Source: a virus. Taken from it: DNA of 64,000 nucleotides. Made by a program: the position numbers and the translations under genes. The notes under the pieces were generated by a model, which was not told the DNA's origin, did no database searches, and was given only the letters and a program-made list of their open reading frames with translations. Positions 1 through 64,000 of the stretch are shown piece by piece (positions within the stretch are counted from its first letter, which is position 1; the number at the start of each line of letters is the position of its first letter). The stretch is taken from IMG/VR virus record IMGVR_UViG_3300002835_000017; one strand, 5' to 3'.

Positions 1-482
1 CCAATCATACTCCCACACCCAAACCAATAGAAAGAATGTTCGTATTTCATCTTTTCACCATCTTCAAATGCAATAGTTCCTACTAATTTTCCATTTTTAT
101 AACATTTGATAGTTCTTTCCAAAAAATGGTCACAAATCATAGCGTACTCATTGAATTCGTTAATTTCTTCTGGTAATAATCCAGTAAAAATTTGTTTTGC
201 GTACATTTCAGTTCTGCCATCTTCAGTTTTTTTTGAAAACCAATATGTAAATCCAATCGAAATAACTCCCAAATTATCTTTATAAGCAGAAATACCTGAA
301 TGCATTCCATTTCTGGCAATTGCAAATGATTCTTTATTTGTAATTACGGTATCAGGAAATACTTTAAACTTTACGAATAAAGAAAAATCCTCATCCATAT
401 CTTTATCAATTCTTCTTGACACCGCATATCTACTTTCCGGCAAAACGAAAAATATACTATCTTTGTTTACTCTTAAACTCAT
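1..482 (-). CDS. LamG/concanavalin A-like domain protein (3' end truncated by window edge; absent from ORF track)
   Basis: ATG at 482 overlaps the TGA of the radical SAM gene (ATGA). Open to the window edge: MSLRVNKDSIFFVLPE...DFSLFVKFK...IKCYKNGKLVGT...FYWFGCGS, the same pattern as the LamG inserts in the adjacent GT7 genes. Confidence 0.7.
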   Translation of the reverse strand, partial: MSLRVNKDSIFFVLPESRYAVSRRIDKDMDEDFSLFVKFKVFPDTVITNKESFAIARNGMHSGISAYKDNLGVISIGFTYWFSKKTEDGRTEMYAKQIFTGLLPEEINEFNEYAMICDHFLERTIKCYKNGKLVGTIAFEDGEKMKYEHSFYWFGCGSMI

Positions 483-1894
483 ATTTTTATTGTTGAACAA
501 AAGTGATAAAATTCTTCTAATTCAGGGAATGTTTTACAAAAATCAGTTCCTCTACGTTTATCATGATTTGAGAAATATTGATAAAAACTATATCTATTTT
601 TCATTTGTTGTGTTGCATCCTGCGGAGAAACCATCCAATCATAAATTCTTTTTACTTTTTGAACCTCAACATCAGAATATCCAATATGTTTTGGGTCAAA
701 TGATGGTGCCGCATAATATGTAATTAGTTTGGCTTGGTCCGTAATATGTTTAGCGTAATCAAAAGGAAGTACCTGAACCGTCTGATGTAGCGGGTATCGT
801 AAATATGATGAATCTAAAAACACTGCAGAATTCCAATATCTATCGGTAGATGCGTATACATCTTTTAATGTGTAAATATTATGAATTAATTGTTCATAAT
901 TAAAAACACTTAACGCATTGTATGTAGACATGAATGTTATAATAGTTCTTGGACATTGTGTAAGAATTTTATTTACGTTATCCCAAAATTTATTGAATTC
1001 TAATCCAGTACGAATGTATTCTGCTTGCTCACCCCACGTATCCGTAGATGTAAATATTACAATTTCTTTTACCCTACCTTCATCCTCTATTTTTTTTATT
1101 TTTTCAATTAGTTTATCTATTAATTTATCAGGAACTCCTAAATTTGAATTAATTGCTAATTTTAATTCAGTATTTGGGTTTGGATGATTTAGAATGTAAT
1201 CTAATACACCCCAAGTATCCTTTGACATTAACGGTTCACCACCAGTAATTCTAAAAGTGTGTAAATCTTTGTATAAATCAGGCCACCATTTCCAAAATGC
1301 TTCAACATAAGGATTATATTCTTTGTTTGGGATGGGTAATTTATCTTCATTTTTCATCCAATCAACTGAATTGAAATTGTCTAATGTTGGATACGCTCCA
1401 AATTCTTCAATTTCTTCCATCCATTTTGAACTGTATGCAGGACCACAATAGGAACATTTAAAATTACACGCATTTGAGAATGCAACTTCTACATACTTTG
1501 GATTAAAATCTTCTCTCCAATCAGATTGGATGATATCATTTATAAATGGATAAGACCAACTTTCACCTGATTTAAAAACTCTATCCGAAAAACGGTCTGA
1601 ATTATCTTCCACTTTCCAACAATAATCACATTCGGTTGGTCTTGCTCCTTGTAACATTTCTTTTCTACGAAGTTTTTTGTATCTCGTATTGTGAAGTGCA
1701 GATGGATTTCGTGCAATTTCCGTTTCTGAAATTTTATGTGTTTGAGGGTGGTGACATGAGTGGTTATGCCCACTTTGTAATTGCAATGTTACCTGCGTCC
1801 ATTTAGCGGCACACATACCTGGACCAACTGCATCTAACTCATCTTTAACTCTTAAATATATCGGATTTTCCGAATAACTTTTATCTTCTGCCAT
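479..1894 (-). CDS. Radical SAM protein with N-terminal twitch/SPASM-like Cys cluster
   Basis: CNFKCSYC (CxxxCxxC), TGGEP motif, N-terminal CAAKW..SCHH..ECDYCW. Confidence 0.9.
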   Translation of the reverse strand: MAEDKSYSENPIYLRVKDELDAVGPGMCAAKWTQVTLQLQSGHNHSCHHPQTHKISETEIARNPSALHNTRYKKLRRKEMLQGARPTECDYCWKVEDNSDRFSDRVFKSGESWSYPFINDIIQSDWREDFNPKYVEVAFSNACNFKCSYCGPAYSSKWMEEIEEFGAYPTLDNFNSVDWMKNEDKLPIPNKEYNPYVEAFWKWWPDLYKDLHTFRITGGEPLMSKDTWGVLDYILNHPNPNTELKLAINSNLGVPDKLIDKLIEKIKKIEDEGRVKEIVIFTSTDTWGEQAEYIRTGLEFNKFWDNVNKILTQCPRTIITFMSTYNALSVFNYEQLIHNIYTLKDVYASTDRYWNSAVFLDSSYLRYPLHQTVQVLPFDYAKHITDQAKLITYYAAPSFDPKHIGYSDVEVQKVKRIYDWMVSPQDATQQMKNRYSFYQYFSNHDKRRGTDFCKTFPELEEFYHFCSTIKI

Positions 1895-1898
1895 ATTT

Positions 1899-3365
1899 TT
1901 ATTTTAAACAATGAACATTTATTAATTTATGTTTATCGGAAATGATTTTAGTGCTAATATGTTTATACTTCATATTATTTATACCATCTTTTTTATAATC
2001 AATCTTACCCTGTTGCATTTCTAATACATATCTTCTTTCATTTCTAGCCGTTGTTTCTCCTTTAGCCCATTTATCAACACCTCCAACTTTAATTAACCCC
2101 TCGGTTTCATGTGGTAGACAGAAAAATTTACCATCTCTTCTATGCGGTAATATTACATGAGGTATTTGTATTTCTCTTTCCTCAATACTAACATTATACA
2201 TTACACCATCATTTACTTCAGCCTGGTCTATTACAAATTTACCATCAGTTATTTCATCAAAATTATAATGTAATATTAAACCATCCGTTGAATATTCTTT
2301 ATGTAATTTTGAAACATCTTCACTTGATAATGCTCTATTCCATAATTTAATATCGGCAATTTCACCTTTAAAAAAGGCGTGTGGTTCAAATGGTTCTACG
2401 GTAGATGTGTGTCCTATGTAAAATGGCTCTGTACCATATCTTTTTAAATTATAGTTGTATTCAACTGGAGATTGTGTGCCAGTTCCGTTTCTAGCATCAC
2501 TTTCATTTCCATTCAAATAAAAATGCATTTTCTTTTCTAAATCATCAACTACCATTGTTACCCAAGTCCACTCACCTTCATAACGCTTGAACCATTGATA
2601 TATGTGTTCTCTGTGTGAGTTCCACATCATACCAGTATATGCTCTACTGTTATTAAAGGATAATCCCCAATCATAACCTGGTTTTCTGAATATAGGATAT
2701 TCAACAAATTTTCTTTCAGTATCACCAATTAACCAAATAGGAACTTTTTCTATTTGTTGTTCTGCTTTTACTAATACTGAAATCGTATGTGAATTAGATA
2801 TTGCCATTCTAGTTTGTTCTGTGGATGGTATTTTAATATAAGATTGCTTACCATCAAATAGTGCCACATTTTTTACTTTAGCAAAATCAATAGTTTGTTT
2901 ATCCACATATCCTTCCATAACACATCTCCAAAAAAGGTCATCATCTTCCATACCCCAATCCCAATAGTCATTTGAATAACCATTAGTTGCTAAAACTTGT
3001 TCTTTTGTAAAAACAACCGCACCACCAAAGTATTCCTGATATTTTAATTGATAATCAGATTGTGAAATACGAACTGCAATGTGTTGTGGATTTTCTTCTG
3101 GATATGAATAATCACAACTATCATCTTCAGGCACCATATCAATATCATGCCAAACAATATAATCACATCCATCATCAATTGCGTGCTTTGCAGCAATATT
3201 TTTCATCAATCCTCTGTTGAATAAATATTCATCACATTGATGTGCAATATAAATGGTATGGTCAATTCCTTTCTTTGTTAAGAAATTAGTAACCCAAGGA
3301 ACAAATTTATTCATGTGTTCCTCTCTGTTTCTATATGGTACGCAAACACCTAACTTATGTCCCAT
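1899..3365 (-). CDS. GT7 beta-1,4-galactosyltransferase-like glycosyltransferase with inserted LamG domain
   Basis: VPYRNR, FNRG, WHDIDM (DxD), YFGG, NGYSNDYWDWGMEDDDL; LamG FYLNG..FYIG..FKGEIADIKLWNRALS; GT7 C-terminal part GKFFCLPH..DGINNMKY. Confidence 0.88.
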   Translation of the reverse strand: MGHKLGVCVPYRNREEHMNKFVPWVTNFLTKKGIDHTIYIAHQCDEYLFNRGLMKNIAAKHAIDDGCDYIVWHDIDMVPEDDSCDYSYPEENPQHIAVRISQSDYQLKYQEYFGGAVVFTKEQVLATNGYSNDYWDWGMEDDDLFWRCVMEGYVDKQTIDFAKVKNVALFDGKQSYIKIPSTEQTRMAISNSHTISVLVKAEQQIEKVPIWLIGDTERKFVEYPIFRKPGYDWGLSFNNSRAYTGMMWNSHREHIYQWFKRYEGEWTWVTMVVDDLEKKMHFYLNGNESDARNGTGTQSPVEYNYNLKRYGTEPFYIGHTSTVEPFEPHAFFKGEIADIKLWNRALSSEDVSKLHKEYSTDGLILHYNFDEITDGKFVIDQAEVNDGVMYNVSIEEREIQIPHVILPHRRDGKFFCLPHETEGLIKVGGVDKWAKGETTARNERRYVLEMQQGKIDYKKDGINNMKYKHISTKIISDKHKLINVHCLK

Positions 3366-3366
3366 T

Positions 3367-4797
3367 CTACAATAATACCGATAGATGATGATAGTTATTC
3401 ATTGTTACATCATTTAATACTTGATATAAACAACTATTTAAACCATCTTTATCTGTGTTATATAATTTAGTTTTAACTTGATTTAAAAATCTTAATTGGT
3501 TTATACGAGTTTCTCTGTGAACCCAGTTTTTCTCATTCCAACTATTTGTTTTATGAGATAATAATTTAAATAAAGATTTTCTTCTATATGGAACTGCCAT
3601 TTCTCTACCCAATGATTCATGTGATTTTATGAAATGGCAATTGTGTATTTCTCCGTTATTATTATTAAATGATAAATCTAATAAAGTATCTTCTTTATAG
3701 AATTTAAAATCATAATATAATTGTAAATGTTGTGCGGATTTATAACCTCTAAAATTTTCTAATAAAGAATTTTCTAAAACATTGTCAGATAATATTTCAA
3801 TTTCTTTATCTTTTAATTTACAATCATATATTGCAAATTCGGAAATCATTCCATAAAAAAAGTTTTGATTAGAATCTCTTTCTGGTGAACCAACTCCTAA
3901 ATAAAAATATTCTTCATTTGAATAATCTTTAGGTGCATGTTTTACTTTTTCAGTATTAACTAACGTACCATCTTTATAAAAAGAAATTTGGTTTTTTTCA
4001 TAATCAAAAGTTAAACAGATTTGAGTAAAATGATTAGTTAATATTTCTGAATTAATAGAAGTGCAGTTATCAGTATTATCCCAAAAATCTATTTTATATC
4101 TTCTAAATGAATTATAACTTATATTTGTATCATAACCAGGTATAGAAAATACAGTATACTCATCATAATCATTATTTGGGTTAGATGTTATTTCATCTGG
4201 CTTAAATGTTATTAATATTGTAGTATCCTTTTCAAAATCTAATAATTCTTTTTTTGGTATTTTTATATAAGAATCGTTTCCACTAAATGATAATCCGTAT
4301 AATTTTTTGGTTTCATTTTTACCAATTATTTTAGAATCTAATGGAATTTTTTTCTGATTTACTCTAAATAAAAGGTCGTCATCTTCAAATCCCCATCCCC
4401 AATATAAATTGGAATACCCGTTTATTCGTTCAAATGTATCGGAACTAAACATAGTTACACCACCAAAATAGTCATCAAATGATAAGTTTTTAGATTTATC
4501 ATATTCTAATTCAAAATTAGTTGCAAGATGCATAGGTAATTCAGAATAAGAATAATCAACCTCAATTGGTAACATATCCACATCATGAAATACAACATAA
4601 CCACATCCTAATTCTTTTGCTTTAATATATCCAATATTTAATAACTTTCCTCTATTAAACGGTTTATCATCAGTTTGTTCAACTACAATAATTTCGTGTT
4701 TAATTTTTTTGGATTTTAAATATGAAGATGTTATTTCACCGAATCGGGTGAGATGTGATTCTCTATCTCTATATGGTACAATTATTCCTAATTTCAT
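3367..4797 (-). CDS. GT7-like glycosyltransferase with inserted LamG domain (paralogue 2)
   Basis: VPYRDR, PFNRGKLLNIG, FHDVDM, YFGGV, NGYSNLYWGWGFEDDDL; LamG FYKDG..FYGMISEFAIYD; C-terminal LLSH..DGLNSCLY. Confidence 0.88.
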   Translation of the reverse strand: MKLGIIVPYRDRESHLTRFGEITSSYLKSKKIKHEIIVVEQTDDKPFNRGKLLNIGYIKAKELGCGYVVFHDVDMLPIEVDYSYSELPMHLATNFELEYDKSKNLSFDDYFGGVTMFSSDTFERINGYSNLYWGWGFEDDDLLFRVNQKKIPLDSKIIGKNETKKLYGLSFSGNDSYIKIPKKELLDFEKDTTILITFKPDEITSNPNNDYDEYTVFSIPGYDTNISYNSFRRYKIDFWDNTDNCTSINSEILTNHFTQICLTFDYEKNQISFYKDGTLVNTEKVKHAPKDYSNEEYFYLGVGSPERDSNQNFFYGMISEFAIYDCKLKDKEIEILSDNVLENSLLENFRGYKSAQHLQLYYDFKFYKEDTLLDLSFNNNNGEIHNCHFIKSHESLGREMAVPYRRKSLFKLLSHKTNSWNEKNWVHRETRINQLRFLNQVKTKLYNTDKDGLNSCLYQVLNDVTMNNYHHLSVLL

Positions 4798-4802
4798 TTA
4801 GA

Positions 4803-5144
4803 TTATACTTTTTCGATATCTTTTTTAGGTCTTGCTCTACGAGGTGGTGGTAATTCTGCCCCTTCTTCGGTTTGGGCAGGTTCTGTTGGAACATTTCCAG
4901 CAAAAGGTTTTTCTGAATTTGATGATGCACCATTTTCTTTTGCAATATTATAGAATTCATACAGATAATACGCAACTCTATCACTCCACTCTGATTTGTT
5001 AATTTCTTCAAACCAAATAGTAAGTGCATCTAATGAGTTTGCAATTTTTTCTAATGCTTTTACTTTTCTAGTTTCTAACACAACTGATTCTAAATTTTCG
5101 TTTGTAGAAGGTGTTGTATCAGACTGTAACTTAATTTTTGCCAT
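4803..5144 (-). CDS. Hypothetical protein embedded in GT7 array
   Basis: 113 aa ORF tightly packed between GT7 paralogues; helical core and disordered Pro/Arg-rich tail. Confidence 0.6.
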   Translation of the reverse strand: MAKIKLQSDTTPSTNENLESVVLETRKVKALEKIANSLDALTIWFEEINKSEWSDRVAYYLYEFYNIAKENGASSNSEKPFAGNVPTEPAQTEEGAELPPPRRARPKKDIEKV

Positions 5145-5151
5145 TTTATTT

Positions 5152-6609
5152 TTATATTTTAATTTGATGCTTATAAACTCCTGTTTTAATTTCTTCGGTT
5201 GATATTAAATCGTATGATAATGTATTCAAACCAAATTTATCAGTATCTAATATATCAGTTGCAATTTCATAAAAGAAAATATTTTCATTTTCTTCAAATA
5301 TTTCATTTTTTTCTGTCCAATTATAGTTCTCTAATTTAGTAAATTTTTTTGAATTTTCCAAGATTTGAAACCGTCCATTTGATTGTTCTGGCATATCAAA
5401 TTCATAAGATAAATTCAATTCTTCGGAATATGTTTCCTGATGTATTCCAGTTGATACTATTCTTGGATTTGAAAATGTTTTAGAATCATCTACATAAAAA
5501 TCTCCAAATTTTTTATCAAATGGTACATTTATAACCGCTTCAAAATTTGTAGTTATTGTATTGTTTGTTGTTTTGTATCCGTCTGTATATAATTTTATTA
5601 TTTCAGAATCTGCTAACGCGTAATCAAATAATAATAAGTTGGATATTTTGCCACTAAATGAATTTTTAAATGCTAAACTACCAATCCATAAATCTTTTCC
5701 TTTAAAATCCATTAAATGTTTTGGTAATTTATCTAATGTTTGCACAATTTTACCATCAACATATAAACTGGCTTTTTTCTTATCCATATCAACCTTTAAT
5801 GATAGGTTTATCCATTGATTGGCATGAGATTTATGTGGATACCACATTTGATGTAAATTATTATCATCACTCCACAATTGAACTACAATTGCTTCATTTT
5901 TCATAATAAAAATTCCCATATCATATCCTTGTTTTCCAATAATACACCCATTATTTGATTGGTTGTTATTGATAAAAACATTCATTGATATTGTAAATGA
6001 ATCTTCAAAAATATAATCGGTTGTTTTATTTGCTCTTACAAATACACAATTATTTTCATTTGATTCAAACGGATATATTGTTTTTTTAATGTATTTATTT
6101 ACCTCTTTTACATCTGTTAAAACATGCGGTTTATATATATTTTTAGTAAAAAATCTTTTTGCAGATAATAATTTGTGTTTTTTTAATCTATACAAAAAAT
6201 CTATCCAATGAAAAGAACCTCCCCAATAATCATTACTAAATCCGTTTGCTTCGAAGAAATTTTCTTTTGTAATTTTAAAAGCACCACCTACCCAATGTGG
6301 ATATGGTTTTAAATTTGGACAAAGGTGAGTTGGATAGTATTCAAAATCGTAATTGCACGATTCCTGTTTAGGTAAAATATCTATATCATGGAATACATAA
6401 TAATCTGAACGATTTTGTGTTATGGATGCACCAATATTGCATAACTTTCCATAATTGAAATAAACATCTGCATCAATTTGTTCTATGAAATGAATTTCGT
6501 AATCCGTTTTATCTTTTAAAAAGTATTCCATGTGACCCACAAAGGTATATAGGTCTTGTAAACGATTGGAGTACGGTACTATAATTGATAACTTTTTATT
6601 GTTCATCAT
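5152..6609 (-). CDS. GT7-LamG paralogue 3 with degenerate catalytic motif (possible pseudoenzyme)
   Basis: VPY, FNYGKLCNIG and FHDIDI retained, but NGFSNDYWGGSFHWIDF replaces WGWGxEDDD; LamG LYVDG..LWIG..FSGKISNL; FGLNTLSY tail. Confidence 0.8.
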   Translation of the reverse strand: MMNNKKLSIIVPYSNRLQDLYTFVGHMEYFLKDKTDYEIHFIEQIDADVYFNYGKLCNIGASITQNRSDYYVFHDIDILPKQESCNYDFEYYPTHLCPNLKPYPHWVGGAFKITKENFFEANGFSNDYWGGSFHWIDFLYRLKKHKLLSAKRFFTKNIYKPHVLTDVKEVNKYIKKTIYPFESNENNCVFVRANKTTDYIFEDSFTISMNVFINNNQSNNGCIIGKQGYDMGIFIMKNEAIVVQLWSDDNNLHQMWYPHKSHANQWINLSLKVDMDKKKASLYVDGKIVQTLDKLPKHLMDFKGKDLWIGSLAFKNSFSGKISNLLLFDYALADSEIIKLYTDGYKTTNNTITTNFEAVINVPFDKKFGDFYVDDSKTFSNPRIVSTGIHQETYSEELNLSYEFDMPEQSNGRFQILENSKKFTKLENYNWTEKNEIFEENENIFFYEIATDILDTDKFGLNTLSYDLISTEEIKTGVYKHQIKI

Positions 6610-6623
6610 TTTAATAACCTATT

Positions 6624-7475
6624 TTATATAGATATAATTTTTTTAAATAATTTATCCCAATTTTTATAATTTTCATAGTTCGCAGTTGGGCAATATTCAA
6701 ACATATATGTTACATCATCATCAATTGGCATTTGAAAGTTTTCTCTCCGAAGTGCTTGGTACATTTTTAAATATTCATCTGAAAATGCATAATCTTTTCT
6801 AATATCTGCTACTGATTTAATTCTATCTATACAAGTAGAATCCCATTTAAAATGATGAACCTGAACATTATACTCATCAACGGGTGCAATTAATGGGTGA
6901 TTCCATCCCATCCATTTCCAAGTTGTTTGTCCATCAATTTTAGCATAATGTTGTCCTGATGTTAATTCAATATTTCCTTTTACTATACAAATTTTGTTTG
7001 GACATGCTCCACTCATTGGGTATCTGAAAAATCCAGCATACGGAAATTGCTCAAATATATTATCAGTTTGATTTATTTTACTAAATTCACCATCTTCCCC
7101 AATTCTATCTATAAATCCACCTCTTACTAATTCCCACCCGTTATTATTACAATCCGCTATTATTTCTGATAATGGTTTTGAATATAAATGAAACTCATCA
7201 TCATCCGATATTACCCACCAATCATTAGGATATTTTGATTTTTCTTCGTTGTATAATTTGGTAACTAATTCCCAATTATATTTTTCTCCAATTGCTCTTC
7301 TTACTATTTTCGCATTTGAAAATTGTGAAACAATATCGGATACATCATTGTATGTACTAACACCTTCCCATTCATATACAACCACCCACATCTCATCTAC
7401 TAAATCGGCATAATGCTTTAGCATGTGATATAAAGTGTTTGTTCTACTACCTGTTACTGTAACTAATCTAATCAT
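6624..7475 (-). CDS. GT-A glycosyltransferase (GT2_4/GT92-like)
   Basis: MLKHY, WWVISDDDEF, K..GQH, VHHFKW motifs. Confidence 0.75.
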   Translation of the reverse strand: MIRLVTVTGSRTNTLYHMLKHYADLVDEMWVVVYEWEGVSTYNDVSDIVSQFSNAKIVRRAIGEKYNWELVTKLYNEEKSKYPNDWWVISDDDEFHLYSKPLSEIIADCNNNGWELVRGGFIDRIGEDGEFSKINQTDNIFEQFPYAGFFRYPMSGACPNKICIVKGNIELTSGQHYAKIDGQTTWKWMGWNHPLIAPVDEYNVQVHHFKWDSTCIDRIKSVADIRKDYAFSDEYLKMYQALRRENFQMPIDDDVTYMFEYCPTANYENYKNWDKLFKKIISI

Positions 7476-8230
7476 TTTCTTTTAACTAATGTTAATCCAG
7501 TTGATGCTGGTTTATTTTTTTGAATACCAAAATTAAAAAGGTCAAATACTTCCCAATTTGGATTATCCTTTAATTCTTTTGCAAATACAATTGGTCCGTG
7601 CCAATCATCAAAATCACCTCTATCTTTTACTTCGTTTGTAACGATGTAACTATCTGCATAGTTAGGGTCGGTATCGTGGATTGAAATGATTCCATTTGGA
7701 GAAAGTAATTGTGAGTATAACTCAAAATCTTCTTTAACATTTTCATAACTATGCCCTGCATCAATATGCAAATAATCTATCTGAATATCATTGAGAACAA
7801 AATAATTATGAAATGCTTCTTCTGTTGTTTTATTAATAATTCGTGGATGAAATGTTCTTCTAAAAAAAGATTCTTCTCTGAACCAATTTACATTACCCCC
7901 AATACCATTCATCGCATCAACTACATAAGTAACTCCAATATCTCCCCAATTTAAATCAGGATTTCCTTCAAATATTTTCTGATTATATAAATCATATCTA
8001 GCCTGTGTCATTAATCTTGGAATAAATCCACCACCACTTCCCAAACATACACAAGTTTTTGCTCTCATATACTGGATGATGGAATACACAATTAATCCAT
8101 CACCTAAATGTAAATCAGTTGCACCATGAGACCATCTATAAGGAACTGGAGAATCTTCTTGTTCCTGATACTCATTGAATTCGATATTATTTGTTATAGT
8201 ATTTTTTATGTATTGTAAATCTTGTAGCAT
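7472..8230 (-). CDS. Class I SAM-dependent methyltransferase (Methyltransf_24-like)
   Basis: CLGSGGG, IDYLHIDAGHSYENVKEDF, LSPNGIISIHD. Confidence 0.85.
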   Translation of the reverse strand: MLQDLQYIKNTITNNIEFNEYQEQEDSPVPYRWSHGATDLHLGDGLIVYSIIQYMRAKTCVCLGSGGGFIPRLMTQARYDLYNQKIFEGNPDLNWGDIGVTYVVDAMNGIGGNVNWFREESFFRRTFHPRIINKTTEEAFHNYFVLNDIQIDYLHIDAGHSYENVKEDFELYSQLLSPNGIISIHDTDPNYADSYIVTNEVKDRGDFDDWHGPIVFAKELKDNPNWEVFDLFNFGIQKNKPASTGLTLVKRK

Positions 8231-8257
8231 TAGATTAGTTGATAAAGTAAAGTGATT

Positions 8258-8288
8258 ACAATATACTAAAAAAAATTCACATTTACAA
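8258..8288 (-). promoter_or_regulatory. Bacteroidota sigma70-type promoter TTGT-N19-TATATTGT
   Basis: Same motif and 19-nt spacer as 11 other intergenic copies. Confidence 0.6.
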
Positions 8289-8292
8289 AACT

Positions 8293-9180
8293 TTATTCAG
8301 TTATTTTAGTATAATATTTTTCAACTTCATCTTTAATTTTTGGCCATAGAAAATTTGTAAAGAAATCGATTGATTGTTCTTTTGATGGATGATTTTTACC
8401 ACCCAACATTGGTTCGTTTTTGTTGACAAAGTATTCTAGCATACCACCACCAAATCCATTTACCCTAACATCATCTGTAAATATAAATTTACTAAAATCA
8501 ATTTTTTCTAATAGTTCTGATATTATATTTGCTTCGAACCATGAATCGTCAAATGGTTCTAATTTATCAAACAAACTTTCTGTTTTTAGTATAGAATAAT
8601 TTCCTGCGTCTGAATCTGTTTTTTTTTGAAGAATCTGTAACTTGTTTACTGCAACATCCATTTGAAATAAATTACCTATACAAAACATTTTATATGGTAT
8701 ATTTTTTTCTTTAAAATACTGTTGAGTATGATATATACTTTCTAATGTTTGCAATATAGCACCATGTATTGAATAATATTTTTCAAAGAATTCTTTTCCA
8801 TATCCTGATATATCAGTTCCGTTTAACATATAGTTTATTTTACCAATTCTTTCAGGATGCATATTCATTCTTGGAAAGTTTTTTGCTCTATCCTCATCTA
8901 CAAATACAGGATAATCCCATCTATCGATTGTAGACCATTGAACTATTGCATAATCCACTTTCCAATGTGGTTTTAGTGCGTTATTATACTGTAATGAATT
9001 TAAAAACTTAAATACTTTTCTCCTCATTATGTCATTTCCAGAACCACCACAACCTGCATTATATACATCAAATGGTTCCGCTGATTTTTTATTATCAAAT
9101 AAAGAATATCCTTCCGTTTCAAACCCAATAGGCCAGTTTTCATCTCCAGCAGAAAACGAGCATCCGTTTATTAATATCAT
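8293..9180 (-). CDS. SGNH/GDSL hydrolase-like protein (candidate O-acyl esterase/transferase)
   Basis: ILINGCSFS (block I), NAGCGGSGND (block II), IVQWS, NHPS (block V). Confidence 0.75.
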   Translation of the reverse strand: MILINGCSFSAGDENWPIGFETEGYSLFDNKKSAEPFDVYNAGCGGSGNDIMRRKVFKFLNSLQYNNALKPHWKVDYAIVQWSTIDRWDYPVFVDEDRAKNFPRMNMHPERIGKINYMLNGTDISGYGKEFFEKYYSIHGAILQTLESIYHTQQYFKEKNIPYKMFCIGNLFQMDVAVNKLQILQKKTDSDAGNYSILKTESLFDKLEPFDDSWFEANIISELLEKIDFSKFIFTDDVRVNGFGGGMLEYFVNKNEPMLGGKNHPSKEQSIDFFTNFLWPKIKDEVEKYYTKITE

Positions 9181-10499
9181 AATAATTTATTTATATTATT
9201 CATTATATTGCAATAATGTGTTATCAATTTTTGTTTATTTTCTTTTAATATAGGTGTTTTTTGAATAAATGTATTTTTAGCATCGTTTATATTTTTATTT
9301 TTTAAAAAATCTACTATCATATCAATTTGTTCTAATTCATTTTTTGTTTGAATTCCTTGTAAACCAAAATCATCTAAAAACAAATCTATACCAATTCTTT
9401 TATATTCACTATATACTTTATTGGAACCAAATATCAATGGAAGTTTTTCCGATAATATTGGTTTTATAGATTTTTCTGTAAAAAATCCATATTTTAAATT
9501 AAAAATACAATGTGTTTCACCAACTACTTCAAAATATGATAAATCGTATTCTTTTTCTCTAAAATAATAAAGTAAATGGTCAAACTCAAATGGAGCATTC
9601 AAAGGTGTAATATTTATTTCATTTCTTATAGATTGTAATTTATTAAAATTTTCTTTTGTAAAATATTTTATATGATTATCGGTATGCGTGTTAGTATGGT
9701 CTGTATATATGTATCCTTCTCTAACTGCTTGTAAATATTCTATTAAAAATTTTTCATTTATACAATTTAAACCTGTTTTTAATATATCCGATTCTTTTGC
9801 TTTTAATAAAAACTGAACTCTATGAAATCTTGGTTTTAATGCCTGACTACTATACACATATAGTTTTTCAGTATTATGTGATATATTTAGATTTTTAAAT
9901 ATATTATAAAAATTATCATTATATGCTAATTTACCAGTAGTATGATTTGGAAATAAAAAATTTGTAAATTGTCCTTCGGCCATCAAATGAAACATACAAT
10001 AGAATGAATCGTAGTGAAAGTTTTTATCTCCATCAAACAATTCATAATCTGTCATTTTAATATGATTAAATTTAAAATCATATCTAAAATATTGTTCATC
10101 TTTTTCGTACTCAACTGCTTCTAAAAATGCAAAATTAAATAAAACTTTTGCATTACGTTCAACATACAGCTGTTCCAATTTATTAAATTCAATTGGATTT
10201 TTTTTCATTAATGGTAAATAAAATTCACTCCATATTTTTCTATCAATAACAATTATTAAATTATCAATTGGGTTTGAATACATTAAATCAAAAGTTGTTA
10301 TACCATCAAATGATTTTAATTTATTTAATACATTATATGGGTTTTGTATATAGTGATGTATTTTAATTTTTTCACCAGCATTATCTATAACAATTTCATG
10401 ATGTTTTTCTATTTTTATTGGGGTTACGGAAATCAAATTTGCTTCTGGAAACAAATTCTGTAACTCATTATATGTTGCTAATATATTTAATGACCTCAT
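9177..10499 (-). CDS. Putative glycosyltransferase (GT10/GT47-like C-terminal domain)
   Basis: RFHR, SYFEVVGET, FFTEKSIKPI motif; glycan-cluster context. Confidence 0.5.
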   Translation of the reverse strand: MRSLNILATYNELQNLFPEANLISVTPIKIEKHHEIVIDNAGEKIKIHHYIQNPYNVLNKLKSFDGITTFDLMYSNPIDNLIIVIDRKIWSEFYLPLMKKNPIEFNKLEQLYVERNAKVLFNFAFLEAVEYEKDEQYFRYDFKFNHIKMTDYELFDGDKNFHYDSFYCMFHLMAEGQFTNFLFPNHTTGKLAYNDNFYNIFKNLNISHNTEKLYVYSSQALKPRFHRVQFLLKAKESDILKTGLNCINEKFLIEYLQAVREGYIYTDHTNTHTDNHIKYFTKENFNKLQSIRNEINITPLNAPFEFDHLLYYFREKEYDLSYFEVVGETHCIFNLKYGFFTEKSIKPILSEKLPLIFGSNKVYSEYKRIGIDLFLDDFGLQGIQTKNELEQIDMIVDFLKNKNINDAKNTFIQKTPILKENKQKLITHYCNIMNNINKLL

Positions 10500-11451
10500 T
10501 TATCCAATTTTGTTTGTTTGTATAGAAATATAATCTTGTTGATAGTTTATGAAATTCAGCATTAACTATATCCATATCATTTTCTAAAATTTCTAAATAT
10601 TTTTGATGAAATTCTCCTTTACTACTTGCTCTATATTTGTAATCAATATGTGGCATCCAATCGGTATGTATAATTGGAATTTTACCATTATCAATTGCAT
10701 CAAAAATTGCGTATCCAAACGGTTCTTTAGTATAACATCCGTGAAATATTTGAAAATTACTTTCAAAAAACTTTTGATGGAACCGATAATCAAATTCTAT
10801 AAATCTATGGTATTCGGAATTTATTTTAGAACCTTCCAACATTCGTTTGTAATCATATTTGTTTGAAAATATAATTGATGGAATGTAATCTAAATAATGT
10901 GCGTTTTTTCGGGTTTCACATCTAGCAGCATACCCAATTTTGTTAGATATAACTCCTGTAAATGGTTTTTTATTTTTCCATTCGTAATAATTTGTGATTG
11001 TAATAGTATTTGGATACATTTTATGTATAGTATCAGATTCATATCCAATCCAAACTATATTATCAGAGTTATCTAATATTTCTTTTTGCCATTCCCAATC
11101 AATACGAGTCATTAGATTTTCGTACTCATCGTTTAATCCCAACATATCAGGAATAAATGCATGAACAAAGGTTGTGTGGGTTTTGTGAAGATATTTTTTG
11201 ATTATAAGATTTGGTTTGTATGAGTGGTGGAGAAAAATTATTTTATCACACTCATCTAATATCTTATCTATTTCCTCATCGTTTTGGAAAGTGTAAATTG
11301 CACCTTCTTCTGGTAACAAAGGTCTACCATCAACTACAATTTTGTAATCGTCTTTTACTAATGGTAATATATTTTCGAAAAAGTTATTACACCATAAATC
11401 AGCTCCGCCAATAACATTTTTTCCATAACCTGTTGTGATAAATACTATCAT
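10468..11451 (-). CDS. GT4-type GT-B glycosyltransferase
   Basis: N-terminal GGAD, ARCETRKN, EPFGYAIFDAIDNGKIPII. Confidence 0.8.
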   Translation of the reverse strand: MIVFITTGYGKNVIGGADLWCNNFFENILPLVKDDYKIVVDGRPLLPEEGAIYTFQNDEEIDKILDECDKIIFLHHSYKPNLIIKKYLHKTHTTFVHAFIPDMLGLNDEYENLMTRIDWEWQKEILDNSDNIVWIGYESDTIHKMYPNTITITNYYEWKNKKPFTGVISNKIGYAARCETRKNAHYLDYIPSIIFSNKYDYKRMLEGSKINSEYHRFIEFDYRFHQKFFESNFQIFHGCYTKEPFGYAIFDAIDNGKIPIIHTDWMPHIDYKYRASSKGEFHQKYLEILENDMDIVNAEFHKLSTRLYFYTNKQNWINEVIKYISNI

Positions 11452-11510
11452 ATAGAACCACTAATCAATAACTTATTTATTTTAAACTTATAGATGCCTA
11501 CCTTATATGA

Positions 11511-11693
11511 TTATTCGGCAGATTCTACAGGAATTAAAATGTATTTTTGCGTATCACCACACTCATTTGGCTCATCGGTATAAATTTCTTGATTTGTACC
11601 AAGCCATTCCATTGCTTGTTCAATAGTTAATGATTCACATCCTTCAACTGCTGTATCTGTGCCAGATATTACTATTTTCCAAATTTGTTCCAT
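11511..11693 (-). CDS. Small acidic hypothetical protein
   Basis: 60 aa ORF with a TATTTATA motif 19 nt upstream. Confidence 0.55.
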   Translation of the reverse strand: MEQIWKIVISGTDTAVEGCESLTIEQAMEWLGTNQEIYTDEPNECGDTQKYILIPVESAE

Positions 11694-11712
11694 AATTGTG
11701 AGGTTTATTTAC

Positions 11713-11720
11713 TATAAATA
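11713..11720 (-). promoter_or_regulatory. Putative late promoter TATTTATA
   Basis: Recurrent intergenic octamer oriented with the downstream gene. Confidence 0.5.
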
Positions 11721-11742
11721 TAATATTTTTAACAAAACAGTA

Positions 11743-12840
11743 TTAGTTTAATAGTTTTTGAAATATGGTTTCCATTTCTGAATAATCATTTAAGTATTCC
11801 ATCAGTTTATATCTATTTTGTATAGATTTTTCTAAAGATTTATTATATTGTTCTTCTATTTCATTATCAGATGTATTATATAACCATTCTGAAAATAAAT
11901 TTATACTTTTTTCCACATCTTCAAATGTATTTATATTTTCTATAAAATCAAAATTTAATAAATAAAATCCCATATTTTTAAGTTCATTTAATGTATCAGA
12001 ACAAGCTACCAATAATATAGGTTTACCAAAAAACAATCCTTTAAATGTTTTCTCCGTAATAAATCTTTCACTATTATTTCTATAATCTAATGTTTCAAAT
12101 ATTAAATTGTAATTACAATAAAGATAATCGTTTATTGCTTCAAAGTGTTTATATTTGGGATACAATAAATCGTATGCATCATTAGCAGAATCCTTTGGAT
12201 TTAACATTTTTTGAATTAAAGGATTTGAATTTAATAATTCAGTTCTCCAACTTCCAGTTTTATATGCTCTTACATAAGAAAATAATTTTGATTTAGATGT
12301 ATCATATTTGGGTAATGGCATATTATTTATTAACTCTTCCAAGTAATAATATCCTATATAGTATTTAAAATACCTAAATGGAAATAGTAAATCAAAATAA
12401 AAATTAGGTTCTTTTTCTAATAAAGGTCTTTTGGAACCTGAAAGTATTAAATCATATTCAATTTCTTGTATTTTTTTCACAAACTCCATCTCAAACACCT
12501 CACCATAATGCCATATAAATACCTTTTTTATATTGGGGCAATCTATGTTTAATTGAAATATTTTATCATCAATCAATTTACTTTCTAAATTTTCTACAAA
12601 TATCACACATCTGTTAAAACTTTTAAAAAATTGATTTGATTCTTTTAAAAAATCAGTCATGCGATTGTAAAAATATATTTTACTATTTAATCCTCTATGA
12701 TAATATATTTGTTTATCGGAATTGTCAAACTCTTTTGCATCAAATTCAGATAAATATTCTAAATTTTCTTTACCAAACATACCAAGCATTATTGGTATTT
12801 GATTTGAGTAATGTATAAATACTATTAGATTTTCCTTCAT
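11743..12840 (-). CDS. Putative glycosyltransferase (GT10/GT47-like), paralogue of 9177..10499
   Basis: YNLIFET..FITEKTFKGLFFGKP motif. Confidence 0.5.
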   Translation of the reverse strand: MKENLIVFIHYSNQIPIMLGMFGKENLEYLSEFDAKEFDNSDKQIYYHRGLNSKIYFYNRMTDFLKESNQFFKSFNRCVIFVENLESKLIDDKIFQLNIDCPNIKKVFIWHYGEVFEMEFVKKIQEIEYDLILSGSKRPLLEKEPNFYFDLLFPFRYFKYYIGYYYLEELINNMPLPKYDTSKSKLFSYVRAYKTGSWRTELLNSNPLIQKMLNPKDSANDAYDLLYPKYKHFEAINDYLYCNYNLIFETLDYRNNSERFITEKTFKGLFFGKPILLVACSDTLNELKNMGFYLLNFDFIENINTFEDVEKSINLFSEWLYNTSDNEIEEQYNKSLEKSIQNRYKLMEYLNDYSEMETIFQKLLN

Positions 12841-13568
12841 TATATTCCTCCGCCTCCTCCCGAATCCGCTTCAATAAAATGTACAAATATCGCTTGTACA
12901 TTATTAATATCGTTCCAAGGTATAGTTATTGTTAAATCAGAAACAGTTCCACCATCGGAAAAATAAGTATTAAAACTATTAACCGGGGTTCCATCTGGTC
13001 CGTTTCCATTGATACTACAATTTTCTATTGTTGGAGATACACCACATTGGTCGGATATTCCTCTATATCTTCCACTAGATTTACTATTAACTACAATTTC
13101 AAAACCACTTGAATAATTATTTAGGTAATCCCAATAGATATCAAACCTACCACATCCTCCCAATCCAGTATTACCAAGAACCCCTGCTAACGAACGAGGA
13201 TTGAATGAACCACAATTGGAAACATAAATTGATGTGTAATTGTTATGAATTTTACTTCTTGGGATTTTTATTTCACCATAAGTATAAGCAAGACTGTCTA
13301 CCATAAAAGCCTGAATTCCACCTGCTAATCCAATATTGGTTTCAAAATCAAAAAATAAAGAATCACCAAATCCACTTACATTTTGTGTTTGGTCATTTGA
13401 ACCACCCAAAGTTAAATCAGGAATATATTGATTTTCTGCTATATTAGGCCAACGAATTTCAATTGGAAAAAACGCGTAAGGAGTTGATGAGCCAGCTAAA
13501 ACGGCACCAGTGCCTGATAAGTGATTACCCAATGCTATTTTTGAAGTTGGTATTGTTATAATTGACAT
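12840..13568 (-). CDS. Hypothetical virion/fibre-associated protein
   Basis: G/S/N-rich, directly downstream of the tail fibre gene. Confidence 0.5.
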   Translation of the reverse strand: MSIITIPTSKIALGNHLSGTGAVLAGSSTPYAFFPIEIRWPNIAENQYIPDLTLGGSNDQTQNVSGFGDSLFFDFETNIGLAGGIQAFMVDSLAYTYGEIKIPRSKIHNNYTSIYVSNCGSFNPRSLAGVLGNTGLGGCGRFDIYWDYLNNYSSGFEIVVNSKSSGRYRGISDQCGVSPTIENCSINGNGPDGTPVNSFNTYFSDGGTVSDLTITIPWNDINNVQAIFVHFIEADSGGGGGI

Positions 13569-13569
13569 A

Positions 13570-16500
13570 CTACTTATTTAATAACTTTTTAATTGATGTT
13601 ATTTCATTTTTTAATTCAGTAATTTCACCATTTTGTTCTTTTATTCCTTCAATCAATAAGGCAATTATCTTTTCGTAATCAACTCCTAAATATCCATCAC
13701 CCTTTTCCTTTACAACTTCTGGTAATACTTCTTGAATTTCTTGTGCTAAAACTCCTACTTCTTGAACATTTTTTGGTTTGTTAGAAATACCGTTCCAATT
13801 AAATGTATATCCTCCAATTTTTTTAATTTTATCCATTGGATTTGAAATAGGAATAATATTTTCTTTTAATCTCTTATCGGAACTAGCTAATGCGTAAACA
13901 TCACCAGTTGCTCTTATATCACCATTTATAGTTAGAACACCACTAGATACTGAAAATTCACCAACTGATAAATTTGTTATTGAACCATTGGTTGCACTTA
14001 AAGTAGAAAATGTACTTAATCCAGAAAAGTTTGATGAACCCTTTACGGTTAAAAAATTAGTGGCAGATAAACTTGTATCAACTTTAAATTGATTTGAACC
14101 ATATAGTGATTGTAATCCTGCTTGGCAAATTTCAACACTTCTAGGTGCACTACCAACTACGGCATTTACCCCACTAAAATTTGGAGTTTTTAAAGTAATA
14201 CTTTCACCACCAACTAAATAATTTACTCCAATTTGATGTTTTATTCTAACATTATATGTTCCACCTGAAGGTATTACTATAGAACCACCTCCAGTAGATG
14301 TTATACCTCGTTCATAATTAGGAGCATTATAAAATACATAACCCGATGCAATAAGTGCTTCGCCCACTCCCACAACTTCTAAACTTACCCAATGGTAAGT
14401 TTGAACATAAGTTGCAGTAGATATTTGCATCCAATATGAAGTACCTGCCGAATTGGAAATCATTGATGCTATCTCCGCATCTGTTATTGAAACCTCTGTT
14501 CCAGCTGCAACAACACCCGTTGATACATTGTTTGAATAGAATGTAGTACTTGCTTCAGACTGTAAGTTTTGTCCAAAAATTGCACCATTTCTTACTACTG
14601 AATCTGTACCACTAAAATCAGATAAAGCGGATGTAGAACTTCCTATTCTAAATGAAGTATCATCCGTCATAATTACTGCATTTCTAGAACCATCTTTTAT
14701 AAAGAATCCTAAATCATTTGAGTTAATTTCTATTGTACCAGTACTCGTTTTACTTATTTTATCGGTAGAAATTGACCAACCTCCAATTGTAGCACCTAAC
14801 GCGGATAATTCACTTACTGTTATTTTATCTGCCGTTACAGAACCAGCTGCAATCTTACCCGCAGTTATGGCATTTGTAGCAATTTTATCTGCAACTATTG
14901 CGTTCGCTGCTATTTTATCGGCAATTATTGCATTCGCTGCTATTTTACCAGAAGTAACTGCATCTGTTGCAATATTTCCCGCTTGTACTGCATTAGCAGC
15001 TAATTCTGTATTTGTTACGGTACTTAATGTTGCCAAACCACCCAATCCTGTAACTTGTCCAGTTGATACGGTGTTTTGAGTTGCCAAAGTCCCCAATCCT
15101 GTAACTTGTCCAGTTGATACGGTGTTTTGAGTTGCAAGGCCTCCTAATCCTGTAACTTGTCCAGTTGATACGGTGTTTTGAGTTGCAAGGCCTCCCAATC
15201 CACTCACCGTTCCAACTGGAACACTACTACCAACAGCTATGTTACCAACTATATTTAGAGTAGTTCCATCCCATGTTAATGAATTTGATGCAGATTTTAA
15301 AGATAACCTTCCAGTTGTTCCATTACTACCTATAAATGCACCAATTTGGTCATATCCTTTCGTTGCTTGTCCAATTGAAATAAACGGAGATGTTGTGCCA
15401 CCTGCAATTGTAATATTAGCATTACCTGATGAATTTGTTCCAACATTTATTGTGTTTTGTACAAATGATTCTTTAGATATAAACATTTCAGCAGCTACAA
15501 AAAATGAATCTGTTCCGAGTGATTGCCAAAATGTGGTTTGAGTATCCGGTTGTTTATTTAAATTTGCAGATGCATTTGTTTTTGTAGCATAATAAGTTCC
15601 ACTATACAACACCACATCTTTACGTGTTGGGTCTTGACTAACACTATTGTAAGTTGTAGTAGAATTCCAAGGACCTCTAAACACTACACCTGGCCCGTCT
15701 CCCCCAGTCGCTCCGGGTGCACCATCTGCTCCGTTCGTTCCATTGGTTCCGTTCGTTCCATTGGTTCCATTAGCCCCTGCTGCTCCAGTAGGAACTTTTG
15801 TTGCTCTAACAATTATCGTTTGAGTTTGTCCAGTCGTACCTTCACTATCAGTATGTGTTACTGTTAATGTTACCGATGCTTCTGCTGCATTCATTACCGC
15901 AGATGTCATTGTTAATGTTGCACTACTAACAGTTGGTGGAGTTGAGAATCCTGAAGTAGATGCAATGGTCATAGAAGTAAATCTACTAGTTGTTCCTTCT
16001 AATGCACTTATAGTTACATTTGATAAAGTTCCAGTTTGCGTTCCTGCTGCATTAGCCAATACAGATTGCGCTTGAGGTGAAGCAGAAATTAATACCAATG
16101 GAACTGCTTTTTTAACTTTTGATAAACTTAATGTATCGGTTACAGTTCTACTTGTTCCTTCAGAATCAGTTACAATTGCACTTATATTTACAGTTGTGGA
16201 ATTTATTCCATCCGCTAAAGTTTGATTACTCAAAGTTACTACTCCAGTTGTATTATTTACTGTTAAACTCCCACCAGTATCTACTCTAGTTGCAGTTAAT
16301 GTTGCTGGTAAAGTGATAGTAGAACCATTGTAAGTTTCTTTTACAACTATCGTTGAATCTAAAAATGAATCAATTTGTGCACCTGTTGATTTAGCAGTTA
16401 CACTTTGGTCTTTTGGTGTTGATGATATAGCTAAAACAGGTGCTGCTTTTTTATTTTTAGTATAAGTTACGTTTTTTATAATAGAAGTTGTATCACCTGC

Positions 16501-18831
16501 TCCATCCTTATAACTAATTGTTATATCCAATGAACCCGAATCTTGAGTAAGATTTGTAATACTGTATGAGTTTGTTGTTGGATTACTATTATTTCCACCA
16601 TTTGGAGTACATCCAATTCCACTTAAATTTGTTATAGCAAACGTATTATTTGCTCTAATACTATCATTATCATCATCAAATGAAATACTCTCATTACCCA
16701 CTTTAACAGTCACCGAACCACTTGTCAATATGAATGAACCACTTGCTATAAATCCATTTGAAAGTGATGGAAGTGATGCGTTATCATTTGTGAGAGTTGC
16801 GGATAATCCATCTAATATTTTTACAGGAGTTATTTTTATTGCATCAGAAAATTGATTACCAAATTGGTCTGAACCTGAAATGAAGTATGTAGTCTCTCCC
16901 GTTCCAAAGGAATAATCAGTTCCAGCTATTGTATAGGTATCTACGCCGTTTGTTGAGTTAGTAGATACCAATGTCAATGGTGGTTTACCACTTCCTGAAT
17001 TTACAGTTAATGGAGTTGTTGCCGATGCTAAATTCTTACGTTTAGCTTCGATTGTTATTGTTTGACCCGATGGGTTTATTGATAAATCTGTTGCTTTATA
17101 AATAAATTGATTTGTATTAGATGTTACAAAAACACCAGGTGCATTATCACCATCTTCAAATCTGTATACAGTTTCAAATTGTTCTAATCCTTCACACGAT
17201 GCAGTATATGTAATTGAACCAACTAATACAGATGCTACACTACCAGTAAAATTTGCAATAGTTAATGTTGCACCCGCATCACTTACATTTGTTAATGTTC
17301 CAGGATAAGTTCCTGCATAGGATGCGGGTACTATATAATTACCGCCAATATCAAATGCAGATGATGCGTATGTAACTGAACCTGTTAAATTTGATTTTGA
17401 AACTTTAAATCCTAATTGTTGAAATGCAGGATTACCAAATGAACCAGTAGAAAATCTAAATGCAGTTCTATCTGAATCAAATGTTAACAATTTAGTGGCT
17501 ACTCCACTTGTCCCACCCGTAAAATTTGCACTCTGTGTTACTGCAACTGGAACAAAATTGTTATTTACATCATAAAATTCAAATTTAAAATTATAAGTTT
17601 CATTACCAATGACTGTGGGCATTGTAGTAATAAAGGAGATTTCATCAGGTGAAAATGCCGTATCTTCGGAAAGTCTTAAACTTATATTTCCAACATGCCA
17701 TTCACCTTGCGATTGTGAAAAATATAAAGAACCACTTTGAAAATCGGAATCTAATTTAAATGGAATAACCGTATCTGATAGATTTTTTGTGGGGGTTATT
17801 CCATTTAATGTACCAATTAAAACATCACCACCATCCGAGCCACTTATGTATATTCCTAAATTACTTGCGGTAGATGATGAGTAAAACGCATCTAAATTTA
17901 ACTCATACGTGTTTGATGCTTTTATGTCCAACGATTGTGAGTAAGTTAATAATCCACTTCCGTTTAATTTTAATCCACTTTCAACTCTACTAGATGTTAA
18001 TTGGGCAGTTAATGAACCAGTATTCCAAAATAAAGGTAATACTTCCGATGTAAATGTTCCAGTATTTCCTATAACACTTCCTGTTAATTGGGTAGTTGTT
18101 AATAATTCTTTTGATTCTACTAATATATCTTGTATTAAATTAAAATCAGAAATATCTCCTTCAGAAGTTCTGAATACTTTTACTCGTTTTACATCACCTG
18201 CAAATGTTTCTAATTGTGAAAGTTTAATTTCTGCAAAAGATTGATTTATACCAGAATCAACCTTTGAACCACTTTCTATTCTGTATATTGGGGATAGTAT
18301 TTCTGTAATAGTAGCAGTTGGTCTACGATAAAAACGAATTTTAGTAGTATTTGCCAATGTAGGATTTACATTAACACTTCTCTGCCACTTTACATTGTAA
18401 GTACCTTGCCAATCAATTGGTATTGGTGTTAATAAACCATTACCATCATAGTATGAGCTTAATTCACCTAATATTGTAATTGTACACGGACCATACGCAG
18501 TTGTATCTGGATAAACATATACCGCTACAACTTTTGATACCCCTTCATAGTATTCACTAATAAACGATTCTCCGTTTATAGATGACGATACTATACCTTC
18601 ACCAGGTTCATGATATATAGTATTTCCTGCAGCATCTTTAATTTCAATTTTAACTAAAGTATCGGCTACTAATTCCTTTGAACCTGCTATTAAAAATGCG
18701 TTCTTACCACCAGTAAATGCATCTGGTATTTCTGTTACATTGAAGTAGGTACTATTTGGAGCAGTATCTACTACAAATGTATTATACTTATCTAAATTTT
18801 CAGCAAAAAGCGTTTTCTTTATTACGGCCAT
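13570..18831 (-). CDS. Long tail fibre protein with collagen-like segment, beta-repeat shaft and C-terminal peptidase S74 intramolecular chaperone
   Basis: C-terminal SSDKRLKENI..GVLAQEIQEVLPEVV..GVDYEKIIALLIEGIKEQ plus coiled coil; G-X-Y run; A(N)AIxADKI repeats. Confidence 0.88.
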   Translation of the reverse strand: MAVIKKTLFAENLDKYNTFVVDTAPNSTYFNVTEIPDAFTGGKNAFLIAGSKELVADTLVKIEIKDAAGNTIYHEPGEGIVSSSINGESFISEYYEGVSKVVAVYVYPDTTAYGPCTITILGELSSYYDGNGLLTPIPIDWQGTYNVKWQRSVNVNPTLANTTKIRFYRRPTATITEILSPIYRIESGSKVDSGINQSFAEIKLSQLETFAGDVKRVKVFRTSEGDISDFNLIQDILVESKELLTTTQLTGSVIGNTGTFTSEVLPLFWNTGSLTAQLTSSRVESGLKLNGSGLLTYSQSLDIKASNTYELNLDAFYSSSTASNLGIYISGSDGGDVLIGTLNGITPTKNLSDTVIPFKLDSDFQSGSLYFSQSQGEWHVGNISLRLSEDTAFSPDEISFITTMPTVIGNETYNFKFEFYDVNNNFVPVAVTQSANFTGGTSGVATKLLTFDSDRTAFRFSTGSFGNPAFQQLGFKVSKSNLTGSVTYASSAFDIGGNYIVPASYAGTYPGTLTNVSDAGATLTIANFTGSVASVLVGSITYTASCEGLEQFETVYRFEDGDNAPGVFVTSNTNQFIYKATDLSINPSGQTITIEAKRKNLASATTPLTVNSGSGKPPLTLVSTNSTNGVDTYTIAGTDYSFGTGETTYFISGSDQFGNQFSDAIKITPVKILDGLSATLTNDNASLPSLSNGFIASGSFILTSGSVTVKVGNESISFDDDNDSIRANNTFAITNLSGIGCTPNGGNNSNPTTNSYSITNLTQDSGSLDITISYKDGAGDTTSIIKNVTYTKNKKAAPVLAISSTPKDQSVTAKSTGAQIDSFLDSTIVVKETYNGSTITLPATLTATRVDTGGSLTVNNTTGVVTLSNQTLADGINSTTVNISAIVTDSEGTSRTVTDTLSLSKVKKAVPLVLISASPQAQSVLANAAGTQTGTLSNVTISALEGTTSRFTSMTIASTSGFSTPPTVSSATLTMTSAVMNAAEASVTLTVTHTDSEGTTGQTQTIIVRATKVPTGAAGANGTNGTNGTNGTNGADGAPGATGGDGPGVVFRGPWNSTTTYNSVSQDPTRKDVVLYSGTYYATKTNASANLNKQPDTQTTFWQSLGTDSFFVAAEMFISKESFVQNTINVGTNSSGNANITIAGGTTSPFISIGQATKGYDQIGAFIGSNGTTGRLSLKSASNSLTWDGTTLNIVGNIAVGSSVPVGTVSGLGGLATQNTVSTGQVTGLGGLATQNTVSTGQVTGLGTLATQNTVSTGQVTGLGGLATLSTVTNTELAANAVQAGNIATDAVTSGKIAANAIIADKIAANAIVADKIATNAITAGKIAAGSVTADKITVSELSALGATIGGWSISTDKISKTSTGTIEINSNDLGFFIKDGSRNAVIMTDDTSFRIGSSTSALSDFSGTDSVVRNGAIFGQNLQSEASTTFYSNNVSTGVVAAGTEVSITDAEIASMISNSAGTSYWMQISTATYVQTYHWVSLEVVGVGEALIASGYVFYNAPNYERGITSTGGGSIVIPSGGTYNVRIKHQIGVNYLVGGESITLKTPNFSGVNAVVGSAPRSVEICQAGLQSLYGSNQFKVDTSLSATNFLTVKGSSNFSGLSTFSTLSATNGSITNLSVGEFSVSSGVLTINGDIRATGDVYALASSDKRLKENIIPISNPMDKIKKIGGYTFNWNGISNKPKNVQEVGVLAQEIQEVLPEVVKEKGDGYLGVDYEKIIALLIEGIKEQNGEITELKNEITSIKKLLNK
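14820..15000 (-). repeat. Six 10-aa repeats (A[AT]NAIxA[DG]KI) in tail fibre shaft
   Basis: AANAVQAGNI ATDAVTSGKI AANAIIADKI AANAIVADKI ATNAITAGKI AAGSVTADKI. Confidence 0.85.
15029..15201 (-). repeat. 51-bp tandem repeat (~3.4 copies; GLGGLATQNTVSTGQVT)
   Basis: aatcctgtaacttgtccagttgatacggtgttttgagttgc occurs three times at 51-nt spacing. Confidence 0.92.
15688..15790 (-). repeat. Collagen-like G-X-Y run (about 11 triplets) with an 18-bp duplication
   Basis: GAA GAN GTN GTN GTN GTN GAD GAP GAT GGD GPG; ccgttcgttccattggtt x2. Confidence 0.85.
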
Positions 18832-18847
18832 TATAAAATATCTTTAC

Positions 18848-18885
18848 TATAAATATTCTTAAAAAATAAATCTAACATATTTATA
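18848..18885. promoter_or_regulatory. Divergent pair of TATTTATA putative late promoters
   Basis: TATAAATA at 18848-18855 (reads TATTTATA toward the tail fibre) and TATTTATA at 18878-18885 (toward the + strand RHH gene). Confidence 0.55.
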
Positions 18886-18934
18886 TAAAGAAAACTAATA
18901 AATACTTTATTAAACTAAAGATAACTAAAGAGTT

Positions 18935-19108
18935 ATGAAATACGCGATGTTACAAATAAAAAAAGAAACCCACGAACTTCTCAAAAATTATTGTGAAGAA
19001 CATGGGTTTAAAATGGGAAGTTTAGTAGAAAACTTAATTAAAAAACATATTGGAGTTCCTAAAATTCAAAACGGTGTGTTAAAAGCAGATAAAATTAAAT
19101 CTTTCTAA
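18935..19108 (+). CDS. Small ribbon-helix-helix-like DNA-binding protein (57 aa; absent from ORF track)
   Basis: MKYAMLQIKKETHELLKNYCEEHGFKMGSLVENLIKKHI: beta-strand, helix, G turn, helix. Confidence 0.7.
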   Translation: MKYAMLQIKKETHELLKNYCEEHGFKMGSLVENLIKKHIGVPKIQNGVLKADKIKSF

Positions 19109-19818
19109 TCTTCATGTGAGTAGAATGATACTATATTATATTTAATATCATTCTGTACTTTTTCAACTTCATGAAATAAATTTTTATCAGAATCCAATAC
19201 TACAAAATTAGGAAAAATTGGATTTACTTTAATATCATTTCCATTTAAATCATGTAATATCAAATGTCCACCATTTGATTCACTCCATTCGTTATTTAAA
19301 AAATATAAAAATACACATATTCTGTTATGAGGTTTTCCATCATCATGTAATTTTATCTCACATCCATTATCGTAAAATTGTAATTTTGTATTTCCAGTAA
19401 ATTTATTAAATAATTTTTCAGGATAATATTTTCTTACAAAGTTTTTTTGAAAATCTCTTAATACTTCATTGTTTATTCTATTAGTTATTTCAGAATCCAT
19501 AGAAGTACCAAATACCCAAGTTGGATAGAATCCACATTCTTCAATTTTTTTCAATTGATATTGGTGTGCTTTATTATAAACATAATCGGCAGTATCTAAA
19601 TCGTTATCTCTTGCTAAATAATTATCATAAACCAATTCTTCCATATAAGATTGGTCATTATATTTAAACCAATAATCATATCTAGAATATCTTACAAAAT
19701 TTGTATTATCTATATAATTTTTTATTTGTTTAAAACCATCTAAATCAATTAGTTCGGAATAATCTTCCAACTTACCGTAAATGTATCCACTATTTCTGTA
19801 ATTTTCTATACTTTCCAT
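19105..19818 (-). CDS. 2OG-Fe(II) oxygenase (prolyl hydroxylase-like)
   Basis: LHDD (HxD), YFLN..GGHL, FHEV. Confidence 0.85.
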   Translation of the reverse strand: MESIENYRNSGYIYGKLEDYSELIDLDGFKQIKNYIDNTNFVRYSRYDYWFKYNDQSYMEELVYDNYLARDNDLDTADYVYNKAHQYQLKKIEECGFYPTWVFGTSMDSEITNRINNEVLRDFQKNFVRKYYPEKLFNKFTGNTKLQFYDNGCEIKLHDDGKPHNRICVFLYFLNNEWSESNGGHLILHDLNGNDIKVNPIFPNFVVLDSDKNLFHEVEKVQNDIKYNIVSFYSHED

Positions 19819-22800
19819 TAAAAATTAATTTTACTATATCCATTTTCTTTTTTAATTTCTATTAATCCATCTACTATATCTCTCATTTGTTCTAAATGTG
19901 AAATTATCCATATAAAATCAAATTGAGTTTTAAGATACTGCATCATCATAAATAGGGATGATAAGTTATCCGAATCCAATGTACCAAATCCTTCATCTAT
20001 TACTAAAAAGTTTGGACGAGGTAAGTTACATACATTAATGAGTGCTACTCTAATTGCTAATCCACTAACAAATTTTTCCATACCACTACACATTTCTAGT
20101 CCCCACTCCTGGTCATCATATACAATTTTAGCATTAATTGATTTACCATCCATCTCCATCGTAACTCCAAAATCAACTACTTGTGCTAAAATATTATTTA
20201 CTTCGTTTTCTATTACTGGCAATGCCTTTGAAATTAATTCATAAGGTATTCCATCTCTCTTCACTGCATCCAAATAATAGGTGTACAGGCGGTTCTTTTC
20301 TTCCAATACCTTAACATCATTCATCTTCTGTTTTATGTCCTCTATAAACGAAGATATGGATGAAATAGAACCATTTAAATTTGTTATATCTTTATTTAAT
20401 TTATTAATTTCAATTCCAATATTATTTTTTGTTTTATTTAGTTCAGAAATTACACTTTCTATTTGTTTATTTTTAGAAATTGTATCTTCATTTTCATAAT
20501 ACTTATTTATATTTTCATTAATAGTATTTAATTGGTTTTCTAATAATTGTTCTTTAGTTTTTAAAGCATCTAATTCAACTTCTGTTTTTTCTAAAACAAT
20601 TTTACTTTTAGAATATGTGTTTTTTAATTCATTATACTCACTATATTGTGTATCTACACCATCTAATGTATTTAATTTAAATTGAATAGAATTAACAATA
20701 TTTTTGGAGGTATTTAATTTGTTTTTTAAAATTACCAACTCATCTTTTGCGTTAATTGCATCTTTTACAAAAACATTATCACAACAAAATTCACAATTAG
20801 GGTCATATTTATGTTCTTCTAAATGTAAAATCTTTTCATTCAATGTTTCTTCTATATATTTTAGTTTTTGATAAGAATTTTCCGCTTCTAAAACTTCATT
20901 TTTAATACTAATATACTTTGAGTAGACAGTTTCGATATCAACATCAACTTCTTCTACTTTAAAAGTTTTATTGTTTACCAAAGAATGTGAAACTTCGGTT
21001 AGAATTGTACTACATTCTATAATTTTATTTTCTTTCGTATTGTATTCTTTATATAAATTTTCTATTTGAGTTTTTAAATTCGTTTTACTTAATTCTAACT
21101 TTGGCAAATCTAAATTGGAATCTATAGGAGTTAATTCTCTGCTTAATCCAACAATTTTATCATTCAAATCAGTTACTTCTATATTTTTATTGTTTAGTAA
21201 TGTTTCTAATGATTTTAATTGTGATTTTTTTTCAATTAATTCCTTACCTTTTTCGGCAAGTTCGGTTGTAAAATCCGTTTTCTTAAAGTTTTTAATCAAT
21301 ACTGAAACTTCTCTAATATCTTCGGTTGCAGTATCATACAATTTATCAAAAATAGTTAACCCCATAAATTGAGCAAGAAGGTCTTTCCTTTCCGATTGTG
21401 ATTTATCAATGAATAGAGCGTTATTACCTTGCAGTGATAGTGCAGTTAGTACAAAATCTTCATATTTTCCAACATATTGTTCAATAATTTGGTTTGTATC
21501 TCTTCTTTCGGTTCCATTTAATGAGGTTTTAGTATCACCATCTTGTCTCCAAAATTGAACATCTACTTTTACATTTTTACCTTTGTTAATTGTTTTAGCA
21601 GTTCTCTGAATACCATAATCTACACCATCTATTTGAAAATATAATGTACAATCAAATTCTGTTTTACGATTATTTAAAATATTAGATGCTTTATATGCTC
21701 TACTGCTTTTATCATATAAACAAAATGATACCGCATCAAATAAAGAAGATTTACCTGCCGCGTTTGGAGCAAATAATCCAACTAATCCGTTTAATTTTGT
21801 AAAATCAATTTTATTCTTTTCACCATAACTAAACATATTTGAAAATTCAAAACGAATTGGTTTCCATTGTATATTACGTTGGATATCATCTTGAACTATT
21901 CTACTATTTATATCTCTATTAATCAGTTCTAGCCCTTTCAAATCTTCAGGAACTACAAATGGCATCATTCTTTCAATATACTCATTTATAAGTGAGTTTT
22001 GATAATTGATATCCGAAATATCTTCAAAGTCTAATTTATTTAATCTATCACCTGTTTTAGATTTAGAAAGAGAATCGGTTCTGATAATTGTGAAATCCTC
22101 AATACCATACCTCATCTTAATTTCAGCCATTACTTTTTTAGTATCGGCAGAATCGGTATTAGATAAACGAACTCTTAAACGAGGTTTTTTTGGCATATCC
22201 GTTACAATAGGAACTTTACCATTATCAACATCCATAGTATAATATCCATAATCATTTTGAATATCAACTTCTTCGTATTTCATACTATCTAAATCCCAAA
22301 CAAGGAATCCGTGCTTATCCAGCGTTTCACCGAAGTTTTGTTGAATCAATGAACCCGCATAAACTATCTTACATCCACTTGGTGAAATCATAGTTTGTCT
22401 TTTATGAATATCACCTAATAGAGCTAAATCGTATCCATCAAACATTTCGGTTGTGAAATGACGAGATGAAACTGTGTATCCAATATCCGTTTGAGAGTTA
22501 TCCACTGGCCCGTGAAATAGAGCAATCTTTTTATTAGAAGATAATGTATTTCCTTTTGGCCAATTTTCTTTTCTATCAAAAATACTAAATACTCCAAAAT
22601 CTACCCCACCAATTCCATACACTTGAGTATCTTTGAGATATGTGAAGTTTGGTAAATTTAGAGCCTCTACAATTGGTGTAAGTACATCCAATCTATCAGA
22701 ATTATTCATATTACAATCGTGATTACCTGTAATAAGAATTGTTTCACAATGTTTAGAACATTCGGTAAATAACCAACTTATTTCTCTAACCAATTCAGGA

Positions 22801-22976
22801 GATAATTCCAATTTAGCATGAGCAATATCTCCTGCTAAATAAATGATTGAATCTTCCGTACCTCTTTTACGAATCTCCTCAAACATTTTTTCAAACACTT
22901 GCCGATACTCATTGTGTCTTTTCACATTACGGATGTGTATATCTGCAATATGATAAATCTTTTTTAATCTACTCAT
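19818..22976 (-). CDS. Fused Mre11/SbcD nuclease - Rad50/SbcC ATPase (gp47-gp46-like recombination nuclease)
   Basis: ADIH, GDIAH, GNHD, GDIH; Walker A APNAAGKS; zinc hook CEFC; signature CSGME; Walker B LVIDEGFGTLD; ISH. Confidence 0.93.
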   Translation of the reverse strand: MSRLKKIYHIADIHIRNVKRHNEYRQVFEKMFEEIRKRGTEDSIIYLAGDIAHAKLELSPELVREISWLFTECSKHCETILITGNHDCNMNNSDRLDVLTPIVEALNLPNFTYLKDTQVYGIGGVDFGVFSIFDRKENWPKGNTLSSNKKIALFHGPVDNSQTDIGYTVSSRHFTTEMFDGYDLALLGDIHKRQTMISPSGCKIVYAGSLIQQNFGETLDKHGFLVWDLDSMKYEEVDIQNDYGYYTMDVDNGKVPIVTDMPKKPRLRVRLSNTDSADTKKVMAEIKMRYGIEDFTIIRTDSLSKSKTGDRLNKLDFEDISDINYQNSLINEYIERMMPFVVPEDLKGLELINRDINSRIVQDDIQRNIQWKPIRFEFSNMFSYGEKNKIDFTKLNGLVGLFAPNAAGKSSLFDAVSFCLYDKSSRAYKASNILNNRKTEFDCTLYFQIDGVDYGIQRTAKTINKGKNVKVDVQFWRQDGDTKTSLNGTERRDTNQIIEQYVGKYEDFVLTALSLQGNNALFIDKSQSERKDLLAQFMGLTIFDKLYDTATEDIREVSVLIKNFKKTDFTTELAEKGKELIEKKSQLKSLETLLNNKNIEVTDLNDKIVGLSRELTPIDSNLDLPKLELSKTNLKTQIENLYKEYNTKENKIIECSTILTEVSHSLVNNKTFKVEEVDVDIETVYSKYISIKNEVLEAENSYQKLKYIEETLNEKILHLEEHKYDPNCEFCCDNVFVKDAINAKDELVILKNKLNTSKNIVNSIQFKLNTLDGVDTQYSEYNELKNTYSKSKIVLEKTEVELDALKTKEQLLENQLNTINENINKYYENEDTISKNKQIESVISELNKTKNNIGIEINKLNKDITNLNGSISSISSFIEDIKQKMNDVKVLEEKNRLYTYYLDAVKRDGIPYELISKALPVIENEVNNILAQVVDFGVTMEMDGKSINAKIVYDDQEWGLEMCSGMEKFVSGLAIRVALINVCNLPRPNFLVIDEGFGTLDSDNLSSLFMMMQYLKTQFDFIWIISHLEQMRDIVDGLIEIKKENGYSKINF

Positions 22977-23914
22977 AAACTATTTATTTTATTTAATAGT
23001 AATTCTTCCGAAGTAAATTCTTTAGTTTTATTTAGTTCTTCGTAGAATTTTTCATACCCCATATCTGCGGCATCTTTATCTTTCAAATACATCATTTTAA
23101 CTTGAATCCCATTTTTTCTAAAGTATTCTGCAGCTTTTAATGCGTCAGTCATTGCATCGTTATCTAATGATATAATAATGTTGCTTACTCCACTCATAAA
23201 GATTTTTTCAACCAATTGTTTTGATGGAAACTTACCTAAAAGTGGAATTGCATTTCTTTTAATTGTAATTGCATCAAATACACCTTCACATAATATAATT
23301 GGCTCATCCCAATTTATCTGTGATTCTAAACAAATTATATTTTTACTGATTGGTGGGTTTTTATATTTCATCTTCTCATCTGTATAATAAGAACGAGAAA
23401 CAAAATAGTTTAGTGAACCTTCTAAACTATAAGATGGTATAATTATTCTTCTACTATACAATCCATCTTTACAATAACCAATATTGTATTTAACAATTTC
23501 CTTCATACCAATTCCTCTTTGAGAAAGATAGAACATAGCATGTTTATATTCTGGATTGAATCCTTTTGGTTCTTCTGCTAATGAAATAAATTCTTTTGGA
23601 AGTTGTATAAATACTCGAGTTTCTGCATCTTCTTGTTGTGGTGTCCAATTACTATCTCCGTATATTTCTCTAATTATTGATATGGTTTTTCTATCCACAT
23701 CCAATTTACGAAGTAATGATGTTAATTTTTTACCACCACTATTACAAGTCCAACAATGCCACTTTTGAGTTTCAGTATTTACTTGTAATTTGGGTTTATG
23801 GTGGTTACAAAAAGGGCAATAAAAGGCCAATTCATTACCTTTCAAATAATTATATGTACCCAACACATTCGATAGTGTGGTTGTAACGAGATTTTTATCA
23901 GTTTGATTCAACAC
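22973..23914 (-). CDS. DNA primase (Zn finger + TOPRIM), GTG start
   Basis: CPFC..HCWTC, YLSQRGI, RIIIP, KYKNPP, CEGVFDA, LDND, KDAAD. Confidence 0.9.
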   Translation of the reverse strand: MLNQTDKNLVTTTLSNVLGTYNYLKGNELAFYCPFCNHHKPKLQVNTETQKWHCWTCNSGGKKLTSLLRKLDVDRKTISIIREIYGDSNWTPQQEDAETRVFIQLPKEFISLAEEPKGFNPEYKHAMFYLSQRGIGMKEIVKYNIGYCKDGLYSRRIIIPSYSLEGSLNYFVSRSYYTDEKMKYKNPPISKNIICLESQINWDEPIILCEGVFDAITIKRNAIPLLGKFPSKQLVEKIFMSGVSNIIISLDNDAMTDALKAAEYFRKNGIQVKMMYLKDKDAADMGYEKFYEELNKTKEFTSEELLLNKINSL

Positions 23915-23918
23915 AAAT

Positions 23919-23949
23919 CAAAGATAGTATAAATATTTTATATTTCCAA
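23919..23949 (-). promoter_or_regulatory. Bacteroidota-type promoter TTGG-N19-TATCTTTG with nested TATTTATA (23928-23935)
   Basis: Perfect TAnnTTTG 4 nt upstream of the primase GTG. Confidence 0.7.
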
Positions 23950-23954
23950 GTCTT

Positions 23955-24359
23955 TTAAAACCAATCTTCTGGAATGATTTTATCCGCGTATTTGTACCCA
24001 TTTTTTACACACCAATCTGCGTATGTAGTTTTAGAGTTTTTTGTGATTTTGTTATTTGAGTTGGAAAATACGAATCTTATATCCAAATTTGGATTTTGAG
24101 CCTTAACTAATAGATGTTTTTTCCTATCAGCTGCAACAAATCTACCTTTAGTTTCTACAAAAATGCCATTAGGTAATTTGAAATCAGGATTATAAGTGTG
24201 GTTTGAAGCGGGTACGATGTAAGGAATCTTTTCAGATTCATATTTAACATCGATACCCTTTTCTTTAATTTGACTTGAAATAGTTTCTTCAAGACCAGAT
24301 TTAAATCCGTGTTTTCTACCAACCCAACTTTTAGATTTTTTTATAACTTTTTTAGCCAT
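23955..24359 (-). CDS. T7 endonuclease I-like Holliday junction resolvase
   Basis: FKSGLE, YESEKIPY, YNPDF, VETKGRF, DIRFVF, TTYADWC. Confidence 0.92.
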   Translation of the reverse strand: MAKKVIKKSKSWVGRKHGFKSGLEETISSQIKEKGIDVKYESEKIPYIVPASNHTYNPDFKLPNGIFVETKGRFVAADRKKHLLVKAQNPNLDIRFVFSNSNNKITKNSKTTYADWCVKNGYKYADKIIPEDWF

Positions 24360-24365
24360 TAAAAA

Positions 24366-24575
24366 TTATCGTTTTACTGAATCCGAATACTTTGCAAAGG
24401 TTTTTTCACCACCTCTACCTGTTTTGAATTTTGCAGCAGTTAAAACTTGCTCATCTGCTTTTTGCAAATCATTTGTAGAATATGGAGTGTTTGCAGCCTT
24501 TCCAGCTTCAAATGAAATTTTATCAACACCTAGTGCCGATTGTTGGGTTTTGTATAATTCTTCTAATGTTGCCAT
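24366..24575 (-). CDS. Small hypothetical protein (late-expressed)
   Basis: 69 aa; TATTTATA at 24593-24600 upstream. Confidence 0.6.
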   Translation of the reverse strand: MATLEELYKTQQSALGVDKISFEAGKAANTPYSTNDLQKADEQVLTAAKFKTGRGGEKTFAKYSDSVKR

Positions 24576-24605
24576 TTGTTTTGTATTTTAAGTATAAATA
24601 TAAGA

Positions 24606-25772
24606 TTATGTGTCAAATCGTATAATAAAGTTTACAGGAATATCTCTTTCCGATTTAATTGGTTGAGGAAGTTTAGCTACCGCAACTAAATCACAATTAT
24701 CATCGTATAAACCAATTGTTGTGATGAATGGTGTTAAGAAAGAACCAGTTGAATCGATAGAACTACTTAAATCATAATGTTCAAATCCTGCAAAGTGAGT
24801 AGAAGAACTTACAGATGATGTATAACGATAATCCAAAGTATTTCCATTTTCTAATATAGATTTTTTACGAATGTACTTAACAGGTTGTTTAGAGTATACT
24901 CTATGTGTATTTCCAGAAGAATCTACAAATGATGTATATTCACCACCTTCCGTTACAACGGCGGATGGGTTTTGTGAAACATTAAATTCATCTTCATTAA
25001 CAATCAATAGATATTCGTGCTCATAAATTGTTTTGGTGGATTTGAATGATAAGTCCCAATTAGATATCAATACATCATTGAGTGCTCGGGTGATTACAAT
25101 CAACCCTTGGGTATAGAATATATTACCAATTGAATTTGTTCCTGCTGCGCCTGATAAAAATGGTATATTTTCTACTATCATTACACCACTTTCAATATTA
25201 AAACTAACAATATTCATATCATAACTTATACCGTTATATGTTAGATTAAATATACTGTCTTCTATATCAAACCCCATAAATTGAAAAGAAGCAGTATACG
25301 CAGCAGATGCTAAATCTGTAAATATAATTTCATTATCTTGAATATCTATAGATACTACAGTAATAGTATCTCCCGCAGAATCTATTAAATTTCCAAAGGT
25401 ATCATCTATATATGTTTTACCATTATCTAATAAATTGATTGAACCTTTTTTGATTCCTTCTCCAACATATATTTGTGGAATAGATATTACTTTTGCGGAA
25501 CCACTTAAAAATCTATCTCTACCCGAATTAGAGATTTCGTATGTATTATTTTTGGAGCCAAATCTTAAAAATGGGTTATCTTCATTTCCATTATAAAATT
25601 GTGCTCTTAATTGACCGTATATAGAATTTTGTGGATATAATCCAGATAATGTAGATGAATTTTCATTAGCTTCTAATAAATCTATTTCATTAGAACCACT
25701 AGAAAAGTTCCATTCTTTGTAGGCTTTGAAAGGCCTAATACTAATATCGGATTTGGGTATTCTTTTTAACAT
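24606..25772 (-). CDS. Virion structural protein with tail-collar-like C-terminus (start revised to MLKRIP at 25772)
   Basis: FITTIGLYDDNCDLVAVAKLPQPI; paralogue of 25857..27092; the track's upstream extension overlaps a terminator. Confidence 0.7.
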   Translation of the reverse strand: MLKRIPKSDISIRPFKAYKEWNFSSGSNEIDLLEANENSSTLSGLYPQNSIYGQLRAQFYNGNEDNPFLRFGSKNNTYEISNSGRDRFLSGSAKVISIPQIYVGEGIKKGSINLLDNGKTYIDDTFGNLIDSAGDTITVVSIDIQDNEIIFTDLASAAYTASFQFMGFDIEDSIFNLTYNGISYDMNIVSFNIESGVMIVENIPFLSGAAGTNSIGNIFYTQGLIVITRALNDVLISNWDLSFKSTKTIYEHEYLLIVNEDEFNVSQNPSAVVTEGGEYTSFVDSSGNTHRVYSKQPVKYIRKKSILENGNTLDYRYTSSVSSSTHFAGFEHYDLSSSIDSTGSFLTPFITTIGLYDDNCDLVAVAKLPQPIKSERDIPVNFIIRFDT

Positions 25773-25795
25773 ATCATATATAAATATAAAGAAAT

Positions 25796-25848
25796 AAAAA
25801 ACCCCCACCATTTCTGACGGGGGTGTCCTTCGGTAGCATCCGTAAGGA
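25796..25848 (-). terminator. Intrinsic terminator (10-bp stem, GAAA loop, U-tract) preceded by a second hairpin
   Basis: Minus strand ACCCCCGTCA-GAAA-TGGTGGGGGT-TTTTT; upstream TCCTTACGG-ATGCTA-CCGAAGGA. Confidence 0.85.
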
Positions 25849-25856
25849 ATATGTTA

Positions 25857-27092
25857 TTAGAAATCAAGTTTTACTTTTATAGCTACTTCTTTATCAAATG
25901 ATTTAGCAATTGGTTTAGAAGTTTTAGCTACCGCTAATAATTCGTTTGCGTCATTGTACAAACCAACAGTTGTAATATACACATGCGGGTCTCTTTCGAA
26001 CAACGGTTGTACAAATGCACCTACTGAACCAGTTACGAATGTTGGGTTGTTAGAGAAGTTAAATTCTCTATTGTTTGCTCTTACAAAGTAATGCGATGTA
26101 GAAACATTTTCAGTTCTACGAGCTTGGAAATCACCACCTCTTTTTAGTGCATCGTACAATTTCAATGAACCAGATACCGAACCTGATTGATGATATTTTA
26201 ATGTAGTTGAACCAGCAGCTGCTGATAATTCACCACCAACTGATGCTGAAAGTGCAGTTGGGTTTAATAAGATAATACCCATATCAGGATAGAATAAACC
26301 ATATCCTTGTTGTGTGTAAGTATCTGATACTTGTGCTACTGATGCAGTTAAGGATGTTCCAATATTCAATGCACCACTAACCATATTATAAACTCTACCA
26401 GCAGTTGTTACATTTTCGCCAGTTCCACCTGAATCATCAATTAATGAAATATATCCAGCTGAACCTGATAGTGCGATTTGTATATTTCCTGGATCTAATT
26501 TTTCTTTATATCTAGCTCTATTAATGTTAAGTACATAGAATGATGATAAATCATGTCCTCCTGCGGTTGACCCAGTGTAAACACTAAAATATGCATCAGC
26601 TGCATCCAATAATACATTTTTAAATTGATTATAAACTGCAGTAGTTTGCAAATTGGAATCATCATCTTGAGATAATGTAGGTGCTCCGTTTCCGTTTACA
26701 TCTCCATACGCGATGGAAAATTGAACCTCTGCAGAAGTTGATGAGGTTGCAACATTATATACATCCAAATAATACTTACCACTTACAGAGTTCAACTGTG
26801 TAGATGATGTGAAAAAATTAGTCAATGAACCTTCATCACCACTCCATATTCCAGAAGTTACAATTTCTGTTCTGTTTGTTACTTTATCAATTGCTCCAAA
26901 TTTCTTATATATACCATTTGTAATAGTGGTTATATCCGAACTAATTTGCTCACCCTGTCCTAAAAATTGGTTTACAATACTAACTAATTCATTTGTATCG
27001 ATAGGAGTACCTGCTACATTTGATTGTCCTGCCAAGTATTGAGCTATATTACTTGCTAAAAGGGCTCCTCTATTGTCTCTAATTAATGCCAT
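25857..27092 (-). CDS. Virion structural protein with tail-collar-like C-terminus
   Basis: YITTVGLYNDANELLAVAKTSKPI..KLDF; S/T/G-rich. Confidence 0.7.
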   Translation of the reverse strand: MALIRDNRGALLASNIAQYLAGQSNVAGTPIDTNELVSIVNQFLGQGEQISSDITTITNGIYKKFGAIDKVTNRTEIVTSGIWSGDEGSLTNFFTSSTQLNSVSGKYYLDVYNVATSSTSAEVQFSIAYGDVNGNGAPTLSQDDDSNLQTTAVYNQFKNVLLDAADAYFSVYTGSTAGGHDLSSFYVLNINRARYKEKLDPGNIQIALSGSAGYISLIDDSGGTGENVTTAGRVYNMVSGALNIGTSLTASVAQVSDTYTQQGYGLFYPDMGIILLNPTALSASVGGELSAAAGSTTLKYHQSGSVSGSLKLYDALKRGGDFQARRTENVSTSHYFVRANNREFNFSNNPTFVTGSVGAFVQPLFERDPHVYITTVGLYNDANELLAVAKTSKPIAKSFDKEVAIKVKLDF

Positions 27093-27100
27093 AGTTTATT

Positions 27101-27724
27101 TTATTGAACGTAAGTTATCGTTACAGGTATTGTTTGTGAACCACCAGTTTCGTTACCATAAACCGTAATTGTAGTTTTGATAGTTGAAGTTAAAGATGGG
27201 TTTGGAATAAATTTAAATGTTAATCCTTTAGCAATTGCTGCGGTTGCAGATATATCATCACCAATAAAAATAGGCACTGAACCTACATCAGATGTTACTC
27301 CTTCTCCTACAATATCACCTGCGTTTTTGTTTGATAATACAATTGTGTATCCCAAACTTCTATTTCCAGCTGGAGATGTTGTTGGTGATAATGAAACTTC
27401 ACCACTTCTTTGATTAACTGAAATGGTTGGTATACCAAATTCTACAACAGGAATACGAGTTGTATTTTTAGGTAGTGTTACCAATTTATATTTCATTACT
27501 TGCGTTTCATCAGGATTGGCTTCCAATACTGGCATATTCTTAATTGCCGCATCATAATATGCAGAACCAAGTGGATGTGCCGGTTCGTAAAGTGTGTAAT
27601 CAATCTCATCATCTGCTAACGCAAATTGAGTAATGTTTAATCCTTGTCCTGATGCTAATTTTTCTCTACCTTTTTTAGTAAGAATTGCATCAACAGTTAA
27701 TTCACTATTACTTAAATATCCCAT
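27101..27724 (-). CDS. Virion structural protein resembling the N-terminal half of the tail-collar fibre domain
   Basis: AILTKKGREKLA..LNITQFALADD; TATTTATA at 27747-27754. Confidence 0.6.
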   Translation of the reverse strand: MGYLSNSELTVDAILTKKGREKLASGQGLNITQFALADDEIDYTLYEPAHPLGSAYYDAAIKNMPVLEANPDETQVMKYKLVTLPKNTTRIPVVEFGIPTISVNQRSGEVSLSPTTSPAGNRSLGYTIVLSNKNAGDIVGEGVTSDVGSVPIFIGDDISATAAIAKGLTFKFIPNPSLTSTIKTTITVYGNETGGSQTIPVTITYVQ

Positions 27725-27773
27725 AATATTTTTATTATTCTTTGTTTATAAATATAATAATTTTTAAATTTCG

Positions 27774-30700
27774 TTATTCTACTTCCAAAATAGGTTCGGA
27801 AGAATCTCTACCAGTTTTATTTACTTTTAATGTATTCGGATTAGATATAAATGTTTCAATCGGAGAACTACCATCTAGTGTAGTTGCCGCAGTATTTTTA
27901 GAACCCTTAAAGAAACTATTTTGTAATCCCCTAGTTAAATCGGAAGTAAATTTATTATGCGTTGGTAAATATCCATTTACATTTGTTACTTCTATTACAT
28001 TGCCCCCAACTGTTGGACTATTTGGTGCACCGAATGGTTGAATATTTAATCGTGTTTCAGTATAAGTTTGAATATCCGAAACATATCCACCACGTGGGTC
28101 TCCCAATCCGTTTGCAGATGCGGTAATTGCAAATTTTTGTATAATTCTTTCTTTTTCTTCCGTAACTAATTGTACTTTAATTCGTTCTTTAACAACTCTA
28201 TTATCTTTATTAAAATAAGTTCTAATCGCGGAACCGTTTTGTGCGTATATACCAAACCCAATTGTTTCAAATTCAGTTTGTCCTATAACTTGATTGGAAT
28301 TTATAATATCAATTTCAGTTACAATTGTAGGGGTTCCTAAATCTGCATCTATAGTTATTTCTTTTTGATAATAATCCGAATTAAAAACAAAATTAGAATT
28401 CATATCAATAGTAGAATCCTGTTGATAATTTTCAGCCAATAAATTATTTACCGATGCAGTTGAAATCAATGCTTCATACTGATTGTTTTCTACCGTTAAA
28501 TTTTCTGATAAATTGGCATCTATTAATGTTTCTTTTTGAATATTTTCAAATGAAATAACACTAGTATCAGATAATTTTATTTCAGTTTCTTTCTGATAAT
28601 CATCTGCAGTAGGTTTTTTGTGAACAACTTTACTTCTTTCTAAAAAGTGTGGTTCTATTAATAAACCAGTAGTTGCTTTAACCCTCGCAGGCAACATCTT
28701 TTTTAAATCTTCAAACATAGATTTCTCATATAGTTTGATTAGATTTATGTAAGCATATATATCTCTATTATCAAATCTTTGGAAATAATAATTTCTTAAA
28801 TTATCCAATGATTTATAATTTGGTTTATAATCATCCGATGGGTCACCAATGTAGTTATCAATATTTAACCCACCAAAAGTTTTAGCAATATCCATATTCA
28901 ACTCTTTTGTAGGAGAGAAGAATAAACCAACTCTGTTAGAATCAGTTGGAGATTGGTCAAATGCTTTTTTAGTTGCTCTACTTTTTGAAGATAAATCTAC
29001 ACCAACACTTCCAGATATTTTTTGATTAGTTAAAGTATATTGGTCTTCGAATCTAACTTTATTAGTTGAAAATCTACTCGCTCCACCATCTGGATAATCC
29101 ATTACAATTGTTCTATCGATTACTTCAAATTGAAATGGATATTCACTTATAGATGGGAAATTAAATGCCGATGCTGATAATAATGGTGTAGTGTTTACCG
29201 AATACAATGAAGCAGTAGTTCCATTTTCATAATCATTTCTAGTCAATCCATTTTCAAAATAAATGTTAGTATCAACATTTATTAACGAAGATGTTTGTGC
29301 TAAATTTTTAGGATATTCAAAATCTAAACGGAAATATAAATCATCGGTTGAAGATGAAACACTATTTCCATTAATCATTTCAGGAAATGAAACGTGTTCA
29401 TAAAATCTTTCAGTATCCAATACTTCAGACCATAAACGGAATTCATCCACACTACCAATATAGTTTCCACCCAATCTAATTGTAGAACCATTATTCCAAT
29501 TTGTATAATTAGAAGATGATATTGATTCTTGGAATATAGTTCTTTCTTTATCGGCTTGTCTTACATCCAATTTTAATCCAGCAGAACCACTACTTACAGA
29601 TATACCAAAAAATTTACCATTAAATATTGGTAATGTTGAGGTTTCTATTGATAGTGACCCACTATAATTAAATTTAACTTTACCATAATCACTATTTGTA
29701 GAACCACTTAAATTTACATTCCAGCCACTACCACTTATTAAAGTATATTGGGATGATTCTAATGGTTTTACAAATAATTCAATCGTATTTGGTTTAAGAC
29801 TAGAAGTATTATTTGTTTGTTTCCACTCCATCTGTATTGATGAAGTTAATGCCATGTTAAGACCCGTAGTAATATTATCTATTACCAACTTACTTTTAGA
29901 TGTATCGTTTATTTCAGGACCTCCAAATTCTAAAATTGAAAGATTAGATGATGGAATACCATAACATGCCATCAATGCGTGAATACCTCTCCTAGTACCT
30001 TTATGTTTTAGTAGATATGGTAAGTTATTTACAATTCTTCTCCAAACTTCGTTAGTTCTTTGTTTGGCCGGATTTGATTCTTTATCATTACCTTCTTTAT
30101 CCTTGCCAAATACATAACTCCACAAATCGGCATCAGCTGCTAAATTTTTAGCATCCCAACTAAATGATTTTAATGTATCAAAAAGTAATTTGTCAGAAAT
30201 GCCATCTTTTGCTTTATATCCTAAACCTCTACTTTTTTCAATTGATTTTGTATGGAAATAGATATTATCAAAATGATGTCCAATCATTGAGAAGAATAAT
30301 AATAAACTTTCGTTTTCATCATTATTAACAATGAATTGAGGTATATTGTTTAATACATAATTTGAATTATTGGCATCATATATATTTGCAAGTTCTTCTA
30401 TATTATTGTACCAATTTTTAACTTCGTTAGATGTACTCAATCTTCGATTAGCACCATTGTAGGGCCAACTTAAAGAAGATGATGTGTATAAGAATTTTTC
30501 AAATCCATCAAATCCGTTTATTAATTGATTTTTCTTTAATTGTTGTCTTTCTGCTTCTTGTATAGATGGTAACGAACCACTATGTGCCTGTGATGCGTTA
30601 GCTGCTGATAGAGCAGTTTCATATAATTCAATTAGTTGTATTTTATATACAAAGTTATCAATACGTTCATTTGCAGAACTGAAATGAACAAAATTCTCCC

Positions 30701-32750
30701 ATAAATAAGTAGAACCAGACGAGTATTCGATATTTAATTCATCCGTAGTTATTAACGATGAACTTAAATATAGTGATACTAACTCATTAGAAGATGTGGA
30801 ACCACTTAATATTATATTATCTAATGATTCGTAATTAGTAGATTGTCCTTTTACAAAGTCTACATCAATTGTAAAATTTGGTCCTTTTATTGGTGGACAA
30901 CTTACATCATTATTTTCTGTTAATACAACCGTTTCAATTAAAGGATTACTCATTAATTTTGTAATCCAGAATGTTGAATTATTCTGTATATTAGCAGGTA
31001 ATGGTGAATATAGTTTTAATATAATTGAATTAACAACATCATTTGGAGCAACAAATGTATTACCTAAATTATCTGTAGACTTTTTAGATAATGTAAAATC
31101 ATCAGTTTCCCAAGATGAAATTATAATTTGCTCATCGTTTCCAAAATTAGCAAGGTGTGTTAGATACTTACTTTCTTTTGAAGGTTCATCGATTTTTAAT
31201 TTTTCAGAAAAAGCATTAAATAAAGCGTTAGTAATTATATCTTCATTTAATGAAAGTGTTGGTAGTGTTAATTTTGTCAACACTTCGTATTCATTACCAA
31301 TTAACTCCTCTGCTCCACTTCGATTATATGGTTTTAGTATTAATGTTATATTAGTACTACCAACCCAGTTAGGATAATTTTCTCTTAATTTTTTAAGATT
31401 AATTTTTATAGAACCGTTTGGTGGTTGATTACTTAATAATCCAATTTTACTACCATCTTTTTGTTTTAACCAAACATCAACTGATGAAACTGCAAAAGAG
31501 GAATATGAAACTTCATAATCAATATTATAATCAGAAAACGATGGTACATCGATTGATTCTGCATATATGACTTCCGTAATAGCAGGGAAATCATTTATAG
31601 CAGTAAATGTTAAAATCACCTCAACTCTAGTTCCTGTTCCAAATTTTTTACTGGTTGGAACAAAAAATATTTTTTTAGAACCGTAAACCTCATTAAAATC
31701 TTTTTGAAAGAATATAGTTACTTCTTTGTCACTAGCTGGAATTTCTAAAACTTTATCAGCCGAAAGATATACTAAAACGGAATCTGCGAATTCAGTATTA
31801 AATGGAATTACTATACTTTTTTCTGTATCCGAATCTTTTACATTAACATTATATTGTATTTGATTTAATACTACTGTAGGTGATTCGGATTTAATTTCTC
31901 TTTCAGCTTCAATTACAACACCTAAACCTGAATTTAATAATGATGCTGGTACTCTAAATGCATAATTTTGTTTTGTTAACCTATCGTAGTTAACAGAATC
32001 TGAACCAAATTGTTGAGCAATTCCAGAATATATGTTTTTGATAAAAATACCATCTGGTACATTACCTTTAATTTCAAAGTTAACAAACCCCCCATCTAAA
32101 ATATTTTTGGGTATTGTAGAAATTCTGTTATCATATAATTGCAATTCTCCATCTACAACTATATTATCTTCAAATACAATTTGATATTTTAAACTTAAAG
32201 TAGTTAATTCCTTTATATTAGAATTAAACAAAACTTCATAACCAACCATTGGATTATCAACGGTTACCACGTCTGCAGGTGGTGTTGGAAGTGTTTGAGT
32301 TCGTTGTAATACCTCTGTTTTAAATCTTAAAGTTATTGTTCCGAAATTGAAGTTTTGGGTTTGTTGTTCTTCCCATACATCATCTATTAATGAATATTCT
32401 GTAACACCGATTCCCTCAACTATTTCATTCGCAAATTGTAGTTGTTTAGTATTAATTATAAATTTTGATAATACTTTTCCATTATCTAAATTTGCAGTAT
32501 AAGTTTTAGGACCATTAAATTGTAAAGATGAATTATATACAATATCAACGGATTTACCATATCCAGCAGATACACCTTCTTCAAAAAATTCTAAATCATT
32601 AGTTTCACTTACTAAATAAATTTTTAACGAAGATGGTGGGTTAGTTGGTCTATACGTGGGGGCATTGTAAGGACCAGTTTGACCTGTATTCCTAGTACTT
32701 CCGTTATTATTAAAATCCGGATAAGCGTAAAGGCTTTCTTGTTCTGCCAT
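27774..32750 (-). CDS. Large baseplate wedge-like structural protein with LamG-like domain
   Basis: YLLKHKGTRRGIHALMACYG (wedge/gpI-like), GSVDEFRLW (LamG-like), LKKMLPAR..TGLLIEP; TATTTATA at 32768-32775. Confidence 0.65.
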   Translation of the reverse strand: MAEQESLYAYPDFNNNGSTRNTGQTGPYNAPTYRPTNPPSSLKIYLVSETNDLEFFEEGVSAGYGKSVDIVYNSSLQFNGPKTYTANLDNGKVLSKFIINTKQLQFANEIVEGIGVTEYSLIDDVWEEQQTQNFNFGTITLRFKTEVLQRTQTLPTPPADVVTVDNPMVGYEVLFNSNIKELTTLSLKYQIVFEDNIVVDGELQLYDNRISTIPKNILDGGFVNFEIKGNVPDGIFIKNIYSGIAQQFGSDSVNYDRLTKQNYAFRVPASLLNSGLGVVIEAEREIKSESPTVVLNQIQYNVNVKDSDTEKSIVIPFNTEFADSVLVYLSADKVLEIPASDKEVTIFFQKDFNEVYGSKKIFFVPTSKKFGTGTRVEVILTFTAINDFPAITEVIYAESIDVPSFSDYNIDYEVSYSSFAVSSVDVWLKQKDGSKIGLLSNQPPNGSIKINLKKLRENYPNWVGSTNITLILKPYNRSGAEELIGNEYEVLTKLTLPTLSLNEDIITNALFNAFSEKLKIDEPSKESKYLTHLANFGNDEQIIISSWETDDFTLSKKSTDNLGNTFVAPNDVVNSIILKLYSPLPANIQNNSTFWITKLMSNPLIETVVLTENNDVSCPPIKGPNFTIDVDFVKGQSTNYESLDNIILSGSTSSNELVSLYLSSSLITTDELNIEYSSGSTYLWENFVHFSSANERIDNFVYKIQLIELYETALSAANASQAHSGSLPSIQEAERQQLKKNQLINGFDGFEKFLYTSSSLSWPYNGANRRLSTSNEVKNWYNNIEELANIYDANNSNYVLNNIPQFIVNNDENESLLLFFSMIGHHFDNIYFHTKSIEKSRGLGYKAKDGISDKLLFDTLKSFSWDAKNLAADADLWSYVFGKDKEGNDKESNPAKQRTNEVWRRIVNNLPYLLKHKGTRRGIHALMACYGIPSSNLSILEFGGPEINDTSKSKLVIDNITTGLNMALTSSIQMEWKQTNNTSSLKPNTIELFVKPLESSQYTLISGSGWNVNLSGSTNSDYGKVKFNYSGSLSIETSTLPIFNGKFFGISVSSGSAGLKLDVRQADKERTIFQESISSSNYTNWNNGSTIRLGGNYIGSVDEFRLWSEVLDTERFYEHVSFPEMINGNSVSSSTDDLYFRLDFEYPKNLAQTSSLINVDTNIYFENGLTRNDYENGTTASLYSVNTTPLLSASAFNFPSISEYPFQFEVIDRTIVMDYPDGGASRFSTNKVRFEDQYTLTNQKISGSVGVDLSSKSRATKKAFDQSPTDSNRVGLFFSPTKELNMDIAKTFGGLNIDNYIGDPSDDYKPNYKSLDNLRNYYFQRFDNRDIYAYINLIKLYEKSMFEDLKKMLPARVKATTGLLIEPHFLERSKVVHKKPTADDYQKETEIKLSDTSVISFENIQKETLIDANLSENLTVENNQYEALISTASVNNLLAENYQQDSTIDMNSNFVFNSDYYQKEITIDADLGTPTIVTEIDIINSNQVIGQTEFETIGFGIYAQNGSAIRTYFNKDNRVVKERIKVQLVTEEKERIIQKFAITASANGLGDPRGGYVSDIQTYTETRLNIQPFGAPNSPTVGGNVIEVTNVNGYLPTHNKFTSDLTRGLQNSFFKGSKNTAATTLDGSSPIETFISNPNTLKVNKTGRDSSEPILEVE

Positions 32751-32788
32751 TATTTGTTTTTATTTTATATAAATACTTTAATATTATT

Positions 32789-34090
32789 TTATTTGATTGC
32801 ACCTCTTGGTCTCGGTGTAGGAGAAATTCCAGGATTAAATTGTCCAGTTTGTCCTCTAGTATCTTCAACTAAACCTGTTTCAGATGGTATAGTTTGTTCA
32901 CCAGTTCCTCCTCCTGTTGAAGTTGGAGTAGTATCCGTTGGTGGATTATATTCTGGTACTGTTACAGGAGCCTTCTCTTCTACTACAGGTATTTTTGGAG
33001 GAGGTTGTAATGCAGGTGGTTGTGGTGGTATAACTTCAACTGGAGTAGGTGGAGTTACATTTGGAATACCTTCAAATGATACTGCCACTAATTCTGGAGA
33101 ATACACATTTCTTACAATTTCTACTTTAGTATCGTACGCTTGAACTAAATTTTCAATCTGTTTTTTAACTTCCTCTACCCCAAATTCAACAGGTAACTTT
33201 TCATATTTTACAACTCTTCTATTTAATGTTTTTATATTAAATGTTATAGAATTATTTAAAATGTTTTTTATTTCATTTAATAAATAATTAAAATCATATT
33301 GGTCACAATCATCAAATCTTTTTTCAGATGGAGACCCGAATGTGGATTGAGCAATATCATAGTTTTTATTGTTTAACCAATATACAACACTATCTCTAAA
33401 ATCTGTAAATATTTTAGTCTTAAATGCATTAAAATTACTTAATCCAAAATCTTTTTTAAGAACTGATTGAAAATCATTTCCAAATTTTGCTACCAATGCA
33501 TCATCTATAGATTGTAAAGATGTTCTTTCAAACGCATCCAACCCATCTAATATATTTTTTTTATAATATTTAAAATCTCTATTTAGATTGTTTAAGTTTA
33601 AAAATTGTTTAGTATTAGTTGCGTTTATTTCAGAACTATTGGTTTTTAATGGTATAATACGAACCTCTTCTCTTGATGGAGATATTTCATGTATCCAAAC
33701 TCTTTCTAATTCATTTTCACTACCAACTCTACTACGAACGAAATTAATATTAACTTTAAGAATACCGTTTGTAAACCCTAAATCATTTAATAATTTTTCA
33801 ATATTAATAGCAAGTTCTTTTTTCCCCAATGTATTAGTAAGTGAATACATATATGAACCTATGCTATTTTTTTTTATGTATGCAACATTTTTTCCTGATT
33901 TTTGGGGTAAAAGTATATTATTAATATCGTATACAGATACTTCCATCACATCATACTTACACTCACCAAATTCGGTTTCTTGTTTTTCGTTTTTTGTAAC
34001 AATAAACAAATCTTCTGCAAGGAGAAACTGCCCTTCATTGGTTGAATTTGAATTTATGCTATCAAAATTTGTATATTTTCTAATACTCAT
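32789..34090 (-). CDS. Hypothetical virion protein with Pro-rich C-terminal tail
   Basis: IHEISPSREEVRI; tail PPTPVEVIPPQPPALQPPPK; lies in the structural operon. Confidence 0.55.
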   Translation of the reverse strand: MSIRKYTNFDSINSNSTNEGQFLLAEDLFIVTKNEKQETEFGECKYDVMEVSVYDINNILLPQKSGKNVAYIKKNSIGSYMYSLTNTLGKKELAINIEKLLNDLGFTNGILKVNINFVRSRVGSENELERVWIHEISPSREEVRIIPLKTNSSEINATNTKQFLNLNNLNRDFKYYKKNILDGLDAFERTSLQSIDDALVAKFGNDFQSVLKKDFGLSNFNAFKTKIFTDFRDSVVYWLNNKNYDIAQSTFGSPSEKRFDDCDQYDFNYLLNEIKNILNNSITFNIKTLNRRVVKYEKLPVEFGVEEVKKQIENLVQAYDTKVEIVRNVYSPELVAVSFEGIPNVTPPTPVEVIPPQPPALQPPPKIPVVEEKAPVTVPEYNPPTDTTPTSTGGGTGEQTIPSETGLVEDTRGQTGQFNPGISPTPRPRGAIK

Positions 34091-34101
34091 AGTTTAATAT
34101 A

Positions 34102-35253
34102 TTAATATGAACCTGGATTTGCTTTTACAATATTACATGGATATTCTTTAAATTCAGTTGTACCATCTTTTTTAGTTGCAATAACTTTTATAGTTCCTTT
34201 ATATTCCGTTGTATTACCCCATCCCCATGGCCATTTTTCTTCTGATTCAGCCCTTTTTGGTACTGCGTTTGCATTTATTTTAAAGTCAATAGTTTCATTT
34301 CCACCACCAGCTAAATCAAAATTATTCTTCGGCACGGTTACCCAATTCCAATTATTGGCTAATTTAAGTTGAAATGTTATATTTACAGGTTGAGTATCGT
34401 TGTTTGTTATAGCCAACTGACCACCTGCCTCCCATTTGGTTGAGTTATAATCCTTCGCATTAATTTTACCAGCCAATCCTTTTGTTATATCGGTTCTAGT
34501 TGTTGCACCTGACCACTTAATGATTGTGGTTTTAACTAAAATATCACCACCACTTGCTAACGCAGTATTAGATGCCGATTGTTGAATAGCCTGTTGTTGT
34601 TGAACTGCGCCTAATTGAGATTGTAAACCTTCTATAATTGAATTTAATGAATCAATCTGTTTAATCAATGCTTCAATTTGTGCTTTAAATCCTGCGTTTT
34701 GAGATTGTAAAGATGCTCTTAAAATAGATTCATCTACTGATTTTTGCACTGCAGATTGTATCTGTGTTGCAAATTGCTCAATCACTTTTGATAACGCATC
34801 CAGTTGATTAGCCAATACATCATTGGTTTGCTCTATTGATAATCGTTTATTAGTTTCAGATAGTACTTTAGATGTTAACGTATTGATTTCAGAATTTAAA
34901 ACTTCAATATCTGTTGTTAATTTTTCGACTTGTTTTCTTAAATCTCTATTAGCAACAACCTCATCATCATATAGTGGTTTAGGTACTAAATTAAGGTTTA
35001 CTTCAGGAATATTTGGCTTTAATTCCTTAACTTCAGTATCAATTGCTTTTAAAAGTTCAACATTATCTAGTTTGGATATAACTAAAGGTTTAAACACTAA
35101 AGATGATGCTACATTATCTTCATTAACTACGGTTACACCATATTCATTTTTAGAAACTGCGGCAGAACCTGATACTTTTAGAATATTTTCTAAATCAGTA
35201 TTTCTTTTTTCTTCCAATTTTAATGCAATTGCTTCTAATGATGTTAATGCCAT
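34102..35253 (-). CDS. Coiled-coil structural protein with C-terminal Ig-like domain
   Basis: Long heptad region followed by a beta-rich ITNNDTQPVNITF..W domain. Confidence 0.55.
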   Translation of the reverse strand: MALTSLEAIALKLEEKRNTDLENILKVSGSAAVSKNEYGVTVVNEDNVASSLVFKPLVISKLDNVELLKAIDTEVKELKPNIPEVNLNLVPKPLYDDEVVANRDLRKQVEKLTTDIEVLNSEINTLTSKVLSETNKRLSIEQTNDVLANQLDALSKVIEQFATQIQSAVQKSVDESILRASLQSQNAGFKAQIEALIKQIDSLNSIIEGLQSQLGAVQQQQAIQQSASNTALASGGDILVKTTIIKWSGATTRTDITKGLAGKINAKDYNSTKWEAGGQLAITNNDTQPVNITFQLKLANNWNWVTVPKNNFDLAGGGNETIDFKINANAVPKRAESEEKWPWGWGNTTEYKGTIKVIATKKDGTTEFKEYPCNIVKANPGSY

Positions 35254-35255
35254 TA

Positions 35256-36317
35256 TTATACTATTTGAAATGTTAATTTATCATCAATTATAGTAGATAT
35301 TTCACCATCAATTATTTTTAATTTTAATCTATATGTTCTATACAATGGTAGTGTATTTAAATCTAAAATAAAATAATTGGATGTATTATCACATGAAATT
35401 TTAGTATATTCTCCAAATGGATATATAACATCATCTGTTACATAATCTTCCAATTGATAATATGATGTTGTAGGTAAATATTTTGATTGGTCATATTCAA
35501 ATGTTGTTGAAAATGACTTTAAAGGAAACATATCTCTACCTTTAATTCTAATTTTTATCTTACTATCTTTACTATATTCCGTTTTTAAATTGGTAATAAT
35601 TACTTTATAATCATCTTGAGCAGAACCAGTAACTGGTAATAAACTGCCTGTTACAAATGATACATCATTCCAAACTACTTCTAATTTTGGCTCATATATA
35701 GTAGTAGTTTCTTTAGAAAAGAATTTCAATACACCATAATCTAATGCATTTTCTTCGTTTTCTAATCCATGATGTACAATAAATCCATTATTTGGTATAG
35801 AACCACTTAACCAGCTATTAACTATACCTGTCACATTAATTCTGATATCAGCATCTTCATAGTTATAAGATTGAGATGCTTGAGATGCAGTATACCACGT
35901 TCCCCCTTCCGCGTTTGCAGAACCAGTTGTTCCTGGCGTAAATACCGCAGTTCCTGCAGTAACATTATCTTGCCAAGTATCAACACCATTTCGGTATTTC
36001 CAACTTACACCATCCGATGTAATATTATCAAATTTAGTACCCGTTCCCATTGTCCAACTTTGCGAAACTGCGTTCGCGTGTATTGTATATTCTAAAGGAA
36101 TTTCTTCTGCTTGAGAAGATTTTAGATTTAAATAAACAATAGAACCACTTGGGATTCCCATATTAGCTACATCAAATTTTATTAAGGTTCTAGCTATATC
36201 TTTAGCGGAACCATAATATAATTTACCAACCTCTAATATCTCATCTCTACCTGCATTTTGGTCTGGTTGTTGTAAGTAGATACTGGCATCGAACGATGAT
36301 GTGAATAATTTATGCAT
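35256..36317 (-). CDS. DNRLRE/disaggregatase-like virion protein
   Basis: DASIY..N.G..LEVG..RTLIKFD..W..W..NNGF..FFSKE..PKLEV pattern. Confidence 0.65.
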   Translation of the reverse strand: MHKLFTSSFDASIYLQQPDQNAGRDEILEVGKLYYGSAKDIARTLIKFDVANMGIPSGSIVYLNLKSSQAEEIPLEYTIHANAVSQSWTMGTGTKFDNITSDGVSWKYRNGVDTWQDNVTAGTAVFTPGTTGSANAEGGTWYTASQASQSYNYEDADIRINVTGIVNSWLSGSIPNNGFIVHHGLENEENALDYGVLKFFSKETTTIYEPKLEVVWNDVSFVTGSLLPVTGSAQDDYKVIITNLKTEYSKDSKIKIRIKGRDMFPLKSFSTTFEYDQSKYLPTTSYYQLEDYVTDDVIYPFGEYTKISCDNTSNYFILDLNTLPLYRTYRLKLKIIDGEISTIIDDKLTFQIV

Positions 36318-36318
36318 A

Positions 36319-38349
36319 TTATAAAGCTCTTCCTTTTATATCTTTGTTAGGGTATTTTACTTCGAAAATGCAAGGGTCTAAAGATGGATATACTATCTTA
36401 CCTCGAGTTGCTTCATCGATGTTGTATTTATTTGGTGAATAATTTCCATCTCCACCACATAAATTTGATATCTTTACGGATGGTACACTCATTACTCCTT
36501 CCACGTTTGCAAGTATTAACTCTAATTCAGAAATGTTTATTGGTTTATTAAATGTCCAATTATCAATGTTAAAATAATCTTGCACTTTAACTAAACAATT
36601 GGTAACAACTTCTCTTTTATTGTAGTTTGAATAACATATTACATCAAAGTCAACACCTATATTTACAACAAATCCATCAATCATATTCACCGCATCTGTA
36701 ATCATTCGATACTCTCCTAAATATGTTTTTAGGTTCTGTTTAACTGCCTGATTTATTGGAGTTAAATGTTTATTAACATCATACCCTAAAACATACATAT
36801 TAATTGCAAATGGGTTATTTACTTCATTTAATGATGATTTTTTAGTTGAAAGATACTTAATCAATTCACCTTGGATGTCCGATTTACTCATACCTTTAAA
36901 TCCATCTACTAAATTAGTAAATTCTGCAATAGATGCCGGACTAGATAAAATTGAAGCAGGTGAATTATTATCTATCTCTCCATCTTGAGATACATATACT
37001 TTCGCAACTGAACCATATCTTTCTGGTAGTGATAATGCCCTTACTATATAATCCTGTTTAGTTACTGCTCTGTTTTGTGAACCAAATGTTGCTAAAGCAT
37101 TTTGTCTAATTTCTTCAATAGATTCGGCTCCTCTACCACCTATTGCAGGTTCTAAATTTTCTACTGCAATCGATGATTTAAATGAATTATACATTCCAAC
37201 AATTCCAGTTGGTATGGCCAATAAATCATCATCAAATTCAATTTTTTGAATTTTCGTTAAATCACCAACATTCACATTTGATGCAATTCCACCACCTGTT
37301 AAATATTTTATAGTTAATACTTGTCCAGCAGGAGCTATACCAAATGTATTTGTTTTTAAAAAATTGGATGGGTCAATTCCTTGATTTAATCTATTAATAG
37401 AATTTGCCAAACCTAATCCTATATTTTTTGTATTAGGTAAAATTTGCTCATCTCTTAAATTAACATCACCACTACCAAATTGTATTTCGGTTGTATTATC
37501 TGAATTAATTTTTACAGAAAATCTACGAGGTACTTTTTGTACTTCTAAAATATATGGTACTGAACCAGAATAATATGATAATTCATTCACATTAGGTTGT
37601 TCTACAAATATACTTTCTTGAGCCAAATATGGAACTTCGTAATATTTGTTATTATTAGAATCTGCTATTGATACTATTTGTATAATGTTAGTTTCGGATA
37701 ATTGGATAGTTGGATAATCCGTATCACTACCCAATGTAATACCAGTAGTATTTTCTCTAGCTGATATGGCTTTAATTTTTTTAGATACTAAATATTGAGT
37801 AGGAGTACCTGTTATAGCATCCCTTTCATATACTTCAATTGTCCTATCAGTTGGGTTTGCAAAATCAATTGCATCAGTTGTTATAAACGATACATTACTA
37901 TTTGTGGATGATTGTACCTCAAATCCAGCTTTTATTTTAAAGTAGAATCTAGAATCAGCTTCATAATTTGTACCACTGTTATTTTGTGCATTATACACCG
38001 ATGGTATTAATTGATAAACGGTTAATGTAGTTATAGCAGGTGAAGTTACTTTGGGCTTATACCCCATAGATTGTGCCAATGATACCACATTTTTACGTTC
38101 CGTAGCGTGTGATAACATTGATTCTTTTAATTGAGTATCTTGGTAAAATGAAAGAACATCTCCAATTGCTGCAGCTTGTTCAATAAACACCATACCAGGT
38201 GATGCTTCATTAAAATCTGAATATGTATTTGGGAAATAGGTTTTAGTAAAATCTATCAAATTTTGCTTAAACGTAGCAAAATCTTTACCAATGTAATTGA
38301 TGTTTTTTGTATCACTACCCCAACTTGTATTTGATGGATTAATTGCCAT
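36319..38349 (-). CDS. Baseplate wedge protein (T4 gp6 / baseplate J-like)
   Basis: KDFATFKQNLI..YSDFNEASPG..GDVLSFYQD; GG..AESIEEIRQNA..QNRAVTKQDY. Confidence 0.9.
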   Translation of the reverse strand: MAINPSNTSWGSDTKNINYIGKDFATFKQNLIDFTKTYFPNTYSDFNEASPGMVFIEQAAAIGDVLSFYQDTQLKESMLSHATERKNVVSLAQSMGYKPKVTSPAITTLTVYQLIPSVYNAQNNSGTNYEADSRFYFKIKAGFEVQSSTNSNVSFITTDAIDFANPTDRTIEVYERDAITGTPTQYLVSKKIKAISARENTTGITLGSDTDYPTIQLSETNIIQIVSIADSNNNKYYEVPYLAQESIFVEQPNVNELSYYSGSVPYILEVQKVPRRFSVKINSDNTTEIQFGSGDVNLRDEQILPNTKNIGLGLANSINRLNQGIDPSNFLKTNTFGIAPAGQVLTIKYLTGGGIASNVNVGDLTKIQKIEFDDDLLAIPTGIVGMYNSFKSSIAVENLEPAIGGRGAESIEEIRQNALATFGSQNRAVTKQDYIVRALSLPERYGSVAKVYVSQDGEIDNNSPASILSSPASIAEFTNLVDGFKGMSKSDIQGELIKYLSTKKSSLNEVNNPFAINMYVLGYDVNKHLTPINQAVKQNLKTYLGEYRMITDAVNMIDGFVVNIGVDFDVICYSNYNKREVVTNCLVKVQDYFNIDNWTFNKPINISELELILANVEGVMSVPSVKISNLCGGDGNYSPNKYNIDEATRGKIVYPSLDPCIFEVKYPNKDIKGRAL

Positions 38350-38351
38350 TA

Positions 38352-38789
38352 CTAATTATTTATATTTATTTGTACTGATTCTGTTAAATTTGGATTTGAT
38401 GCTAACGCAAATTGAATGTCTAACGATATTCTGTTTGTATCAATATCATTATCATCGTAATCAAATACTATTGAAGTTAAACTTAAATATGGTAACCAAG
38501 TATCAACTGCATCTACAATAGATGTTTCAATTCTTGATTCAATTGTAGCACCATCCATCTGTTCAAATAACACCAACCAAACATCACACCCAAATTCAGG
38601 ATTCATTAATCTTTCTCCCTTTTTTGTTAGTATTAGGTTTTTTAAATTATCTTTTGCTTGAGTTAGAGTAGTGTAGTTTGTAGAAAATACGCCATTAGAA
38701 TTTGAAGATTTATTTATCCCAATTCCTAATATTTTATAATCATTTTCCGCTAAATCTGCTACTTTTACGTTACCTAACTCTATTGCCAT
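38352..38789 (-). CDS. Baseplate wedge protein gp25-like
   Basis: NLKNLILTKKGERLMNPEFGC..LFE..WLPY. Confidence 0.9.
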   Translation of the reverse strand: MAIELGNVKVADLAENDYKILGIGINKSSNSNGVFSTNYTTLTQAKDNLKNLILTKKGERLMNPEFGCDVWLVLFEQMDGATIESRIETSIVDAVDTWLPYLSLTSIVFDYDDNDIDTNRISLDIQFALASNPNLTESVQININN

Positions 38790-39316
38790 TATTTAAATCG
38801 TTTTACTAATTCTGAATAATCTCTTGTTAATGCTTTTATTGTAGCATCCTGTAATCCATCACCAGTTGATTCCAATTGTTGTGGAATGTTTTGAGGAATA
38901 TTTGATTCTCTAAAATCCATAGTTTCCCAATCACTTTCATCAACCCTTAATTCTGGTTTAATCATATCTAATACACTTCCAACTGATTGGGCTCCCTCTT
39001 TACGTTGCTCTGCTGAAAATGGTTGAGTCATATTAAGAATCTCATTAATCATCGGGTCTTTGGAAAATTCCTTTTTGATTTGAGGTTTTGGTTGAGGTTG
39101 CACTACTTTTCTACTTTGTTGTAACGCGGAAGTTGCAGCCTCAAATGGGTCTACCGATTTAATTGCTTCCTTTAGAGTAGGAGCGGTTGATTTTTTTGGT
39201 AAATTTAAAGTAACCGCACCAGATTTGATAAGTTTAGCAACTTCTTCTTTCACTTGTGCTTTTACTTCATTCTTAACCACTTCTTTAATTAGTGATAATA
39301 AAATGTCTGATTTCAT
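38789..39316 (-). CDS. Hypothetical protein
   Basis: 175 aa ORF in the structural operon; C-terminal KALTRDYSELVK. Confidence 0.6.
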   Translation of the reverse strand: MKSDILLSLIKEVVKNEVKAQVKEEVAKLIKSGAVTLNLPKKSTAPTLKEAIKSVDPFEAATSALQQSRKVVQPQPKPQIKKEFSKDPMINEILNMTQPFSAEQRKEGAQSVGSVLDMIKPELRVDESDWETMDFRESNIPQNIPQQLESTGDGLQDATIKALTRDYSELVKRFK

Positions 39317-39370
39317 AAAAATTATTGTTCTATTTGTTAATAAATATAATAAGTTAAAATTTACACCGAT

Positions 39371-40354
39371 TTATCTTGAGGCAAGTAGTGTAGATGATTC
39401 TATTAATTCGGCTTCATCACCATATATTATAGATTTTATAGCTGCTGCAATTTCTGGTTCCTGTGTTTGTTCTCCCTCTATAAATCCTTTAGCTATAGCT
39501 GCTCCAACTGCAGAAACTACGTCATTTTGATTTTCAGTTTGAGTTATTTCACTAGAAACACCGACTAACGCATCTACACCAACTATTGCTATACCACCCG
39601 CAAGTGATACCATATCCTTAAAATCTAAAGAACTCAATGGACTTCCACTAAATGGTTTAACAAAATAACCCGCCCAAGGTAATACTCCAGGTGCAGGCGG
39701 TGCTGGTGGGGGATATGTGCAATTACAGGTAAATAATCCACCTACAGTTAGCAAATGTACTGATGCGGATATTATAAAATTTAATAAAAATGGAGAAATA
39801 CTTGCCATTGGTGGTACAACAATTGGTGTCCATATTCCAGGAGATAAATTCAATCCAACATTTGTTGTTAAATTTGCAACTGCACCAATACATGGTATAT
39901 TTGGGACGGGTATTTTAGCTGATGTAGCCCCCAACCAATATGCCTGAATTGCTGGTCCGATATCCCTTAATAAATCTCCTGTTTTACTTAATGTGGTTGT
40001 ATTTAAAATTAAAAGTAAAGTTGCTTCCATTAATGAGGTATTTCCTTCAAATGGAACACCTCCTATCAATGTTTTACCACCTCTTATAGCTTTATCATAT
40101 TCTTCGGTTAAAGATTGAGCAAACGAGTAATTGTTTGCTATATTTGCCAAATCTTGTTCAGGAAAAAAATCTCCAATAACACCAGTATCTCCCAATACAG
40201 AAGTACCTCCCACAACTGAAGCTCCTACTCCTGCTATTTTAGATTTAGCAACATTTTCTGCCATTTCTAATGACATATTTAAATAAAAATCCGTCCAACT
40301 ATTTGAAATTCCTCCCTTAAAAAGTTGTTTCGCTGCATTTAAATTTATAGCCAT
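39371..40354 (-). CDS. Hypothetical baseplate-region protein
   Basis: 327 aa, directly downstream of the spike-like gene; PPPAPPAPGVLPWAGY. Confidence 0.55.
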   Translation of the reverse strand: MAINLNAAKQLFKGGISNSWTDFYLNMSLEMAENVAKSKIAGVGASVVGGTSVLGDTGVIGDFFPEQDLANIANNYSFAQSLTEEYDKAIRGGKTLIGGVPFEGNTSLMEATLLLILNTTTLSKTGDLLRDIGPAIQAYWLGATSAKIPVPNIPCIGAVANLTTNVGLNLSPGIWTPIVVPPMASISPFLLNFIISASVHLLTVGGLFTCNCTYPPPAPPAPGVLPWAGYFVKPFSGSPLSSLDFKDMVSLAGGIAIVGVDALVGVSSEITQTENQNDVVSAVGAAIAKGFIEGEQTQEPEIAAAIKSIIYGDEAELIESSTLLASR

Positions 40355-41598
40355 TAGGTTTTACTTAAATAATTATTAGCAGATAATATAGTTTTTAATT
40401 GGTTGTTTATTGATTGAAATGTAGCTGCGTTTTCAGGACCCAATTTACTAGGACCAGATGGGGTTAGATAATTTTGATTTAAAATTGCAAGTATCAAATC
40501 TTGTAATATTGCAACCAACTCTCCACCTAATACCATTTGTTGTACATCTGCTCCATCTTGTCCAATACCTGTATTCTTTCCTAAAAATATTTTACCACTA
40601 TCTGAATTAAGGAATATTTGATTAGAACCTTTTGAGTGTATTGTTATATTTTTATTGTTGTGAACATATACTTCTTTTTCTGCATCAATTGTAAAATTAC
40701 CATCAGTTAATATACCCGTATTTCCTTTACCAAATATAATAAATTCACTTGCTTTTGAAGAAAGAATTATTCTATCAGAATTTATAAATAATTGGTCACC
40801 CTTTAAAGAATCGGATGATGGATATTCTTTGAATGCAGTTTTAGTTTTGACTACGGTTTCTTTAAATGGTACTTTAACTTTACCGGAAGTTATATAAATC
40901 GATGTACCATCTTTATTAATATCCTCATCTACTAATTCACCTATTTTTTTTGAATCTAATTCTGGATTCTGTTTATTACGAATAAAAATAGATGGAGATG
41001 ATGTTTTACTATCTTCAGTTAAAAAAAACTCACTAAAACGAATTGTATTACCAACTCTACCACTTATAATAGTATCACCGTTTGATGGTTTTAAAAATTT
41101 AATTTTTTCATTTACTACATATTCGTTTTTATCTTTAGTTTTAGTTTTTGCATTTGTTTTACCACCAGTAGCGGCAGTATTAGCCATAGAACCACCACCC
41201 TGTTTTCCAGCAGGCACTTCTACATCTTCCTCTAACGTAGCATAATAAGTTGTATAATCTCTCCTATAATTTGAGTAAGGAGTGGTTGTATATGGTAAAT
41301 AAAACGATTGATTATGTAGTTTTACTATAACTACTGTTTCACCTTTAATTGGAAATGTAAAATTATTTTTATCAAATGGAAATGCGTAATCATCTACTTT
41401 AATACTACTTTCTTTTCGATAAGTGATAGCACCATACATCCTAGCATCTTTATCCGAAAATGTTTTATTATCGTTGTATACTGGAATAGCATCAAGTCCT
41501 GCTTCACCTGGTTCTTTGGTTAACAATTCAGTTGTTGTACCGTATACATTATCTACGGTTGCTAAAAAGCCAAATATATTACTTTGAGTATCTGCCAT
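40354..41598 (-). CDS. Baseplate central spike-like protein (gp5/gpV-like)
   Basis: FPIKGETV (OB fold), GDTIISGRVGNTIRF, beta-repeat region, VLGGELV..TPSGPS. Confidence 0.65.
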   Translation of the reverse strand: MADTQSNIFGFLATVDNVYGTTTELLTKEPGEAGLDAIPVYNDNKTFSDKDARMYGAITYRKESSIKVDDYAFPFDKNNFTFPIKGETVVIVKLHNQSFYLPYTTTPYSNYRRDYTTYYATLEEDVEVPAGKQGGGSMANTAATGGKTNAKTKTKDKNEYVVNEKIKFLKPSNGDTIISGRVGNTIRFSEFFLTEDSKTSSPSIFIRNKQNPELDSKKIGELVDEDINKDGTSIYITSGKVKVPFKETVVKTKTAFKEYPSSDSLKGDQLFINSDRIILSSKASEFIIFGKGNTGILTDGNFTIDAEKEVYVHNNKNITIHSKGSNQIFLNSDSGKIFLGKNTGIGQDGADVQQMVLGGELVAILQDLILAILNQNYLTPSGPSKLGPENAATFQSINNQLKTILSANNYLSKT

Positions 41599-42002
41599 TA
41601 TATTTTAGTTTTTATCTCTTCGATTTCAACTTGAATATCTAATAACTTTTCATCTGATTTTTTTTCTACTTCATTTATAGTATCTTCTAATTCGTTTAGT
41701 AATTGTGCTTTTTCAGTTTCACTTAACCAACCATCTTCACCAATTCCTTTAGCTTCAGCTTGAGCCAATCGTTGTGCAATTGTAGCCAACTTAATTAAAT
41801 GGTCATCATTCTTAATCGATGAATCAATTAAGTCTCTAATAATAGGGGCTATGACAGTTGCTTCTCCTACACTCTTAATTAATTTACGAAGTGATTCAAT
41901 CATTTCTGAAATGTTCTTCTTCTTTACTTGCTGATTATCGTAAATATCTTTAAATAATGATGATAAATTTTTACCATCAAACAATTGAAATTCTGTGCTC
42001 AT
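41598..42002 (-). CDS. Hypothetical helical protein
   Basis: 134 aa ORF. Confidence 0.6.
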   Translation of the reverse strand: MSTEFQLFDGKNLSSLFKDIYDNQQVKKKNISEMIESLRKLIKSVGEATVIAPIIRDLIDSSIKNDDHLIKLATIAQRLAQAEAKGIGEDGWLSETEKAQLLNELEDTINEVEKKSDEKLLDIQVEIEEIKTKI

Positions 42003-42034
42003 AATATGTTATTCTTTACTATATAATTATCTAG

Positions 42035-43735
42035 TTATGATATTTTACTTACTATATAATTTCCAATAACTAAATAATCCATATCACAATTTTTAAATGT
42101 AGTAACCGCAATGTATGGGTCATTAACCATTGTTTGTCCTCTTAAATTAAAAGATGTATTCAATAGTATAGGTGTTCCACTTACTTTTTCAAATTCTTTT
42201 AATAAACTATAATATAAAGGATTTTGTTCATTGGTTACTGTTTGGATTCTTGCACTATTATCGACATGAGTTACTGATGGAATTGGAGTTTCTGAAATAA
42301 CCTGAACTACTTGATTCATATATGGAACATCCTCTTCTGATTTAAAATACTGTTGATAATCTTCGTGAGTTACCGATGGAGCAAATGGTCTAAACATTTC
42401 TCTCTTTTTGACAACCTTATTAATTCTATCTCTTACATCTGGTAAATGTGGATTAGCTAATATAGAACGATTACCCAATGCTCTTGCACCAAATTCAGTT
42501 CTACCTTGAAACCAACCTATAATATTACCTTCCTTAATTAATTCGGCAGTTTTACTTAATAATGTATCGGTATTTTTATAGTATTTAAAAGATATATCTC
42601 CTATCCTATCTATAATATCTAATACATATTCTTTACTAAATTCGGGTCCTAAATATGGAGATTGATTATCACCACCTTTTATTTTGTTGTTTCCAATTAC
42701 ATCATGCCATACATATAAACAGGCTCCAATTGCAGAACCTGCATCAGATGGTGCGTAGGGAATCCATACATTCTTAATACCACAATGTTTTTTGATTTTG
42801 CCATTAGCAGTTCCATTATATGCACATCCTCCACCTAACACTAAATTTGAATTACCAGAATAACTAGATGAATTATTAATGATGTAATATAAACACCTCT
42901 CATACCATCTCTGTAAAGAAGCTGCTAAATCCATGTGGTGTTGTTCTAATTTGGATTCAGGTTCACGTGGTTTAAATCCTATCAGTTTAACCAAATCCAA
43001 TGTAAACATATCCGTATTAGAATATTCCCATGTAAAATACTTCTGATTTATATTAACTAAATTAACCGTATCCAACGATGCTAATGTATCAAATAATTCG
43101 TTATATTTTGAAGAATCTCCGTATGGAGCCAATCCCATTACTTTATACTCACCACTATTTGGTTTAAATCCTAAATATGAAGTTATAGTTGAATACACTA
43201 ACCCCAATGAATTTGGGAATTTTACGTTTTTAATTTCAATAATACCATTTGAATTACATTCCGCAATTGAGATAGTATCCCATTCACCAACACCATCAAT
43301 TGAAATTCCAATAGCTTCATCAAACGGTGATGTGTAAAAAGATAACGCTAAATGAGATAAATGATGTTTTGTAAATGTAATTACACCATCATACCCAATA
43401 GCATCTTTTATATATTTTTTTAAATTTCCCTCTGTTGCTTTAAATTCTTTTTTAAACTTATTCCAAGTTTTGAAATATTTAATCCATCTTTTTCCTAATG
43501 TTTTACTAACTCTATCATATTTGATATTTGGTACTTCATACCAACAAAGGATATCTACTTTATCTATTGTAATTTGCGCGTAAGATAAGCATGCTTCTAT
43601 AGCTTTTAATGGAAAAGAGTTGTCATGCTTTATGCCTGACAACTTCTCTTCTTCTATTGCAAATATTACCTTACCATCTATAAGCAATGCAGCTGCTGAA
43701 TCGTGATAAAATGCGGATATTCCTAATTGAATCAT
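42035..43735 (-). CDS. Carbamoyltransferase (NodU/CmcH/TobZ family)
   Basis: GISAFYHDSAAAL, HHLSH, DGVGE, YKVMGLAPYG, GGCAYN, EFGARALGNRSILA, RPFAP, LNTSFN. Confidence 0.95.
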   Translation of the reverse strand: MIQLGISAFYHDSAAALLIDGKVIFAIEEEKLSGIKHDNSFPLKAIEACLSYAQITIDKVDILCWYEVPNIKYDRVSKTLGKRWIKYFKTWNKFKKEFKATEGNLKKYIKDAIGYDGVITFTKHHLSHLALSFYTSPFDEAIGISIDGVGEWDTISIAECNSNGIIEIKNVKFPNSLGLVYSTITSYLGFKPNSGEYKVMGLAPYGDSSKYNELFDTLASLDTVNLVNINQKYFTWEYSNTDMFTLDLVKLIGFKPREPESKLEQHHMDLAASLQRWYERCLYYIINNSSSYSGNSNLVLGGGCAYNGTANGKIKKHCGIKNVWIPYAPSDAGSAIGACLYVWHDVIGNNKIKGGDNQSPYLGPEFSKEYVLDIIDRIGDISFKYYKNTDTLLSKTAELIKEGNIIGWFQGRTEFGARALGNRSILANPHLPDVRDRINKVVKKREMFRPFAPSVTHEDYQQYFKSEEDVPYMNQVVQVISETPIPSVTHVDNSARIQTVTNEQNPLYYSLLKEFEKVSGTPILLNTSFNLRGQTMVNDPYIAVTTFKNCDMDYLVIGNYIVSKIS

Positions 43736-43739
43736 AATA

Positions 43740-44429
43740 TTAAATTTTTATGTCACCATCTCTTTCGAACTCATTATATAGTTCCATTTGTCTTTCTCTC
43801 ATCTTATTAACAACTTTAGTAATATAATGAGTTGGGTGACCAGTCATCTCTCTAATAAGTAGATAAAGAGATTTTTTATTGAAATTTTCTATGTATTCTG
43901 CTCTTCTAAATAATTCTAAAACTGAATCTGCTATTTGTAAATCTCGTTTTTTAGGAAAGAAATTTTCTAAATGTTTATCCCAATAATTCAACATTACTAC
44001 ATTAAAAGTTCTATGGTCATCATTACGGACTTCTTCTGTAAAATTGTTTTCAGTATCCCAATGGTCTGGCATTGCAGACATTATATCCGTATCTTTATAT
44101 CTTTTATAATTTGCGTTGTTATTTAAAATCAAATAGTTTCTCGCAACAATTGTGAAATAAGAAAAGGCTTTACCTTTTCCATTTTTATACATGTGAATTT
44201 TTTCAATCATAAAAGCAACAACTTCACACATCACATCTTGTGGGTCATCATCAAAATATGAAAACTTCCATTTGTTGTAAACTATTTCTGCTAGTTTATC
44301 AAATGCAGGCTTAATTCTATCCCTATATAATAAATCTTTAATACGTTGATTATCCGATAGGTTGTATTCTATAATTGCATCTTCAGTATCTTTTGTGAAG
44401 TATTGTTTGCTTTTTGCTTTTCTTGGCAT
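43740..44429 (-). CDS. Phage sigma-70-family factor (T4 gp55-like late sigma)
   Basis: QYFTKDTEDAIIEY..FDKLAE..KAFSYFTIVARNYLI resembles sigma region 2 of gp55-type proteins. Confidence 0.65.
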   Translation of the reverse strand: MPRKAKSKQYFTKDTEDAIIEYNLSDNQRIKDLLYRDRIKPAFDKLAEIVYNKWKFSYFDDDPQDVMCEVVAFMIEKIHMYKNGKGKAFSYFTIVARNYLILNNNANYKRYKDTDIMSAMPDHWDTENNFTEEVRNDDHRTFNVVMLNYWDKHLENFFPKKRDLQIADSVLELFRRAEYIENFNKKSLYLLIREMTGHPTHYITKVVNKMRERQMELYNEFERDGDIKI

Positions 44430-44430
44430 T

Positions 44431-44673
44431 TTAATTGAATTGTTTGAATCTTTCGATAGTTTCTTTTATTTGATAAAATATAGAACCTACTTCATCATCC
44501 TTCTCAAACATTTCACGAGAATCTATTTCTCTTAATGCCTCCAGTAATGCTTGGTTTCTTTGAGTTTCTCTTTCTATAAACTCTTCGTATTTTTCTAATT
44601 TTGTTAAAAGATTCCTAACTATATATAATGCAGTTAAGAATAGTACAATTATTATTCCTAATAAAATTTCCAT
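44431..44673 (-). CDS. Small membrane protein
   Basis: N-terminal hydrophobic helix; FEKDDEVGSIF. Confidence 0.6.
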   Translation of the reverse strand: MEILLGIIIVLFLTALYIVRNLLTKLEKYEEFIERETQRNQALLEALREIDSREMFEKDDEVGSIFYQIKETIERFKQFN

Positions 44674-44674
44674 A

Positions 44675-45322
44675 TTAAACTATTTCGTATCCTTTTAAAA
44701 AATAATCATTTGCTTTTTTGTATTTAACCTCAACTAATTCACCTGTTGGTGATTTCATTACAATTTTGTCATTTCTACCATAATTGTTTTTCTTTGTGAT
44801 AGTTGTAGAATAAATTCTATCTTTAATAGTTATCCCATCTAAATGGTCAATTTCATGTTGTACAATAACTGTCATCATTGTTTCCATTGAAACTCTTTCA
44901 TCTACTTTATCTCCTTCTGGATTAATTTCAAATTCTAATTCTCCCAAATTATCAGTTTGAACTTTAATTTTACAAGACCTGATAGTTTTCAGTGGTTTTT
45001 CAATTGTTTTTGGAATAGATAGACATCCTTCATAAAAAAGAAATCCTTCTTTAGACCTTTCTGTAATAACTGGATTTAAAAGAAATAGTTCTCTACCAGT
45101 TTCTTCGTCACCAAATTTAATATAACAGGCTCTTTTCTTAATACCTAATTGAGTTGCCGAAATACCTAAACCTGGATACTGATGTAATCCTGCTTTAAGT
45201 GTTTCTTCTAATTCATTTGCTTCAATAGCAGTAAATTCTGTTTTGGGAACGCGTGTTAACAAAAACTCGCTAAATTCGTTAGATTGTAATCCGTTTGATG
45301 CTTTGTCTGTAATTAATTTCAT
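44675..45322 (-). CDS. def: Peptide deformylase with C-terminal extension
   Basis: GLGISATQLG, EGCLS, QHEIDHLDG. Confidence 0.93.
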   Translation of the reverse strand: MKLITDKASNGLQSNEFSEFLLTRVPKTEFTAIEANELEETLKAGLHQYPGLGISATQLGIKKRACYIKFGDEETGRELFLLNPVITERSKEGFLFYEGCLSIPKTIEKPLKTIRSCKIKVQTDNLGELEFEINPEGDKVDERVSMETMMTVIVQHEIDHLDGITIKDRIYSTTITKKNNYGRNDKIVMKSPTGELVEVKYKKANDYFLKGYEIV

Positions 45323-45330
45323 ATTTTTAT

Positions 45331-45540
45331 TTATTTTTTTAATCCGTATTTTATAAATTTATACCATATTCTTTCATGAATATAATATTGAACTGGTTTA
45401 TACACTAATTCTACAACTCCAAATGCAGCCCCTATCTGAATTGAACCACTTATCCACCACATTATTAAAAACCCTATGAGGGTACTTAAAATACGATATG
45501 AGATGGTTTTAGCAATATGTCTCTTACGTTGTACTACCAT
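45331..45540 (-). CDS. DUF2061-like membrane protein (start revised to MVVQ)
   Basis: RHIAKTISYR..YYIHERIW. Confidence 0.75.
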   Translation of the reverse strand: MVVQRKRHIAKTISYRILSTLIGFLIMWWISGSIQIGAAFGVVELVYKPVQYYIHERIWYKFIKYGLKK

Positions 45541-45883
45541 TTGAATATATTTCTCCTTTTCTAATTTTAGTACCACTTATTTCAGCAATTTCTGTTGGTG
45601 GTTCATGATATATTACATCATATCCTACACCTCTACCATAGTTTACTGATTCAATATCAGGAATAATAGATATATGAATTTGATTCCAATTTTCTTGAAA
45701 GAATGGTTCTTTTGTTAATTCAATCATTACCTGTTGGGCAGTTTTGGGGTTGTTTTCATCTACATCCACATCTCTAATTGCCACCCAAACATTCTTTCCC
45801 TTTTCAAGTTGTTGATTGATTAACCATTCATGTCCTTTGTGCCAATTCTGCCATCTTCCGATGTATAGTGCGTACTTTTTCAT
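45524..45883 (-). CDS. HxGH nucleotidyltransferase (cytidyltransferase-like)
   Basis: IGRWQNWHKGH, ISGTKIR. Confidence 0.8.
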   Translation of the reverse strand: MKKYALYIGRWQNWHKGHEWLINQQLEKGKNVWVAIRDVDVDENNPKTAQQVMIELTKEPFFQENWNQIHISIIPDIESVNYGRGVGYDVIYHEPPTEIAEISGTKIRKGEIYSNGSTT

Positions 45884-46779
45884 AACATTGTTTTTATAAA
45901 TGGTAATATTGCTAATTCTTTTCCTTTTGCTTCAACCATAATGTCCACATCCAACTCGTATGTATTGGGGAGGGCATTAATATACACCGAATGGGCTTGT
46001 GGTTTTTCTTTTGGATTATTTTCATGTAATGCTTTTGATTCTGAATAATGAACTTCTTGTATAATACCTTTTGGCCAAGTTGTGGCAGCAAGTTTAAGAG
46101 CTTCTTCTTCGGTTAACCCACCCGTACAAAATTGGTGATGATGGTAATCAAATACAATAGGAATACCTGTTCGTTCGTAGATATACATCAAATCTTTTAC
46201 GGAATACATAGAAGCCTTATCATCATTCTCCAATGTCAATCGTTTTTGTACGCTTGGAGAGAGTCTTTTGAAATTTGTAATCAATCTATCCATCGCAGAT
46301 TGTTTATCTCCGTATACCCCATTACAATGGATATTAATATTGTTGTAATGGGTTTTAGATAACCCCATAAGGTCAAATATCTTACCATGTAATTCTAAAT
46401 CAGCAAAAGTTTTCTGAATAACTTCTTCGTTGGGTGAAGGGAGCACATTGAATGGGCCAGGATGAGAATTAATACGGATATTATGAAATTTGGCAAAATC
46501 ACCTGCTTTCTTTAACTCCGATTTAATTTCTTTGTAATCTTTTAGTTGGGTTAAATCCAAACCATCACCCCACGGAATAATAGTGGATGATAAACGAAAA
46601 AAATTGATATTATGGATACGATTCCATTCTAATATCTTAATAATATCTTTGGCATTTGCTAACGCCAACTCCGAAACGTAATCCAAGCCTTTGGCATTGA
46701 ATGTTTTCTTCACCATTGAACGATTTGTGGTAACCTTGTTACCCATCGACATATTAATACACGCATATCCTATATTCAT
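45880..46779 (-). CDS. uvsE: UV DNA damage endonuclease
   Basis: IGYACIN, FFRLSS, HPGPF, LENDD, FDYHHH, HYSES, EAKGKE. Confidence 0.93.
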   Translation of the reverse strand: MNIGYACINMSMGNKVTTNRSMVKKTFNAKGLDYVSELALANAKDIIKILEWNRIHNINFFRLSSTIIPWGDGLDLTQLKDYKEIKSELKKAGDFAKFHNIRINSHPGPFNVLPSPNEEVIQKTFADLELHGKIFDLMGLSKTHYNNINIHCNGVYGDKQSAMDRLITNFKRLSPSVQKRLTLENDDKASMYSVKDLMYIYERTGIPIVFDYHHHQFCTGGLTEEEALKLAATTWPKGIIQEVHYSESKALHENNPKEKPQAHSVYINALPNTYELDVDIMVEAKGKELAILPFIKTML

Positions 46780-46783
46780 ACTT

Positions 46784-46814
46784 TAAATATAAGAAAAATA
46801 TTTCGTATTTACAA
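46784..46814 (-). promoter_or_regulatory. Bacteroidota-type promoter TTGT-N19-TATATTTA
   Basis: Octamer ends 4 nt upstream of the uvsE ATG. Confidence 0.65.
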
Positions 46815-46818
46815 GCGG

Positions 46819-47859
46819 TTAGTAAGTTTTGATGTTTTCTTCTTCGTTACGGAATTTAGCCAAATCCCTAACACTTCCTTTTTTGGTGTTTAACCAATAA
46901 TTTACAGCTTTTGGATTATTTATCCACAATTTACGATTATTCCATGGAAATTCTGGATGCATGTATTCTTCCCATTTTAAATTTGAAGTTTCTTCTTCCT
47001 CTTCTTGAATTTTTTCAATGTTAGAAGCAGTTTCGTCAACTACATCCTCTGTTTTATCACCATAAATTTCATATAACCCCAATTTTTCATCATTTTCTAT
47101 CATTTCAACTAATTTTTCTTTTTGTTGGAGTTTTTTGTTAGAAATTAAACCATTAAATGCGATAATTAGAGCAACTGCGAGAGGGTCAAACACAATTACA
47201 ATCAAAAATATGAAGAATTTTACTACATTTTTTAATTCAATACCGAATGCTTCAGCTACAAATCGAAATCCACCTACTTCTTTCTCTAAATCGAGGTTAG
47301 CAATCTTAATTTCGTTGATTTTTTCTGTTTCAATTGCGTTTTCTGCTTGTAAATTAGAAATTTTATCGTTAATTTTACTAATTTCCTTATCTCTAGCATC
47401 AAGTGAACGTAATAAACGTGAATTTACTGTACCTCCATCAATAATTTTACCTTGATTGGAGTTAAATTCGGTAATTTGAGTAGAAAGTTGAGTAATTTGC
47501 TCGGTGTTTTGGTCAATTTTTGTTTGATGAACCTCAATTTCTCTATCTACTTGCTGCAATTGTAGTGATTGTGCTTGAAATGCGTTTGAAAGGTATCCAA
47601 AAATACCTGCGGAAGTGATTAACATTAATAATCCAACAGATAAAGTTAAATACCATTTGTTGAATCCTTTAATGTTATCCCATTCTTGTTTGAGATATGT
47701 TGCAGCAACTAATTTAGCTAACTCTAAAGAGGAAGCCATTACTATAACTGATGTAGATGCTCCCGCAAAGAGAACACCTAAACCAGTTACAGAGAAATAA
47801 GCCGCACATCCGGCTACAATAATAGCAGATAATCCTACTAATACTTTTAGCCAATTCAT
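46819..47859 (-). CDS. Multi-pass membrane protein with coiled coil
   Basis: AAYFSVTGL..LELAKLV..TSAGIFGYLS; coiled coil; VFDPLAVAL. Confidence 0.7.
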   Translation of the reverse strand: MNWLKVLVGLSAIIVAGCAAYFSVTGLGVLFAGASTSVIVMASSLELAKLVAATYLKQEWDNIKGFNKWYLTLSVGLLMLITSAGIFGYLSNAFQAQSLQLQQVDREIEVHQTKIDQNTEQITQLSTQITEFNSNQGKIIDGGTVNSRLLRSLDARDKEISKINDKISNLQAENAIETEKINEIKIANLDLEKEVGGFRFVAEAFGIELKNVVKFFIFLIVIVFDPLAVALIIAFNGLISNKKLQQKEKLVEMIENDEKLGLYEIYGDKTEDVVDETASNIEKIQEEEEETSNLKWEEYMHPEFPWNNRKLWINNPKAVNYWLNTKKGSVRDLAKFRNEEENIKTY

Positions 47860-47860
47860 A

Positions 47861-48037
47861 TTATCGATTGATTCTAGCTAACTCTCCTACACGTTCTATT
47901 AATGCTCGGGCGTCTGCTAATGTAGTATGTGCTTCAGAAGGTGATAAGTTCTGTGCACCTGAAATTCCATTTTGTAAAATTCTCAATTTACCATCAATGG
48001 CTTCTAGTAAGTTTTTTATTTTTTCGTCGTATATCAT
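47861..48037 (-). CDS. Small hypothetical protein (58 aa; absent from ORF track)
   Basis: MIYDEKIKNLLEAIDGKLRILQNG...ELARINR; stop lies 1 nt before the next ATG. Confidence 0.6.
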   Translation of the reverse strand: MIYDEKIKNLLEAIDGKLRILQNGISGAQNLSPSEAHTTLADARALIERVGELARINR

Positions 48038-48056
48038 ACTAATAAGTATTTTTAAA

Positions 48057-48120
48057 TAAAAAAAGGTGATAAGTTAGTCTTACCACCCATAAATATAGAA
48101 AAAATATTTCAATTAATCAA
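48057..48120 (-). terminator. Intrinsic terminator after hsp20, abutting a TTGA-N19-TATATTTA promoter (48090-48120)
   Basis: GGTGGTAAG-ACTAA-CTTATCACC-TTTTTT on the minus strand. Confidence 0.7.
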
Positions 48121-48493
48121 CTGTAATCGGAATTGATTTTGACTTTCTTTCTTCTTTTTTATCAATTGTTAAAATAAGTAACCCATTAGAAAATTTAGCT
48201 TTCGTTTTAGTTCCATCATAATCTTTGCTTACCGTAAAGGTAACATCGATATCATGAACCAATGGAGAGCTTCCTTCTTCTTTTTTTGCTTTAATTTTAA
48301 TTTTGTCATCTGTAACATCTAATTTAATGTTTTTAGCATCATGTCCTAAAACATTTAAAGTTAGTTGTTGCTGACCATCTTCCAATTGAGATACATCATA
48401 ATCCGCTACAAATGAAGCGTAATTTGATGATGTAGTATTCCATTTTGGAGAATCAAATAACTCGTATAATTTTCTTAAATCTGTGATGTACAT
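48113..48493 (-). CDS. Small heat shock protein (Hsp20/alpha-crystallin)
   Basis: LNVLGH..IKLDV..AKFSNGLLILTI.K. Confidence 0.85.
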   Translation of the reverse strand: MYITDLRKLYELFDSPKWNTTSSNYASFVADYDVSQLEDGQQQLTLNVLGHDAKNIKLDVTDDKIKIKAKKEEGSSPLVHDIDVTFTVSKDYDGTKTKAKFSNGLLILTIDKKEERKSKSIPITVD

Positions 48494-48534
48494 AATTTTT
48501 AATTTTAAGTTTTCAAATAATTTAAACTGATAGT

Positions 48535-48607
48535 ATCCATTTTTATACCAATCAAATTATTATGACAAATTGTCAGTGTTCTCTAAATAAAGTATGACAC
48601 TTTGTCT
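48535..48607 (-). promoter_or_regulatory. hsp20 upstream region: two TGACA-N3-TGTCA palindromes and a sigma54-like TTGGTAT-N5-TGGA element
   Basis: TGACAAATTGTCA 48563-48575; TGACACTTTGTCT 48595-48607; GG-N10-GA at 48549-48536. Confidence 0.55.
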
Positions 48608-48610
48608 GTA

Positions 48611-49264
48611 TTATTTAGATTTAATGTAATTTTGTCTTTCAATAATAGTACTCATGTGGTCTGCCCAATGCATTATGTACTGAATATTTGATTTAAGATA
48701 TTTGGATAAATCAAATGTTTTGTAATATTTTACATTATCTTCATCATACATTCCATCTGTAAGTTTAATACCAAAATATTCATTTTCATTATACTGAATA
48801 CCATACCTGTTAAGTAAGAAGAAAGTTCTGTCAGTAATTGCCATATAAGAGTTCTTACTATTTCTAGTGTATACTTCACCTTTATTTTTTACATGCCATT
48901 CTGATTCATTAGGTTCATAATGCAATTCTTCTTTAGTTCCTAACTTTCCTAAATCATGATGTAGTGCTACAAATATTAATTCTTCATCTGTAAAATCAGG
49001 TACACCACCCTGTGATACAAATACATTTTTCATAGCAATTGCATTCTTACAAACATTAAAAATGTGGTCGATATAACCACCAGGATATGCATTATGAAAA
49101 TTTAAATTACCTGAAGCTGGTGATATCATAAGGTTACCACCTAATTCTGATTCAGAGTACATGTGAAGAAGTTTTTCTAATCTTTCTCCTGTGAAGTACT
49201 TTTCTAGGATTTTAAGAAACTTTTCGTAATTTGTTTTTAATTCTTGTTCTGTTTTTTGTTTCAT
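48611..49264 (-). CDS. HD-domain phosphohydrolase
   Basis: PAS..FHNAYPGGYIDH..LHHDLGKLG..HWAD. Confidence 0.88.
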   Translation of the reverse strand: MKQKTEQELKTNYEKFLKILEKYFTGERLEKLLHMYSESELGGNLMISPASGNLNFHNAYPGGYIDHIFNVCKNAIAMKNVFVSQGGVPDFTDEELIFVALHHDLGKLGTKEELHYEPNESEWHVKNKGEVYTRNSKNSYMAITDRTFFLLNRYGIQYNENEYFGIKLTDGMYDEDNVKYYKTFDLSKYLKSNIQYIMHWADHMSTIIERQNYIKSK

Positions 49265-49302
49265 TTTCTTGAGTAGTAAAGAGTTTAACTATTAATAATA
49301 CC

Positions 49303-49333
49303 CAAACATACGAAAAATTTTCAACTTTTCCTA
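49303..49333 (-). promoter_or_regulatory. Bacteroidota-type promoter TAGG-N19-TATGTTTG
   Basis: Perfect TAnnTTTG. Confidence 0.65.
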
Positions 49334-49337
49334 GTCA

Positions 49338-49655
49338 TCAGATAAAAAGTTTTTTCTTTGTTAAAATTTCATATAGAATTTCAACCTCTTCTTCAGTAGT
49401 TAATTCAGGCAAATCATCATCAAACAATCGAAGAGTGTAGACGGTATTTCCTTTTTCATCAAAAAATTCATCAGATTCAGAACTGAATAATGCGGGAGCA
49501 TATTCTATATTTTCTAAAGCATCCTCATCATCTATATCTATCAATGGTATAACATAATAGTGATAAGAATCTACTCCATCTTCTACTTCTATTTTATGAC
49601 ACTTCCATTTATTGAAGCTATTTTCAGTTATTAGAGTCTGTGGTAATATAATCAT
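49338..49655 (-). CDS. Acidic hypothetical protein
   Basis: 105 aa; own promoter at 49674-49704 (TTGT-N19-TATATTTA). Confidence 0.6.
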   Translation of the reverse strand: MIILPQTLITENSFNKWKCHKIEVEDGVDSYHYYVIPLIDIDDEDALENIEYAPALFSSESDEFFDEKGNTVYTLRLFDDDLPELTTEEEVEILYEILTKKKLFI

Positions 49656-49715
49656 AATTAAAACATTTAGAAGTAAATATAATAAAAAAATATGAATTTT
49701 ACAAATTACAGTTTC

Positions 49716-50366
49716 TTATAATATCTTTTTACCATTTTCTTTAAACAATCCTGCGTACACATAATTTGCAAATTGTTTATGTCCCAAAAAACTTAAATGA
49801 TAATCTTCCATTTTACCTTTGGTAGCATCTTTTATATTTTGTGCTCTCGAATCTTCCCAAATAGTTTGGGTATAAAATTCAAAATATTTATAACATTTTA
49901 TTATAGATTTTAAAAAATCATATCTTTGTTCATGACGTTGACGATATACATCATGCCCACTAAAATAATATGAAAAATTAACAATGGTTTCATATTCTTC
50001 TTTACTTTTAACTGTGGTTTTATATCCTGTTTCGGATTTGACTACGTTTCCGCATATAGTATAAAATTCACCTGGAGTTTCAGATGGTATATCAAATCGA
50101 TTTGAAAAAGTTTTATTAACAATTACAATATCGTTTTCCGAAATTAAATGATAATTACTTATTATCTTATCAAATATATAATCATTAGATGCTCCACATT
50201 TACCCAAATTATTTAATTTATATCCCAATTTATTGGCCAATATAACAGGCCAAATTAAATCATCATCATTTTTTTTATATTGTTTATAATAGTCATCCCC
50301 CTCATAGTTTAGGACACATCCGTGTCCAAACGTCATTGAATCGCCAAAAGTCCAAAGTGTTGCCAT
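49716..50366 (-). CDS. SGNH/GDSL hydrolase-like protein
   Basis: FGDSMTFG, NLGKCGASN, DYHLSFLGH. Confidence 0.85.
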   Translation of the reverse strand: MATLWTFGDSMTFGHGCVLNYEGDDYYKQYKKNDDDLIWPVILANKLGYKLNNLGKCGASNDYIFDKIISNYHLISENDIVIVNKTFSNRFDIPSETPGEFYTICGNVVKSETGYKTTVKSKEEYETIVNFSYYFSGHDVYRQRHEQRYDFLKSIIKCYKYFEFYTQTIWEDSRAQNIKDATKGKMEDYHLSFLGHKQFANYVYAGLFKENGKKIL

Positions 50367-50368
50367 TT

Positions 50369-51418
50369 TTAAATTAAAGTTTTTTCAGTTTCGTATAAAT
50401 GATGAAAATTATGTAATACATTTGGAATATTTTTAACTTTATCCAATTCTAACAAAAACAAATTATGTTCTGGATGTTCTGGATTTGCTACATTTTTAAT
50501 TTTAAATTCAGCTTCACTGAATGTACCCCAATCCGAAATTACATTAGTTCTGATATCCCATTTTACTTTACTTTCTCTGTTATCCATATATGATTTAATC
50601 ATTTTATAAAAATCATACATTTCTTTATAATTAGTATCTTGCACCACAAATGAAAAAATATATTCTTTAATTGTTGGTATTTTTGTTATAAAACTTAAAT
50701 TTTCATGTAACACATTCCAATTACCACCAATTCTAGTTTTAGTTTCGTATGTTTCTTTTGTAGCTGCATCTATTGAAATTTCACAAGTATTAACATAACA
50801 ATGTATTCCACTCATCTTCTCCCACATTTCGGGAGTCCATAGTGACCCATTTGTATGTAAGTGAATTGATTTTAATTTTTTAAATTTGGTTGAATCCAAT
50901 GTAATAAGAAACTGTCTAAATGATTTTGAGAAAAATGGGTCAGCCGAACCACTCAATACTAATCTTTCAACAAACGGTGATATTTCGTTATTGATTTCAG
51001 TTAGTTTTTTTTCTACAGTTAATCGTGCATTACCTTTATAATTTATCAATTCAACTCTACAGGATGGACATTGAAAATTACAACTTCTATCAAATGTAAA
51101 ATTAATTACTTTAGGTTTTTTGGTTTTATGTAAAGTATCAACATTTTCACGTGTATTAGGTATAAATTTAAGAGGTACTCTATTACTTTTTAAACTTGCT
51201 AAATACGGACATAAAGTTTCATTACAATATTTGTAACTACCATCGGTTACACTATCTCTTATTTTTTCAGAAATTTCAGAATTAAAGCTAGATACTATAC
51301 CACTACCATCATTTATATCAACTGGTAGCCAAGATGGACAGCACAAAAATTGTTTATTATCCTCCACTTCTGTAAAGTAGAATGGAGCGGTACATATATA
51401 TTTTGATTTATCAATCAT
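50369..51418 (-). CDS. Radical SAM protein with N-terminal auxiliary Cys cluster
   Basis: CNFQCPSC; CTAPF..CCPSW..CNETLCP; HTNG; ISIDAA. Confidence 0.9.
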   Translation of the reverse strand: MIDKSKYICTAPFYFTEVEDNKQFLCCPSWLPVDINDGSGIVSSFNSEISEKIRDSVTDGSYKYCNETLCPYLASLKSNRVPLKFIPNTRENVDTLHKTKKPKVINFTFDRSCNFQCPSCRVELINYKGNARLTVEKKLTEINNEISPFVERLVLSGSADPFFSKSFRQFLITLDSTKFKKLKSIHLHTNGSLWTPEMWEKMSGIHCYVNTCEISIDAATKETYETKTRIGGNWNVLHENLSFITKIPTIKEYIFSFVVQDTNYKEMYDFYKMIKSYMDNRESKVKWDIRTNVISDWGTFSEAEFKIKNVANPEHPEHNLFLLELDKVKNIPNVLHNFHHLYETEKTLI

Positions 51419-51435
51419 CCTTTAATACTATTATA

Positions 51436-51918
51436 TTAAAATATTTTCTTTTTTATATTTTTTTTATCTATAAACACAATCAATGACCATCGTTCACCAT
51501 AAGTTACTTCTTTAACTTCATGCAATCCACTTCCATAAAAACTATATATAGAACCACATATCTTTGGTAAAATTTTCATCGGATTGTAACATATAAGTTC
51601 TCCACCTCCGTAATCTTCATTCAAGCAAACTCCTATATTATATTCACTTCTTTTATCTATATGCGGTTGAAATTTATTTCCTGTTTGAACATTTTGTAAG
51701 TGAATTAAATTAATTGGTTCTACTAATTTTATACTTGTATGTTGTTCAATGTATTCCATTAATCTTACAAAAATCCATTCCGTTAAATCGGTTCGTTCTA
51801 CATGCCAAGCAAAGTATTTTGTTTCATCACTTTCCCACCATTCATCAGATGTATGTTTTTTAAATACACTTTGAAGTGAAATTATTTTTTTACATTCTTC
51901 TTTTGTAAAATTTATCAT
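51436..51918 (-). CDS. 2OG-Fe(II) oxygenase (prolyl 4-hydroxylase-like)
   Basis: PHID, LNEDYGGGEL, LHEV..GERWSL. Confidence 0.85.
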   Translation of the reverse strand: MINFTKEECKKIISLQSVFKKHTSDEWWESDETKYFAWHVERTDLTEWIFVRLMEYIEQHTSIKLVEPINLIHLQNVQTGNKFQPHIDKRSEYNIGVCLNEDYGGGELICYNPMKILPKICGSIYSFYGSGLHEVKEVTYGERWSLIVFIDKKNIKKKIF

Positions 51919-51924
51919 ATAATT

Positions 51925-52497
51925 TTATAATAAAGTTTTATTACTAGATATAGTACTACCATATTTAGCATTATTAGATATAGTAGTTCTCAATATAGAT
52001 ATATGTGTAAGTTTTAAATGAGATGGAAACAATAGTTGAAATTTTATTATATCAAAAATTTCTGAAAATTTTATTTTATTAGATGTAACTATTTTGTTAT
52101 GTTCTAACGTAGTAGGATATAAATTCACAACTCTTAATTTCATATTGTGATGTTTATTTATTAGATTAATGGAAGATTTTTGTAAATTTAATTTACTTTC
52201 TCTATACTCATCAATACTACCATTATTAAGAATAGCCGATGTTAGTATATTAAAAATAGTTTTTTCTTTATATTTCCATTCTTCAAAAAGTTCTTCAAAT
52301 AATTTTTGTTGATAAATTGGATGATATGTATTATTTATAAAAACATCACATTCATTAGCATCTTGTATTATTTTTTCGTAATTTTCTAATGAATAATTAT
52401 TGGTTCTTGAAAATCCAATAACTTCGTTTTCTTTTTTGAGTAGGGTATAAAGTTCTTTACCTAAATTTTGAGTATGACCTGTTATTGCTACTTTCAT
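51925..52497 (-). CDS. Short-chain dehydrogenase/reductase-like protein
   Basis: VAITGHTQNLG, DVFINN, YRESK (YxxxK). Confidence 0.75.
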   Translation of the reverse strand: MKVAITGHTQNLGKELYTLLKKENEVIGFSRTNNYSLENYEKIIQDANECDVFINNTYHPIYQQKLFEELFEEWKYKEKTIFNILTSAILNNGSIDEYRESKLNLQKSSINLINKHHNMKLRVVNLYPTTLEHNKIVTSNKIKFSEIFDIIKFQLLFPSHLKLTHISILRTTISNNAKYGSTISSNKTLL

Positions 52498-52545
52498 TGA
52501 ATTAATTTTTTTGTTTCCTTTAGAATATATACGGCATTGTTTTAC

Positions 52546-53490
52546 TTAAATTAAACTATTATTTTTTAATAAAACACTTTTCTTTTCAGTTTTCTGAATC
52601 CACTCATAGTATTTTTTAGATGCAGTATTTTCTTTTAGTTTTAAATTTAAGTTATATGGGAGTGATTTTTTATAGTTTGATTTATTAAAATAATTGATAT
52701 TAGAATTGGTTACTCCTGCATTATGCATTATGTTATATCTATTATAAAAATCCTCACTTGATGTTGCAAAAACAAACATTAAATCGGGATGACATTGTGT
52801 TTTATATCCACCCTTCCAAATGTTCCATAGTACAGACCACATATCTGCTGCCCATATTTGTAATTCATGATAAGATGGATTTTCTTGTTTTTTCTTGTTA
52901 TTTAATTGGGTTATTTTTTTATATAAATTTTCACAATCACGCTCCACATTTTCCCAAAAAGTATCATCTATATTTTTTAAAATATACTGTGCCCCGATTG
53001 AATTATTATTATTATCGATAACAAGTTGTGGATTTATATCTACTATTTTAACCATTTTATCAAAAACATCTTTGCCTTTAGAAATTATATAGTCATACGA
53101 AATATACCAATGTGTATTAGAACCATAAAATATATCATCGTTTTCAAACTGATTCCAATTTATTGGAACTCTAAATATAATATCACAATCGTGATAAAAT
53201 ATGGTTTCATTTTTTAAATTAGGATGTAATTTAAAATGTTGTTTAAGAATATTAGGTCTTATTGAAGAAATATAATGTTTTGTTATACGAGTATCCTCAT
53301 AGAAAAAAAATCTAGCATTATACCCATTTGATAATTTTTTCCATACTTCTGGTATTTTATTATTTTTTTTTGTGCAAACTATATCAACACATTGAAGGTC
53401 CACCCCCATTTCCATAAAATTATTAAGCATGACTTCTATTTGCCATGCAAAGTATAATTCGGATGGTTGTGCACAAATAAATCTAATCAT
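52546..53490 (-). CDS. GT-A glycosyltransferase resembling GT95/GT96 (Hyp-arabinosyl / Ser-galactosyl transferases)
   Basis: YFAWQ, SIRP, YHDCD (DxD), WAADMW, HNAG. Confidence 0.6.
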   Translation of the reverse strand: MIRFICAQPSELYFAWQIEVMLNNFMEMGVDLQCVDIVCTKKNNKIPEVWKKLSNGYNARFFFYEDTRITKHYISSIRPNILKQHFKLHPNLKNETIFYHDCDIIFRVPINWNQFENDDIFYGSNTHWYISYDYIISKGKDVFDKMVKIVDINPQLVIDNNNNSIGAQYILKNIDDTFWENVERDCENLYKKITQLNNKKKQENPSYHELQIWAADMWSVLWNIWKGGYKTQCHPDLMFVFATSSEDFYNRYNIMHNAGVTNSNINYFNKSNYKKSLPYNLNLKLKENTASKKYYEWIQKTEKKSVLLKNNSLI

Positions 53491-53504
53491 AATTTTTTTA
53501 TAAA

Positions 53505-54101
53505 TTATAATAATTTACTTTTAGCAGAAGAAAAATCGGATTCATATAAAAATATAGTTAAACTAAATCTAATACCCTCTTCTAATAGTTTTACTTCATG
53601 TATATCCGAACTTAAAAATAAAGAATATGACCCTTGTTCTTTGGATTGAGGAACATCCTTAACATATAAATATCCACCAACATAATCTTTAGGGTCTGAT
53701 AATTGGATTACTAAAGTTTTATATGTACAACCAAATTCATCTATGCTTCTAAAATCACGATGAGGCGCAAAAAAATCACCTTCAATATATTTTGTTATTT
53801 TAACCTGATTATTTAAAATAGATTTTATACCGATTTTTGATAATCTACTTAAAATAAAATTTATTAATTCTTTGTTAAACAAATCTAAAAATTTTAATTT
53901 TGCATTTTTTGGTTTGATGGTAATTATTCTACCGTTTTCCGTTTGTAATTGTACAGTAGTTGCACCATTTATTACGGTAGTAGTATCTTTACGGTAATTG
54001 CCATTGGTTGTTCGATATACTACACCATCTATTGAATTAAAATCATCCCAAAAAGATTTTATATATTCACAATCTTCTTTTGAAAATAAAACATTATCCA
54101 T
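53505..54101 (-). CDS. 2OG-Fe(II) oxygenase (prolyl 4-hydroxylase-like)
   Basis: PHRD, QLSDPKDYVGG, IHEV..GIRFSL. Confidence 0.87.
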   Translation of the reverse strand: MDNVLFSKEDCEYIKSFWDDFNSIDGVVYRTTNGNYRKDTTTVINGATTVQLQTENGRIITIKPKNAKLKFLDLFNKELINFILSRLSKIGIKSILNNQVKITKYIEGDFFAPHRDFRSIDEFGCTYKTLVIQLSDPKDYVGGYLYVKDVPQSKEQGSYSLFLSSDIHEVKLLEEGIRFSLTIFLYESDFSSAKSKLL

Positions 54102-54116
54102 AAATAACTTAATGTA

Positions 54117-54254
54117 TTATAGATGTTTTTGTTTAAATAAATTTACAAAGGTAGTAATTATATTCATTGCTTTTAATTTATCATCAGATGATGCTAATGA
54201 TATTTGTGTATTTGCTACTTCTTGAACCGGTATTTTTTTATATATTGTTGCCAT
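54117..54254 (-). CDS. 45-aa small protein downstream of the Hint polyprotein (absent from ORF track)
   Basis: MATIYKKIPVQEVANTQISLASSDDKLKAMNIITTFVNLFKQKHL fills the intergenic gap, A-rich leader. Confidence 0.6.
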   Translation of the reverse strand: MATIYKKIPVQEVANTQISLASSDDKLKAMNIITTFVNLFKQKHL

Positions 54255-54276
54255 TTTATTTTTGTTTATTAATAAG

Positions 54277-56484
54277 TTATTGAAAAACTGCTTGTCTTTT
54301 AAGAGTATTATTTAGTAATTCATTATCCCCTAAACCAGAAACCACAAAATCCTCCACTATAAAGTTATGCTCACTTTCAAATAAAAGATTACCATCTATT
54401 TCTAAATTATAAAAATTATCCACATATTGAATACCTAATTCAACACCTGGTGCTTCAAAAATTGGTTTCCATTCTCCATTATCATAGAATGGATGTAATC
54501 TATCGGAAATCATTCCTTTATATTTTACAACCTCAACAACATCATTTGTAGGGTGTATTAATTTATCAGTTACAACACCTCTTACATATTTACCGTCTTT
54601 GTAACTTAAAATACAATCTCCTATTTCTATATCAATAATATTTTTAAAACTACCATCTTCCATTTCAACTTTGGTTTCAGCAGTGAAACACGATGTTGTT
54701 GTTGTAACTTTATTATGAACTAAAATGTTTTCTGCAAAATAAGTATGATTATCTTTAACATCAATTAAGTGATATACTTTGAATTCACCTTTTAAAGATT
54801 CAATTGATTTAACTTTTACAAGAATACCATCTTTATTAAATAACAAATTACCTACTTTAATATCTTGTGCGTGAGACCATCCGTGTTCCTCAACATAAAA
54901 TTTATGTAAAGGTGTACTTTTAACTTCATCACCATTTTCAGTTACAATATAAATAAGTTCATTTTGAGTAGAAACACGAATACTTGTAGCCGTACCTGCT
55001 CCATATTTTCCTTGTTCATTATTGTAAGTAAGTAAAACATCAGTAGTAGTTAAATCTTCAATGTTTTTATATGTACCATCATTTAACAATATACGAGTTC
55101 CTGCTGGGAAACAGTTGTGGGTTACAATCTTAATATTGATATCATTATCATATAATGCAAATGTATCAGTTTCTTCCAAATCTAAAATGTAAGTTGAAAG
55201 TCCTTCTTCGTTTAAAACTTCAAAATCATTATCAGTAATATCAATAAGATTACCATCTAATTTGAATACCTTATGTTCTCCTGGTATAATTCCTGCAACT
55301 TCTTCGTATCTAATTAAATCAGAAACACTATCATAAATAAGAATATGTTGACCACCATTTGCTCTAAACGAACCACTACCATAGTATAAATGAGATACTA
55401 GATTATTTGGAAGTGATTGTTCTATTTTATTTATTAAAACCGAAGATGTAACATAAGAACCACTTGGTAAAGTTTGTCCAGGATAACTCCAACTTGTAAA
55501 TACCATAACACTATCGGTATCAGGTGTTCCTTCTATACAAAAAGATTTATAAGAACCGCCAATTTCAACATCAGATATTTGTACAGGATTTCCATCCGAA
55601 TCACTAATTAATTCTTCTTCAAAAATACCACCCCATGAATTATCAGTAATAAATTTAGGAAAGTTTGTTGTAAATTCATAATAATGTTTAGATGAAAGGT
55701 TAGATTCATCAATAAAAGATAAAGATTCTGGTTTTTCAAAAACTGCAGTAGGTTCAATTGTTACCAAATTTATTACATCTAATTCAGAACCATATATTAT
55801 GTTAAATGTACGAATTGATTTATGTCTAATGTCATCGGTATCTTCATAATTCATTAAAATATTAGATTCAATATATGATTGAGATATAAATGAATCAAAC
55901 GAATTTTCTAAACTTACACCATCTTGTGTTTGTATTTTATAAAAAGATAATGGATATCTAGCATAAGTTTCATCTTTTATAACAATATCCGGTATATTTT
56001 CGGAATTAACAACTCTTTGTAATCCATCATAAAAAAATTCCGATGATGAAATATACATAGAAGGTATTGAACCAGTTTCGGATGCATCTATAAATAATTT
56101 ATGTAATTCAAATGATGATTTACAATATTCACTATCAAATACAGCAGATTCATCATACGCTAATCTTAATATAAATTTATTATCAGAATCTTCAACATTT
56201 GTTGGATAAACAGTTGATATATCTTCTTCGTATATAACAAATGAGGTAATGTTAGGTTGTGATTGAATACTTTGAGATAAAAAAGTTAAAAACCCACTTT
56301 GGAATGGTTTGTGAATTACCTCCAATGAATCGATATTATTATCAGATAATATTGAAAAGAATTCAGTAAAATCAAGTTGAGATACTGAACTACTCCAGAA
56401 TCCAGTATCGGTATTTAATTCCAATAATCTCAAATTACCAGTTGAGTCTTTTACAAAATCTGCGGAAAATAGTGTTCCTTTCAT
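54277..56484 (-). CDS. Circularly permuted ATP-grasp-like domain fused to three tandem Hint domains
   Basis: N-terminal DFVKD..LLELNTD; Hint1 G286..VTHN457; Hint2 C458FPAGT..STPLH..LVHN591; linker KVTTTTS; Hint3 C599FTAET..FYNL..VVSG; TATTTATA at 56512-56519. Confidence 0.8.
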   Translation of the reverse strand: MKGTLFSADFVKDSTGNLRLLELNTDTGFWSSSVSQLDFTEFFSILSDNNIDSLEVIHKPFQSGFLTFLSQSIQSQPNITSFVIYEEDISTVYPTNVEDSDNKFILRLAYDESAVFDSEYCKSSFELHKLFIDASETGSIPSMYISSSEFFYDGLQRVVNSENIPDIVIKDETYARYPLSFYKIQTQDGVSLENSFDSFISQSYIESNILMNYEDTDDIRHKSIRTFNIIYGSELDVINLVTIEPTAVFEKPESLSFIDESNLSSKHYYEFTTNFPKFITDNSWGGIFEEELISDSDGNPVQISDVEIGGSYKSFCIEGTPDTDSVMVFTSWSYPGQTLPSGSYVTSSVLINKIEQSLPNNLVSHLYYGSGSFRANGGQHILIYDSVSDLIRYEEVAGIIPGEHKVFKLDGNLIDITDNDFEVLNEEGLSTYILDLEETDTFALYDNDINIKIVTHNCFPAGTRILLNDGTYKNIEDLTTTDVLLTYNNEQGKYGAGTATSIRVSTQNELIYIVTENGDEVKSTPLHKFYVEEHGWSHAQDIKVGNLLFNKDGILVKVKSIESLKGEFKVYHLIDVKDNHTYFAENILVHNKVTTTTSCFTAETKVEMEDGSFKNIIDIEIGDCILSYKDGKYVRGVVTDKLIHPTNDVVEVVKYKGMISDRLHPFYDNGEWKPIFEAPGVELGIQYVDNFYNLEIDGNLLFESEHNFIVEDFVVSGLGDNELLNNTLKRQAVFQ

Positions 56485-56547
56485 AGTGTTGTGTTTATTC
56501 GTTTATTCCTGTATAAATATGAGTATTACAAATAAATGATTATTATT

Positions 56548-57147
56548 CTATATTAAGTTTTGTTTTGGTTTAATATCAATTGTATTTCGTAATCTATTTC
56601 TATTATCTAATAGAGAATACGATTTTACTTTTTTAATTTCTAGATAGTTAGTTAATTTATCAATATCTACATTACTTTGATATAGATTTTCACAATATAT
56701 ATTTTCGTATGATATTAATAATTCAATTTGTGGTATATTAGATATTAACTCTTTGTTTTTTTGTAATCTAGATTCCTCCTTTTTGATTTCTTCTTCATTT
56801 TCTGTTATCCATTCATTAGTTATTTCATAACAATCTCTCCAAATGTTAGAAGCCAATGCCCAGCAGTGTGATATCGCACACTCTCGTGTATCATTTCGTA
56901 TCAAACCAATAATTTTATCCCAATTACTCCAATCGAACGTATCTAATTCATTTTCTATTTCACTAATCAAATATTTTACTACCGTATTGTTTTTGTTTTT
57001 AGCCAATAATCGTATTTTATAAATACTCAATATATCCCCATTATCCATTGTTGGTTCATGAATAGTTTCATACCTTTTTTCTGAACCAATCCAATTAAGT
57101 AAAGAGTATCCACCACTTCTACCCATCGCTATTATTAATATTCTCAT
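56548..57147 (-). CDS. Sulfotransferase-like P-loop protein
   Basis: IIAMGRSGGYSL (5'-PSB loop), HEP, LIR..AIS, ISYE. Confidence 0.7.
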   Translation of the reverse strand: MRILIIAMGRSGGYSLLNWIGSEKRYETIHEPTMDNGDILSIYKIRLLAKNKNNTVVKYLISEIENELDTFDWSNWDKIIGLIRNDTRECAISHCWALASNIWRDCYEITNEWITENEEEIKKEESRLQKNKELISNIPQIELLISYENIYCENLYQSNVDIDKLTNYLEIKKVKSYSLLDNRNRLRNTIDIKPKQNLI

Positions 57148-57887
57148 TATTTACCATTCTTAATTGAGCCAGATATATTTGATGCAATCGCATAAAACGC
57201 ATCGTATGCTTCTAATAGGGAATCAACTACTGGATGTCTATGGTTGGTAAGTAGGGTATGTGAATCCATATCCTTAATCTTCTTTGCAGCAGATACTAAA
57301 AACTTAAATCCACTTTCTCCTTTTGATTTTAAATCTACTTGTTGTGTATCACCACACACCACCATTTTACTTCTCAATCCCAAACGAGATGTAATCATTT
57401 CCATTTGTTCGTTAGTACAATTTTGAGCCTCATCTACAATAATAAATGAATCCAAAAATGTTCTACCTCGCATAAATGCAAGGGGTACAATTTCTACTGT
57501 CCCATCTTTTAAAATCTCATCTATTTTTTGTTTGTTGTAAAGTTGATAAAAGTTTGCATAAACTGGCTGCATCCAAGGTTCCATCTTTTCGCGAAGGTCA
57601 CCTGGTAGGAATCCAATTTCTTCTTTGGATACGGTAGGTCTTGTGATGATGATTTGTTTAACTTCTTTCTTAAATAACATATCCAATGCAACCTGACACG
57701 CTAGGAGTGTTTTACCACTACCTGCTTTACCACTCAATATGGTAATTGCATTTGATAAAATCTTTTCTTTGGCTTGTTTTTGTTCTTCATTTAACTGAAG
57801 TTGAAATTTAATAGAACCTTTTGGTCGTTTTTGGTCTGCTATTTGTTCTGTCAATTCTCTATGTTTTGTTGATATATTTGATGCCAT
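57147..57887 (-). CDS. phoH: PhoH-like ATPase
   Basis: GKAGSGKT, IGFLPGDL, LAFMRGRTF, DEAQN, RLG, GDTQQ.D, HRHP. Confidence 0.95.
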   Translation of the reverse strand: MASNISTKHRELTEQIADQKRPKGSIKFQLQLNEEQKQAKEKILSNAITILSGKAGSGKTLLACQVALDMLFKKEVKQIIITRPTVSKEEIGFLPGDLREKMEPWMQPVYANFYQLYNKQKIDEILKDGTVEIVPLAFMRGRTFLDSFIIVDEAQNCTNEQMEMITSRLGLRSKMVVCGDTQQVDLKSKGESGFKFLVSAAKKIKDMDSHTLLTNHRHPVVDSLLEAYDAFYAIASNISGSIKNGK

Positions 57888-57915
57888 AAATTTTTTGTCT
57901 AACTAATGAAACTTA

Positions 57916-58416
57916 TTAAATTACAGAATGTAAAATTAGTTCGTGCAATCCTTCAACAATTCCGTAATCTTTACTATCTACCCAAAAATGTAATTTTGAA
58001 TGACTACCAAAGTTGGATTTCAATTTATTCTTTTCGGAATGACCCGACATTGTAATCATATCAATAGAGTTATCTACACAATACTTCGCACAATTCAGTA
58101 TATTTTTTGAATTACCTGATGATGATATTAATATTACCAATGTATCGCCCTCCACAAAGTGTTCTAAAAACATTTGATATGCGTTATCCCATCCGTAATC
58201 ATTCGCATAACAACTCATTCTAGGAGTATCTCCGAACGCAATTGCTTTAACCCCTAACATTTTATGGTAATCCTCTGCTATATGTAACGCAACGGCATTA
58301 CTACCACCATTACCTAATATAATGATATTACTATGATGATGTATTAAATTTTTCAATGTTGCTAATTTACCCAATTCTATTTGGGATAAACATTTTTTAT
58401 ATTCTTGTAAATCCAT
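57916..58416 (-). CDS. gmhA: SIS-domain phosphoheptose isomerase-like protein
   Basis: GNGGS, HIAED, ANDYG, ISSSGNS.N, YGIVE.LH. Confidence 0.8.
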   Translation of the reverse strand: MDLQEYKKCLSQIELGKLATLKNLIHHHSNIIILGNGGSNAVALHIAEDYHKMLGVKAIAFGDTPRMSCYANDYGWDNAYQMFLEHFVEGDTLVILISSSGNSKNILNCAKYCVDNSIDMITMSGHSEKNKLKSNFGSHSKLHFWVDSKDYGIVEGLHELILHSVI

Positions 58417-58423
58417 ATATGCT

Positions 58424-58660
58424 TTATAAATTTTCTACACTATTCCATTTCTTTAAATCGCAACTACCCATAACAGGTGTGAATATCTTTTTACCCAACG
58501 GACACCCACATTCACCGCATATTTCGGTAAATACTACTGAAGGTTGTTTGGATGGGCATGTTTGACAAATAGTATATCGTTTTCCAGCTAATATAGTTTG
58601 CTCTGGTGTTGGGTTTGCAGCTCTTCTCCAACTTAAAAATATTTCTGATACTTTGTTCAT
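58424..58660 (-). CDS. Small Cys-rich protein
   Basis: R..ICQTCP..CGECGCPL.KK..CDLKKW. Confidence 0.7.
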   Translation of the reverse strand: MNKVSEIFLSWRRAANPTPEQTILAGKRYTICQTCPSKQPSVVFTEICGECGCPLGKKIFTPVMGSCDLKKWNSVENL

Positions 58661-58959
58661 AAAGATTTGATTATATCATCGATTCGTTTACACTGCTCAA
58701 AAATTTCAAAATCTAGCATTCTCTGATGTATCCAATCCAATATTGAACTATATTCTTCCTTTTTAACGGTAACGTATGCAGGTACTCCTTCAAACCTAAA
58801 TACAACTAATTCTTTAGTTCCTTTAATTTTTTTGAAAACTTCGATTAAATCGATAATCTTAATCATCTGCTCTGCATTCATTTCTATCTTACTAATATAT
58901 TCTTTCCAATCCAATTGGATGTAACTTCTTTCTAGGCTAGATAAAACTTTGGCATTCAT
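58657..58959 (-). CDS. Hypothetical protein
   Basis: 100 aa; promoter at 58984-59014. Confidence 0.6.
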   Translation of the reverse strand: MNAKVLSSLERSYIQLDWKEYISKIEMNAEQMIKIIDLIEVFKKIKGTKELVVFRFEGVPAYVTVKKEEYSSILDWIHQRMLDFEIFEQCKRIDDIIKSL

Positions 58960-58983
58960 ATAGATGTAGATGATTAGAGTATA

Positions 58984-59062
58984 ACAATATACTAATAATT
59001 ATTAAATTTTCCAAAATAACTGATTAAAAGCTTGTTTTTTATTTTCATTTTTTGTACATTGG
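58984..59062. promoter_or_regulatory. Back-to-back Bacteroidota-type promoters (minus TTGG-N19-TATATTGT; plus TTGT-N19-TACATTGG)
   Basis: Both have the exact 19-nt spacer and sit at the strand switch. Confidence 0.65.
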
Positions 59063-59086
59063 ATTTGTTATGAAATAATACACTAT

Positions 59087-59239
59087 ATGAAAAACGAAAC
59101 GGATATTCTAATAGAAATTGCAGAGTTAGAGGTTGAACTGGCACGAGAAATGCGGGAAGATATTCTACATGATATCAACATACTAAAAATAAGAACGGCA
59201 ATTGCTACACTCCAATGGGTGTTAGGAGTTGAAAAATAA
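59087..59239 (+). CDS. Small early protein (50 aa; absent from ORF track)
   Basis: MKNETDILIEIAELE...IRTAIATLQWVLGVEK downstream of a promoter. Confidence 0.6.
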   Translation: MKNETDILIEIAELEVELAREMREDILHDINILKIRTAIATLQWVLGVEK

Positions 59240-59253
59240 ATGTTAGAAAAAGC

Positions 59254-59284
59254 TAGGATTATTCGGTCTTTTTTCGTAGATTAG
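59254..59284 (+). promoter_or_regulatory. Promoter TAGG-N19-TAGATTAG
   Basis: Same geometry as the other copies; upstream of 59322. Confidence 0.55.
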
Positions 59285-59321
59285 TAGAGTAATAATAGTT
59301 AAACCCCTAACCCCAAATCGT

Positions 59322-59531
59322 ATGTATAATTACAAAACTTACACCAAAGCCCAACTAATCGAATTAGTTAACTCAATTGAATCCACTATCCACTCTACAT
59401 TGATGGCAGCAGAACCTGCTTCGAGGGAACACTCTTCCGAACTCCTTTCCCAACTGGCATTTGAGACTGGGTATCTGAAAGGTGGATTAAAGAGTGTAAT
59501 ATCACACATCCAAGCTGCAAAAAAATATTAA
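59322..59531 (+). CDS. Small early hypothetical protein
   Basis: 69 aa with its own promoter. Confidence 0.6.
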   Translation: MYNYKTYTKAQLIELVNSIESTIHSTLMAAEPASREHSSELLSQLAFETGYLKGGLKSVISHIQAAKKY

Positions 59532-59560
59532 AAATAATCCAAAAATATTTTCACAAGCTC

Positions 59561-59591
59561 TTGGAATTGTGAGAAACTTTTCGTACATTTA
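59561..59591 (+). promoter_or_regulatory. Promoter TTGG-N19-TACATTTA
   Basis: Upstream of 59630. Confidence 0.65.
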
Positions 59592-59629
59592 TAGAGTAAT
59601 AAGAGATAACCCCTAAAACCCCCCTAAAA

Positions 59630-60214
59630 ATGAGTAAGAAAATGAAATTCGGATTTAACAAAATGACTTTTGAACTTCCATCTGCTTCCCTACAGACCAA
59701 AAAATGGGATAACAACAAACCGTTTATTAATATGAATGCTAAAAACACTGCGAGTGTGATTAAGCAATACGCAAAACAAAAGTACGGAAACTCCATAGTA
59801 GTTTGGGCTAATTCCGATGTCTATAGTGGTGGTTCTTCAGTACGAATCAATGTGAGTAAAGCAGATGGTTCTCCAGTCTCCACCAACATCTACAACGATA
59901 TCCAACTATTCTCCTACAACTTCAAAGCTGGTAGATTCGATGGAATGTACGATTGTTACGAATACAGAGAAGATAAGGTTACTACAGATAACGGAACTGA
60001 TTTAGATTACTTCCCATCTTACATCTTCGTAGAAAATAAACCAAAGTGGGATTCAGTAGAATACTGGTTGAATGAGTGGAATACCTTTGACCCTTCTAAC
60101 TACTCTAGACCTATGGTAGGTAATACTCTTTGGGAGCAGTTTATGAACTTCAACTCCTCCTATTGGAAGAAAGGAACTTTGGAATCCCTAACCAAAGTAT
60201 TAGTAAAAGCATAA
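59630..60214 (+). CDS. Early protein with LPD29-like (large polyvalent protein) domain
   Basis: ASVIKQYAK..SDVYSGGSSVRI..F.AG.FDGMYDCYEY. Confidence 0.6.
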   Translation: MSKKMKFGFNKMTFELPSASLQTKKWDNNKPFINMNAKNTASVIKQYAKQKYGNSIVVWANSDVYSGGSSVRINVSKADGSPVSTNIYNDIQLFSYNFKAGRFDGMYDCYEYREDKVTTDNGTDLDYFPSYIFVENKPKWDSVEYWLNEWNTFDPSNYSRPMVGNTLWEQFMNFNSSYWKKGTLESLTKVLVKA

Positions 60215-60227
60215 CACATATTTTTTA

Positions 60228-60263
60228 TCGGCGGGGGTTGGGGGACCTCCGTCGAACTTTTTT
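60228..60263 (+). terminator. Intrinsic terminator of the + strand early cluster
   Basis: TCGGCGGGGGT-TGGGGG-ACCTCCGTCGA-ACTTTTTT. Confidence 0.75.
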
Positions 60264-60292
60264 AAGAAAAATTTTTATACCTCAATTGATAG

Positions 60293-60991
60293 TTATATTA
60301 ATCTCACCTTTTTTCTAATTTTTTTTATTTTCGGTAGTTCCAGTATTTTTCTATCACATATATAATCATAGTATTTAGTTTCTTCCTCTATAGCATTTAG
60401 TATCCTAGACCATATCTCGGGAAACACTATCTTTATGGAATTGATTATATCCGTACGAGAAGGACCGTATTTCGAAAAATTATAATCGGATGGAGTGTAT
60501 GCACCAGTAGCACCAACAATACCATTTTTAGCAAGAAAACGGGTTAAATCCCTTAATGGAACTATTTGTATATTTGGTCTCATTTGAAACAAATACCACA
60601 ATCCCTTATATAGTGTGGGTGACCAATGTCCCGTTCCAAATGTAGTATATTCCAATAACCATTCCCTTAATTCCAAATTAGTAGAAATAAACCCACCACC
60701 ATCTTTTATTAAATTTTTATGATGTCCGGATATATCGGTATGTAATGCGGCTTGTAATAAATCAATCGGCTCCCTTAATATTATATGTGTAATGGGTAGT
60801 TTCCAATAATGGAATATATGTTCCGAAGGAATCATTATTTTGTTATGATTTTCCGTATCGTTTATAAACTCATCCCAATCCAACGGAAATTGTGTATTTA
60901 ATTGTGTTTTAATATCTAATAACTTATCTATATGACGGCTACCACATTTTGCGGGAACTAACCAAGAGTTATTATATAGTGTTAAATCCAC
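60293..60991 (-). CDS. Sulfotransferase family 2-like protein
   Basis: PAKCGSR, ILREP, GHWSP. Confidence 0.55.
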   Translation of the reverse strand: MDLTLYNNSWLVPAKCGSRHIDKLLDIKTQLNTQFPLDWDEFINDTENHNKIMIPSEHIFHYWKLPITHIILREPIDLLQAALHTDISGHHKNLIKDGGGFISTNLELREWLLEYTTFGTGHWSPTLYKGLWYLFQMRPNIQIVPLRDLTRFLAKNGIVGATGAYTPSDYNFSKYGPSRTDIINSIKIVFPEIWSRILNAIEEETKYYDYICDRKILELPKIKKIRKKVRLI

Positions 60992-61110
60992 CTCTTATCC
61001 CTCCGAAGTAACCAGATGGGAAAGTATACCAACCCAGTCACGATAACTGCTCCTGCCCCCAAAAGAATGAGTGTAGAGCCCAATGCGAATTTAACCCAGC
61101 TTATCATCAT
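60982..61110 (-). CDS. 42-aa single-pass membrane peptide (absent from ORF track)
   Basis: MMISWVKFALGSTLILLGAGAVIVTGLVYFPIWLLRRDKRWI; ATGA coupling to the upstream gene. Confidence 0.5.
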   Translation of the reverse strand: MMISWVKFALGSTLILLGAGAVIVTGLVYFPIWLLRRDKRWI

Positions 61111-62063
61111 CCTCTTCTCATACTTTCAGTTATTCTTCTATTCCTTTCTAAATCTCCTATCACTGTATTTAATTCCGTTACCACTTCGGTTGTAGCTAAC
61201 GATGAACTCATAGGTGTAACGGAGGGAGTTACTTCAGTAGAGGTTGGAGTTTGGAGTACCCCAACGGTTTCGGTTTCCTTTCTCACCGATTGTCGAGGAG
61301 GGGATTCTTGTGTCCCCTCTGTAGATGCTACCCGATTCTGAATCTGAATCTTACCCTTATTAATCGGTGGTAATCCGTTATAGAACGTATCCTTTATAGA
61401 ATTAAAATCCTTTCTTAATCCTGATAACCTCTCACCTAATGACCCCAAAAATTCTTTGAGTTTGGCAGTATCCAATTTGCCATCCTCCTGCGCAGTAGAT
61501 ACGTTTAGAGCCTGTATAGAGTATAAAGTATCATCCCCCAAATTCATATCCCATAGAGAGTAAGAATCTCCGGGTCTTTGTGCTCCTTCCTTTAGAGTGT
61601 AGTTCAATTGGTTAATCAAACCTTTGGGAATTCCCATTTCCAATTCCGTTTCGTATATGTACTCTACGGATTCCACCCCTGCGTTTAGGATTTTTTGGTC
61701 CTGCTCATCCCCACTCTTCACTAACTTCGATACATCTATCTTTATGATTGGGATGGAACTACCGATTGTCTTTCCTTTAATCGTGCCGTTTTGCTGGAAA
61801 TCCCAATGAGGGTTAGATGATAATCCGATTTGTAGGTTTGTTGCTGGTGAAATTAGGTACTTATCATCAATCTGAATCACAATCCCATCAACTTCTAATA
61901 CTGTATAAATCGATGAGTTAGGAATTGCCTCTCCTTTGGGTATGGTTAGTGGAACAATCTCTCCGTTTACATTACCGTTGGGTGAATCCGAAACAGAGGA
62001 AATCTGCCAACCATCGTTAGTACGAATATATCTGTTTGGGTTTTGTACTGGTCTTACTTCCAT
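61107..62063 (-). CDS. Hypothetical protein
   Basis: 318 aa ORF. Confidence 0.6.
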   Translation of the reverse strand: MEVRPVQNPNRYIRTNDGWQISSVSDSPNGNVNGEIVPLTIPKGEAIPNSSIYTVLEVDGIVIQIDDKYLISPATNLQIGLSSNPHWDFQQNGTIKGKTIGSSIPIIKIDVSKLVKSGDEQDQKILNAGVESVEYIYETELEMGIPKGLINQLNYTLKEGAQRPGDSYSLWDMNLGDDTLYSIQALNVSTAQEDGKLDTAKLKEFLGSLGERLSGLRKDFNSIKDTFYNGLPPINKGKIQIQNRVASTEGTQESPPRQSVRKETETVGVLQTPTSTEVTPSVTPMSSSLATTEVVTELNTVIGDLERNRRITESMRRG

Positions 62064-62376
62064 TTTCTTTTGTTGATTTTTTTAAGGAGTTGATAGTTTT
62101 CATCGCCTCTTTATATATAGTTAGTTCGGATACTTTCCGCTTACCCTTACTCTTTCTGATTCTATAGAGTTCCCTTTGTAGGGTCTTATATTCTCCGATG
62201 TTAATACATTGGGTGATGATTTTGTTAATCATCAAGTCTGAACTCATCCTTTTGTAGGTAAGTTTATCAACCTCATCTATCGAATCTGTTATAGGGGAAA
62301 ATCTCACCATACTGGCAACACCTACAGATACTCCGAATTCGTTTGCCGTCTTTATGTAAGTTTCTGATTTTAACAT
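62017..62376 (-). CDS. Hypothetical basic protein
   Basis: 119 aa ORF. Confidence 0.5.
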   Translation of the reverse strand: MLKSETYIKTANEFGVSVGVASMVRFSPITDSIDEVDKLTYKRMSSDLMINKIITQCINIGEYKTLQRELYRIRKSKGKRKVSELTIYKEAMKTINSLKKSTKENGSKTSTKPKQIYSY

Positions 62377-62392
62377 CGTATTATTTGATTAG

Positions 62393-62545
62393 TTAATCTA
62401 CTCTTCTTTTCGTTTGGTAAAATGTGTATGCTCTACTTTGGAATCCCGCATTACCACATCTCGTTAGGTAATCCTCATCCGATTCTCCATCCTTTCGAAC
62501 ACATACTTTCTCAAATACTTTAATCAATAGTTCTCTTAATCTCAT
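62393..62545 (-). CDS. 50-aa protein, possible internal head protein (absent from ORF track)
   Basis: MRLRELLIKVFE leader; KDGESDEDYLTRC. Confidence 0.5.
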   Translation of the reverse strand: MRLRELLIKVFEKVCVRKDGESDEDYLTRCGNAGFQSRAYTFYQTKRRVD

Positions 62546-62772
62546 ACCAATATATATCAGATTAGGTAAAAAGAAATCGGTTCATATAGGGTTTGATGTG
62601 TCAACATTCCTGTCAAAAAAGGGTTTCCCCCACAAAAAAAGTCCCCCCGGTATGCAAGCGGGTCCGACTGGGGTTTTGGGTGTTCATCGATTCCTAGTTA
62701 CACGAAACTCGACCAACCCCTATCCGTATATTCGTTTATCCGATTATGCGATTATAGTGTGGATTGGGCATG

Positions 62773-62801
62773 AAAAAACCGGCAGACTCTCATCTACCGG
62801 T
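62773..62801 (-). terminator. Intrinsic terminator
   Basis: ACCGGTAGA-TGAGAG-TCTGCCGGT-TTTTT. Confidence 0.8.
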
Positions 62802-62821
62802 GTTTACGAATGCGAAGCGTG

Positions 62822-63013
62822 TTACCCCAAAACTTCTTTCAACATTCGAATAGCTGCTCTTAATTCGGTTAACCTCTCGCTCGCGGCGTACTTTGGTTTA
62901 CCATCTCTCATTACCCTAATTCTATTAACGAGGACAGACTCTGCACTCTCTAATACTATAAGGGCTTCATGCCTACGGGTGAGGACTTCTTCTACTTCTA
63001 TAAAGTTGTTCAT
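62822..63013 (-). CDS. Small early hypothetical protein (start revised to MNNF)
   Basis: 63 aa ending LRAAIRMLKEVLG, followed by a terminator. Confidence 0.55.
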   Translation of the reverse strand: MNNFIEVEEVLTRRHEALIVLESAESVLVNRIRVMRDGKPKYAASERLTELRAAIRMLKEVLG

Positions 63014-63053
63014 AATTAAGTATATTATATTTTGTATGTTTTTCAAAAACAAT

Positions 63054-63083
63054 AAAGGTGGCAGTCAGAAACCACCACCTTTT
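63054..63083. terminator. Hairpin, possibly a bidirectional terminator
   Basis: AAAGGTGG..CCACCTTT. Confidence 0.5.
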
Positions 63084-63151
63084 AGGCCTAGCTCATAGTG
63101 TAATAAGAATTGTATTTAAATCGAGAATAACCAGTTATATGAGCTAACCTA

Positions 63152-63193
63152 GAGTGGAGTGGGGATTCGAACCCCAGCTTACCTCTCTCCACT
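63152..63193 (-). ncRNA. tRNA-like mini-element (acceptor stem + T-arm; no D stem or anticodon arm)
   Basis: AGTGGAG-AGAGGTAAGC-TGGGG-TTCGAAT-CCCCA-CTCCACT-C. Confidence 0.6.
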
Positions 63194-63366
63194 TACTCTA
63201 CTACTGGTTGTGCTACAGGAGCTTCAGCAGCGGTAGTATCTACTGTAGTTACTGCGGTTGTATCTACTGCTACTGCAGTCGAGTCCGTAGTACCTTCTGT
63301 AGTACCCTTACCTCCACATGCTACCATAAGGGATGCGAGGGCTAACATTGCGATTACTTTTTTCAT
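63193..63366 (-). CDS. Small Bacteroidota-type lipoprotein (start revised to MKKV)
   Basis: MKKVIAMLALASLMVA-C lipobox; T/A/D-rich tail with DST, DTT, DTT. Confidence 0.8.
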   Translation of the reverse strand: MKKVIAMLALASLMVACGGKGTTEGTTDSTAVAVDTTAVTTVDTTAAEAPVAQPVVE

Positions 63367-63430
63367 CTTGTTATTAGTTTGTATAGTGAGTCCGTTAATA
63401 TAGGTGGTACTCATTACCTATTTGAGATTA

Positions 63431-63461
63431 CAAATATACGAAGAATATTTCACATTTCCAA
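63431..63461 (-). promoter_or_regulatory. Promoter TTGG-N19-TATATTTG
   Basis: Perfect TAnnTTTG. Confidence 0.7.
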
Positions 63462-63464
63462 GAC

Positions 63465-63860
63465 CTATGTTCTGAAATGTGCATTGAATTGGGAGTTTGA
63501 TTTCAATCTATGTGCCCACCCATTGGAACGCTTACTATAGGTAGGGGTGATTTTAGCGTTTAGGCTCATATTGGATATCTGTCCGATACCATCCCACGAG
63601 GATTCCCACTTAATAGGGAGTACACCTTCTTTAAGGAATATACTAGTCAGATGTGGGTTAACATAAGGTGAGTCCACCACACCAGTGAATGCGATATCTT
63701 GTGTAGATACCTTACGGAAGATGTTCTTACGATTCTCCTTATCTACCTCCATAAACATCGTAGTTCTGGAGTTTGCCTTAATCAATTTAAGGACTTTACT
63801 AGCGACCTTGCCATCTTTGCCGACCACTACATTGACCATTTGTCCAACTGGTATTGCCAT
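63465..63860 (-). CDS. Early hypothetical protein
   Basis: 131 aa; promoter TTGG-N19-TATATTTA at 63880-63910. Confidence 0.6.
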   Translation of the reverse strand: MAIPVGQMVNVVVGKDGKVASKVLKLIKANSRTTMFMEVDKENRKNIFRKVSTQDIAFTGVVDSPYVNPHLTSIFLKEGVLPIKWESSWDGIGQISNMSLNAKITPTYSKRSNGWAHRLKSNSQFNAHFRT

Positions 63861-64000
63861 ATCTTATCTTATTACGGTATAAATATACGAAATTAATTCC
63901 ATTATTCCAAGTACATTGAAAAATTTAATGTCCAAGGGTACGATTTACGTTATCTAGGTATATCCCATCTATCTTCGGCTGGCTCTGGTTACTTAACCAA

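Follow-up and report, generated by a model that had tools for sequence, protein, structure and literature searches.

What do three neighbouring glycosyltransferase-like genes do in an uncultured large aquatic phage, when each encodes a GT7 fold interrupted, just ahead of the loop that shapes the acceptor site, by a LamG domain? GT7 is a textbook animal family, in which acceptor choice depends on a mobile lid and, in mammals, also on a partner protein. The genes lie in a 64,000-nucleotide stretch of myovirus DNA (IMG/VR record IMGVR_UViG_3300002835_000017), referred to as a whole as the window, together with the following features:

3..500, minus strand: free-standing LamG-like protein, N-terminal 166 aa; the gene extends beyond the window
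479..1894, minus strand: radical SAM protein with an N-terminal twitch domain (NF033640, E 4.9e-104)
1899..3365, minus strand: type 1 GT7-LamG protein, P0001, 488 aa (Pfam, AlphaFold model); approximate parts, GT7 N-part 2889-3365, LamG 2157-2888, GT7 C-part 1899-2156
3367..4797, minus strand: type 2 GT7-LamG protein, P0002, 476 aa (Pfam, motifs); approximate parts, GT7 N-part 4297-4797, LamG 3598-4296, C-part 3367-3597
4803..5144, minus strand: small conserved protein, P0005, 113 aa; no family assigned
5152..6609, minus strand: type 3 GT7-LamG protein, P0003, 485 aa (Pfam, AlphaFold model); approximate parts, GT7 N-part 6079-6609, LamG 5395-6078, C-part 5152-5394
6624..7475, minus strand: 283-aa GT-like protein; no Pfam match, near GT2/GT92-like phage proteins in a language-model atlas
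7472..8230, minus strand: Methyltransf_24 methyltransferase (E 7.9e-12)
10468..11451, minus strand: 327-aa protein with a weak match to the Glyco_transf_4 N-domain (E 0.0037, under the cut-off)
13570..18831, minus strand: Ser/Thr/Asn-rich tail fibre, 1753 aa, with a C-terminal Peptidase_S74 chaperone domain

Three GT7 proteins with a LamG domain inside the fold

The three proteins share one domain order, a GT7 N-terminal part, about 240 aa of LamG and a GT7 C-terminal part that forms a tail of 85-90 aa, and align pairwise over their full length at 25-27% identity (E 1e-53 to 2e-29). The first-pass annotation had delimited them exactly, and its description of three GT7 paralogues with an internal LamG domain is borne out by Pfam, which matches all parts in types 1, 2 and 3: Glyco_transf_7N with E 1.7e-18, 1.1e-18 and 1.3e-13 (66.9, 67.6 and 51.2 bits; cut-off 27), Laminin_G_3 with E 8.3e-14, 5.6e-16 and 1e-11 (52.4, 59.5 and 45.6 bits; cut-off 27.6) and Glyco_transf_7C with E 2.7e-18, 1.9e-17 and 4.9e-5 (65.8, 63.1 and 23.3 bits; cut-off 23). 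The Glyco_transf_7C matches cover only profile positions ~2-60 of 78, and that of type 3 is barely above the threshold. The three types represent old orthogroups; a tree of the GT7 core divides the proteins with the insert into three supported groups, with which a single origin of the insert may be compatible.

The AlphaFold model of P0001 (pLDDT 92.7, pTM 0.89) superposes with its residues 1..488 on residues 178..400 of bovine B4GalT1 (1tvy_A; Z 28.3, rmsd 2.0 Å, 218 residues), which it also matches in sequence (E 5.6e-32), and that of P0003 (pLDDT 78) superposes on human B4GalT7 (Z 24.7, 211 residues). As these superpositions span both halves of the enzymes, the C-terminal segment completes the GT-A fold, a point on which the earlier reading had been made to depend; the 85-90-aa tail likewise aligns with the 'G.F..L.H ... 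DGLN.L.Y' end of insert-free GT7 proteins of ~220 aa. Residues ~162-403 of P0001 match LamG and pentraxin jelly rolls (PAPP-A LG, Z 21.6; 4dqa, Z 21.2; pentraxins, Z 17-19) and lie between the helix that follows EDDD and the strand that bears the metal-binding His: a true internal insertion just before the lid or acceptor loop, where it had been placed from the motifs. The pTM of the model suggests a fixed arrangement of the LamG domain relative to the catalytic domain. Conservation within LamG falls mainly on structural Gly and Asp residues.

The motifs PYR.R, FNRG, H-D-x-D, W, E-D-D-D and His are present in all type 1 and type 2 orthologues. In the window, type 1 retains PYRNR, FNRG, HDID, YFGG, W..EDDD, CLPH and DGINN, and type 2 retains HDVD, W..EDDD, LLSH and DGLNS, where the His of CLPH and LLSH is the metal ligand that follows the insertion. 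WGMEDDD and WGFEDDD, which contain the small-loop Trp and the catalytic Asp, are invariant across type 1 and type 2 orthologues, respectively, and H419, E140, D141 and D143 are each at least 90% conserved in alignment A1. Types 1 and 2 are probably active inverting UDP-sugar transferases.

The motifs quoted for the three copies are indeed there, except that the third lacks the EDDD and His motifs, and the view of the copies as equivalent GT7 enzymes does not hold. In type 3, the W..EDDD site reads GSFHWID and the His is replaced by Asn (ILEN), so that the small-loop Trp, the Glu, the catalytic Asp and the metal His are all lost, while the DxD (HDID) and the fold are kept. Both substitutions occur in the window and in 8/8 clade orthologues from the fetched loci (67-93% identity). 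Without its catalytic Asp and His, type 3 of this clade has the GT7 fold and is probably not a GT7 enzyme, although its DxD and the conserved His-Trp at the lost site would be compatible with an altered chemistry. Among 123 representatives of type-3-like clusters, the catalytic Asp and His are both lost in 50 and both kept in 71. Type 3 is optional, being present in 37 of 76 loci, and its GT core is under purifying selection (dN/dS 0.08-0.18); taken over all three paralogues, dN/dS is 0.07-0.21.

The cassette and its carriers

The three genes belong to a cassette that recurs with one gene order in 76 IMG/VR loci: methyltransferase, 283-aa GT-like protein, type 3 where present, small protein, type 2, type 1 and radical SAM. 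The same order is kept in a relative with only 31-44% identity. The radical SAM gene follows type 1 in all 76 loci, the small protein (75-113 aa) is the immediate upstream neighbour of type 2 in 75, with or without type 3, and the Methyltransf_24 and Glyco_transf_4-like genes are found in 74 and 67, respectively; the 283-aa protein occurs at every locus examined (median identity 61%), and we treat its GT2/GT92-like identity as a lead only. The stop of type 2 is 1 nt away from the start of type 1. A scan for promoters and terminators gave counts no higher than in shuffled sequences, and searches of Pfam, PHROGs and NCBIfam returned no family for P0005 or for the ORFs at 6624-7475, 8293-9180, 9177-10499, 11743-12840 and 12840-13568.

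The cassette adjoins fibre and nucleotide-sugar genes, with the gene of the 1753-aa tail fibre upstream; because the carriers are related, syntenic phages, its adjacency to fibre genes counts as one observation.

The conserved core of the small protein reads KALEKIANS.DALT.WFEEI.K.EW.ER..YYL.EF; the protein had no match in a PDB profile search or a Pfam scan. We considered it as a RiPP precursor for the radical SAM enzyme and rejected this, the conserved part being a helical core without Cys in which no leader/core pattern is visible. At the other end of the cassette, the stand-alone LamG protein said to continue the operon is LamG-like when searched with a profile built from the inserts (hmmsearch E 8e-7; E 0.16 with Pfam alone), but it follows the radical SAM gene, which had been overlooked. 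Its full-length orthologue (259 aa, L009:16109-16888) aligns with the whole insert (hhalign probability 91%, E 1e-6, 211 columns).

GT7 proteins with a LamG insert number in the thousands among metagenomic sequences, so 'rare' would be the wrong word for them, and their atlas clusters are 100% viral. The architecture had been called unfamiliar from characterised proteins; none of the papers retrieved by our literature searches describes a GT7 interrupted by LamG, but in uncultured phages the design is very common. A fold search of BFVD returned no viral UniProt protein with both domains among the best 50 matches. Neither the first 12 kb of the window (megablast) nor P0001 and P0002 (tblastn) matched any of 50,697 GenBank phage records, so that a cultured carrier cannot be named.

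Possible roles of the insert and of the cassette

The reading that we favour, to which we give an even chance, combines active types 1 and 2, a LamG domain that positions an acceptor or a partner, an oligosaccharide for the virion fibre and a non-catalytic type 3. Types 1 and 2 would be soluble, cytoplasmic, metal-dependent inverting GT7 transferases with a UDP-type sugar as donor. Their complete LamG jelly roll interrupts a hairpin at the surface, a few residues ahead of the metal-His strand that leads to the lid; held rigidly on the catalytic domain, it would most likely bring the acceptor or a partner protein close to the acceptor site. The products of the cassette (GT4-like protein, methyltransferase, GT2/92-like protein, small protein, types 2 and 1, radical SAM and nucleotide-sugar enzymes) would together assemble a tailored oligosaccharide, and its acceptor would be a molecule present in the cytoplasm, most probably a protein of the virion fibre. 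Type 3, maintained by selection, would perhaps be an acceptor-binding or scaffolding subunit. The guidance by a lectin-like LamG and the fibre as acceptor are both inferences.

Two features of the fibre were considered and set aside. Its modest surplus of N-x-S/T sequons (42 against 29.8 expected, z 2.8) is a weak sign of glycosylation and stems in good part from one NGT repeat, and modification of a collagen-like fibre by a 2OG oxygenase and GT7 was rejected, since the fibre has a single 33-residue G-x-y run with Pro and Lys not in the usual places.

Where pelagimyophages and cyanomyophages have glycosyltransferases in their host-recognition clusters, these are usually read as acting on host glycans (PMC7029224). 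By analogy, the cassette would remodel an envelope glycan of the host during infection, be it the LPS O-chain, the capsule or the S-layer, and this might, for instance, prevent superinfection. LamG and ConA-like domains frequently bind carbohydrates, and LamG would here bind the growing lipid-linked or surface glycan. We consider this reading unlikely: the phage looks lytic and T4-like, the cassette sits within its virion/fibre module, no cassette ORF has a hydrophobic segment, and initiating phosphoglycosyltransferases and flippases (PF02397, PF00953, PF01943) are absent from two complete relatives (202 and 238 kb) in which the controls were positive. Transferases acting at the cytoplasmic face on lipid-linked intermediates require no membrane segment, however, and the lipid-carrier steps could be contributed by the host, which makes the genes missing from the phage compatible with a host-glycan target. 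None of the points against this reading is decisive.

The enzymes may also be active while LamG serves only as a structural or oligomerisation module, either in an assembly line with the paralogues and the small protein or as a stabiliser of the lid. The model is confident and rigid over both domains, a free-standing LamG paralogue and a non-catalytic type 3 are retained, and selection on LamG is purifying rather than diversifying (dN/dS 0.09-0.28), all in line with such a role. In 14 of 15 pairwise comparisons, and likewise across orthologues, LamG nevertheless changes more rapidly than the GT core, which would suit a specificity module equally, and we hold the purely structural role to be improbable.

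A more elaborate possibility, which we judge quite doubtful, is that the nested LamG domains, the free-standing LamG protein, the inactive type 3 and the very highly conserved small protein form a complex with the active GT7s that reads the fibre protein, dictates the acceptor and coats the fibres with a branched sugar tailored by the radical SAM enzyme, resembling the retuning of B4GalT1 by α-lactalbumin. If so, a self-made fibre sugar would alter the host range or shield the virion.

Phage glycosyltransferases that add one to several sugars to DNA are described in work cited in PMC12619734 (Pyle et al., 2024), and this cassette has several transferases and sugar-tailoring enzymes, but sugar hypermodification of hydroxymethylated bases is very improbable here, given that the genes lie outside the nucleotide-metabolism module, that all three proteins (pI 5.7-5.9) and their LamG parts (4.7-5.4) are acidic, and that thymidylate-synthase/dCMP-hydroxymethylase family genes are absent from the two complete relatives, where the control was positive. 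Tet_JBP had no match in these relatives either, in a search whose positive control likewise gave none.

Phages carry GT7 proteins by the thousands with a binding-type domain built in beside the lid, in a fixed cassette near fibre genes. Should LamG prove to steer the enzyme, these proteins would offer a natural and compact case of a nested lectin programming its glycosyltransferase, and a starting point for the engineering of acceptor specificity. To our knowledge, self-glycosylation of phages has been demonstrated to date only in mycobacteriophages, and a virion target would add aquatic myoviruses, which are abundant and produce unusual sugars of their own. As a paralogue under selection in which the catalytic Asp and the His have been lost as a pair, type 3 is a clear candidate pseudo-glycosyltransferase.

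Comparison with known systems

In mycobacteriophages, according to work cited in PMC12619734 (Freeman et al., 2023), phage transferases encoded beside structural genes modify proteins of the capsid and tail; that system differs in its transferase families, its phages and its hosts from the virion glycosylation proposed for the window.

The closest structural counterparts are the animal enzymes B4GalT1 and B4GalT7 (CAZy GT7; PDB 1TVY, 1NF5, 1O0R, 2AE7, 4IRQ, 3LW6), which have the same GT-A fold in both halves (Z 27-28, rmsd 2.0 Å over 211-218 residues, 29-32% identity) and share with types 1 and 2 the nucleotide-binding motifs, the DxD, the small-loop Trp, E-D-D-D, the metal His and the DGLN.L.Y end; the Trp, Glu, catalytic Asp and metal His are missing from type 3. 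The animal enzymes have no counterpart of the ~240-aa LamG domain that the phage proteins carry just ahead of the His-bearing strand, and their lid, from the His to DG, is ~25 residues long, against ~40 in the phage proteins. The type II anchor and Golgi stem are missing from the latter, which start at the catalytic core (residues 3-4 correspond to bovine ~180) and should therefore be soluble. Insert-free GT7 proteins of ~220 aa from microbes and viruses, including giant viruses (A0A5J6VLB6, A0A481YZG5, A0A076FM45), have the same core at 38-47% identity and are likewise soluble, but in them the helix after EDDD runs directly into 'RK.G.Y.SL.H', without LamG.

Two further systems offer functional analogies. 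The GT27 polypeptide GalNAc-transferases combine a GT-A domain and a Glyco_transf_7C-type region with a ricin-B lectin, on a flexible C-terminal linker, that guides the enzyme to its acceptor, whereas the phage LamG, whose lectin activity is putative, is nested in the fold and apparently rigid. In lactose synthase (B4GalT1 and α-lactalbumin) and with pseudo-glycosyltransferase partners such as Cosmc or CHPF, a glycosyltransferase is modulated by a small protein or by a paralogue without activity; with no relation to these in sequence or family, the phage cassette likewise keeps a small protein and a probably inactive type 3 beside its GT7 enzymes.

A LamG domain nested in the GT7 fold

Three neighbouring coding regions of the window encode the GT7-LamG paralogues, here called types 1, 2 and 3:

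1899-3365, minus strand: type 1 (P0001, 488 aa), GT7-LamG open reading frame
3367-4797, minus strand: type 2 (P0002, 476 aa), GT7-LamG open reading frame
5152-6609, minus strand: type 3 (P0003, 485 aa), GT7-LamG open reading frame

Pfam finds Glyco_transf_7N in all three, together with a Glyco_transf_7C match that ends at about profile position 60 of 78 and is followed by a full Laminin_G_3 domain and a tail of 85-90 residues without a Pfam family. The proteins are collinear end to end, at pairwise identities of 25-27%, and residues 3-167 of type 1 match bovine B4GalT1 (E 5.6e-32). Alignment with insert-free GT7 proteins of about 220 residues identifies the tail as their 'G.[FY]..L.H ... DGLN.L.Y' end and places the insert, about 240 residues long, between the helix after E-D-D-D and the His-bearing strand.

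The AlphaFold model of type 1, built from an alignment of 50 diverse family members (A1), has a pLDDT of 92.7 and a pTM of 0.89. With VIA-align, it superposes on bovine B4GalT1 (1tvy_A; Z 28.3, rmsd 2.0 Å, 218 residues) over residues 1..488 of the model and 178..400 of the chain, and on human B4GalT7 (4irq_B; Z 27.3, 211 residues), while its Foldseek local alignment covers the first 152 residues only, as expected of an insertion. Residues ~162-403 match PAPP-A LG modules, BACOVA_03559 (4dqa) and pentraxins (Z 17-21). For type 3, the model is less confident (pLDDT 78.3), yet its superposition is split in the same way (Z 24.7, 211 residues, model residues 1..485); for both types the fold evidence consists of predicted models, not solved structures. 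Since both halves superpose on B4GalT, the C-terminal segment is predicted to complete the GT-A fold, and the description in the first-pass annotation of three GT7 paralogues with LamG inside the catalytic fold is confirmed by Pfam, collinearity and models: types 1 to 3 have the GT7 fold and a LamG domain nested within it.

A stand-alone LamG protein had also been proposed at the start of the window. A profile of the inserts finds the open reading frame at 3-500 (E 8e-7) and nothing else in the window, and a full-length orthologue aligns to the entire insert (hhalign probability 91%); by these profile comparisons, the protein is LamG-like. The motif 'L..YDF......D.S.N.NG', which usually lies ahead of the 'FDG..SY' with which LamG-like jelly rolls begin, comes after the domain both in this free-standing paralogue and in the inserts (residues ~362-392 of type 1 and ~360-388 of type 2), a position that may reflect a circular permutation bringing both LamG termini together for nesting. 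The C-terminal part of the insert is also matched, in 12-18 repeated stretches, by the giant proteins P0187 (3003 aa), P0208 (7023 aa) and P0256 (5632 aa).

Catalytic residues and selection

In B4GalT1, the metal ligands are D254, M344 and H347, W314 belongs to the small loop and D318 is the catalytic base. Types 1 and 2 of the window and all their examined orthologues retain PYR.R, FNRG, H-D-x-D, YFGG, W-G-x-E-D-D-D and the His, and E140, D141, D143 and H419 are each at least 90% conserved in alignment A1. Type 3 keeps DxD, carries G-S-F-H-W-I-D at the W-G-x-E-D-D-D site and has Asn in place of His, substitutions present in all eight clade orthologues from the compared loci (67-93% identity); more distant members of type 3, at about 30% identity, retain E-D-L-D and His. 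Among 123 type-3-like cluster representatives, the catalytic Asp and His are both kept in 71 and both lost in 50, with only 2 mixed; conservation extends to the derived 'F-H-W-x-D' state. In the GT core, pairwise dN/dS is 0.08-0.18 for type 3, similar to types 1 and 2 (0.04-0.17): type 3 is a selected, probably non-catalytic protein rather than a decaying gene. Types 1 and 2 are probably active, and type 3 is probably a retained pseudo-enzyme. In 14 of 15 comparisons dN/dS is higher for the LamG part than for the core, though still within purifying selection (0.09-0.28), and sequence identity also falls faster in LamG.

In the GT-core tree, the type 1 and type 3 groups are well supported (SH-aLRT 99), the latter, with P0003 on a long branch, being nested in a weaker group of types 2 and 3 (SH-aLRT 87); the tree neither forces nor excludes a single origin of the insert. 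The same gene order is found in a relative that shares only 31, 44 and 42% identity with the window in its three GT7 proteins, so the triplication is old.

The conserved cassette and its distribution

The paralogues belong to a cassette whose order in 76 IMG/VR loci is (327-aa GT4-like), methyltransferase, 283-aa protein, [type 3], small protein, type 2, type 1, radical SAM, beyond which lie a free LamG-like protein or further radical SAM genes.

Occurrence of cassette genes in the 76 IMG/VR loci spanning the interval
Radical SAM: 76/76
Small protein: 75/76
Methyltransferase: 74/76
327-aa GT4-like protein: 67/76
Free LamG-like protein: 39/76
Type 3: 37/76

The small protein belongs to no known family:

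4803-5144, minus strand: small protein P0005, 113 aa, between types 3 and 2

In 75 of the 76 loci its gene immediately precedes type 2, with which it stays where type 3 is absent, and the protein is more conserved than the GT7 enzymes, with an almost invariant core; the helical KALEKIANS.DALT.WFEEI.K.EW.ER..YYL.EF is discernible even in the most distant relatives. A role as partner or specifier is possible. The cassette radical SAM protein is of the N-terminal-twitch type (NF033640, E 5e-104), and nucleotide-sugar tailoring genes of SDR, RmlC-like and TPP-enzyme type lie downstream of the cassette in relatives.

A word-seeded search returned 1659 relatives; among the 120 matches listed, GT7 and LamG Pfam domains are present, short fragments missing one or two, and the names given by the sources are 'hypothetical protein'. 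One JGI record names a type 3 protein 'beta-1,4-galactosyltransferase 1'. Searching all 50%-identity representatives gave 5648 matches at E<=1e-3, among them about 50 clusters that are full-length and bear the insert. In the language-model atlas the protein falls in clusters that are 100% viral (Uroviricota), and at least 445 IMG/VR stretches encode it; no match was found in 50,697 GenBank phage records, nor any viral protein with both domains among the top 50 of a BFVD fold search. In prokaryote assemblies (one genome per species), full-length copies occur on three MAG contigs only, two of which (Pelagibacterales, 26.5% GC; Flavobacteriaceae, 248 kb) bear the same phage cassette, and the third (Spirochaetales, L017) a pair of type-1-like copies alongside radical SAM and carbamoyltransferase genes. 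L015 (VHCC01000006.1), a 23-kb contig of 26.5% GC binned in a Candidatus Pelagibacterales MAG, carries the cassette with a type 1 at 64% identity; its binning is either a weak hint at a freshwater SAR11 host or an artefact of its low GC.

Genomic setting and probable acceptor

The window (GC ~30%), in whose first 58 kb every gene lies on the minus strand, carries myovirus genes; its baseplate wedge protein shares 42.7% identity with that of Microcystis phage Mel-JY01 and about 40% with that of Flavobacterium phage immuto. Other genes include:

13570-18831, minus strand: tail fibre, 1753 aa, with a Peptidase_S74 chaperone domain
19105-19818, minus strand: 2OG-Fe(II) oxygenase of prolyl-hydroxylase type, immediately upstream of the tail fibre
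19818-22976, minus strand: fused SbcD/SbcC-like nuclease, 1052 aa (SbcD-like residues 5-337, SbcC-like 324-1051)
42035-43735, minus strand: NodU/NolO-like carbamoyltransferase (PHROG E 3e-125), among baseplate genes
50369-51418, minus strand: radical SAM protein outside the cassette (PHROG 21308)

The nuclease looks like a T4 gp47/gp46-type gene pair fused into one. Ser, Thr and Asn make up 32% of the tail fibre. Its only G-x-y run, at residues 1016-1048, contains four NGT repeats, and its N-x-S/T sequons are slightly more frequent than expected (42 versus 29.8, z 2.8). In L017, a carbamoyltransferase homologue (9512-11623) adjoins both GT7-LamG genes as well as radical SAM genes, so carbamoylation may also belong to this glycan chemistry. 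Three homologues of the radical SAM protein at 50369-51418 flank the GT7-LamG genes there.

No cassette protein has a hydrophobic segment, and the GT7-LamG proteins are acidic. Each of two complete relatives, 202 and 238 kb long, contains exactly three GT7 genes; in neither did searches with detected positive controls find an initiating phosphoglycosyltransferase, a flippase or a gene of the thymidylate-synthase or hydroxymethylase family. Together with adjacency to fibre genes, which reflects shared ancestry among the relatives and is not independent evidence, these features favour stepwise glycan assembly on a cytoplasmic acceptor. Of the candidate acceptors, a virion fibre protein would rank first, host lipid-linked glycans second and DNA a distant third, although host enzymes could provide the steps absent from the phage. 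Because of the insertion site and the rigid packing in the models, docking of the acceptor by LamG is plausible. The proposal of lectin-guided or substrate-docking glycosyltransferases holds in part: in the models the GT7 fold is completed around a nested LamG, but type 3, lacking the catalytic Asp and His, is probably non-catalytic.

The architecture had been considered unfamiliar from characterised proteins, and our literature searches found no description of a GT7 with an inserted LamG; it is, however, very widespread in phages, and the GT7-LamG genes belong to a very widespread, unstudied phage glycan cassette. The insert-free GT7 proteins share the C-terminal end of the phage types but lack their LamG insert.

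Follow-up and report, generated by a model that had tools for sequence, protein, structure and literature searches.

Does the Ser/Thr-Gly-Ser order that recurs in proteins of the outer baseplate and fibres of an uncultured aquatic T4-like phage mark sites at which the phage decorates its own virion with sugar? The question arises from a stretch of 64,000 nucleotides, called the window here in its whole analyzed length, in which this order stands 3 to 6 times above expectation in those proteins. The original prediction had taken the tripeptide, [ST]GS, for a glycosylation sequon, counting 13, 8, 5, 5 and 3 copies in five virion genes and none in the 1052-aa Mre11-Rad50 or the 566-aa carbamoyltransferase, and our recount returned exactly these numbers (Table 1).

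Table 1. Features discussed in the text; positions are those of the window unless another genome is named, and "motif" stands for [ST]GS.
Feature	Position	Strand	Remark
Three GT7 + LamG glycosyltransferase paralogs	1899..6609	-	accessory
Methyltransferase_24	7472..8230	-	in accessory tailoring island adjoining the fibre gene
Distal tail fibre (aa 768-1753)	13570..16530	-	motif-free
Tail fibre, motif-bearing part (aa 187-767 of 1753 aa; gene 13570-18831)	16531..18273	-	[ST]GS recount: all 13 motifs of the gene
401-aa peripheral baseplate protein	24606..25811	-	3 motifs
411-aa baseplate protein	25857..27092	-	5 motifs; conserved from RM378 to this phage
1658-aa baseplate/fibre protein, central part (aa 649-1248; gene 27774-32750)	29007..30806	-	all 8 motifs of the gene
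383-aa coiled-coil-like protein	34102..35253	-	one SGS (aa 28-30)
353-aa peripheral baseplate protein	35256..36317	-	5 motifs; CBM-like N-terminal beta-sandwich
Inner baseplate proteins (gp6-like Baseplate_J, gp25)	36319..38789	-	1 and 0 motifs; internal contrast, not enriched
Carbamoyltransferase	42035..43735	-	no motif; accessory, found in G003 and HTVC008M only
GT-A/GT2 protein, 208 aa, single domain	G001 39986-40612 (outside window)		adjoins GT1-like and GT4 genes

The excess withstood control for composition, as had been predicted. Shuffling protein by protein gave p values of 0.0005 to 0.02, and over the 14 virion ORFs pooled, SGS was observed 26 times against 5.97 expected (p 1e-9), ranking first of 8,000 tripeptides; a first-order Markov model raised the expectation to 11.8 (p 2e-4). 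In the non-virion ORFs it occurred 5 times against 3.2 expected, so the predicted concentration in virion proteins was confirmed, with no depletion elsewhere. Counts of permuted order, which need no composition model, gave 26 SGS versus 8 SSG and 5 GSS, and shuffling within blocks of 10 to 40 aa left 37 observed [ST]GS against 12.4 +/- 3.5 (z = 7); the two together rule out local low complexity as the source. Together the 37 motifs draw on 23 distinct 9-mers. The DNA word A[GC]TGGTTC has 24 copies on the coding strand, 22 of them in frame 0, and none on the opposite one. This strand and frame specificity indicates a protein-level signal and, with the variety of 9-mers, rules out a DNA-level motif. 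The enriched window proteins have no homology to one another, which rules out a single amplified repeat for the window; the C-terminus of the 401-aa protein is paralogous to the adjoining gene. Paralogy inflates the counts in the neighbouring virion block, where many of the fibres rich in the motif are internally repetitive paralogs. Neither the inner baseplate proteins nor the enzymes, including the three beta-rich LamG domains, are enriched.

The TAS, SAS and TSS variants that had been listed beside the motif did not hold up, as their observed/expected numbers in the window (8/4.4, 6/4.6 and 11/6.9) show no significant enrichment, and SGG, GSG and SGD are not enriched there either. TGS alone has no order preference within the window (11, versus 11 STG and 9 GST); genome-wide in the related genome G001 it is order-specific (58 versus about 24). 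The residue before the motif, mostly V, I or F, is hydrophobic in a fraction of 0.53 to 0.64 versus a background of 0.31, and the residue after it, mostly L, F, V or I, in 0.38 to 0.66, the value for Mel-JY01 being merely 0.38 versus 0.34. Such alternation is typical of strands.

Within the larger proteins the motifs are unevenly placed. The 8 in the central part of the 1658-aa protein compare with 1.05 expected, and the 13 of the tail fibre fall within aa 1 to 780, where 2.0 are expected. The rest of the fibre, aa 781 to 1753, has 0 versus 3.1 expected, a weak deficit (P = 0.04); its content includes Ig-like repeats, short tandem repeats, a collagen-like stretch (aa 1014 to 1048) and a Peptidase_S74 chaperone (aa 1651 to 1708). 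A recent horizontal origin of this motif-free part found no support, since GC3 is uniform along the fibre and thus gives no sign of foreign origin. In the orthologous fibres of G001, G002, G003 and Mel-JY01, the motifs reach nearly to the ends, and the proposal that the receptor-binding tip is left bare was therefore abandoned.

The motif excess is a trait of the Far-T4 clade. SGS ranks first of the 8,000 tripeptides in G001, G002, G003 and phage immuto, third in Mel-JY01 and fourth in RM378; the excess is lacking in T4, S-PM2 and HTVC008M, where SGS ranks 4755th, 109th and 22nd. The ratio of SGS to the mean of SSG and GSS is 2.1 to 4.6 in nine genomes and 0.7 to 1.2 in LR756508, T4, S-PM2 and HTVC008M. 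LR756508 lies phylogenetically within the clade and has orthologous baseplate proteins with no ordered excess. Its ortholog of the 353-aa protein has 0 motifs, the ancestral sites now reading WKEHE and TSGA, and three LR-like contigs agree with this loss. At 484 kb and 40% GC, LR756508 also differs from the clade in many other ways.

An alignment of the 353-aa protein with 84 distant homologs (33 to 66% identity) gave a mean of 3.99 motifs versus 0.53 expected, with Ser strongly preferred in the third position (335 [ST]GS versus 34 [ST]GT). Sites 131, 171 and 223 are ancestral, and sites 57 and 230 were recently gained. Non-ancestral motifs amount to 189 instances over 63 rare columns, versus 43 to 69 for permuted tripeptides. 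Judged from this alignment, the motif is kept at ancestral sites and has been gained repeatedly at new ones. The single SGS of the 383-aa protein is retained in 51 of 52 distinct homologs, and in two of four families the Ser/Thr of the motif is better conserved than other Ser/Thr (0.86 versus 0.69 and 0.98 versus 0.40).

Conservation of this kind might also reflect a structural or assembly motif, that is, a strand-capping or tight-turn element of beta-rich virion proteins that bears no covalent modification and may be recognized by a folding or assembly chaperone peculiar to the clade. The central Gly and the strand-like alternation of hydrophobic flanks fit such an element, and the flanks suggest strand ends that are possibly partly buried; some sites are highly conserved, with TGSL found at site 223 in 70 of the 84 homologs. 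We mapped ten motifs onto two AlphaFold models (pLDDT 93 and 69) and found them in long or low-confidence loops, at strand ends, in a hairpin turn, and at a helix C-cap and a helix N-cap; in the model of the 411-aa protein, one motif is at a hairpin turn, one is at a helix N-cap and the others are in loops of low confidence. Exposed turns had been anticipated, and most of the contexts seen are loops; several motifs at strand ends or helix caps would suit a structural element. Because the contexts are varied and mostly loops, however, they do not form one structural turn. In addition, the LR756508 orthologs belong to the same families and fold motif-free even at ancestral sites, and there is no excess in the virion proteins of T4, S-PM2 and HTVC008M or in beta-sandwich LamG domains. 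The usual turn substitutes Asn, Asp and Gly show no enrichment in the first position (NGS 7/4.5, DGS 3/3.1, observed/expected), and repeated gains in many non-homologous columns suit a tag better than a site-specific need of the fold. We therefore regard a purely structural role as unlikely.

As for an enzyme that would read such a tag, the conserved glycosyltransferase genes were studied in the relative G001, which shares 95% identity with the window in the baseplate protein. The 208-aa GT2 protein (Pfam Glycos_transf_2, E 7.5e-12) has a D-x-D-E that is invariant in six clade sequences, reading LDADE in five and LDFDE in RM378. It is present in nine of nine motif-rich genomes tested and in none of four motif-poor ones. 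Among some 208 G001 ORFs screened, it alone occurred in all six motif-rich genomes and was missing from LR756508 and three controls. The ordered excess was found in all three of the GT2-bearing G006, G007 and G010, which have virion genes; G009, with the GT2 present and a ratio of 1.18, was rejected as a counterexample, being a contig without virion genes. LR756508 has kept the GT4 and has neither the GT2 nor the GT1-like gene, so GT4 alone does not track the motif, which weakens its case as the key enzyme. The expected co-occurrence of the motif with particular glycosyltransferase families was accordingly seen for the GT2 and not for GT7 or GT4. Since this association consists of one within-clade loss, in the LR756508 lineage, plus outgroups, it is suggestive, not statistical; a search of 72 diverse orthologs of the 353-aa protein for further independent GT2 losses gave none, the LR756508-like group alone being motif-poor. 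Because no relative without the GT2 retains the excess, the motif is probably a tag for a phage-made sugar coat.

The profile of the GT2 clade has its best match in the glycosyltransferase domain of GmaR (E 1.1e-8, positions 3 to 202 of 209), and other GT2s match this profile in the N-terminal half only (positions 3 to 116). In Listeria monocytogenes the N-terminal domain of GmaR transfers GlcNAc to flagellin, and it is followed by the TPR and linker domains plus the antirepressor domain, with the TPR proposed to bind flagellin (PMC9638930). GmaR (PDB 22ao) resembles the phage GT2 in full-length alignment, GT-A fold and DxD; it works in the cytoplasm, where it O-glycosylates Ser/Thr residues of a structural protein whose assembly takes place later, outside the cell. 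In contrast, the phage GT2 is a bare 208-aa catalytic domain without TPR. The similarity is remote (profile E 1e-8), which makes it a lead that falls short of proving orthology. The closest solved relative of the clade GT4 is B736L of chlorovirus NY-2A (PDB 3oy2, E 5e-12), and no PDB match exists for the GT1-like protein. For these reasons the two are not supported as a pair resembling GtfA/GtfB, the O-GlcNAc transferase of serine-rich-repeat adhesin. The glycosyltransferase cluster is set among replication-type genes and could act on another substrate. DNA glycosylation is disfavoured for immuto by published LC-MS, in which its DNA consisted of three canonical nucleosides and fdPreQ1, in a paper where the term "glycosyl" never occurs (PMC10516641).

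The evidence for a selected tag is agnostic about its chemistry, and phosphorylation, acylation or noncovalent docking of a decoration protein might use it instead. The co-distribution of the GT2 would then be coincidental, the gene association being a single loss event, and the conserved glycosyltransferases would act on the host envelope or on another phage product. The genome also carries radical SAM and ATP-grasp enzymes, which are unrelated tailoring systems. We consider a non-sugar tag quite unlikely, in that the GT2 is the sole gene of about 208 with a matching phyletic pattern, neither a kinase nor an acyltransferase showing it was found, the closest solved relative of the GT2 is a protein O-glycosyltransferase, and a large variable glycan-type island adjoins the fibre gene. 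A functionless by-product of repeat amplification, local composition or clade codon or mutational bias, which the repeat-bearing paralogous fibres and the skewed codons at the motif (AGT encodes 16 of the 26 Ser at position 1, and GGT is used in 29 of the 37 motifs) might suggest, is very improbable and already largely refuted by the block shuffles, the frame- and strand-specific word, the mutually unrelated proteins, the conservation and turnover among homologs, and the restriction of the excess to virion proteins although strand and composition are common to all window genes.

Returning to the glycan tag, we asked which other enzymes might take part. The original prediction placed GT7 and other window enzymes behind the motif. 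The island at window positions 1 to 13568, which includes the three GT7-LamG genes, occurs only in G003 and partly in G002. No Pfam GT7 is found in Mel-JY01, immuto, RM378 or LR756508, and the first three show the same SGS excess, which rules out GT7-LamG as the motif reader. Being accessory, GT7-LamG is at most glycan extending. The labels GT10/47-like, GT95/96-like and sulfotransferase found no Pfam, PHROG or PDB sequence match, and the unannotated island ORFs had none in PHROG and PDB sequence searches.

Several known systems invite comparison. In animal proteoglycans, the linker is built on Ser-Gly sites by xylosyltransferase, B4GALT7 (GT7), exostosins and sulfotransferases. The predicted analogy rested on Ser beside Gly and GT7-type enzymes in the window, and it finds no support in view of the hydrophobic rather than acidic flanks, of S-G-S in place of S-G-x-G, and of the absence of GT7 from relatives that keep the excess. 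Bacteroidota have a general, periplasmic O-glycosylation system with the sequon D-[ST]-[AILVMT]. Here Gly and not Asp precedes Ser, the excess extends to Microcystis and Rhodothermus phages, and phage virion proteins are assembled in the cytoplasm. Chloroviruses glycosylate their capsids with their own enzymes, though the glycans are N-linked at atypical MCP sequons and the virus is eukaryotic. In mycobacteriophages Che8, Corndog and Myrna, virion O-glycosylation by phage-encoded glycosyltransferases has reportedly been described (by Freeman et al., 2023, in Cell Host Microbe), the targets being, it is said, Ser/Thr-rich C-terminal tails of capsid and tail-tube subunits. As there, soluble phage-encoded glycosyltransferases (GT7 in triplicate in the window; GT2, GT1-like and GT4 in G001) would act within the cytoplasm on structural proteins of the phage itself, giving it a surface glycan coat. 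Unlike there, the candidate target is a dispersed internal tripeptide in baseplate and fibre proteins of a T4-like myovirus, and the enzymes are unrelated in detail.

We put the probability that [ST]GS is a glycan-attachment tag read by a phage enzyme, with the 208-aa GT2 as best candidate, at roughly 0.5. In this reading, Far-T4 phages would carry [ST]-G-S, usually with hydrophobic residues on either side, as a short recognition tag on their peripheral virion proteins. A soluble phage enzyme would recognize it in the cytoplasm, and its Ser/Thr would be O-glycosylated before or during assembly; we infer the modification, its sugar nature and the acceptor residue alike. The putative initiating enzyme is the GmaR-like GT2 with its intact DxD. 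The island adjoining the fibre gene (three GT7-LamG, methyltransferase and others) may extend and tailor the glycan differently in each phage, and the separately encoded carbamoyltransferase may tailor it as well. The fuller picture, in which a minimal, phage-specific GT2 adds the glycan at a defined sequon and swappable islands diversify it between strains, is advanced tentatively. Of what was first proposed, a selected tag stands, and phage virion glycosylation is its best available explanation; the named enzymes, the proteoglycan analogy and the bare tip are not supported. A literature search returned no report of virion-protein glycans in the Far-T4 clade.

To our knowledge, a few mycobacteriophages are the only phages in which glycosylation of the virion has been shown to date, and we know of no short sequon for it. 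If true, the present case would provide the first such sequon, and a viral counterpart of O-antigen variation in an abundant, globally distributed aquatic T4-like clade. The hypothesis is directly testable because the clade has three cultured members, Flavobacterium phage immuto, Microcystis phage Mel-JY01 and Rhodothermus phage RM378. If the tag is a sugar site, thousands of uncultured Far-T4 phages of lakes and oceans become predicted glycoproteins whose attachment positions can be read straight from sequence, and the enzyme and its tag would form a small pair open to testing or reuse. Such a sugar coat would matter for the adhesion of these phages to hosts or particles and for their evasion of proteases, grazers and neutralizing factors.

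The [ST]-G-S tripeptide is in strong and order-specific excess on the virion proteins of the window. Every motif count in the original prediction was exact on recount, and the concentration that it described survives composition control. Among 8000 tripeptides, SGS was the strongest outlier in the 14 virion ORFs (26 observed versus 5.97 expected, p 1e-9); the non-virion ORFs showed no SGS excess (5 versus 3.2 expected). A comparison of permuted tripeptides, which needs no composition model, gave 26 SGS, 8 SSG, and 5 GSS in the virion ORFs, and shuffling inside blocks of 10 to 40 residues left an excess at z=7. TGS by itself had no order-specific excess within the window and was order specific genome-wide. 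The SAS, TAS, and TSS variants that had been counted alongside were not in significant excess in the window. The 37 motifs are encoded by 23 different 9-mers, and the underlying DNA word is found on the coding strand only, almost exclusively in frame 0. In 24 of the 37 motifs, A[GC]T encodes the first residue, a pattern that would be expected from repeated Ser/Thr interchange via single-base changes. The motif-enriched proteins are mutually nonhomologous, with the exception of a C terminus common to the 401- and 411-aa baseplate proteins, and neither the inner baseplate proteins nor the enzymes of the window are enriched.

Locations of features in the window (nucleotide positions) and, where indicated, in related genomes
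Feature	Location	Description
Island	1-13568	three GT7+LamG proteins, methyltransferase, radical-SAM enzyme
Tail fibre, 1753 aa	13570-18831	Peptidase_S74 chaperone at end
Fibre tandem repeats, aa 1211-1270	approx. 15022-15201	about four copies of a 17-residue unit, GLGGLATQNTVSTGQVT, followed by short repeats of the AANAI-x-ADKI type
Fibre collagen-like stretch, aa 1014-1048	15688-15792	G-x-y run, GAAGANGTNGTNGTNGTNGADGAPGATGGDGPG
Proximal fibre, aa 1-780	16492-18831	
2OG-Fe(II) oxygenase	19105-19818	directly upstream of fibre gene
Mre11-Rad50, 1052 aa	19818-22976	Mre11 (Metallophos) and Rad50 (SMC/AAA_23) in a single fused protein
Endonuclease I, T7-type	23955-24359	within tail-gene block
401-aa protein	24606-25811	baseplate
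411-aa protein	25857-27092	baseplate
1658-aa protein	27774-32750	baseplate
353-aa protein	35256-36317	baseplate
gp6-like Baseplate_J protein	36319-38349	T4-type baseplate module
gp25	38352-38789	T4-type baseplate module
GT2 (208 aa), GT1-like (422 aa), GT4 (460 aa)	G001 40-44 kb	conserved in clade, absent from controls
RM378 small GT2	L141:14010-15248	two tandem copies
G007 3225-aa protein	L371:6370-16047	
G007 2086-aa protein	L371-L372, G007 18133-24393	homologous to a G001 fibre

The window has a GC content of about 30%, with nearly all genes on the minus strand; its replication genes are the Mre11-Rad50 fusion, a primase, and endonuclease I. Five to six large proteins of the baseplate module matched no family in Pfam and PHROG searches. 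The closest cultured relatives are Flavobacterium phage immuto, Microcystis phage Mel-JY01, and Rhodothermus phage RM378, which together with the window phage and a further close relative, the 484-kb uncultured phage LR756508, belong to the "Far-T4" group (PMC4360716). A related genome, G001 (202 kb; 353-aa baseplate protein 95% identical), served as a stand-in whole genome (window position = G001 position minus about 143384) and was compared with twelve others. SGS ranked first in G001, in the related genomes G002 and G003, and in immuto, third in Mel-JY01, and fourth in RM378, and the observed/expected motif ratio was 2.4 to 3.1 in all six. In the control phages T4, S-PM2, and HTVC008M, it ranked 4755th, 109th, and 22nd, respectively, with no order-specific excess, so the excess is not a general trait of T4-like tails. 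Across the six genomes the tripeptide is preceded by a hydrophobic residue in 45 to 64% of cases versus a background of 31 to 39%, and it is followed by one in 49 to 66% of cases in five, with Mel-JY01 at just 38% versus 34%. The copies in the three controls lack hydrophobic flanks.

The 84 distant homologs of the 353-aa protein (33 to 66% identity) carry a mean of 3.99 motifs versus 0.53 expected. Beyond three ancestral sites (131, 171, and 223), there were 189 motif instances over 63 alignment columns, versus 43 to 69 for permuted controls, and Ser is preferred over Thr at position 3 ten to one. Motif Ser/Thr residues are better conserved than the remaining Ser/Thr in two of four families and not so in the other two. 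That motifs have arisen again and again, and at many positions, is in keeping with a tag that is itself selected for. The motif is real, under selection, and specific to virion proteins and to this clade.

LR756508 provides a contrast from within the clade. In a tree built from four core proteins, concatenated, it is nested next to G001 to G003, with RM378 as the first branch and a support of only 0.705 for the Mel-JY01/LR756508 node. It has orthologs of the gp6-like, 353-aa, 411-aa, and 1658-aa proteins, yet shows no ordered excess (SGS 78, SSG 62, GSS 69). The motif is missing altogether from its 353-aa ortholog, where WKEHE and TSGA stand at the ancestral sites, and three similar contigs from other metagenomes are likewise motif poor; outside this group, all 68 diverse orthologs have at least two motifs. 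The folds of these baseplate proteins can thus form without the motif. This makes it unlikely that the motif has a non-covalent role in structure or assembly, the more so because the motifs mapped onto predicted structures share no common element. In the confident model of the 353-aa protein (pLDDT 93), three of the five motifs lie at a loop end, a strand end, and a helix C-cap, and the remaining two share a long loop. Those of the 411-aa model (pLDDT 69) occupy three low-confidence loops, a hairpin turn, and a helix N-cap. The first ~220 residues of the 353-aa model resemble carbohydrate-binding modules (8wab and 7vbo; TM about 0.7), in keeping with a peripheral location. These matches are polysaccharide-binding modules, for chondroitin and alginate, so the protein may act as a receptor protein that binds glycans. 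Its family comprises about 1300 clusters at 50% identity.

The original prediction linked the motif to the GT7s and other transferases of the window, by analogy with animal proteoglycans. GT7 (PF13733) was found in G001 to G003 and is absent from Mel-JY01, immuto, RM378, and LR756508, and the whole island is common only to G003 and partly to G002. The motif excess is not tied to GT7, persisting in Mel-JY01, immuto, and RM378; enzymes so patchily distributed cannot maintain it, and the proteoglycan analogy falls with them. The clade-conserved GT2, GT1-like, and GT4 genes are essentially restricted to the clade in a collection of 50,697 phage records, the one exception being a marginal partial GT4 match in Pontimonas phage phiPsal1. 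Among solved structures, chlorovirus B736L is closest to the GT4. RM378 shows the motif excess with two GT2 copies and no GT1-like gene; LR756508 has kept only the GT4 of the three genes. The GT2 is the sole gene among about 208 G001 ORFs that matches the motif distribution over ten genomes. Four more GT2-bearing contigs were taken in as a falsification test of this link. Order-specific ratios were 4.6 in G006, 2.1 in G010, and 2.4 in G007 after three giant low-complexity proteins were dropped; G009 (ratio, 1.2) was set aside as a counterexample, being a contig without virion genes. The excess is thus present in 9 of 9 GT2-positive versus 0 of 4 GT2-negative genomes, an association that inside the clade reflects one loss event only. 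The 3225- and 2086-aa proteins of G007, with S/G/T-rich tracts in which Ser-Gly-Thr/Ser-Gly-Ser triplets number in the hundreds, may be extreme, mucin-like forms of the tag.

The clade GT2 has an invariant DxD motif, and its sequence clusters are 96 to 100% viral. The best match of its profile is the glycosyltransferase domain of Listeria GmaR (E 1.1e-8), which aligns over essentially the whole length; other GT2s align over the nucleotide-binding half only. GmaR uses this domain to attach GlcNAc to flagellin (PMC9638930). LC-MS of immuto DNA gave three canonical nucleosides plus fdPreQ1, with no glycosylated base mentioned (PMC10516641), which disfavors DNA as the glycosyltransferase substrate in that phage.

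In the tail fibre, an anchor (aa 1 to 186), conserved even in Mel-JY01 and LR756508, is followed by the motif-bearing region (187 to 767), Ig-like repeats, the collagen-like stretch, the short tandem repeats, and the chaperone. The motif-free distal half noted in the original prediction is marginally depleted (0 versus 3.1 expected, P=0.04), but a receptor-binding tip kept bare is not a rule, because orthologous fibres bear motifs nearly up to their ends. The fibre is 72% identical to its G001 ortholog, compared with 95% and 97% for the 353- and 411-aa proteins, and has diverged mainly in the distal half, which marks it as a hypervariable host-range gene. By analogy with giant viruses, the 2OG-Fe(II) oxygenase could be an enzyme of the prolyl/lysyl-hydroxylase type with the collagen-like stretch as its substrate. 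N-x-[ST] shows a mild excess in the proximal fibre (20 versus 12.9 expected, P=0.015) and no significant excess in the distal fibre (22 versus 16.1 expected), a signal too weak for a second sequon.

The best-supported reading, to which we give a probability of about one-half, is that [ST]GS is a glycosylation sequon whose reader would be the small GmaR-like GT2, the accessory islands then tailoring the glycan. That the motif serves another kind of modification or partner appears even less probable than a structural role. No publication describing virion glycosylation in the Far-T4 clade was found. The original prediction is rejected where it invokes GT7 and proteoglycans and where it leaves the fibre tip bare; the new elements here are a motif-poor relative nested within the clade, the GT2 as the one gene with a matching phyletic pattern, and the likeness of this enzyme to GmaR.

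Follow-up and report, generated by a model that had tools for sequence, protein, structure and literature searches.

A shared C-terminal tail on unrelated modifying enzymes encoded around a phage ATP-grasp/Hint ligase gene

Introduction

Why should neighbouring phage genes for apparently unrelated enzymes end in nearly the same few residues, and what might read such an ending? The question is raised by a 64,000-nucleotide stretch of DNA (the window; IMG/VR record IMGVR_UViG_3300002835_000017) from an uncultured phage of ~200 kb with hundreds of relatives that carry the tail. A sequence-only reading of the window had noticed that tailoring enzymes around a Hint gene share a short basic or polar, then hydrophobic, C-terminus, and had proposed a docking, localisation or degradation signal that gathers interchangeable enzymes. 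The genes concerned, all on the minus strand, are as follows.

9177..10499, minus strand: 440-aa protein of no assigned function, 40 kb from the island; tail INKLL
49338..49655, minus strand: 105-aa flanking core gene, ending KKKLFI; doubtful member (family f4)
49716..50366, minus strand: SGNH/GDSL hydrolase, 216 aa; tail GKKIL, last four codons 49719..49730
50369..51418, minus strand: radical SAM enzyme, 349 aa, Pfam PF04055; tail EKTLI
51436..51918, minus strand: 2OG-Fe(II) oxygenase (P4H-type), 160 aa, Pfam PF13640; tail KKKIF
51925..52497, minus strand: Rossmann/SDR-like protein, 190 aa, weak RmlD_sub_bind match (E 0.015); tail NKTLL
52546..53490, minus strand: probable glycosyltransferase, 314 aa, HPAT-like lead; tail NNSLI
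53505..54101, minus strand: 2OG-Fe(II) oxygenase, 198 aa, Pfam PF13640, family f0; tail KSKLL
54117..54254, minus strand: 45-aa ORF directly after the ligase/Hint gene, a conserved small partner ending K-H-L
54277..56484, minus strand: permuted ATP-grasp ligase with Hint domains (Pfam Hint families); tail-less
56548..57147, minus strand: sulfotransferase-like protein, 199 aa, from Atlas features and structure; tail KQNLI
60293..60991, minus strand: protein of no assigned function (family f35), outside the island; tail KVRLI

Results

Translation of the window recovered every C-terminus that had been quoted, namely the seven around the Hint gene and the two outlying ones, each at its expected position. 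The claim that these proteins have differing folds stands for the radical SAM enzyme and both oxygenases, which have Pfam matches, for the hydrolase, which has the invariant GDS, G, N and DxxH residues and GDSL matches by Foldseek, and for the sulfotransferase-like protein (TM 0.70-0.71 to Sulfotransfer_3 clusters in the Atlas). It is less secure for the other two. The 314-aa protein had no Pfam match, and an Atlas feature search gave HPAT/PF23452 clusters as a lead only; the SDR-like protein resembles a Rossmann fold weakly, one member of its family (f75) weakly matching adh_short.

Ends of the form [LIF][LIF] close eight of nine consecutive genes (49338..57147) and 11 of the ~61 C-termini in the window, while inside the window's proteins the same pair takes up 4.0% of positions. 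The binomial probability of this is 5.7e-11 given the 4% background, and is still 8e-4 if all terminal codons are restricted to A and T; shuffling the tails among genes gave p = 1.3e-5 for their clustering. Chance is excluded as their source, and the observation is real and stronger than had been stated. The window's structural and replication genes lack the tail, as had been noted, and the Hint gene itself ends AVFQ. Membership of the 105-aa gene at 49338..49655 is ambiguous because only ~19% of its family ends in this way; the family (f4) is found even in islands that lack the ligase gene.

Across 106 related IMG/VR loci and 144 protein families, the frequency of the tail was bimodal, with at least 60% of members tailed in 30 families and at most 10% in 95. 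The consensus is K-[S/T/K/N]-[L/I]-[I/L/F]-COOH, and it is carried by about thirty unrelated modifying enzymes encoded around the ligase/Hint gene. Family-weighted information at positions -1 to -4 was 1.7, 2.1, 1.3 and 1.05 bits, against at most 0.33 bits in other families. The motif is restricted to the exact C-terminus: of 307 proteins, 111 end in K[STKN][LI][LIF], which is seen at 0.2% of internal positions. Among individual families, the tail is found in ~86-91% of members of 2OG oxygenase family f0, in 93% of the sulfotransferase-like family (f19) and in all members of the SDR-like family. The hydrolase family keeps it in 72 of 77 homologues, down to ~35% identity and with diverged neighbouring residues, and 93 of 111 full-length homologues of the 440-aa protein, down to ~30% identity, end N/K-K-L-[L/I] or similar, again beside residues that have diverged. 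Every homologue of the protein at 60293..60991 (24-37% identity) closes with a hydrophobic pair, although the residues before it have diverged.

The codons beneath the motif vary. Serine at -3 is encoded by AGY in 46% and TCN in 54% of cases, non-TTA codons make up 26% of Leu codons in tails, both ATA and ATT are used for Ile, all three stop codons follow, and the spacing to the next gene varies, from overlap up to gaps of more than 20 nt. Such synonymous variation argues that the tail is kept by selection at the protein level. Two objections had been anticipated, that A/T-rich codon bias might tail the core genes just as often and that orthologues might not share the tail. Both fall, since the tail is conserved among orthologues and absent from core genes; moreover, a relative of the same GC content without the ligase gene (G005) has no four-residue tails, and its [LI][LIF] ends (3.4%) are at the background rate.

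The tail also lies past the core fold, as the sequence-only reading had suggested. A confident model of the hydrolase (pLDDT 89) has its final helix run to residue 208, and pLDDT drops below 50 over residues 211-216; this predicted disorder is as expected of a partner-binding motif. Tail-less radical SAM orthologues stop at ...HNFHHLIN and tailed ones run on as ...HNFHHLYETEKTLI; near the ATP-grasp/Hint gene all 10 of 10 radical SAM proteins are tailed, and tail-less paralogues end HNFHHLIN. Tailed halogenases form a compact clade (9 of 13) compared with 6 of 137 in the wider family, and the 2OG cluster of the cultured cyanophage S-CAM8 is untailed. These comparisons of sequences show that unrelated families gained the tail independently.

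The gene at the centre of the island, labelled a Hint gene beforehand, does encode Hint domains, but these are fused to a permuted ATP-grasp ligase. The ATP-grasp domain spans residues 1-~276, followed by Hint0 (~330-457), Hint1 (458-591) and Hint2 (599-~720). Hint0 ends at H456-N457|C458, an invariant H-N|C junction, and the alignment is further invariant at D9, E22, N24, D99, R107, D111, D117, Y120, K170, R225 and N457. VIA-align matched the protein to BIL2 (Z 22), YgiC (Z 8.8), GspS (Z 8.5) and a glutathione-synthetase-like structure (Z 8.6), and Foldseek matched the ligase to human glutathione synthetase (E 1.5e-5). In fold the ligase matches YgiC, GspS and glutathione synthetase, which work on the C-terminal carboxylates of peptides, and it has the invariant E-x-N, K and R residues. 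The gene has 956 homologues, and tblastn against 50,697 deposited phages gave no match. In relatives a Cys-rich peptide is fused to the ligase, which the window's variant lacks. Nearly all relatives have a syntenic ORF of 27-50 aa after the ligase gene, ending mostly in K-H-[L/M/S/T], sometimes with one residue more, the shortest forms ending [A/E]-N-S or T-H-S.

Tails and ligase gene go together. Counted without regard to kinship, tails occur on 97 of 131 island genes in islands with the ligase gene and on 4 of 25 in those lacking it. Each of the 18 tail-rich islands has the ligase/Hint family, and no other family is shared by them all. The motif does not change between the three architectures of the ligase protein, so there is no covariation by which to tell whether the reader belongs to the phage or to the host.

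Discussion

The proposal of a shared signal on interchangeable enzymes gains support from the selection at the protein level. Docking, localisation and degradation are all candidate roles, and nothing points to a virion assembly site or compartment. We infer, with about an even chance of being right, that the tail is a docking tag that plugs interchangeable enzymes into one partner. The motif, on a flexible extension of 5-8 residues, would mark one module's enzymes for tailoring peptides or proteins: oxygenases, radical SAM, SGNH, sulfotransferase-like and glycosyltransferase-like proteins, with a halogenase in relatives. The constant parts of this module would be the ATP-grasp/Hint ligase (54277..56484) and its 45-aa partner ORF, and all the tails would fit, by their free C-terminus, a single receptor, for which the ATP-grasp/Hint protein and its small partner are the probable candidates. 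The earlier notion of a single scaffold is served by the tie between tails and a scaffold-like ligase/Hint protein, docking itself being the step we infer. Against this, the tailed genes at 9177..10499 and 60293..60991 are far from the island, and the window's ligase lacks the Cys-rich peptide of its relatives, a candidate common substrate. The association with the ligase gene could simply reflect shared membership of one pathway. As for the earlier comparison to PDZ ligands, a phage-encoded PDZ reader is unsupported, since the four or five related phage genomes searched have no gene for a PDZ domain; a host protein may be the reader.

Were a host AAA+ or tail-specific protease to read the basic-then-aliphatic end, the tail would act as a degron or timer that makes the accessory enzymes short-lived. 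The MuA signal RRKKAI is read by ClpX, and apolar C-termini are read by Tsp and FtsH. By analogy, an exposed, disordered tail with basic residues and then two aliphatic ones at the exact terminus would suit such a reader, and a motif uniform in all module types would be expected of a conserved host protein. We consider this unlikely, as host reading alone would leave unexplained both the loss of tails in phages without the ligase and their restriction to this module rather than other accessory genes of the same genomes; the related phage genomes searched encode no Clp protease.

Slightly less probable is that the ATP-grasp ligase activates the tail carboxylate and bonds it covalently to an amine or thiol such as the N-terminal Cys freed by Hint cleavage, the tail then being a substrate site and not a passive dock. 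Its nearest folds (YgiC, GspS, glutathione synthetase, RimK, LysX/ArgX, TTLL) are ligases acting on the C-terminal carboxylates of peptides or proteins, the catalytic-type residues and the H-N|C junction after Hint0 are invariant, and the motif requires the exact terminus. However, it is hard to see what ligating enzymes stoichiometrically would achieve, and the neighbouring 45-aa ORF, whose own end is conserved, would serve equally well as a substrate.

Just as improbable, in our estimate, is a localisation signal read outside the module, either a virion packaging signal or a polybasic stretch that, with a hydrophobic pair, would anchor weakly to membranes. Lysine is enriched at -4 to -7, before the hydrophobic pair, and sugar- or lipid-type enzymes such as the SGNH, sulfotransferase-like and glycosyltransferase-like proteins often act at membranes; yet conservation is confined to four positions, a binding pocket would account better than a membrane surface for Ser/Thr at -3 and the strict terminus, and the tail of the hydrolase model is disordered with no amphipathic helix. 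That the tail has no function, as a by-product of A/T-rich codons, next-gene start overlap or a DNA motif at cassette junctions, is very hard to credit: the genome is ~30% GC, K, N, I, L and F are A/T-codon residues and tailed genes are packed somewhat more tightly than others, but equally tight-packed core genes are untailed, next-gene spacing is variable, the 8e-4 holds under the all-A/T-codon null, and codon bias is rejected by the position-specific order of residues (beyond mere composition), the use of both Ser codon boxes, the untailed same-GC relative and conservation to ~30% identity.

The docking tag that we favour has counterparts elsewhere. Pex5 reads PTS1 (-SKL-COOH), and PDZ ligands of class I have the form [S/T]-x-hydrophobic-COOH. 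Like these, the phage tail has a free carboxylate, a hydrophobic last residue, basic or hydroxyl residues upstream and a flexible extension, but its penultimate residue is also strictly Leu/Ile and no organelle is involved. RiPP leader/RRE recognition and NRPS/PKS docking domains likewise rely on a common element through which tailoring enzymes of unrelated kinds reach a single peptide. The phage set of P4H-type oxygenases, radical SAM, halogenase, sulfotransferase-like and glycosyltransferase-like proteins is typical of such tailoring, and in relatives the ligase is fused to a Cys-rich peptide; the polarity would be reversed, the short peptide being on the enzymes and not on the substrate. 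RimK, LysX/ArgX with LysW, tubulin tyrosine ligase and YgiC/GspS are ligases that recognise a C-terminal tail and whose fold matches the module's anchor, although the anchor differs in its Z of only 6-9, its permuted domain and its fusion to Hint, with the enzyme tails as candidate ligand.

The CIA targeting complex recognises a tripeptide, [LIM]-[DES]-[WF]-COO-, on eukaryotic cytosolic Fe-S proteins (10.1101/2023.05.19.541488; PMC10245660). This too is a very short, exactly C-terminal motif that brings unrelated clients to one machinery; its residues differ, the system is eukaryotic, and its clients receive a cofactor whereas the tagged phage proteins are modifying enzymes themselves. Papers on the tandem dioxygenase/halogenase clusters of cyanophages (Syn9 gp49-gp5x; Iyer et al. 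2010, PMC2938197) and the hypervariable host recognition cluster of pelagimyophages (PMC7029224) describe similar hypervariable islands of 2OG oxygenases, halogenases, sulfotransferases and carbamoyltransferases in large aquatic myophages, and term searches of these two papers returned no shared C-terminal motif or ATP-grasp/Hint anchor.

We found no publication describing a shared C-terminal tag of this kind on phage tailoring enzymes. If the docking role is correct, whatever enzymes a phage carries would be brought to the same substrate.

A shared C-terminal tail on unrelated tailoring enzymes

Translation of the minus-strand genes reproduced every C-terminal tail quoted in the sequence-only reading, which had described a common ending on unrelated tailoring enzymes around the ligase/Hint gene (54277..56484). 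The tail has the consensus K-[S/T/K/N]-[L/I]-[I/L/F]-COOH, and the tailed genes lie in a hypervariable island flanked by core genes, apart from two members outside it.

49716..50366, minus strand, SGNH protein
50369..51418, minus strand, radical SAM protein
51436..51918, minus strand, 2OG oxygenase
51925..52497, minus strand, SDR-like protein
52546..53490, minus strand, GT-like protein
53505..54101, minus strand, 2OG oxygenase
56548..57147, minus strand, sulfotransferase-like protein
60293..60991, minus strand, off-island protein
9177..10499, minus strand, off-island protein of 440 aa

The dipeptide [LIF][LIF] occupies 4.0% of internal positions and ends 11 proteins in the window, and eight of nine consecutive genes (49338..57147) finish with it (binomial 5.7e-11). 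This clustering is significant when tails are shuffled among genes (p = 1.3e-5). The A/T-rich codon background against which the tail was to be weighed does not explain the enrichment, which persists (8e-4) with every terminal codon forced to be A/T-only. A second block of four proteins of 471-488 aa lies at 479..6609 on the minus strand, and the first of these (479..1894) clusters with the radical SAM family. The K-x-L-I tail is absent from all four, which end in TIKI, CLK, SVLL and QIKI.

Phage context and comparison set

The window has a GC content of 30%, with nearly every gene on the minus strand. Based on its PHROGs matches (long-tail-fibre, baseplate-wedge, SbcCD-like, PhoH and Nol-like carbamoyltransferase genes), it is part of a large myovirus-type phage. 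Its close relatives in IMG/VR are contigs 176-276 kb long, and among cultured phages its baseplate protein is nearest to those of Microcystis phage Mel-JY01 (43%) and Flavobacterium phage immuto (40%). The stretch 60001..64000 reaches a GC content of 0.38 and has fewer genes per length; a T-loop-like string, GGTTCGAATCC, follows the ORF at 63193..63414, where ARAGORN called no tRNA. Another string, TTATATTTA, lies upstream of gene starts in short intergenic gaps at 11715, 24595, 27749, 39341, 46784 and 49674 on the minus strand. These sites are six of its 10 minus-strand matches, and the total of 15 against 8.9 expected is mildly above chance. The motif resembles a promoter, perhaps a late one.

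For comparison, 106 loci were collected in two scans, with the radical SAM protein and the flanking core gene 48611..49264 as queries. ORFs were called in these loci and the resulting 1,970 proteins clustered into families. In whole-genome comparisons, the related phages G001, G003 and G005 stood in for the phage of the window.

The tail is a property of families and is conserved

The tail is bimodal by family. Of the families with two or more distinct sequences (144 in all), 30 have a two-hydrophobic end on at least 60% of their members, and in 95 it is found on no more than 10%. Several divergent 2OG oxygenase families are tail-rich, as are SGNH/GDSL, radical SAM, GT2-like, DUF6734, one SDR-like family, one tryptophan-halogenase family and many unknowns. 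With family weighting, position -4 is K (47%) or N (12%), -3 is K (36%), S (22%), T (15%) or N (12%), -2 is L (61%) or I (28%), and -1 is I (51%), L (23%) or F (14%). Positions -4 to -1 hold 1.05-2.06 bits of information, and Lys is weakly enriched at -5 to -7. The motif K[STKN][LI][LIF] is terminal in 111/307 proteins of the tail-rich families, compared with 0.2% per internal position, and in their tail-less members it is missing outright rather than displaced inward.

The sequence-only reading had made conservation among orthologues a test of the tail, and the tail is conserved. In a set of 5.8 billion proteins, the SGNH tail is kept in 72/77 homologues, down to approximately 35% identity, while the residues preceding it have diverged. 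The 440-aa protein keeps its tail in 93/111 homologues, down to about 30% identity, and the 60293..60991 family does so at 24-37% identity. Because their tails are conserved in homologues, these last two proteins, which had been put forward as additional cases, are real members. All 10 of the radical SAM orthologues that lie near the ligase gene have the tail; tail-less paralogues stop at a conserved HNFHHL, and the tailed versions run 6-7 residues longer. Among the halogenases, the tail is present in 9/13 representatives of the compact clade nearest the phage protein, and the wider family of approximately 500 aa has a two-hydrophobic end in 6/137, which is the background rate. The 2OG oxygenases of the cultured cyanophage S-CAM8 carry no tail. 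The radical SAM and halogenase patterns show that separate families acquired the tail independently.

Foldseek confirmed a GDSL fold for the SGNH protein. In its structural model (pLDDT 89) the last helix stops at residue 208, and pLDDT falls below 50 over residues 211-216. Pfam searches at E values up to 1 gave no match for the SGNH, GT-like, sulfotransferase-like, 440-aa or 60293..60991 proteins, nor for the 45-aa ORF that follows the ligase/Hint gene. A protein of 473-480 aa in related genomes (G001 129929..131371, which is locus L113; L013 11769..13190) also ends in NKTLI or KKSLI. It adjoins a giant tail-fibre gene and a sugar-enzyme cluster, so that tagged genes are also scattered outside the main island.

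Selection acts on the protein rather than the DNA

Serine at -3 is encoded by both AGY (46%) and TCN (54%) codons, 26% of the leucine codons in the tail are other than TTA, isoleucine is written as ATA and ATT, and stops of all three kinds follow. The gap between a tailed gene and the start codon after it varies, from an overlap of 4 nt up to more than 20 nt, and the tail is absent from tightly packed core genes. Taken together, the synonymous codon mix, the variable spacing and the untailed packed genes indicate a constraint on the amino acids. A DNA-level motif, translational coupling and A/T codon bias are ruled out by the codons, the spacing, the A/T-only null and the same-GC genome G005.

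The tail occurs with the ligase/Hint gene

The ligase/Hint gene is the only family found in all of the 18 distinct tail-rich islands. Island genes are tailed in 97/131 cases with this gene and in 4/25 without it (Fisher p = 6e-8, kinship ignored). G005, a 92%-complete genome of the same GC content, has no ligase/Hint N-domain by profile search and zero four-residue tails; its [LI][LIF] ends are at the background rate (3.4% of genes), and in complete G001 such ends occur in 14/216 genes. The ligase/Hint gene is present in G001 and G003, which have seven and five four-residue tails, respectively. A Hint-like segment does lie inside a 1,525-aa ORF of G005 (102648..102956, locus L123); it probably represents an intein of a different gene.

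The replication and structural genes of complete G001 are without the tail, which agrees with the earlier claim that core genes lack it and leads us to reject a sliding-clamp-binding tail. Two polymerase-sized, unannotated ORFs of G001 end in KKFFTF and GDFI. A search with PF09116 found no match anywhere, control genomes included, and is hence uninformative on the clamp. The tail variant does not covary with ligase architecture, the same motif being found with the multi-Hint, Cys-peptide and S74 types.

Architecture of the ligase/Hint protein

To describe this protein, the following features are needed.

55114..55500, minus strand, Hint0 (residues ~330-457 of the ligase/Hint protein), no N-terminal nucleophile, ending in H-N, with C as the next residue
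54117..54254, minus strand, 45-aa ORF directly after the ligase/Hint gene, syntenic (27-50 aa) in nearly all relatives

Across 82 homologues, D9, E22, N24, D99, R107, D111, D117, Y120, P165, K170, R225 and N457 are invariant, and H456 and C458 are retained in 90% or more. These include the Mg/ATP-binding E-x-N of ATP-grasp enzymes (E22, N24) with basic residues K170, R107 and R225 and four aspartates, whose presumed catalytic roles follow the general pattern of the fold. The AlphaFold model has a pLDDT of 72. Using VIA-align, residues 1-276 matched YgiC (Z 8.8 over 205 residues, rmsd 4.3), GspS (Z 8.5) and a GS-like structure (Z 8.6), all grey-zone scores, and matched RimK, LysX/ArgX and TTLL more weakly (Z 5.8-6.5). 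The top non-Hint matches for this region all belong to one superfamily, and Foldseek returned human glutathione synthetase, a permuted ATP-grasp enzyme (E 1.5e-5). The ATP-grasp region gave no match in Pfam or among PDB sequences.

Residues 455-596 adopt a Hint fold (Z 22.2 to BIL2, Z 19.6 to Hedgehog Hint, with BIL and intein domains at Z about 20-22; Pfam PT-HINT E 9e-18), and a profile run against PDB sequences matched the Hint part alone, with positions 284-446, in the Hint0 region, corresponding to the KlbA intein and a BIL domain. Hint1 and Hint2 begin with cysteine (C458 and C599). At the start of Hint0 the alignment conserves neither Cys nor Ser nor Thr, and the C-terminal His-Asn and following nucleophile are retained (H456, N457 and C458), so that Hint0 looks from its residues as if it would probably be capable of C-terminal cleavage only. 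Based on the invariant residues and the structural matches, the 54277..56484 product reads as a probable permuted ATP-grasp ligase followed by Hint0, Hint1 and Hint2.

In relatives (loci L042, L093, L071, L064, L054, L067 and others in the homologue alignment A1), what comes after Hint0 and the invariant H-N|C junction is a peptide of 30-45 residues containing about six cysteines and, in some, an S74-type self-cleaving intramolecular-chaperone domain (KSD...KKIN). The window variant has two further Hint domains in place of this peptide. The Cys-rich peptide of the relatives would be set free by self-cleavage at both ends, in the manner of a RiPP core. The neighbouring 45-aa ORF usually ends in K-H-[L/M/S/T] in relatives, at times with one more residue, and the shortest versions end in [A/E]-N-S or T-H-S; its product is a possible substrate or adaptor of the ligase. 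The ligase/Hint family has 956 members at E <= 0.001, and tblastn found no match to the gene in 50,697 deposited phage records; a megablast with the island was likewise negative.

A docking tag is the favoured reading

The motif behaves like known C-terminal address or docking tags (PTS1-, CIA-TCR-like), in that it is confined to the exact C-terminus, common to unrelated folds and kept by selection. Because it is disordered, sits at the very end of some 30 unrelated folds and is gained and lost with the module, we favour a docking tag onto a common partner. The tail would act as a short linear motif, with a pocket that reads the motif plus the free carboxylate, and would thereby gather interchangeable enzymes on that partner. 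We infer that the best candidates for the reader are the ATP-grasp/Hint protein and its 45-aa partner; the sole, indirect pointer to a receptor is the co-occurrence of the ATP-grasp/Hint gene with every tail-rich island.

The set of enzymes (P4H-type oxygenases, a possible HPAT-like transferase, a sulfotransferase-like protein, radical SAM enzymes and a halogenase) suggests that the module modifies a peptide or protein. The possible HPAT-like transferase (hydroxyproline O-arabinosyltransferase family; 52546..53490) adjoins the P4H-type 2OG oxygenases at 51436..51918 and 53505..54101. This hints that hydroxyproline is made and then glycosylated on a peptide or protein.

Several other roles compete with docking. 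The tail could be a host-read degron. Degrons of the ClpX C-motif-2 type (MuA-like) set basic residues ahead of an aliphatic one at the C-terminus and direct ClpXP-dependent turnover, a pattern that the tail would resemble; the related genomes searched encode no Clp protease or ClpP of their own. Class I PDZ ligands have S or T at p-2 and a hydrophobic residue at p0; in the tail, p0 is I, L or F in approximately 88% of cases, and p-2 is S or T in only about 37-46%, K or N taking the rest. The PDZ profiles PF13180 and PF17820 are absent from the related genomes G001-G004, with controls matching in 14/14 genomes. Of the earlier proposal of a PDZ-ligand or degron-like signal, the shared signal stands, and a PDZ or Clp reader encoded by the phage finds no support in the related genomes searched. 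The tail could also be the site at which the ATP-grasp domain ligates each enzyme through its C-terminus. A fuller version, which we regard as a long shot, is a phage-encoded protein-conjugation machine in which the Ile/Leu carboxylate would be activated by the ATP-grasp domain and joined to the N-terminal Cys that Hint cleavage exposes, or passed on via a Hint thioester. A changeable set of enzymes would thus be attached to a peptide, virion part or host target, much as ubiquitin, Pup and sortase systems conjugate proteins, but with entirely different parts. Lastly, a tag of the address type might serve as a localisation signal.

Significance

In large aquatic phages, oxygenases, halogenases, radical SAM enzymes and transferases of long-unassigned substrate occur together in hypervariable islands, and the papers on cyanophage dioxygenase clusters (PMC2938197) and pelagimyophage hypervariable regions (PMC7029224) make no mention of the tail. 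A full-text literature search found no description of it. The four-residue label provides a sequence rule for listing members of the module anywhere in a genome, and the tail peptide a bait with which to identify the shared partner and, through it, the substrate. Were the tag a substrate of the ligase, it would represent a new protein-conjugation chemistry. Unrelated enzymes gain the label whenever they join one ligase/Hint-anchored module, which would make it a case, among bacterial viruses, of a minimal tag that recruits enzymes in modular fashion and could be reused in engineering.

Follow-up and report, generated by a model that had tools for sequence, protein, structure and literature searches.

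Hint domains with a terminal His-Asn cut the next peptide bond by Asn cyclisation. The A-type BILs, represented by the Clostridium thermocellum BIL (2lwy), combine Cys1, a TxxH motif, a terminal His-Asn and a non-nucleophilic +1 residue, lack an endonuclease, and typically interrupt a large host protein. Hedgehog and Vint domains have Cys1, a block-B His and a C-terminal extension with no terminal Asn, which permits N-terminal cleavage only, and the pretoxin-HINT domains of polymorphic toxins stand between a conserved body and a hypervariable C-terminal toxin payload, which is thought to be Hint-released. In the circularly permuted branch of ATP-grasp enzymes, the C-terminal metal-binding strands are shifted to the N-terminus; it includes glutathionylspermidine synthetase, YgiC/YjfC, eukaryotic glutathione synthetase and the fungal Cp1B of E-64 biosynthesis, which works downstream of an Fe/2OG oxygenase in its pathway. 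In RiPP pathways, among them the ATP-grasp graspetides, a leader guides the tailoring of a ribosomal peptide, which is encoded beside genes of the halogenase, radical SAM, 2OG oxygenase and sulfotransferase types. In the BUBL locus of Tetrahymena (BIL2, 6y75/6tmm), Hints flank a small folded ubiquitin-like cargo, faced by one His-Asn and the next Cys1; BIL2 forms a Lys isopeptide and dispenses the ubiquitin-like domain without ATP (PMC8616854). Our literature search found no description of ATP-grasp together with Hint or intein-like domains in phages, nor of RiPP together with intein-like domains.

The window analysed here, a stretch of 64,000 nucleotides (IMG/VR record IMGVR_UViG_3300002835_000017), comes from the genome of an uncultured marine T4-like phage. 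Its ORF 54277-56484 on the minus strand encodes a 735-aa protein laid out as a permuted ATP-grasp domain, a Hint domain without Cys1, an A-type BIL, the heptapeptide KVTTTTS and a Hedgehog/Vint-like Hint. The features of the locus are:

49338..54101, minus strand: block of tailoring-type genes, every one ending in a [K/N]-x-hydrophobic-hydrophobic tag
52546..53490, minus strand: 314-aa enzyme (phrog_4417 by PHROG match, highlighted by covariation), C-terminus ...NSLI
54117..54254, minus strand: conserved 45-aa partner; Tyr-Lys motif close to its N-terminus, K-x-K-H-L as the last residues of its C-terminal helix
54280..54690, minus strand: Hint3, residues 599-717, and conserved extension 718-735 (Pfam Vint, PDB BUBL BIL2)
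54691..54711, minus strand: inter-Hint peptide KVTTTTS, residues 592-598, its Thr run encoded by (ACA)4
54712..55113, minus strand: Hint2 (BIL-1), complete A-type BIL, residues 458-591 (Pfam PT-HINT, PDB 2lwy)
55114..55632, minus strand: Hint1, residues 285-457, Gly for Cys1, ending H456-N457 (AF2, Foldseek, hhalign, homologues)
55651..56484, minus strand: circularly permuted ATP-grasp ligase domain, residues 1-278 (AF2, Foldseek, VIA, conserved columns)
56548..57147, minus strand: 199-aa upstream gene with C-terminal tag ...QNLI as in the block (tag; homologues)

The original prediction, made from the letters alone, described an ATP-grasp-like protein with three differently disabled Hint domains around a seven-residue peptide, and its residue assignments proved accurate. 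A residue check placed DFVKD at residues 9-13 and LLELNTD at 20-26, G286 at the would-be Cys1 position of Hint1 and C458 after its H456-N457 end, C458, T524-P-L-H527, H590-N591 and the +1 K592 in Hint2, and C599 at the start of Hint3, with V714-V715-S716-G717 where relatives show V-H-N; the DNA likewise confirmed the four Thr of the spacer as (ACA)4. The proposed folds were recovered as well, those of Hint2 and Hint3 by Pfam and PDB sequence searches and that of Hint1 by predicted structure, and the N-domain is modeled as a circularly permuted ATP-grasp fold.

The AF2 model of the N-domain (pLDDT 94) matched eukaryotic glutathione synthetase, YgiC/YjfC, GspS, 3n6x and Cp1B by Foldseek and VIA (Z 8-10 over residues 1-276; Foldseek E 2e-6), while the alignments of the non-permuted RimK, TTL and Ddl start no earlier than about residue 50 (Z 5-6.5). 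Fold and strand order are those of the permuted ligases, and, as in these enzymes, a D..E.N metal motif opens the domain, here as the Mg-binding-type triad D9/E22/N24. D99, R107, D117, K170 and R225 are also conserved; in 132 sequences with 27% mean identity, D9 and E22 are never substituted, and conservation reaches at least 90% for N24, R107, K170 and R225. The triad and the basic residues probably bind Mg and ATP, and the model suggests a putative carboxylate-amine ligase. Sequence similarity to the permuted ligases is undetectable: residues 1-457 had no match in Pfam, PHROGs or NCBIfam, and a PDB-sequence profile search of the same residues returned a single weak match, which pairs residues 8-34 with the C-terminal Ddl motif (E 2.3). 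The phage domain also lacks the stretch of about 95-145 residues that binds substrate at the N-terminus of the permuted ligases; the 45-aa partner and a Hint domain are predicted to pack against the ATP-grasp core instead.

An ORF of 43-53 aa lies directly downstream of the family gene in 82 of 83 loci. Prediction of the complex of partner and ligase protein scored 0.86, against 0.00 for the best control, and at least 98% of the contacts recur between runs, with a partner pLDDT of at least 90. The score mark applied was attained by 58 of 80 solved complexes and by 2 of 110 mismatched pairs, counts that are rough since analyst-made alignments were used. In the model the partner touches the ATP-grasp domain as well as Hint1 and is thereby predicted to clasp the two together.

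Hint1 was modeled with a pLDDT of 93, and its best Foldseek matches were BUBL BIL2 (6y75), the C. thermocellum BIL, DnaB inteins and Hedgehog (E 3e-8 to 3e-4), with target-normalised TM scores of 0.75-0.84 against the BIL and intein structures. An hhalign comparison with Hint2 gave E 8.5e-4 over 121 collinear columns. The N-terminal nucleophile is absent, Gly286 taking its place with no Cys or Ser conserved there, and the terminal His-Asn is present in 288 of 293 homologues. In the 132-sequence alignment N457 is invariant, and H456, E437 and D440 are each conserved in at least 90%. Retention of His-Asn at this frequency, with a mean column identity of about 27%, makes the pattern of the N-domain and Hint1 far stronger than chance.

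Hint2 matches Pfam PT-HINT (9e-18), its best family match, and PDB 2lwy (E 4e-9). It is a 134-aa domain with Cys1, TxxH, a terminal His-Asn, Lys at +1 and no endonuclease insert, the features of an A-type BIL, and it departs from canonical class 1 inteins in its +1 Lys and its lack of a homing endonuclease. Unlike typical A-type BILs, the phage BILs follow one another at a ligase C-terminus, preceded by a Hint without Cys1, and bracket peptides of 0-30 aa; the residue after the BIL is F, L, Y, W, R or K in relatives. The catalytic columns of Hint2 are invariant (alignment A1), the domain is co-inherited with the N-domain (Spearman 0.80), and it is more conserved than the ATP-grasp domain and under stronger constraint. 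The likeness to pretoxin-HINT extends to the order of conserved body, Hint and variable payload, but the phage payloads are short peptides, no immunity gene is apparent, and the setting is a tailoring cluster.

Hint3 has C599 and the block-B H664, with Asp in place of the Thr of TxxH and S716-G717 in place of His-Asn, and matches Pfam Vint (2e-7) and PDB BUBL BIL2 (5e-4). With Cys1, the block-B His, no terminal Asn and a C-terminal accessory segment, it is of the Hedgehog/Vint type, except that the upstream 'signal' is a heptapeptide and the 18-aa extension has no sterol-recognition-like region. The Asp substitution may make this domain sluggish. An extension of its kind ('SGLGDN..LN..F.RQ') occurs in about 20 of 266 proteins; about 90% of relatives have a complete BIL as their final Hint. 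The window's Hint3 is 86-88% identical to the cassette of locus L023, compared with 47% for the ATP-grasp domain and 39% for the whole N-part, which indicates a minority, His-Asn-less cassette acquired horizontally. The conserved catalytic asymmetry proposed in the original prediction therefore stands for Hint1 and Hint2 and fails for Hint3, since most relatives end in His-Asn-Lys.

The family occurs almost only on viral contigs, with at least 157 contigs in IMG/VR carrying the gene and hundreds of homologues in protein collections. Among INPHARED phages there was no DNA or N-domain match, only generic Hint matches. Scans of prokaryote genomes returned a single contig, 2.8 kb long and assigned to the bin of a Cyanobium MAG. 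Depending on the lineage, the first His-Asn is followed by a short Lys-ended tail, a Cys/Trp-rich peptide of about 30 aa, or one to three BIL cassettes: 13 tails are short, 14 mid-length (mostly Cys-rich), and 79, 181 and 6 carry one, two and three Hints. Tails mostly end in Lys or Lys-hydrophobic, and some members have tails of only 1-13 aa. One member (P0252) has a poly-Thr tail. The Cys-rich peptides of about 30 aa occur as free tails or between two BILs (P0215, P0219); the Cys-rich tail of L141 is split by one BIL, and those of P0233 and P0255 have none. On this sequence evidence, tails and inter-Hint segments are equivalent.

The inter-Hint peptide was expected to be hypervariable across homologues, and it is so in both length and sequence; close relatives of the window carry KITTTTS, KITTSG, KVPTTTAG or KIPTTSGS at its position. 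BILs are patchy in deep branches, and the terminal Hint behaves like a mobile cassette. The genes flanking the island are 82-96% identical to those of L006 and L023; inside it, identities to the same loci are 47-50% for the ligase, 29-45% for Hint1 and 27-40% for BIL-1, the partner is 36% identical or absent, and the 314-aa and SDR genes are found in the window only, missing from L006 and L023. These values indicate that the whole module is a swapped island in otherwise near-identical phage genomes.

The block at 49338..54101 encodes two 2OG-Fe(II) oxygenases, the 314-aa enzyme, an SDR-like protein, a radical SAM protein and proteins of 216 and 105 aa. Homologues of the 199-aa upstream gene occupy the same position in L001, L006, L023 and L240. 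Across 64 non-redundant loci, the C-terminal tag was found in 76% at neighbour position +1, in 42-55% at +2 to +7 and in 3-12% at -9 to -6. This setting recalls RiPP pathways, and peptide residues co-vary with the enzyme set; the phage system differs in that neither a leader peptide nor an RRE domain was found, the enzymes bear a short C-terminal tag, and the peptide is fused to an enzyme C-terminus, with release by Hint chemistry proposed.

The 314-aa enzyme had no Pfam match at E up to 10, and a weak Atlas lead pointed to HPAT-type glycosyltransferases. Among 110 non-redundant loci it is encoded only in the window, in L038 (RGTTTTTVLPL) and in L240 (RSITTAPPPP...); the table of TT against the enzyme reads 3/3/0/104 (Fisher p 9e-5), with sequences counted and three lineages involved. 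This makes it a candidate modifier of the Thr run. In the reverse test, a family gene lay within 10 kb at 1 of 66 loci of the enzyme's homologues, and the 65 loci without one mean that the enzyme is not dedicated to this system.

Among unselected loci, Trp and a halogenase occur together in 6, Trp alone in 6, a halogenase alone in 0 and neither in 61 (Fisher p 5e-6); like the Thr counts, these are sequences and not independent events, the halogenase link consisting of two clades and two sister contrasts. In one sister pair, the halogenase accompanies P0038 (WSF) and is missing from P0055 (FSF); in the other, it accompanies P0028 (WSGGYS...), and its slot in P0031 (FSFYGYGG...) is taken by a sulfotransferase and an Asp/Arg hydroxylase. 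An alignment-based scan in the reverse direction found a family gene at 52 of 80 halogenase loci, and a single-protein halogenase scan yielded one unrelated phage only. Short tails at halogenase loci contain Trp in 33 of 34 non-redundant cases (9.3% W, compared with 0.67% in the N-domain). P0023 has Trp in its peptide and no halogenase within 3.7 kb downstream.

We favour, at a probability of roughly one half, the reading that these loci encode a RiPP-like, enzyme-tethered peptide released by Hint chemistry, over that of a mere linker. The family gene would encode the large subunit of a phage-specific two-protein machine, in which a minimal permuted ATP-grasp ligase is joined to a Hint whose N-terminal nucleophile is gone and whose C-terminal His-Asn alone is kept, and in which the 45-aa partner would clasp both. 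The segment after the first His-Asn would be a lineage-variable ribosomal peptide, tethered to the machine, modified by the tagged enzymes encoded alongside, and freed by Hint chemistry in place of a leader peptidase. In the window this peptide would be KVTTTTS, with BIL-1 on its N-side and the Hedgehog/Vint-like Hint on its C-side. Cleavage would fall between N457 and C458, where the Asn of Hint1 and Cys1 of BIL-1 may act on one bond, and then between N591 and K592, freeing the amino end of KVTTTTS; an N-to-S acyl shift between S598 and C599 would then carry its carboxyl through a thioester before hydrolysis or capture. We infer that cleavage occurs and that the peptide is modified and released, and likewise what the ATP-grasp domain would ligate. 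The idea that the inter-Hint peptide is cargo of neighbouring RiPP-like enzymes, already part of the original prediction, gains real support from the enzyme-residue covariation. Several observations weigh against it: many relatives have inter-Hint segments of 1-3 residues (R, K, RF, WSF) or rich in Gly and Pro, which look linker-like unless the BILs splice and join their flanks; six loci have Trp without a halogenase; the part played by a conserved ATP-dependent ligase has no explanation if activation comes from thioesters; and the mobile terminal Hint and the patchy BILs of deep branches also fit selfish elements.

In one alternative, the complex of ligase, Hint1 and partner is the functional product, KVTTTTS is a slippage-prone spacer shed as waste, and selfish or neutral intein-like cassettes, namely the BILs and the terminal Hint, have settled in a tolerant tail. 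Spacers varying from 1 to 21 aa and often rich in Gly, Pro or Thr are what such a tail would produce, replication slippage fits both the (ACA)4 repeat and the differing Thr numbers of close relatives, and the horizontally swapped terminal Hint, the patchiness of BILs in deep clades, the insertion apparent from L141 and P0233, and the members with minimal tails all agree with it. A waste spacer would not be expected to follow the halogenase or the 314-aa enzyme in its Trp or Thr content, nor would the Cys/Trp-rich tails be expected to share the pattern CWCPW.YCG..C.S..C..C. BIL-1 is conserved above its host domain with all catalytic residues invariant, and the downstream cassettes are undecayed, although the His-Asn of Hint1 would make their decay neutral. 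We downgraded the variable-linker account because of the covariation tests and regard it as a real minority possibility.

Two further accounts assign the Hint domains a different chemistry. In the first, modeled on BUBL, BIL Cys1 thioesters would pass the upstream segment, either the ligase-Hint1 body or the peptide, to a Lys amine, the acceptor being the conserved Lys after each His-Asn or a target protein and the product an isopeptide rather than a free peptide. BUBL BIL2 is among the closest structural relatives of Hint1 and Hint3, and Lys stands at +1 or +2 of most BIL His-Asn ends (K, FK, LK, IK, YK), 179 of 266 proteins ending in His-Asn-Lys. Such conjugation is improbable in our judgement, given that the phage Hints enclose short peptides and no ubiquitin-like or other folded cargo, that no target was identified, that the window's Hint3 has no following Lys, and that the covariation is explained no better; the phage locus also differs from BUBL in its upstream ATP-grasp domain and surrounding tailoring enzymes. 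The second, raised in the original prediction, takes Hint1 as a class 2-type intein that would splice itself out with Cys458 as +1 nucleophile. Cys directly follows its His-Asn in the window and 108 relatives; the other 185 of 293 have Ala (86), Pro (16), Tyr (14), Ser, Leu, Val or another residue, and members without a downstream Hint retain His-Asn before tails such as K, AKSY and PAPPPKL. Conservation of His-Asn next to a free +1 residue fits cleavage rather than splicing, and removal of Hint1 would break the predicted partner interface spanning it and the ATP-grasp domain. Class 2 identity was rejected, the +1 Cys occurring in only 108 of 293 homologues, and we consider this splicing route close to negligible.

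Returning to the tethered peptide, a bolder and in our estimate unlikely version is a leaderless factory in which tag-recruited enzymes tailor the peptide, which is then released pre-activated for cyclisation or ATP-grasp ligation. The core peptide would extend from the C-terminus of the ligase that serves as its scaffold, the shared K-x-hydrophobic-hydrophobic tag would recruit the tailoring enzymes, Asn cyclisation would expose the amino end and a Cys1 thioester would activate the carboxyl end. The product, for example an O-modified KVTTTTS, could then be cyclised head to tail or ligated by the ATP-grasp domain, a natural counterpart of intein-based peptide cyclisation that phages would diversify by cassette swapping.

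New here are the predicted 45-aa partner clasp, the enzyme-residue covariation and the swapped-island module. Even on a conservative reading, the sequences suggest that a Hint domain has been pared down to C-terminal cutting alone and that intein-like cassettes have a hotspot in this family. If the tethered-peptide hypothesis is true, three known ideas, namely biosynthetic release by Hint or intein chemistry, a split permuted ATP-grasp and tag-recruited tailoring, would be joined in a combination that we have not found described. It would supply natural substrates for orphan viral enzymes, such as the phage flavin halogenases and many phage 2OG-Fe(II) oxygenases, and peptide engineering would gain a new scaffold able to process itself. 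Exchange of the module as an island between genomes that are otherwise nearly identical hints that it may take part in conflict between phage and host, or between phages. Under the same hypothesis, large aquatic phages would possess a widespread modular pathway for modified peptides, an undescribed viral route.

The 735-aa ligase–Hint protein was checked at the residue and DNA levels, and the original prediction was correct in every residue-level claim (N-terminal motifs, first cysteines, His-Asn ends, +1 residues, spacer and VVSG). The features are as follows.

54277-56484, minus strand: ligase–Hint ORF, 735 aa
Residues 9-13 and 20-26: N-terminal motifs DFVKD and LLELNTD
From G286: Hint1, with terminal H456-N457, then C458
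From C458: Hint2 (BIL-1, a bacterial intein-like domain), with T524..H527 and H590-N591; +1 residue K592
54691-54711, minus strand: inter-Hint peptide KVTTTTS, Thr codons (ACA)4
From C599: Hint3, ending V-V-S716-G717 plus an 18-aa extension
About 51900-56500: swapped island (ligase–Hint gene, partner, proximal enzymes), 27-50% identical or absent in comparison with the related phage loci L006 and L023

Pfam and PDB sequence searches detected only Hint2 (PT-HINT, 9e-18; 2lwy, 4e-9) and Hint3 (Vint; BIL2 of the Tetrahymena BUBL locus). The predicted ATP-grasp and Hint1 folds were both recovered by structure prediction from alignments of 132 diverse homologues (residues 1-292 at pLDDT 94, residues 279-457 at pLDDT 93), in agreement with the structural matches. 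Residues 1-276 match circularly permuted ATP-grasp ligases at Z 8-10, among them human and yeast glutathione synthetase, YgiC/YjfC, glutathionylspermidine synthetase, 3n6x and the E-64 ligase Cp1B; alignment to non-permuted ATP-grasps starts only at about residue 50 (Z 5-6.5), which is a signature of permutation. Alignment of homologues shows D9, E22, N24, D117, R107, K170 and R225 to be invariant or nearly so. Residues 279-457 adopt a Hint fold, with BUBL BIL2, a C. thermocellum BIL, DnaB inteins and Hedgehog as top structure-search matches (E 3e-8), and the Hint1 and Hint2 profiles are collinear over 121 columns (E 8.5e-4). The parts belong to known families, i.e., permuted ATP-grasp, A-type BIL and Vint/Hedgehog-type Hint; no description of this combination was found in literature searches.

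A word-index search identified 945 family proteins at E ≤0.001 among 8000 candidates scored, and an exhaustive search of 50%-identity representatives identified 262. The family gene is present on at least 157 IMG/VR contigs, some above 300 kb; among 185,579 prokaryote genomes scanned, a match occurred on one tiny contig only. The ATP-grasp–Hint1 body (N-part) is constant, ending in His-Asn in 288 of 293 homologues, and no constraint is seen on the residue that follows (C 108, A 86, P 16, Y 14, others), which fits cleavage by Asn cyclisation. The suggested alternative, that Hint1 splices as a class 2 intein via Cys458, was therefore ruled out as a family property, Cys being found at +1 in 108 of the 293. 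Tails after this His-Asn are at most 15 aa in 13 members (K, AKSY, PAPPPKL, others) and mid-length, mostly Cys-rich, in 14; one BIL follows Hint1 in 79 members, two in 181 and three in 6. Family proteins mostly terminate in Lys or Lys-hydrophobic. Since 179 of 266 Hint-bearing members end in His-Asn-Lys, the window's terminal Hint, which lacks His-Asn and carries a conserved SGLGDN..LN..F.RQ extension, belongs to a minority (about 20 of 266), and the expected conservation of catalytic asymmetry did not hold for this domain. Tails of P0213 (residues 457-531) and L092:7632-9266 contain a self-cleaving motif resembling Peptidase_S74 (endosialidase chaperone), which scored slightly below the Pfam threshold (E 2e-4 to 7e-4) and would add a third type of self-processing module after Hint1.

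Across 180 two-Hint proteins, BIL-1 follows the N-domain (Spearman 0.80) and exceeds it in conservation (N-part 0.82 with BIL-1 0.92; 0.71 with 0.88), and the terminal Hint shows a mosaic pattern (rho 0.33). The family proteins P0001 and P0007 share identities of 0.82 in the N-part, 0.92 in BIL-1 and 0.30 in the terminal Hint; for P0001 and L023 the values are 0.39, 0.24 and 0.88. Deep branches of the N-part tree hold short and Cys-rich tails with patchy BILs, and the marine crown clade including the window is two-Hint throughout. In the Cys-rich tail of L141, one BIL interrupts the sequence just before the terminal KKQY, an interruption absent from BIL-less relatives, which indicates that BILs were inserted into the tail; in P0215 and P0219, two BILs enclose a Cys-rich peptide of 30 aa. 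Tail and inter-Hint segment are equivalent. The Thr run is encoded by an (ACA)4 microsatellite (54694-54705, minus strand), and Thr number varies among close relatives (TTTT, TTT, TT), consistent with replication slippage.

Two covariation tests shifted our reading of the peptide away from an initial "linker". At loci not selected for the enzyme, Trp halogenase occurs only where the post-His-Asn peptide has Trp (both 6, Trp only 6, halogenase only 0, neither 61; Fisher p 5e-6, counting sequences, not independent events); Trp without halogenase thus occurs at 6 loci. In two sister pairs the contrast is direct: the slot that holds the halogenase in P0038 (WSF) is without it in P0055 (FSF), and the slot that holds it in P0028 (WSGGYSPPPGYA) is occupied in P0031 (FSFYGYGGPPPGYA) by a sulfotransferase and an Asp/Arg hydroxylase. 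Sister phages at L239:3854-5081 and L001:11580-12785 differ at one enzyme-cluster slot, with the halogenase where the peptide begins WS and the sulfotransferase plus hydroxylase where it begins FSFYGY. In the reverse test, the family gene was found at 52 of 80 IMG/VR halogenase loci, where 33 of 34 non-redundant short tails contain Trp (9.3% W vs. 0.67% in the N-domain) in a conserved pattern, x-C-W-C-P-W-x-Y-C-G..C.S..C..C...K-hydrophobic.

The 314-aa enzyme (52546-53490, minus strand; phrog_4417, for which Atlas points weakly to HPAT-type glycosyltransferases) is encoded at just three of the 110 non-redundant loci of the family: the window (KVTTTTS), L038 (RGTTTTTVLPL; N-domain 43% and enzyme 75% identical to the window's) and L240 (RSITTAPPPP...; enzyme 66% identical). 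Thr run and enzyme coincide accordingly (both 3, Thr run only 3, enzyme only 0, neither 104; p 9e-5, again in sequences), and the three Thr-run loci without the enzyme include one parsing artefact and one 3-kb contig. Elsewhere, this enzyme family is common without a nearby family gene. The proposal that the inter-Hint peptide is cargo of RiPP-like enzymes gains from both covariations; the sequence observation is confirmed and its interpretation partly supported.

Eight consecutive neighbor genes (49338-54101 and 56548-57147, minus strand), encoding unrelated enzymes, terminate in [K/N]-x-hydrophobic-hydrophobic (KSKLL, NNSLI, NKTLL, KKKIF, EKTLI, GKKIL, KKLFI, KQNLI). In 64 non-redundant loci, this tag peaks directly downstream of the ligase gene (76% of +1 genes, 42-55% at +2 to +7, 3-12% further upstream). 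Where homologues of the 314-aa enzyme occur in unrelated contexts, 31 of 42 end in the tag while their neighbors do not, so the tag is a real signal.

A 43-53 aa ORF lies 0-100 nt after the family gene in 82 of 83 loci (45 aa in the window, 54117-54254, minus strand), with a conserved Tyr-Lys and a C-terminal helix F-x-x-Y-F-K-x-K-H-(L/S). Its predicted complex with the ligase–Hint protein scored 0.86 (best control 0.00). Of 80 solved complexes, 58 scored as high, as did 2 of 110 mismatched pairs; these counts are only a rough guide here because custom alignments were used. Runs agreed in at least 98% of contacts, with partner pLDDT of at least 90. Predicted contacts (ATP-grasp 8-36, 115-139, 224-249; Hint1 361-429) support binding to both domains, and the partner looks like a clasp on them or a missing piece of a minimal ligase.

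The window is a T4-like phage contig of low GC (~0.29) with genes for a gp6-type baseplate wedge, PhoH, a carbamoyltransferase, 2OG-Fe(II) oxygenases and a radical SAM protein; DNA and protein searches found no close relative among deposited phages. Near the gp6-like gene, the structural region also contains three very large ORFs (13570-18831, 19818-22976 and 27774-32750, minus strand; 1753, 1052 and 1658 aa). Genes flanking the island on both sides are 82-96% identical to those of L006 and L023, whereas inside it identity falls to 47-50% for ATP-grasp, 29-45% for Hint1, 27-40% for BIL-1 and 30-49% for the first 2OG oxygenase; the partner is 36% identical or unmatched, and of the three loci only the window has the 314-aa and SDR genes. 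It follows that ligase, peptide, partner and proximal enzymes are swapped together, which is what a diversifying product would lead one to expect.

The analysis shows domain identities, the pattern and conservation of catalytic residues, covariation and modularity, and it supports partner binding; we hypothesize that Hint1 Asn457 and BIL-1 Cys458 would work on one bond, detaching the body; Asn591 cyclisation would release the amine of Lys592; and a Cys599 thioester at Ser598 would be resolved by water or another nucleophile, tagged enzymes modifying the still-tethered peptide. From the parallel with GspS and Cp1B, we guess that the ATP-grasp may N-acylate the released peptide or ligate its C-terminus. 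A less likely conjugation variant, in which the peptide or protein product is joined via Lys rather than freed, would fit Lys isopeptide formation in BUBL and the Lys that often directly follows a His-Asn. Overall, the system has parallels in PT-HINT payload release, BUBL and RiPP tailoring. In a large BIL-less sub-family (L091-L170, e.g., L097:12757-14253), a ~28-aa Cys/Trp-rich peptide of the x-CWCPW-x-YCG type given above follows His-Asn and a flavin-dependent Trp halogenase adjoins the gene; this peptide is a candidate natural substrate of orphan phage halogenases.
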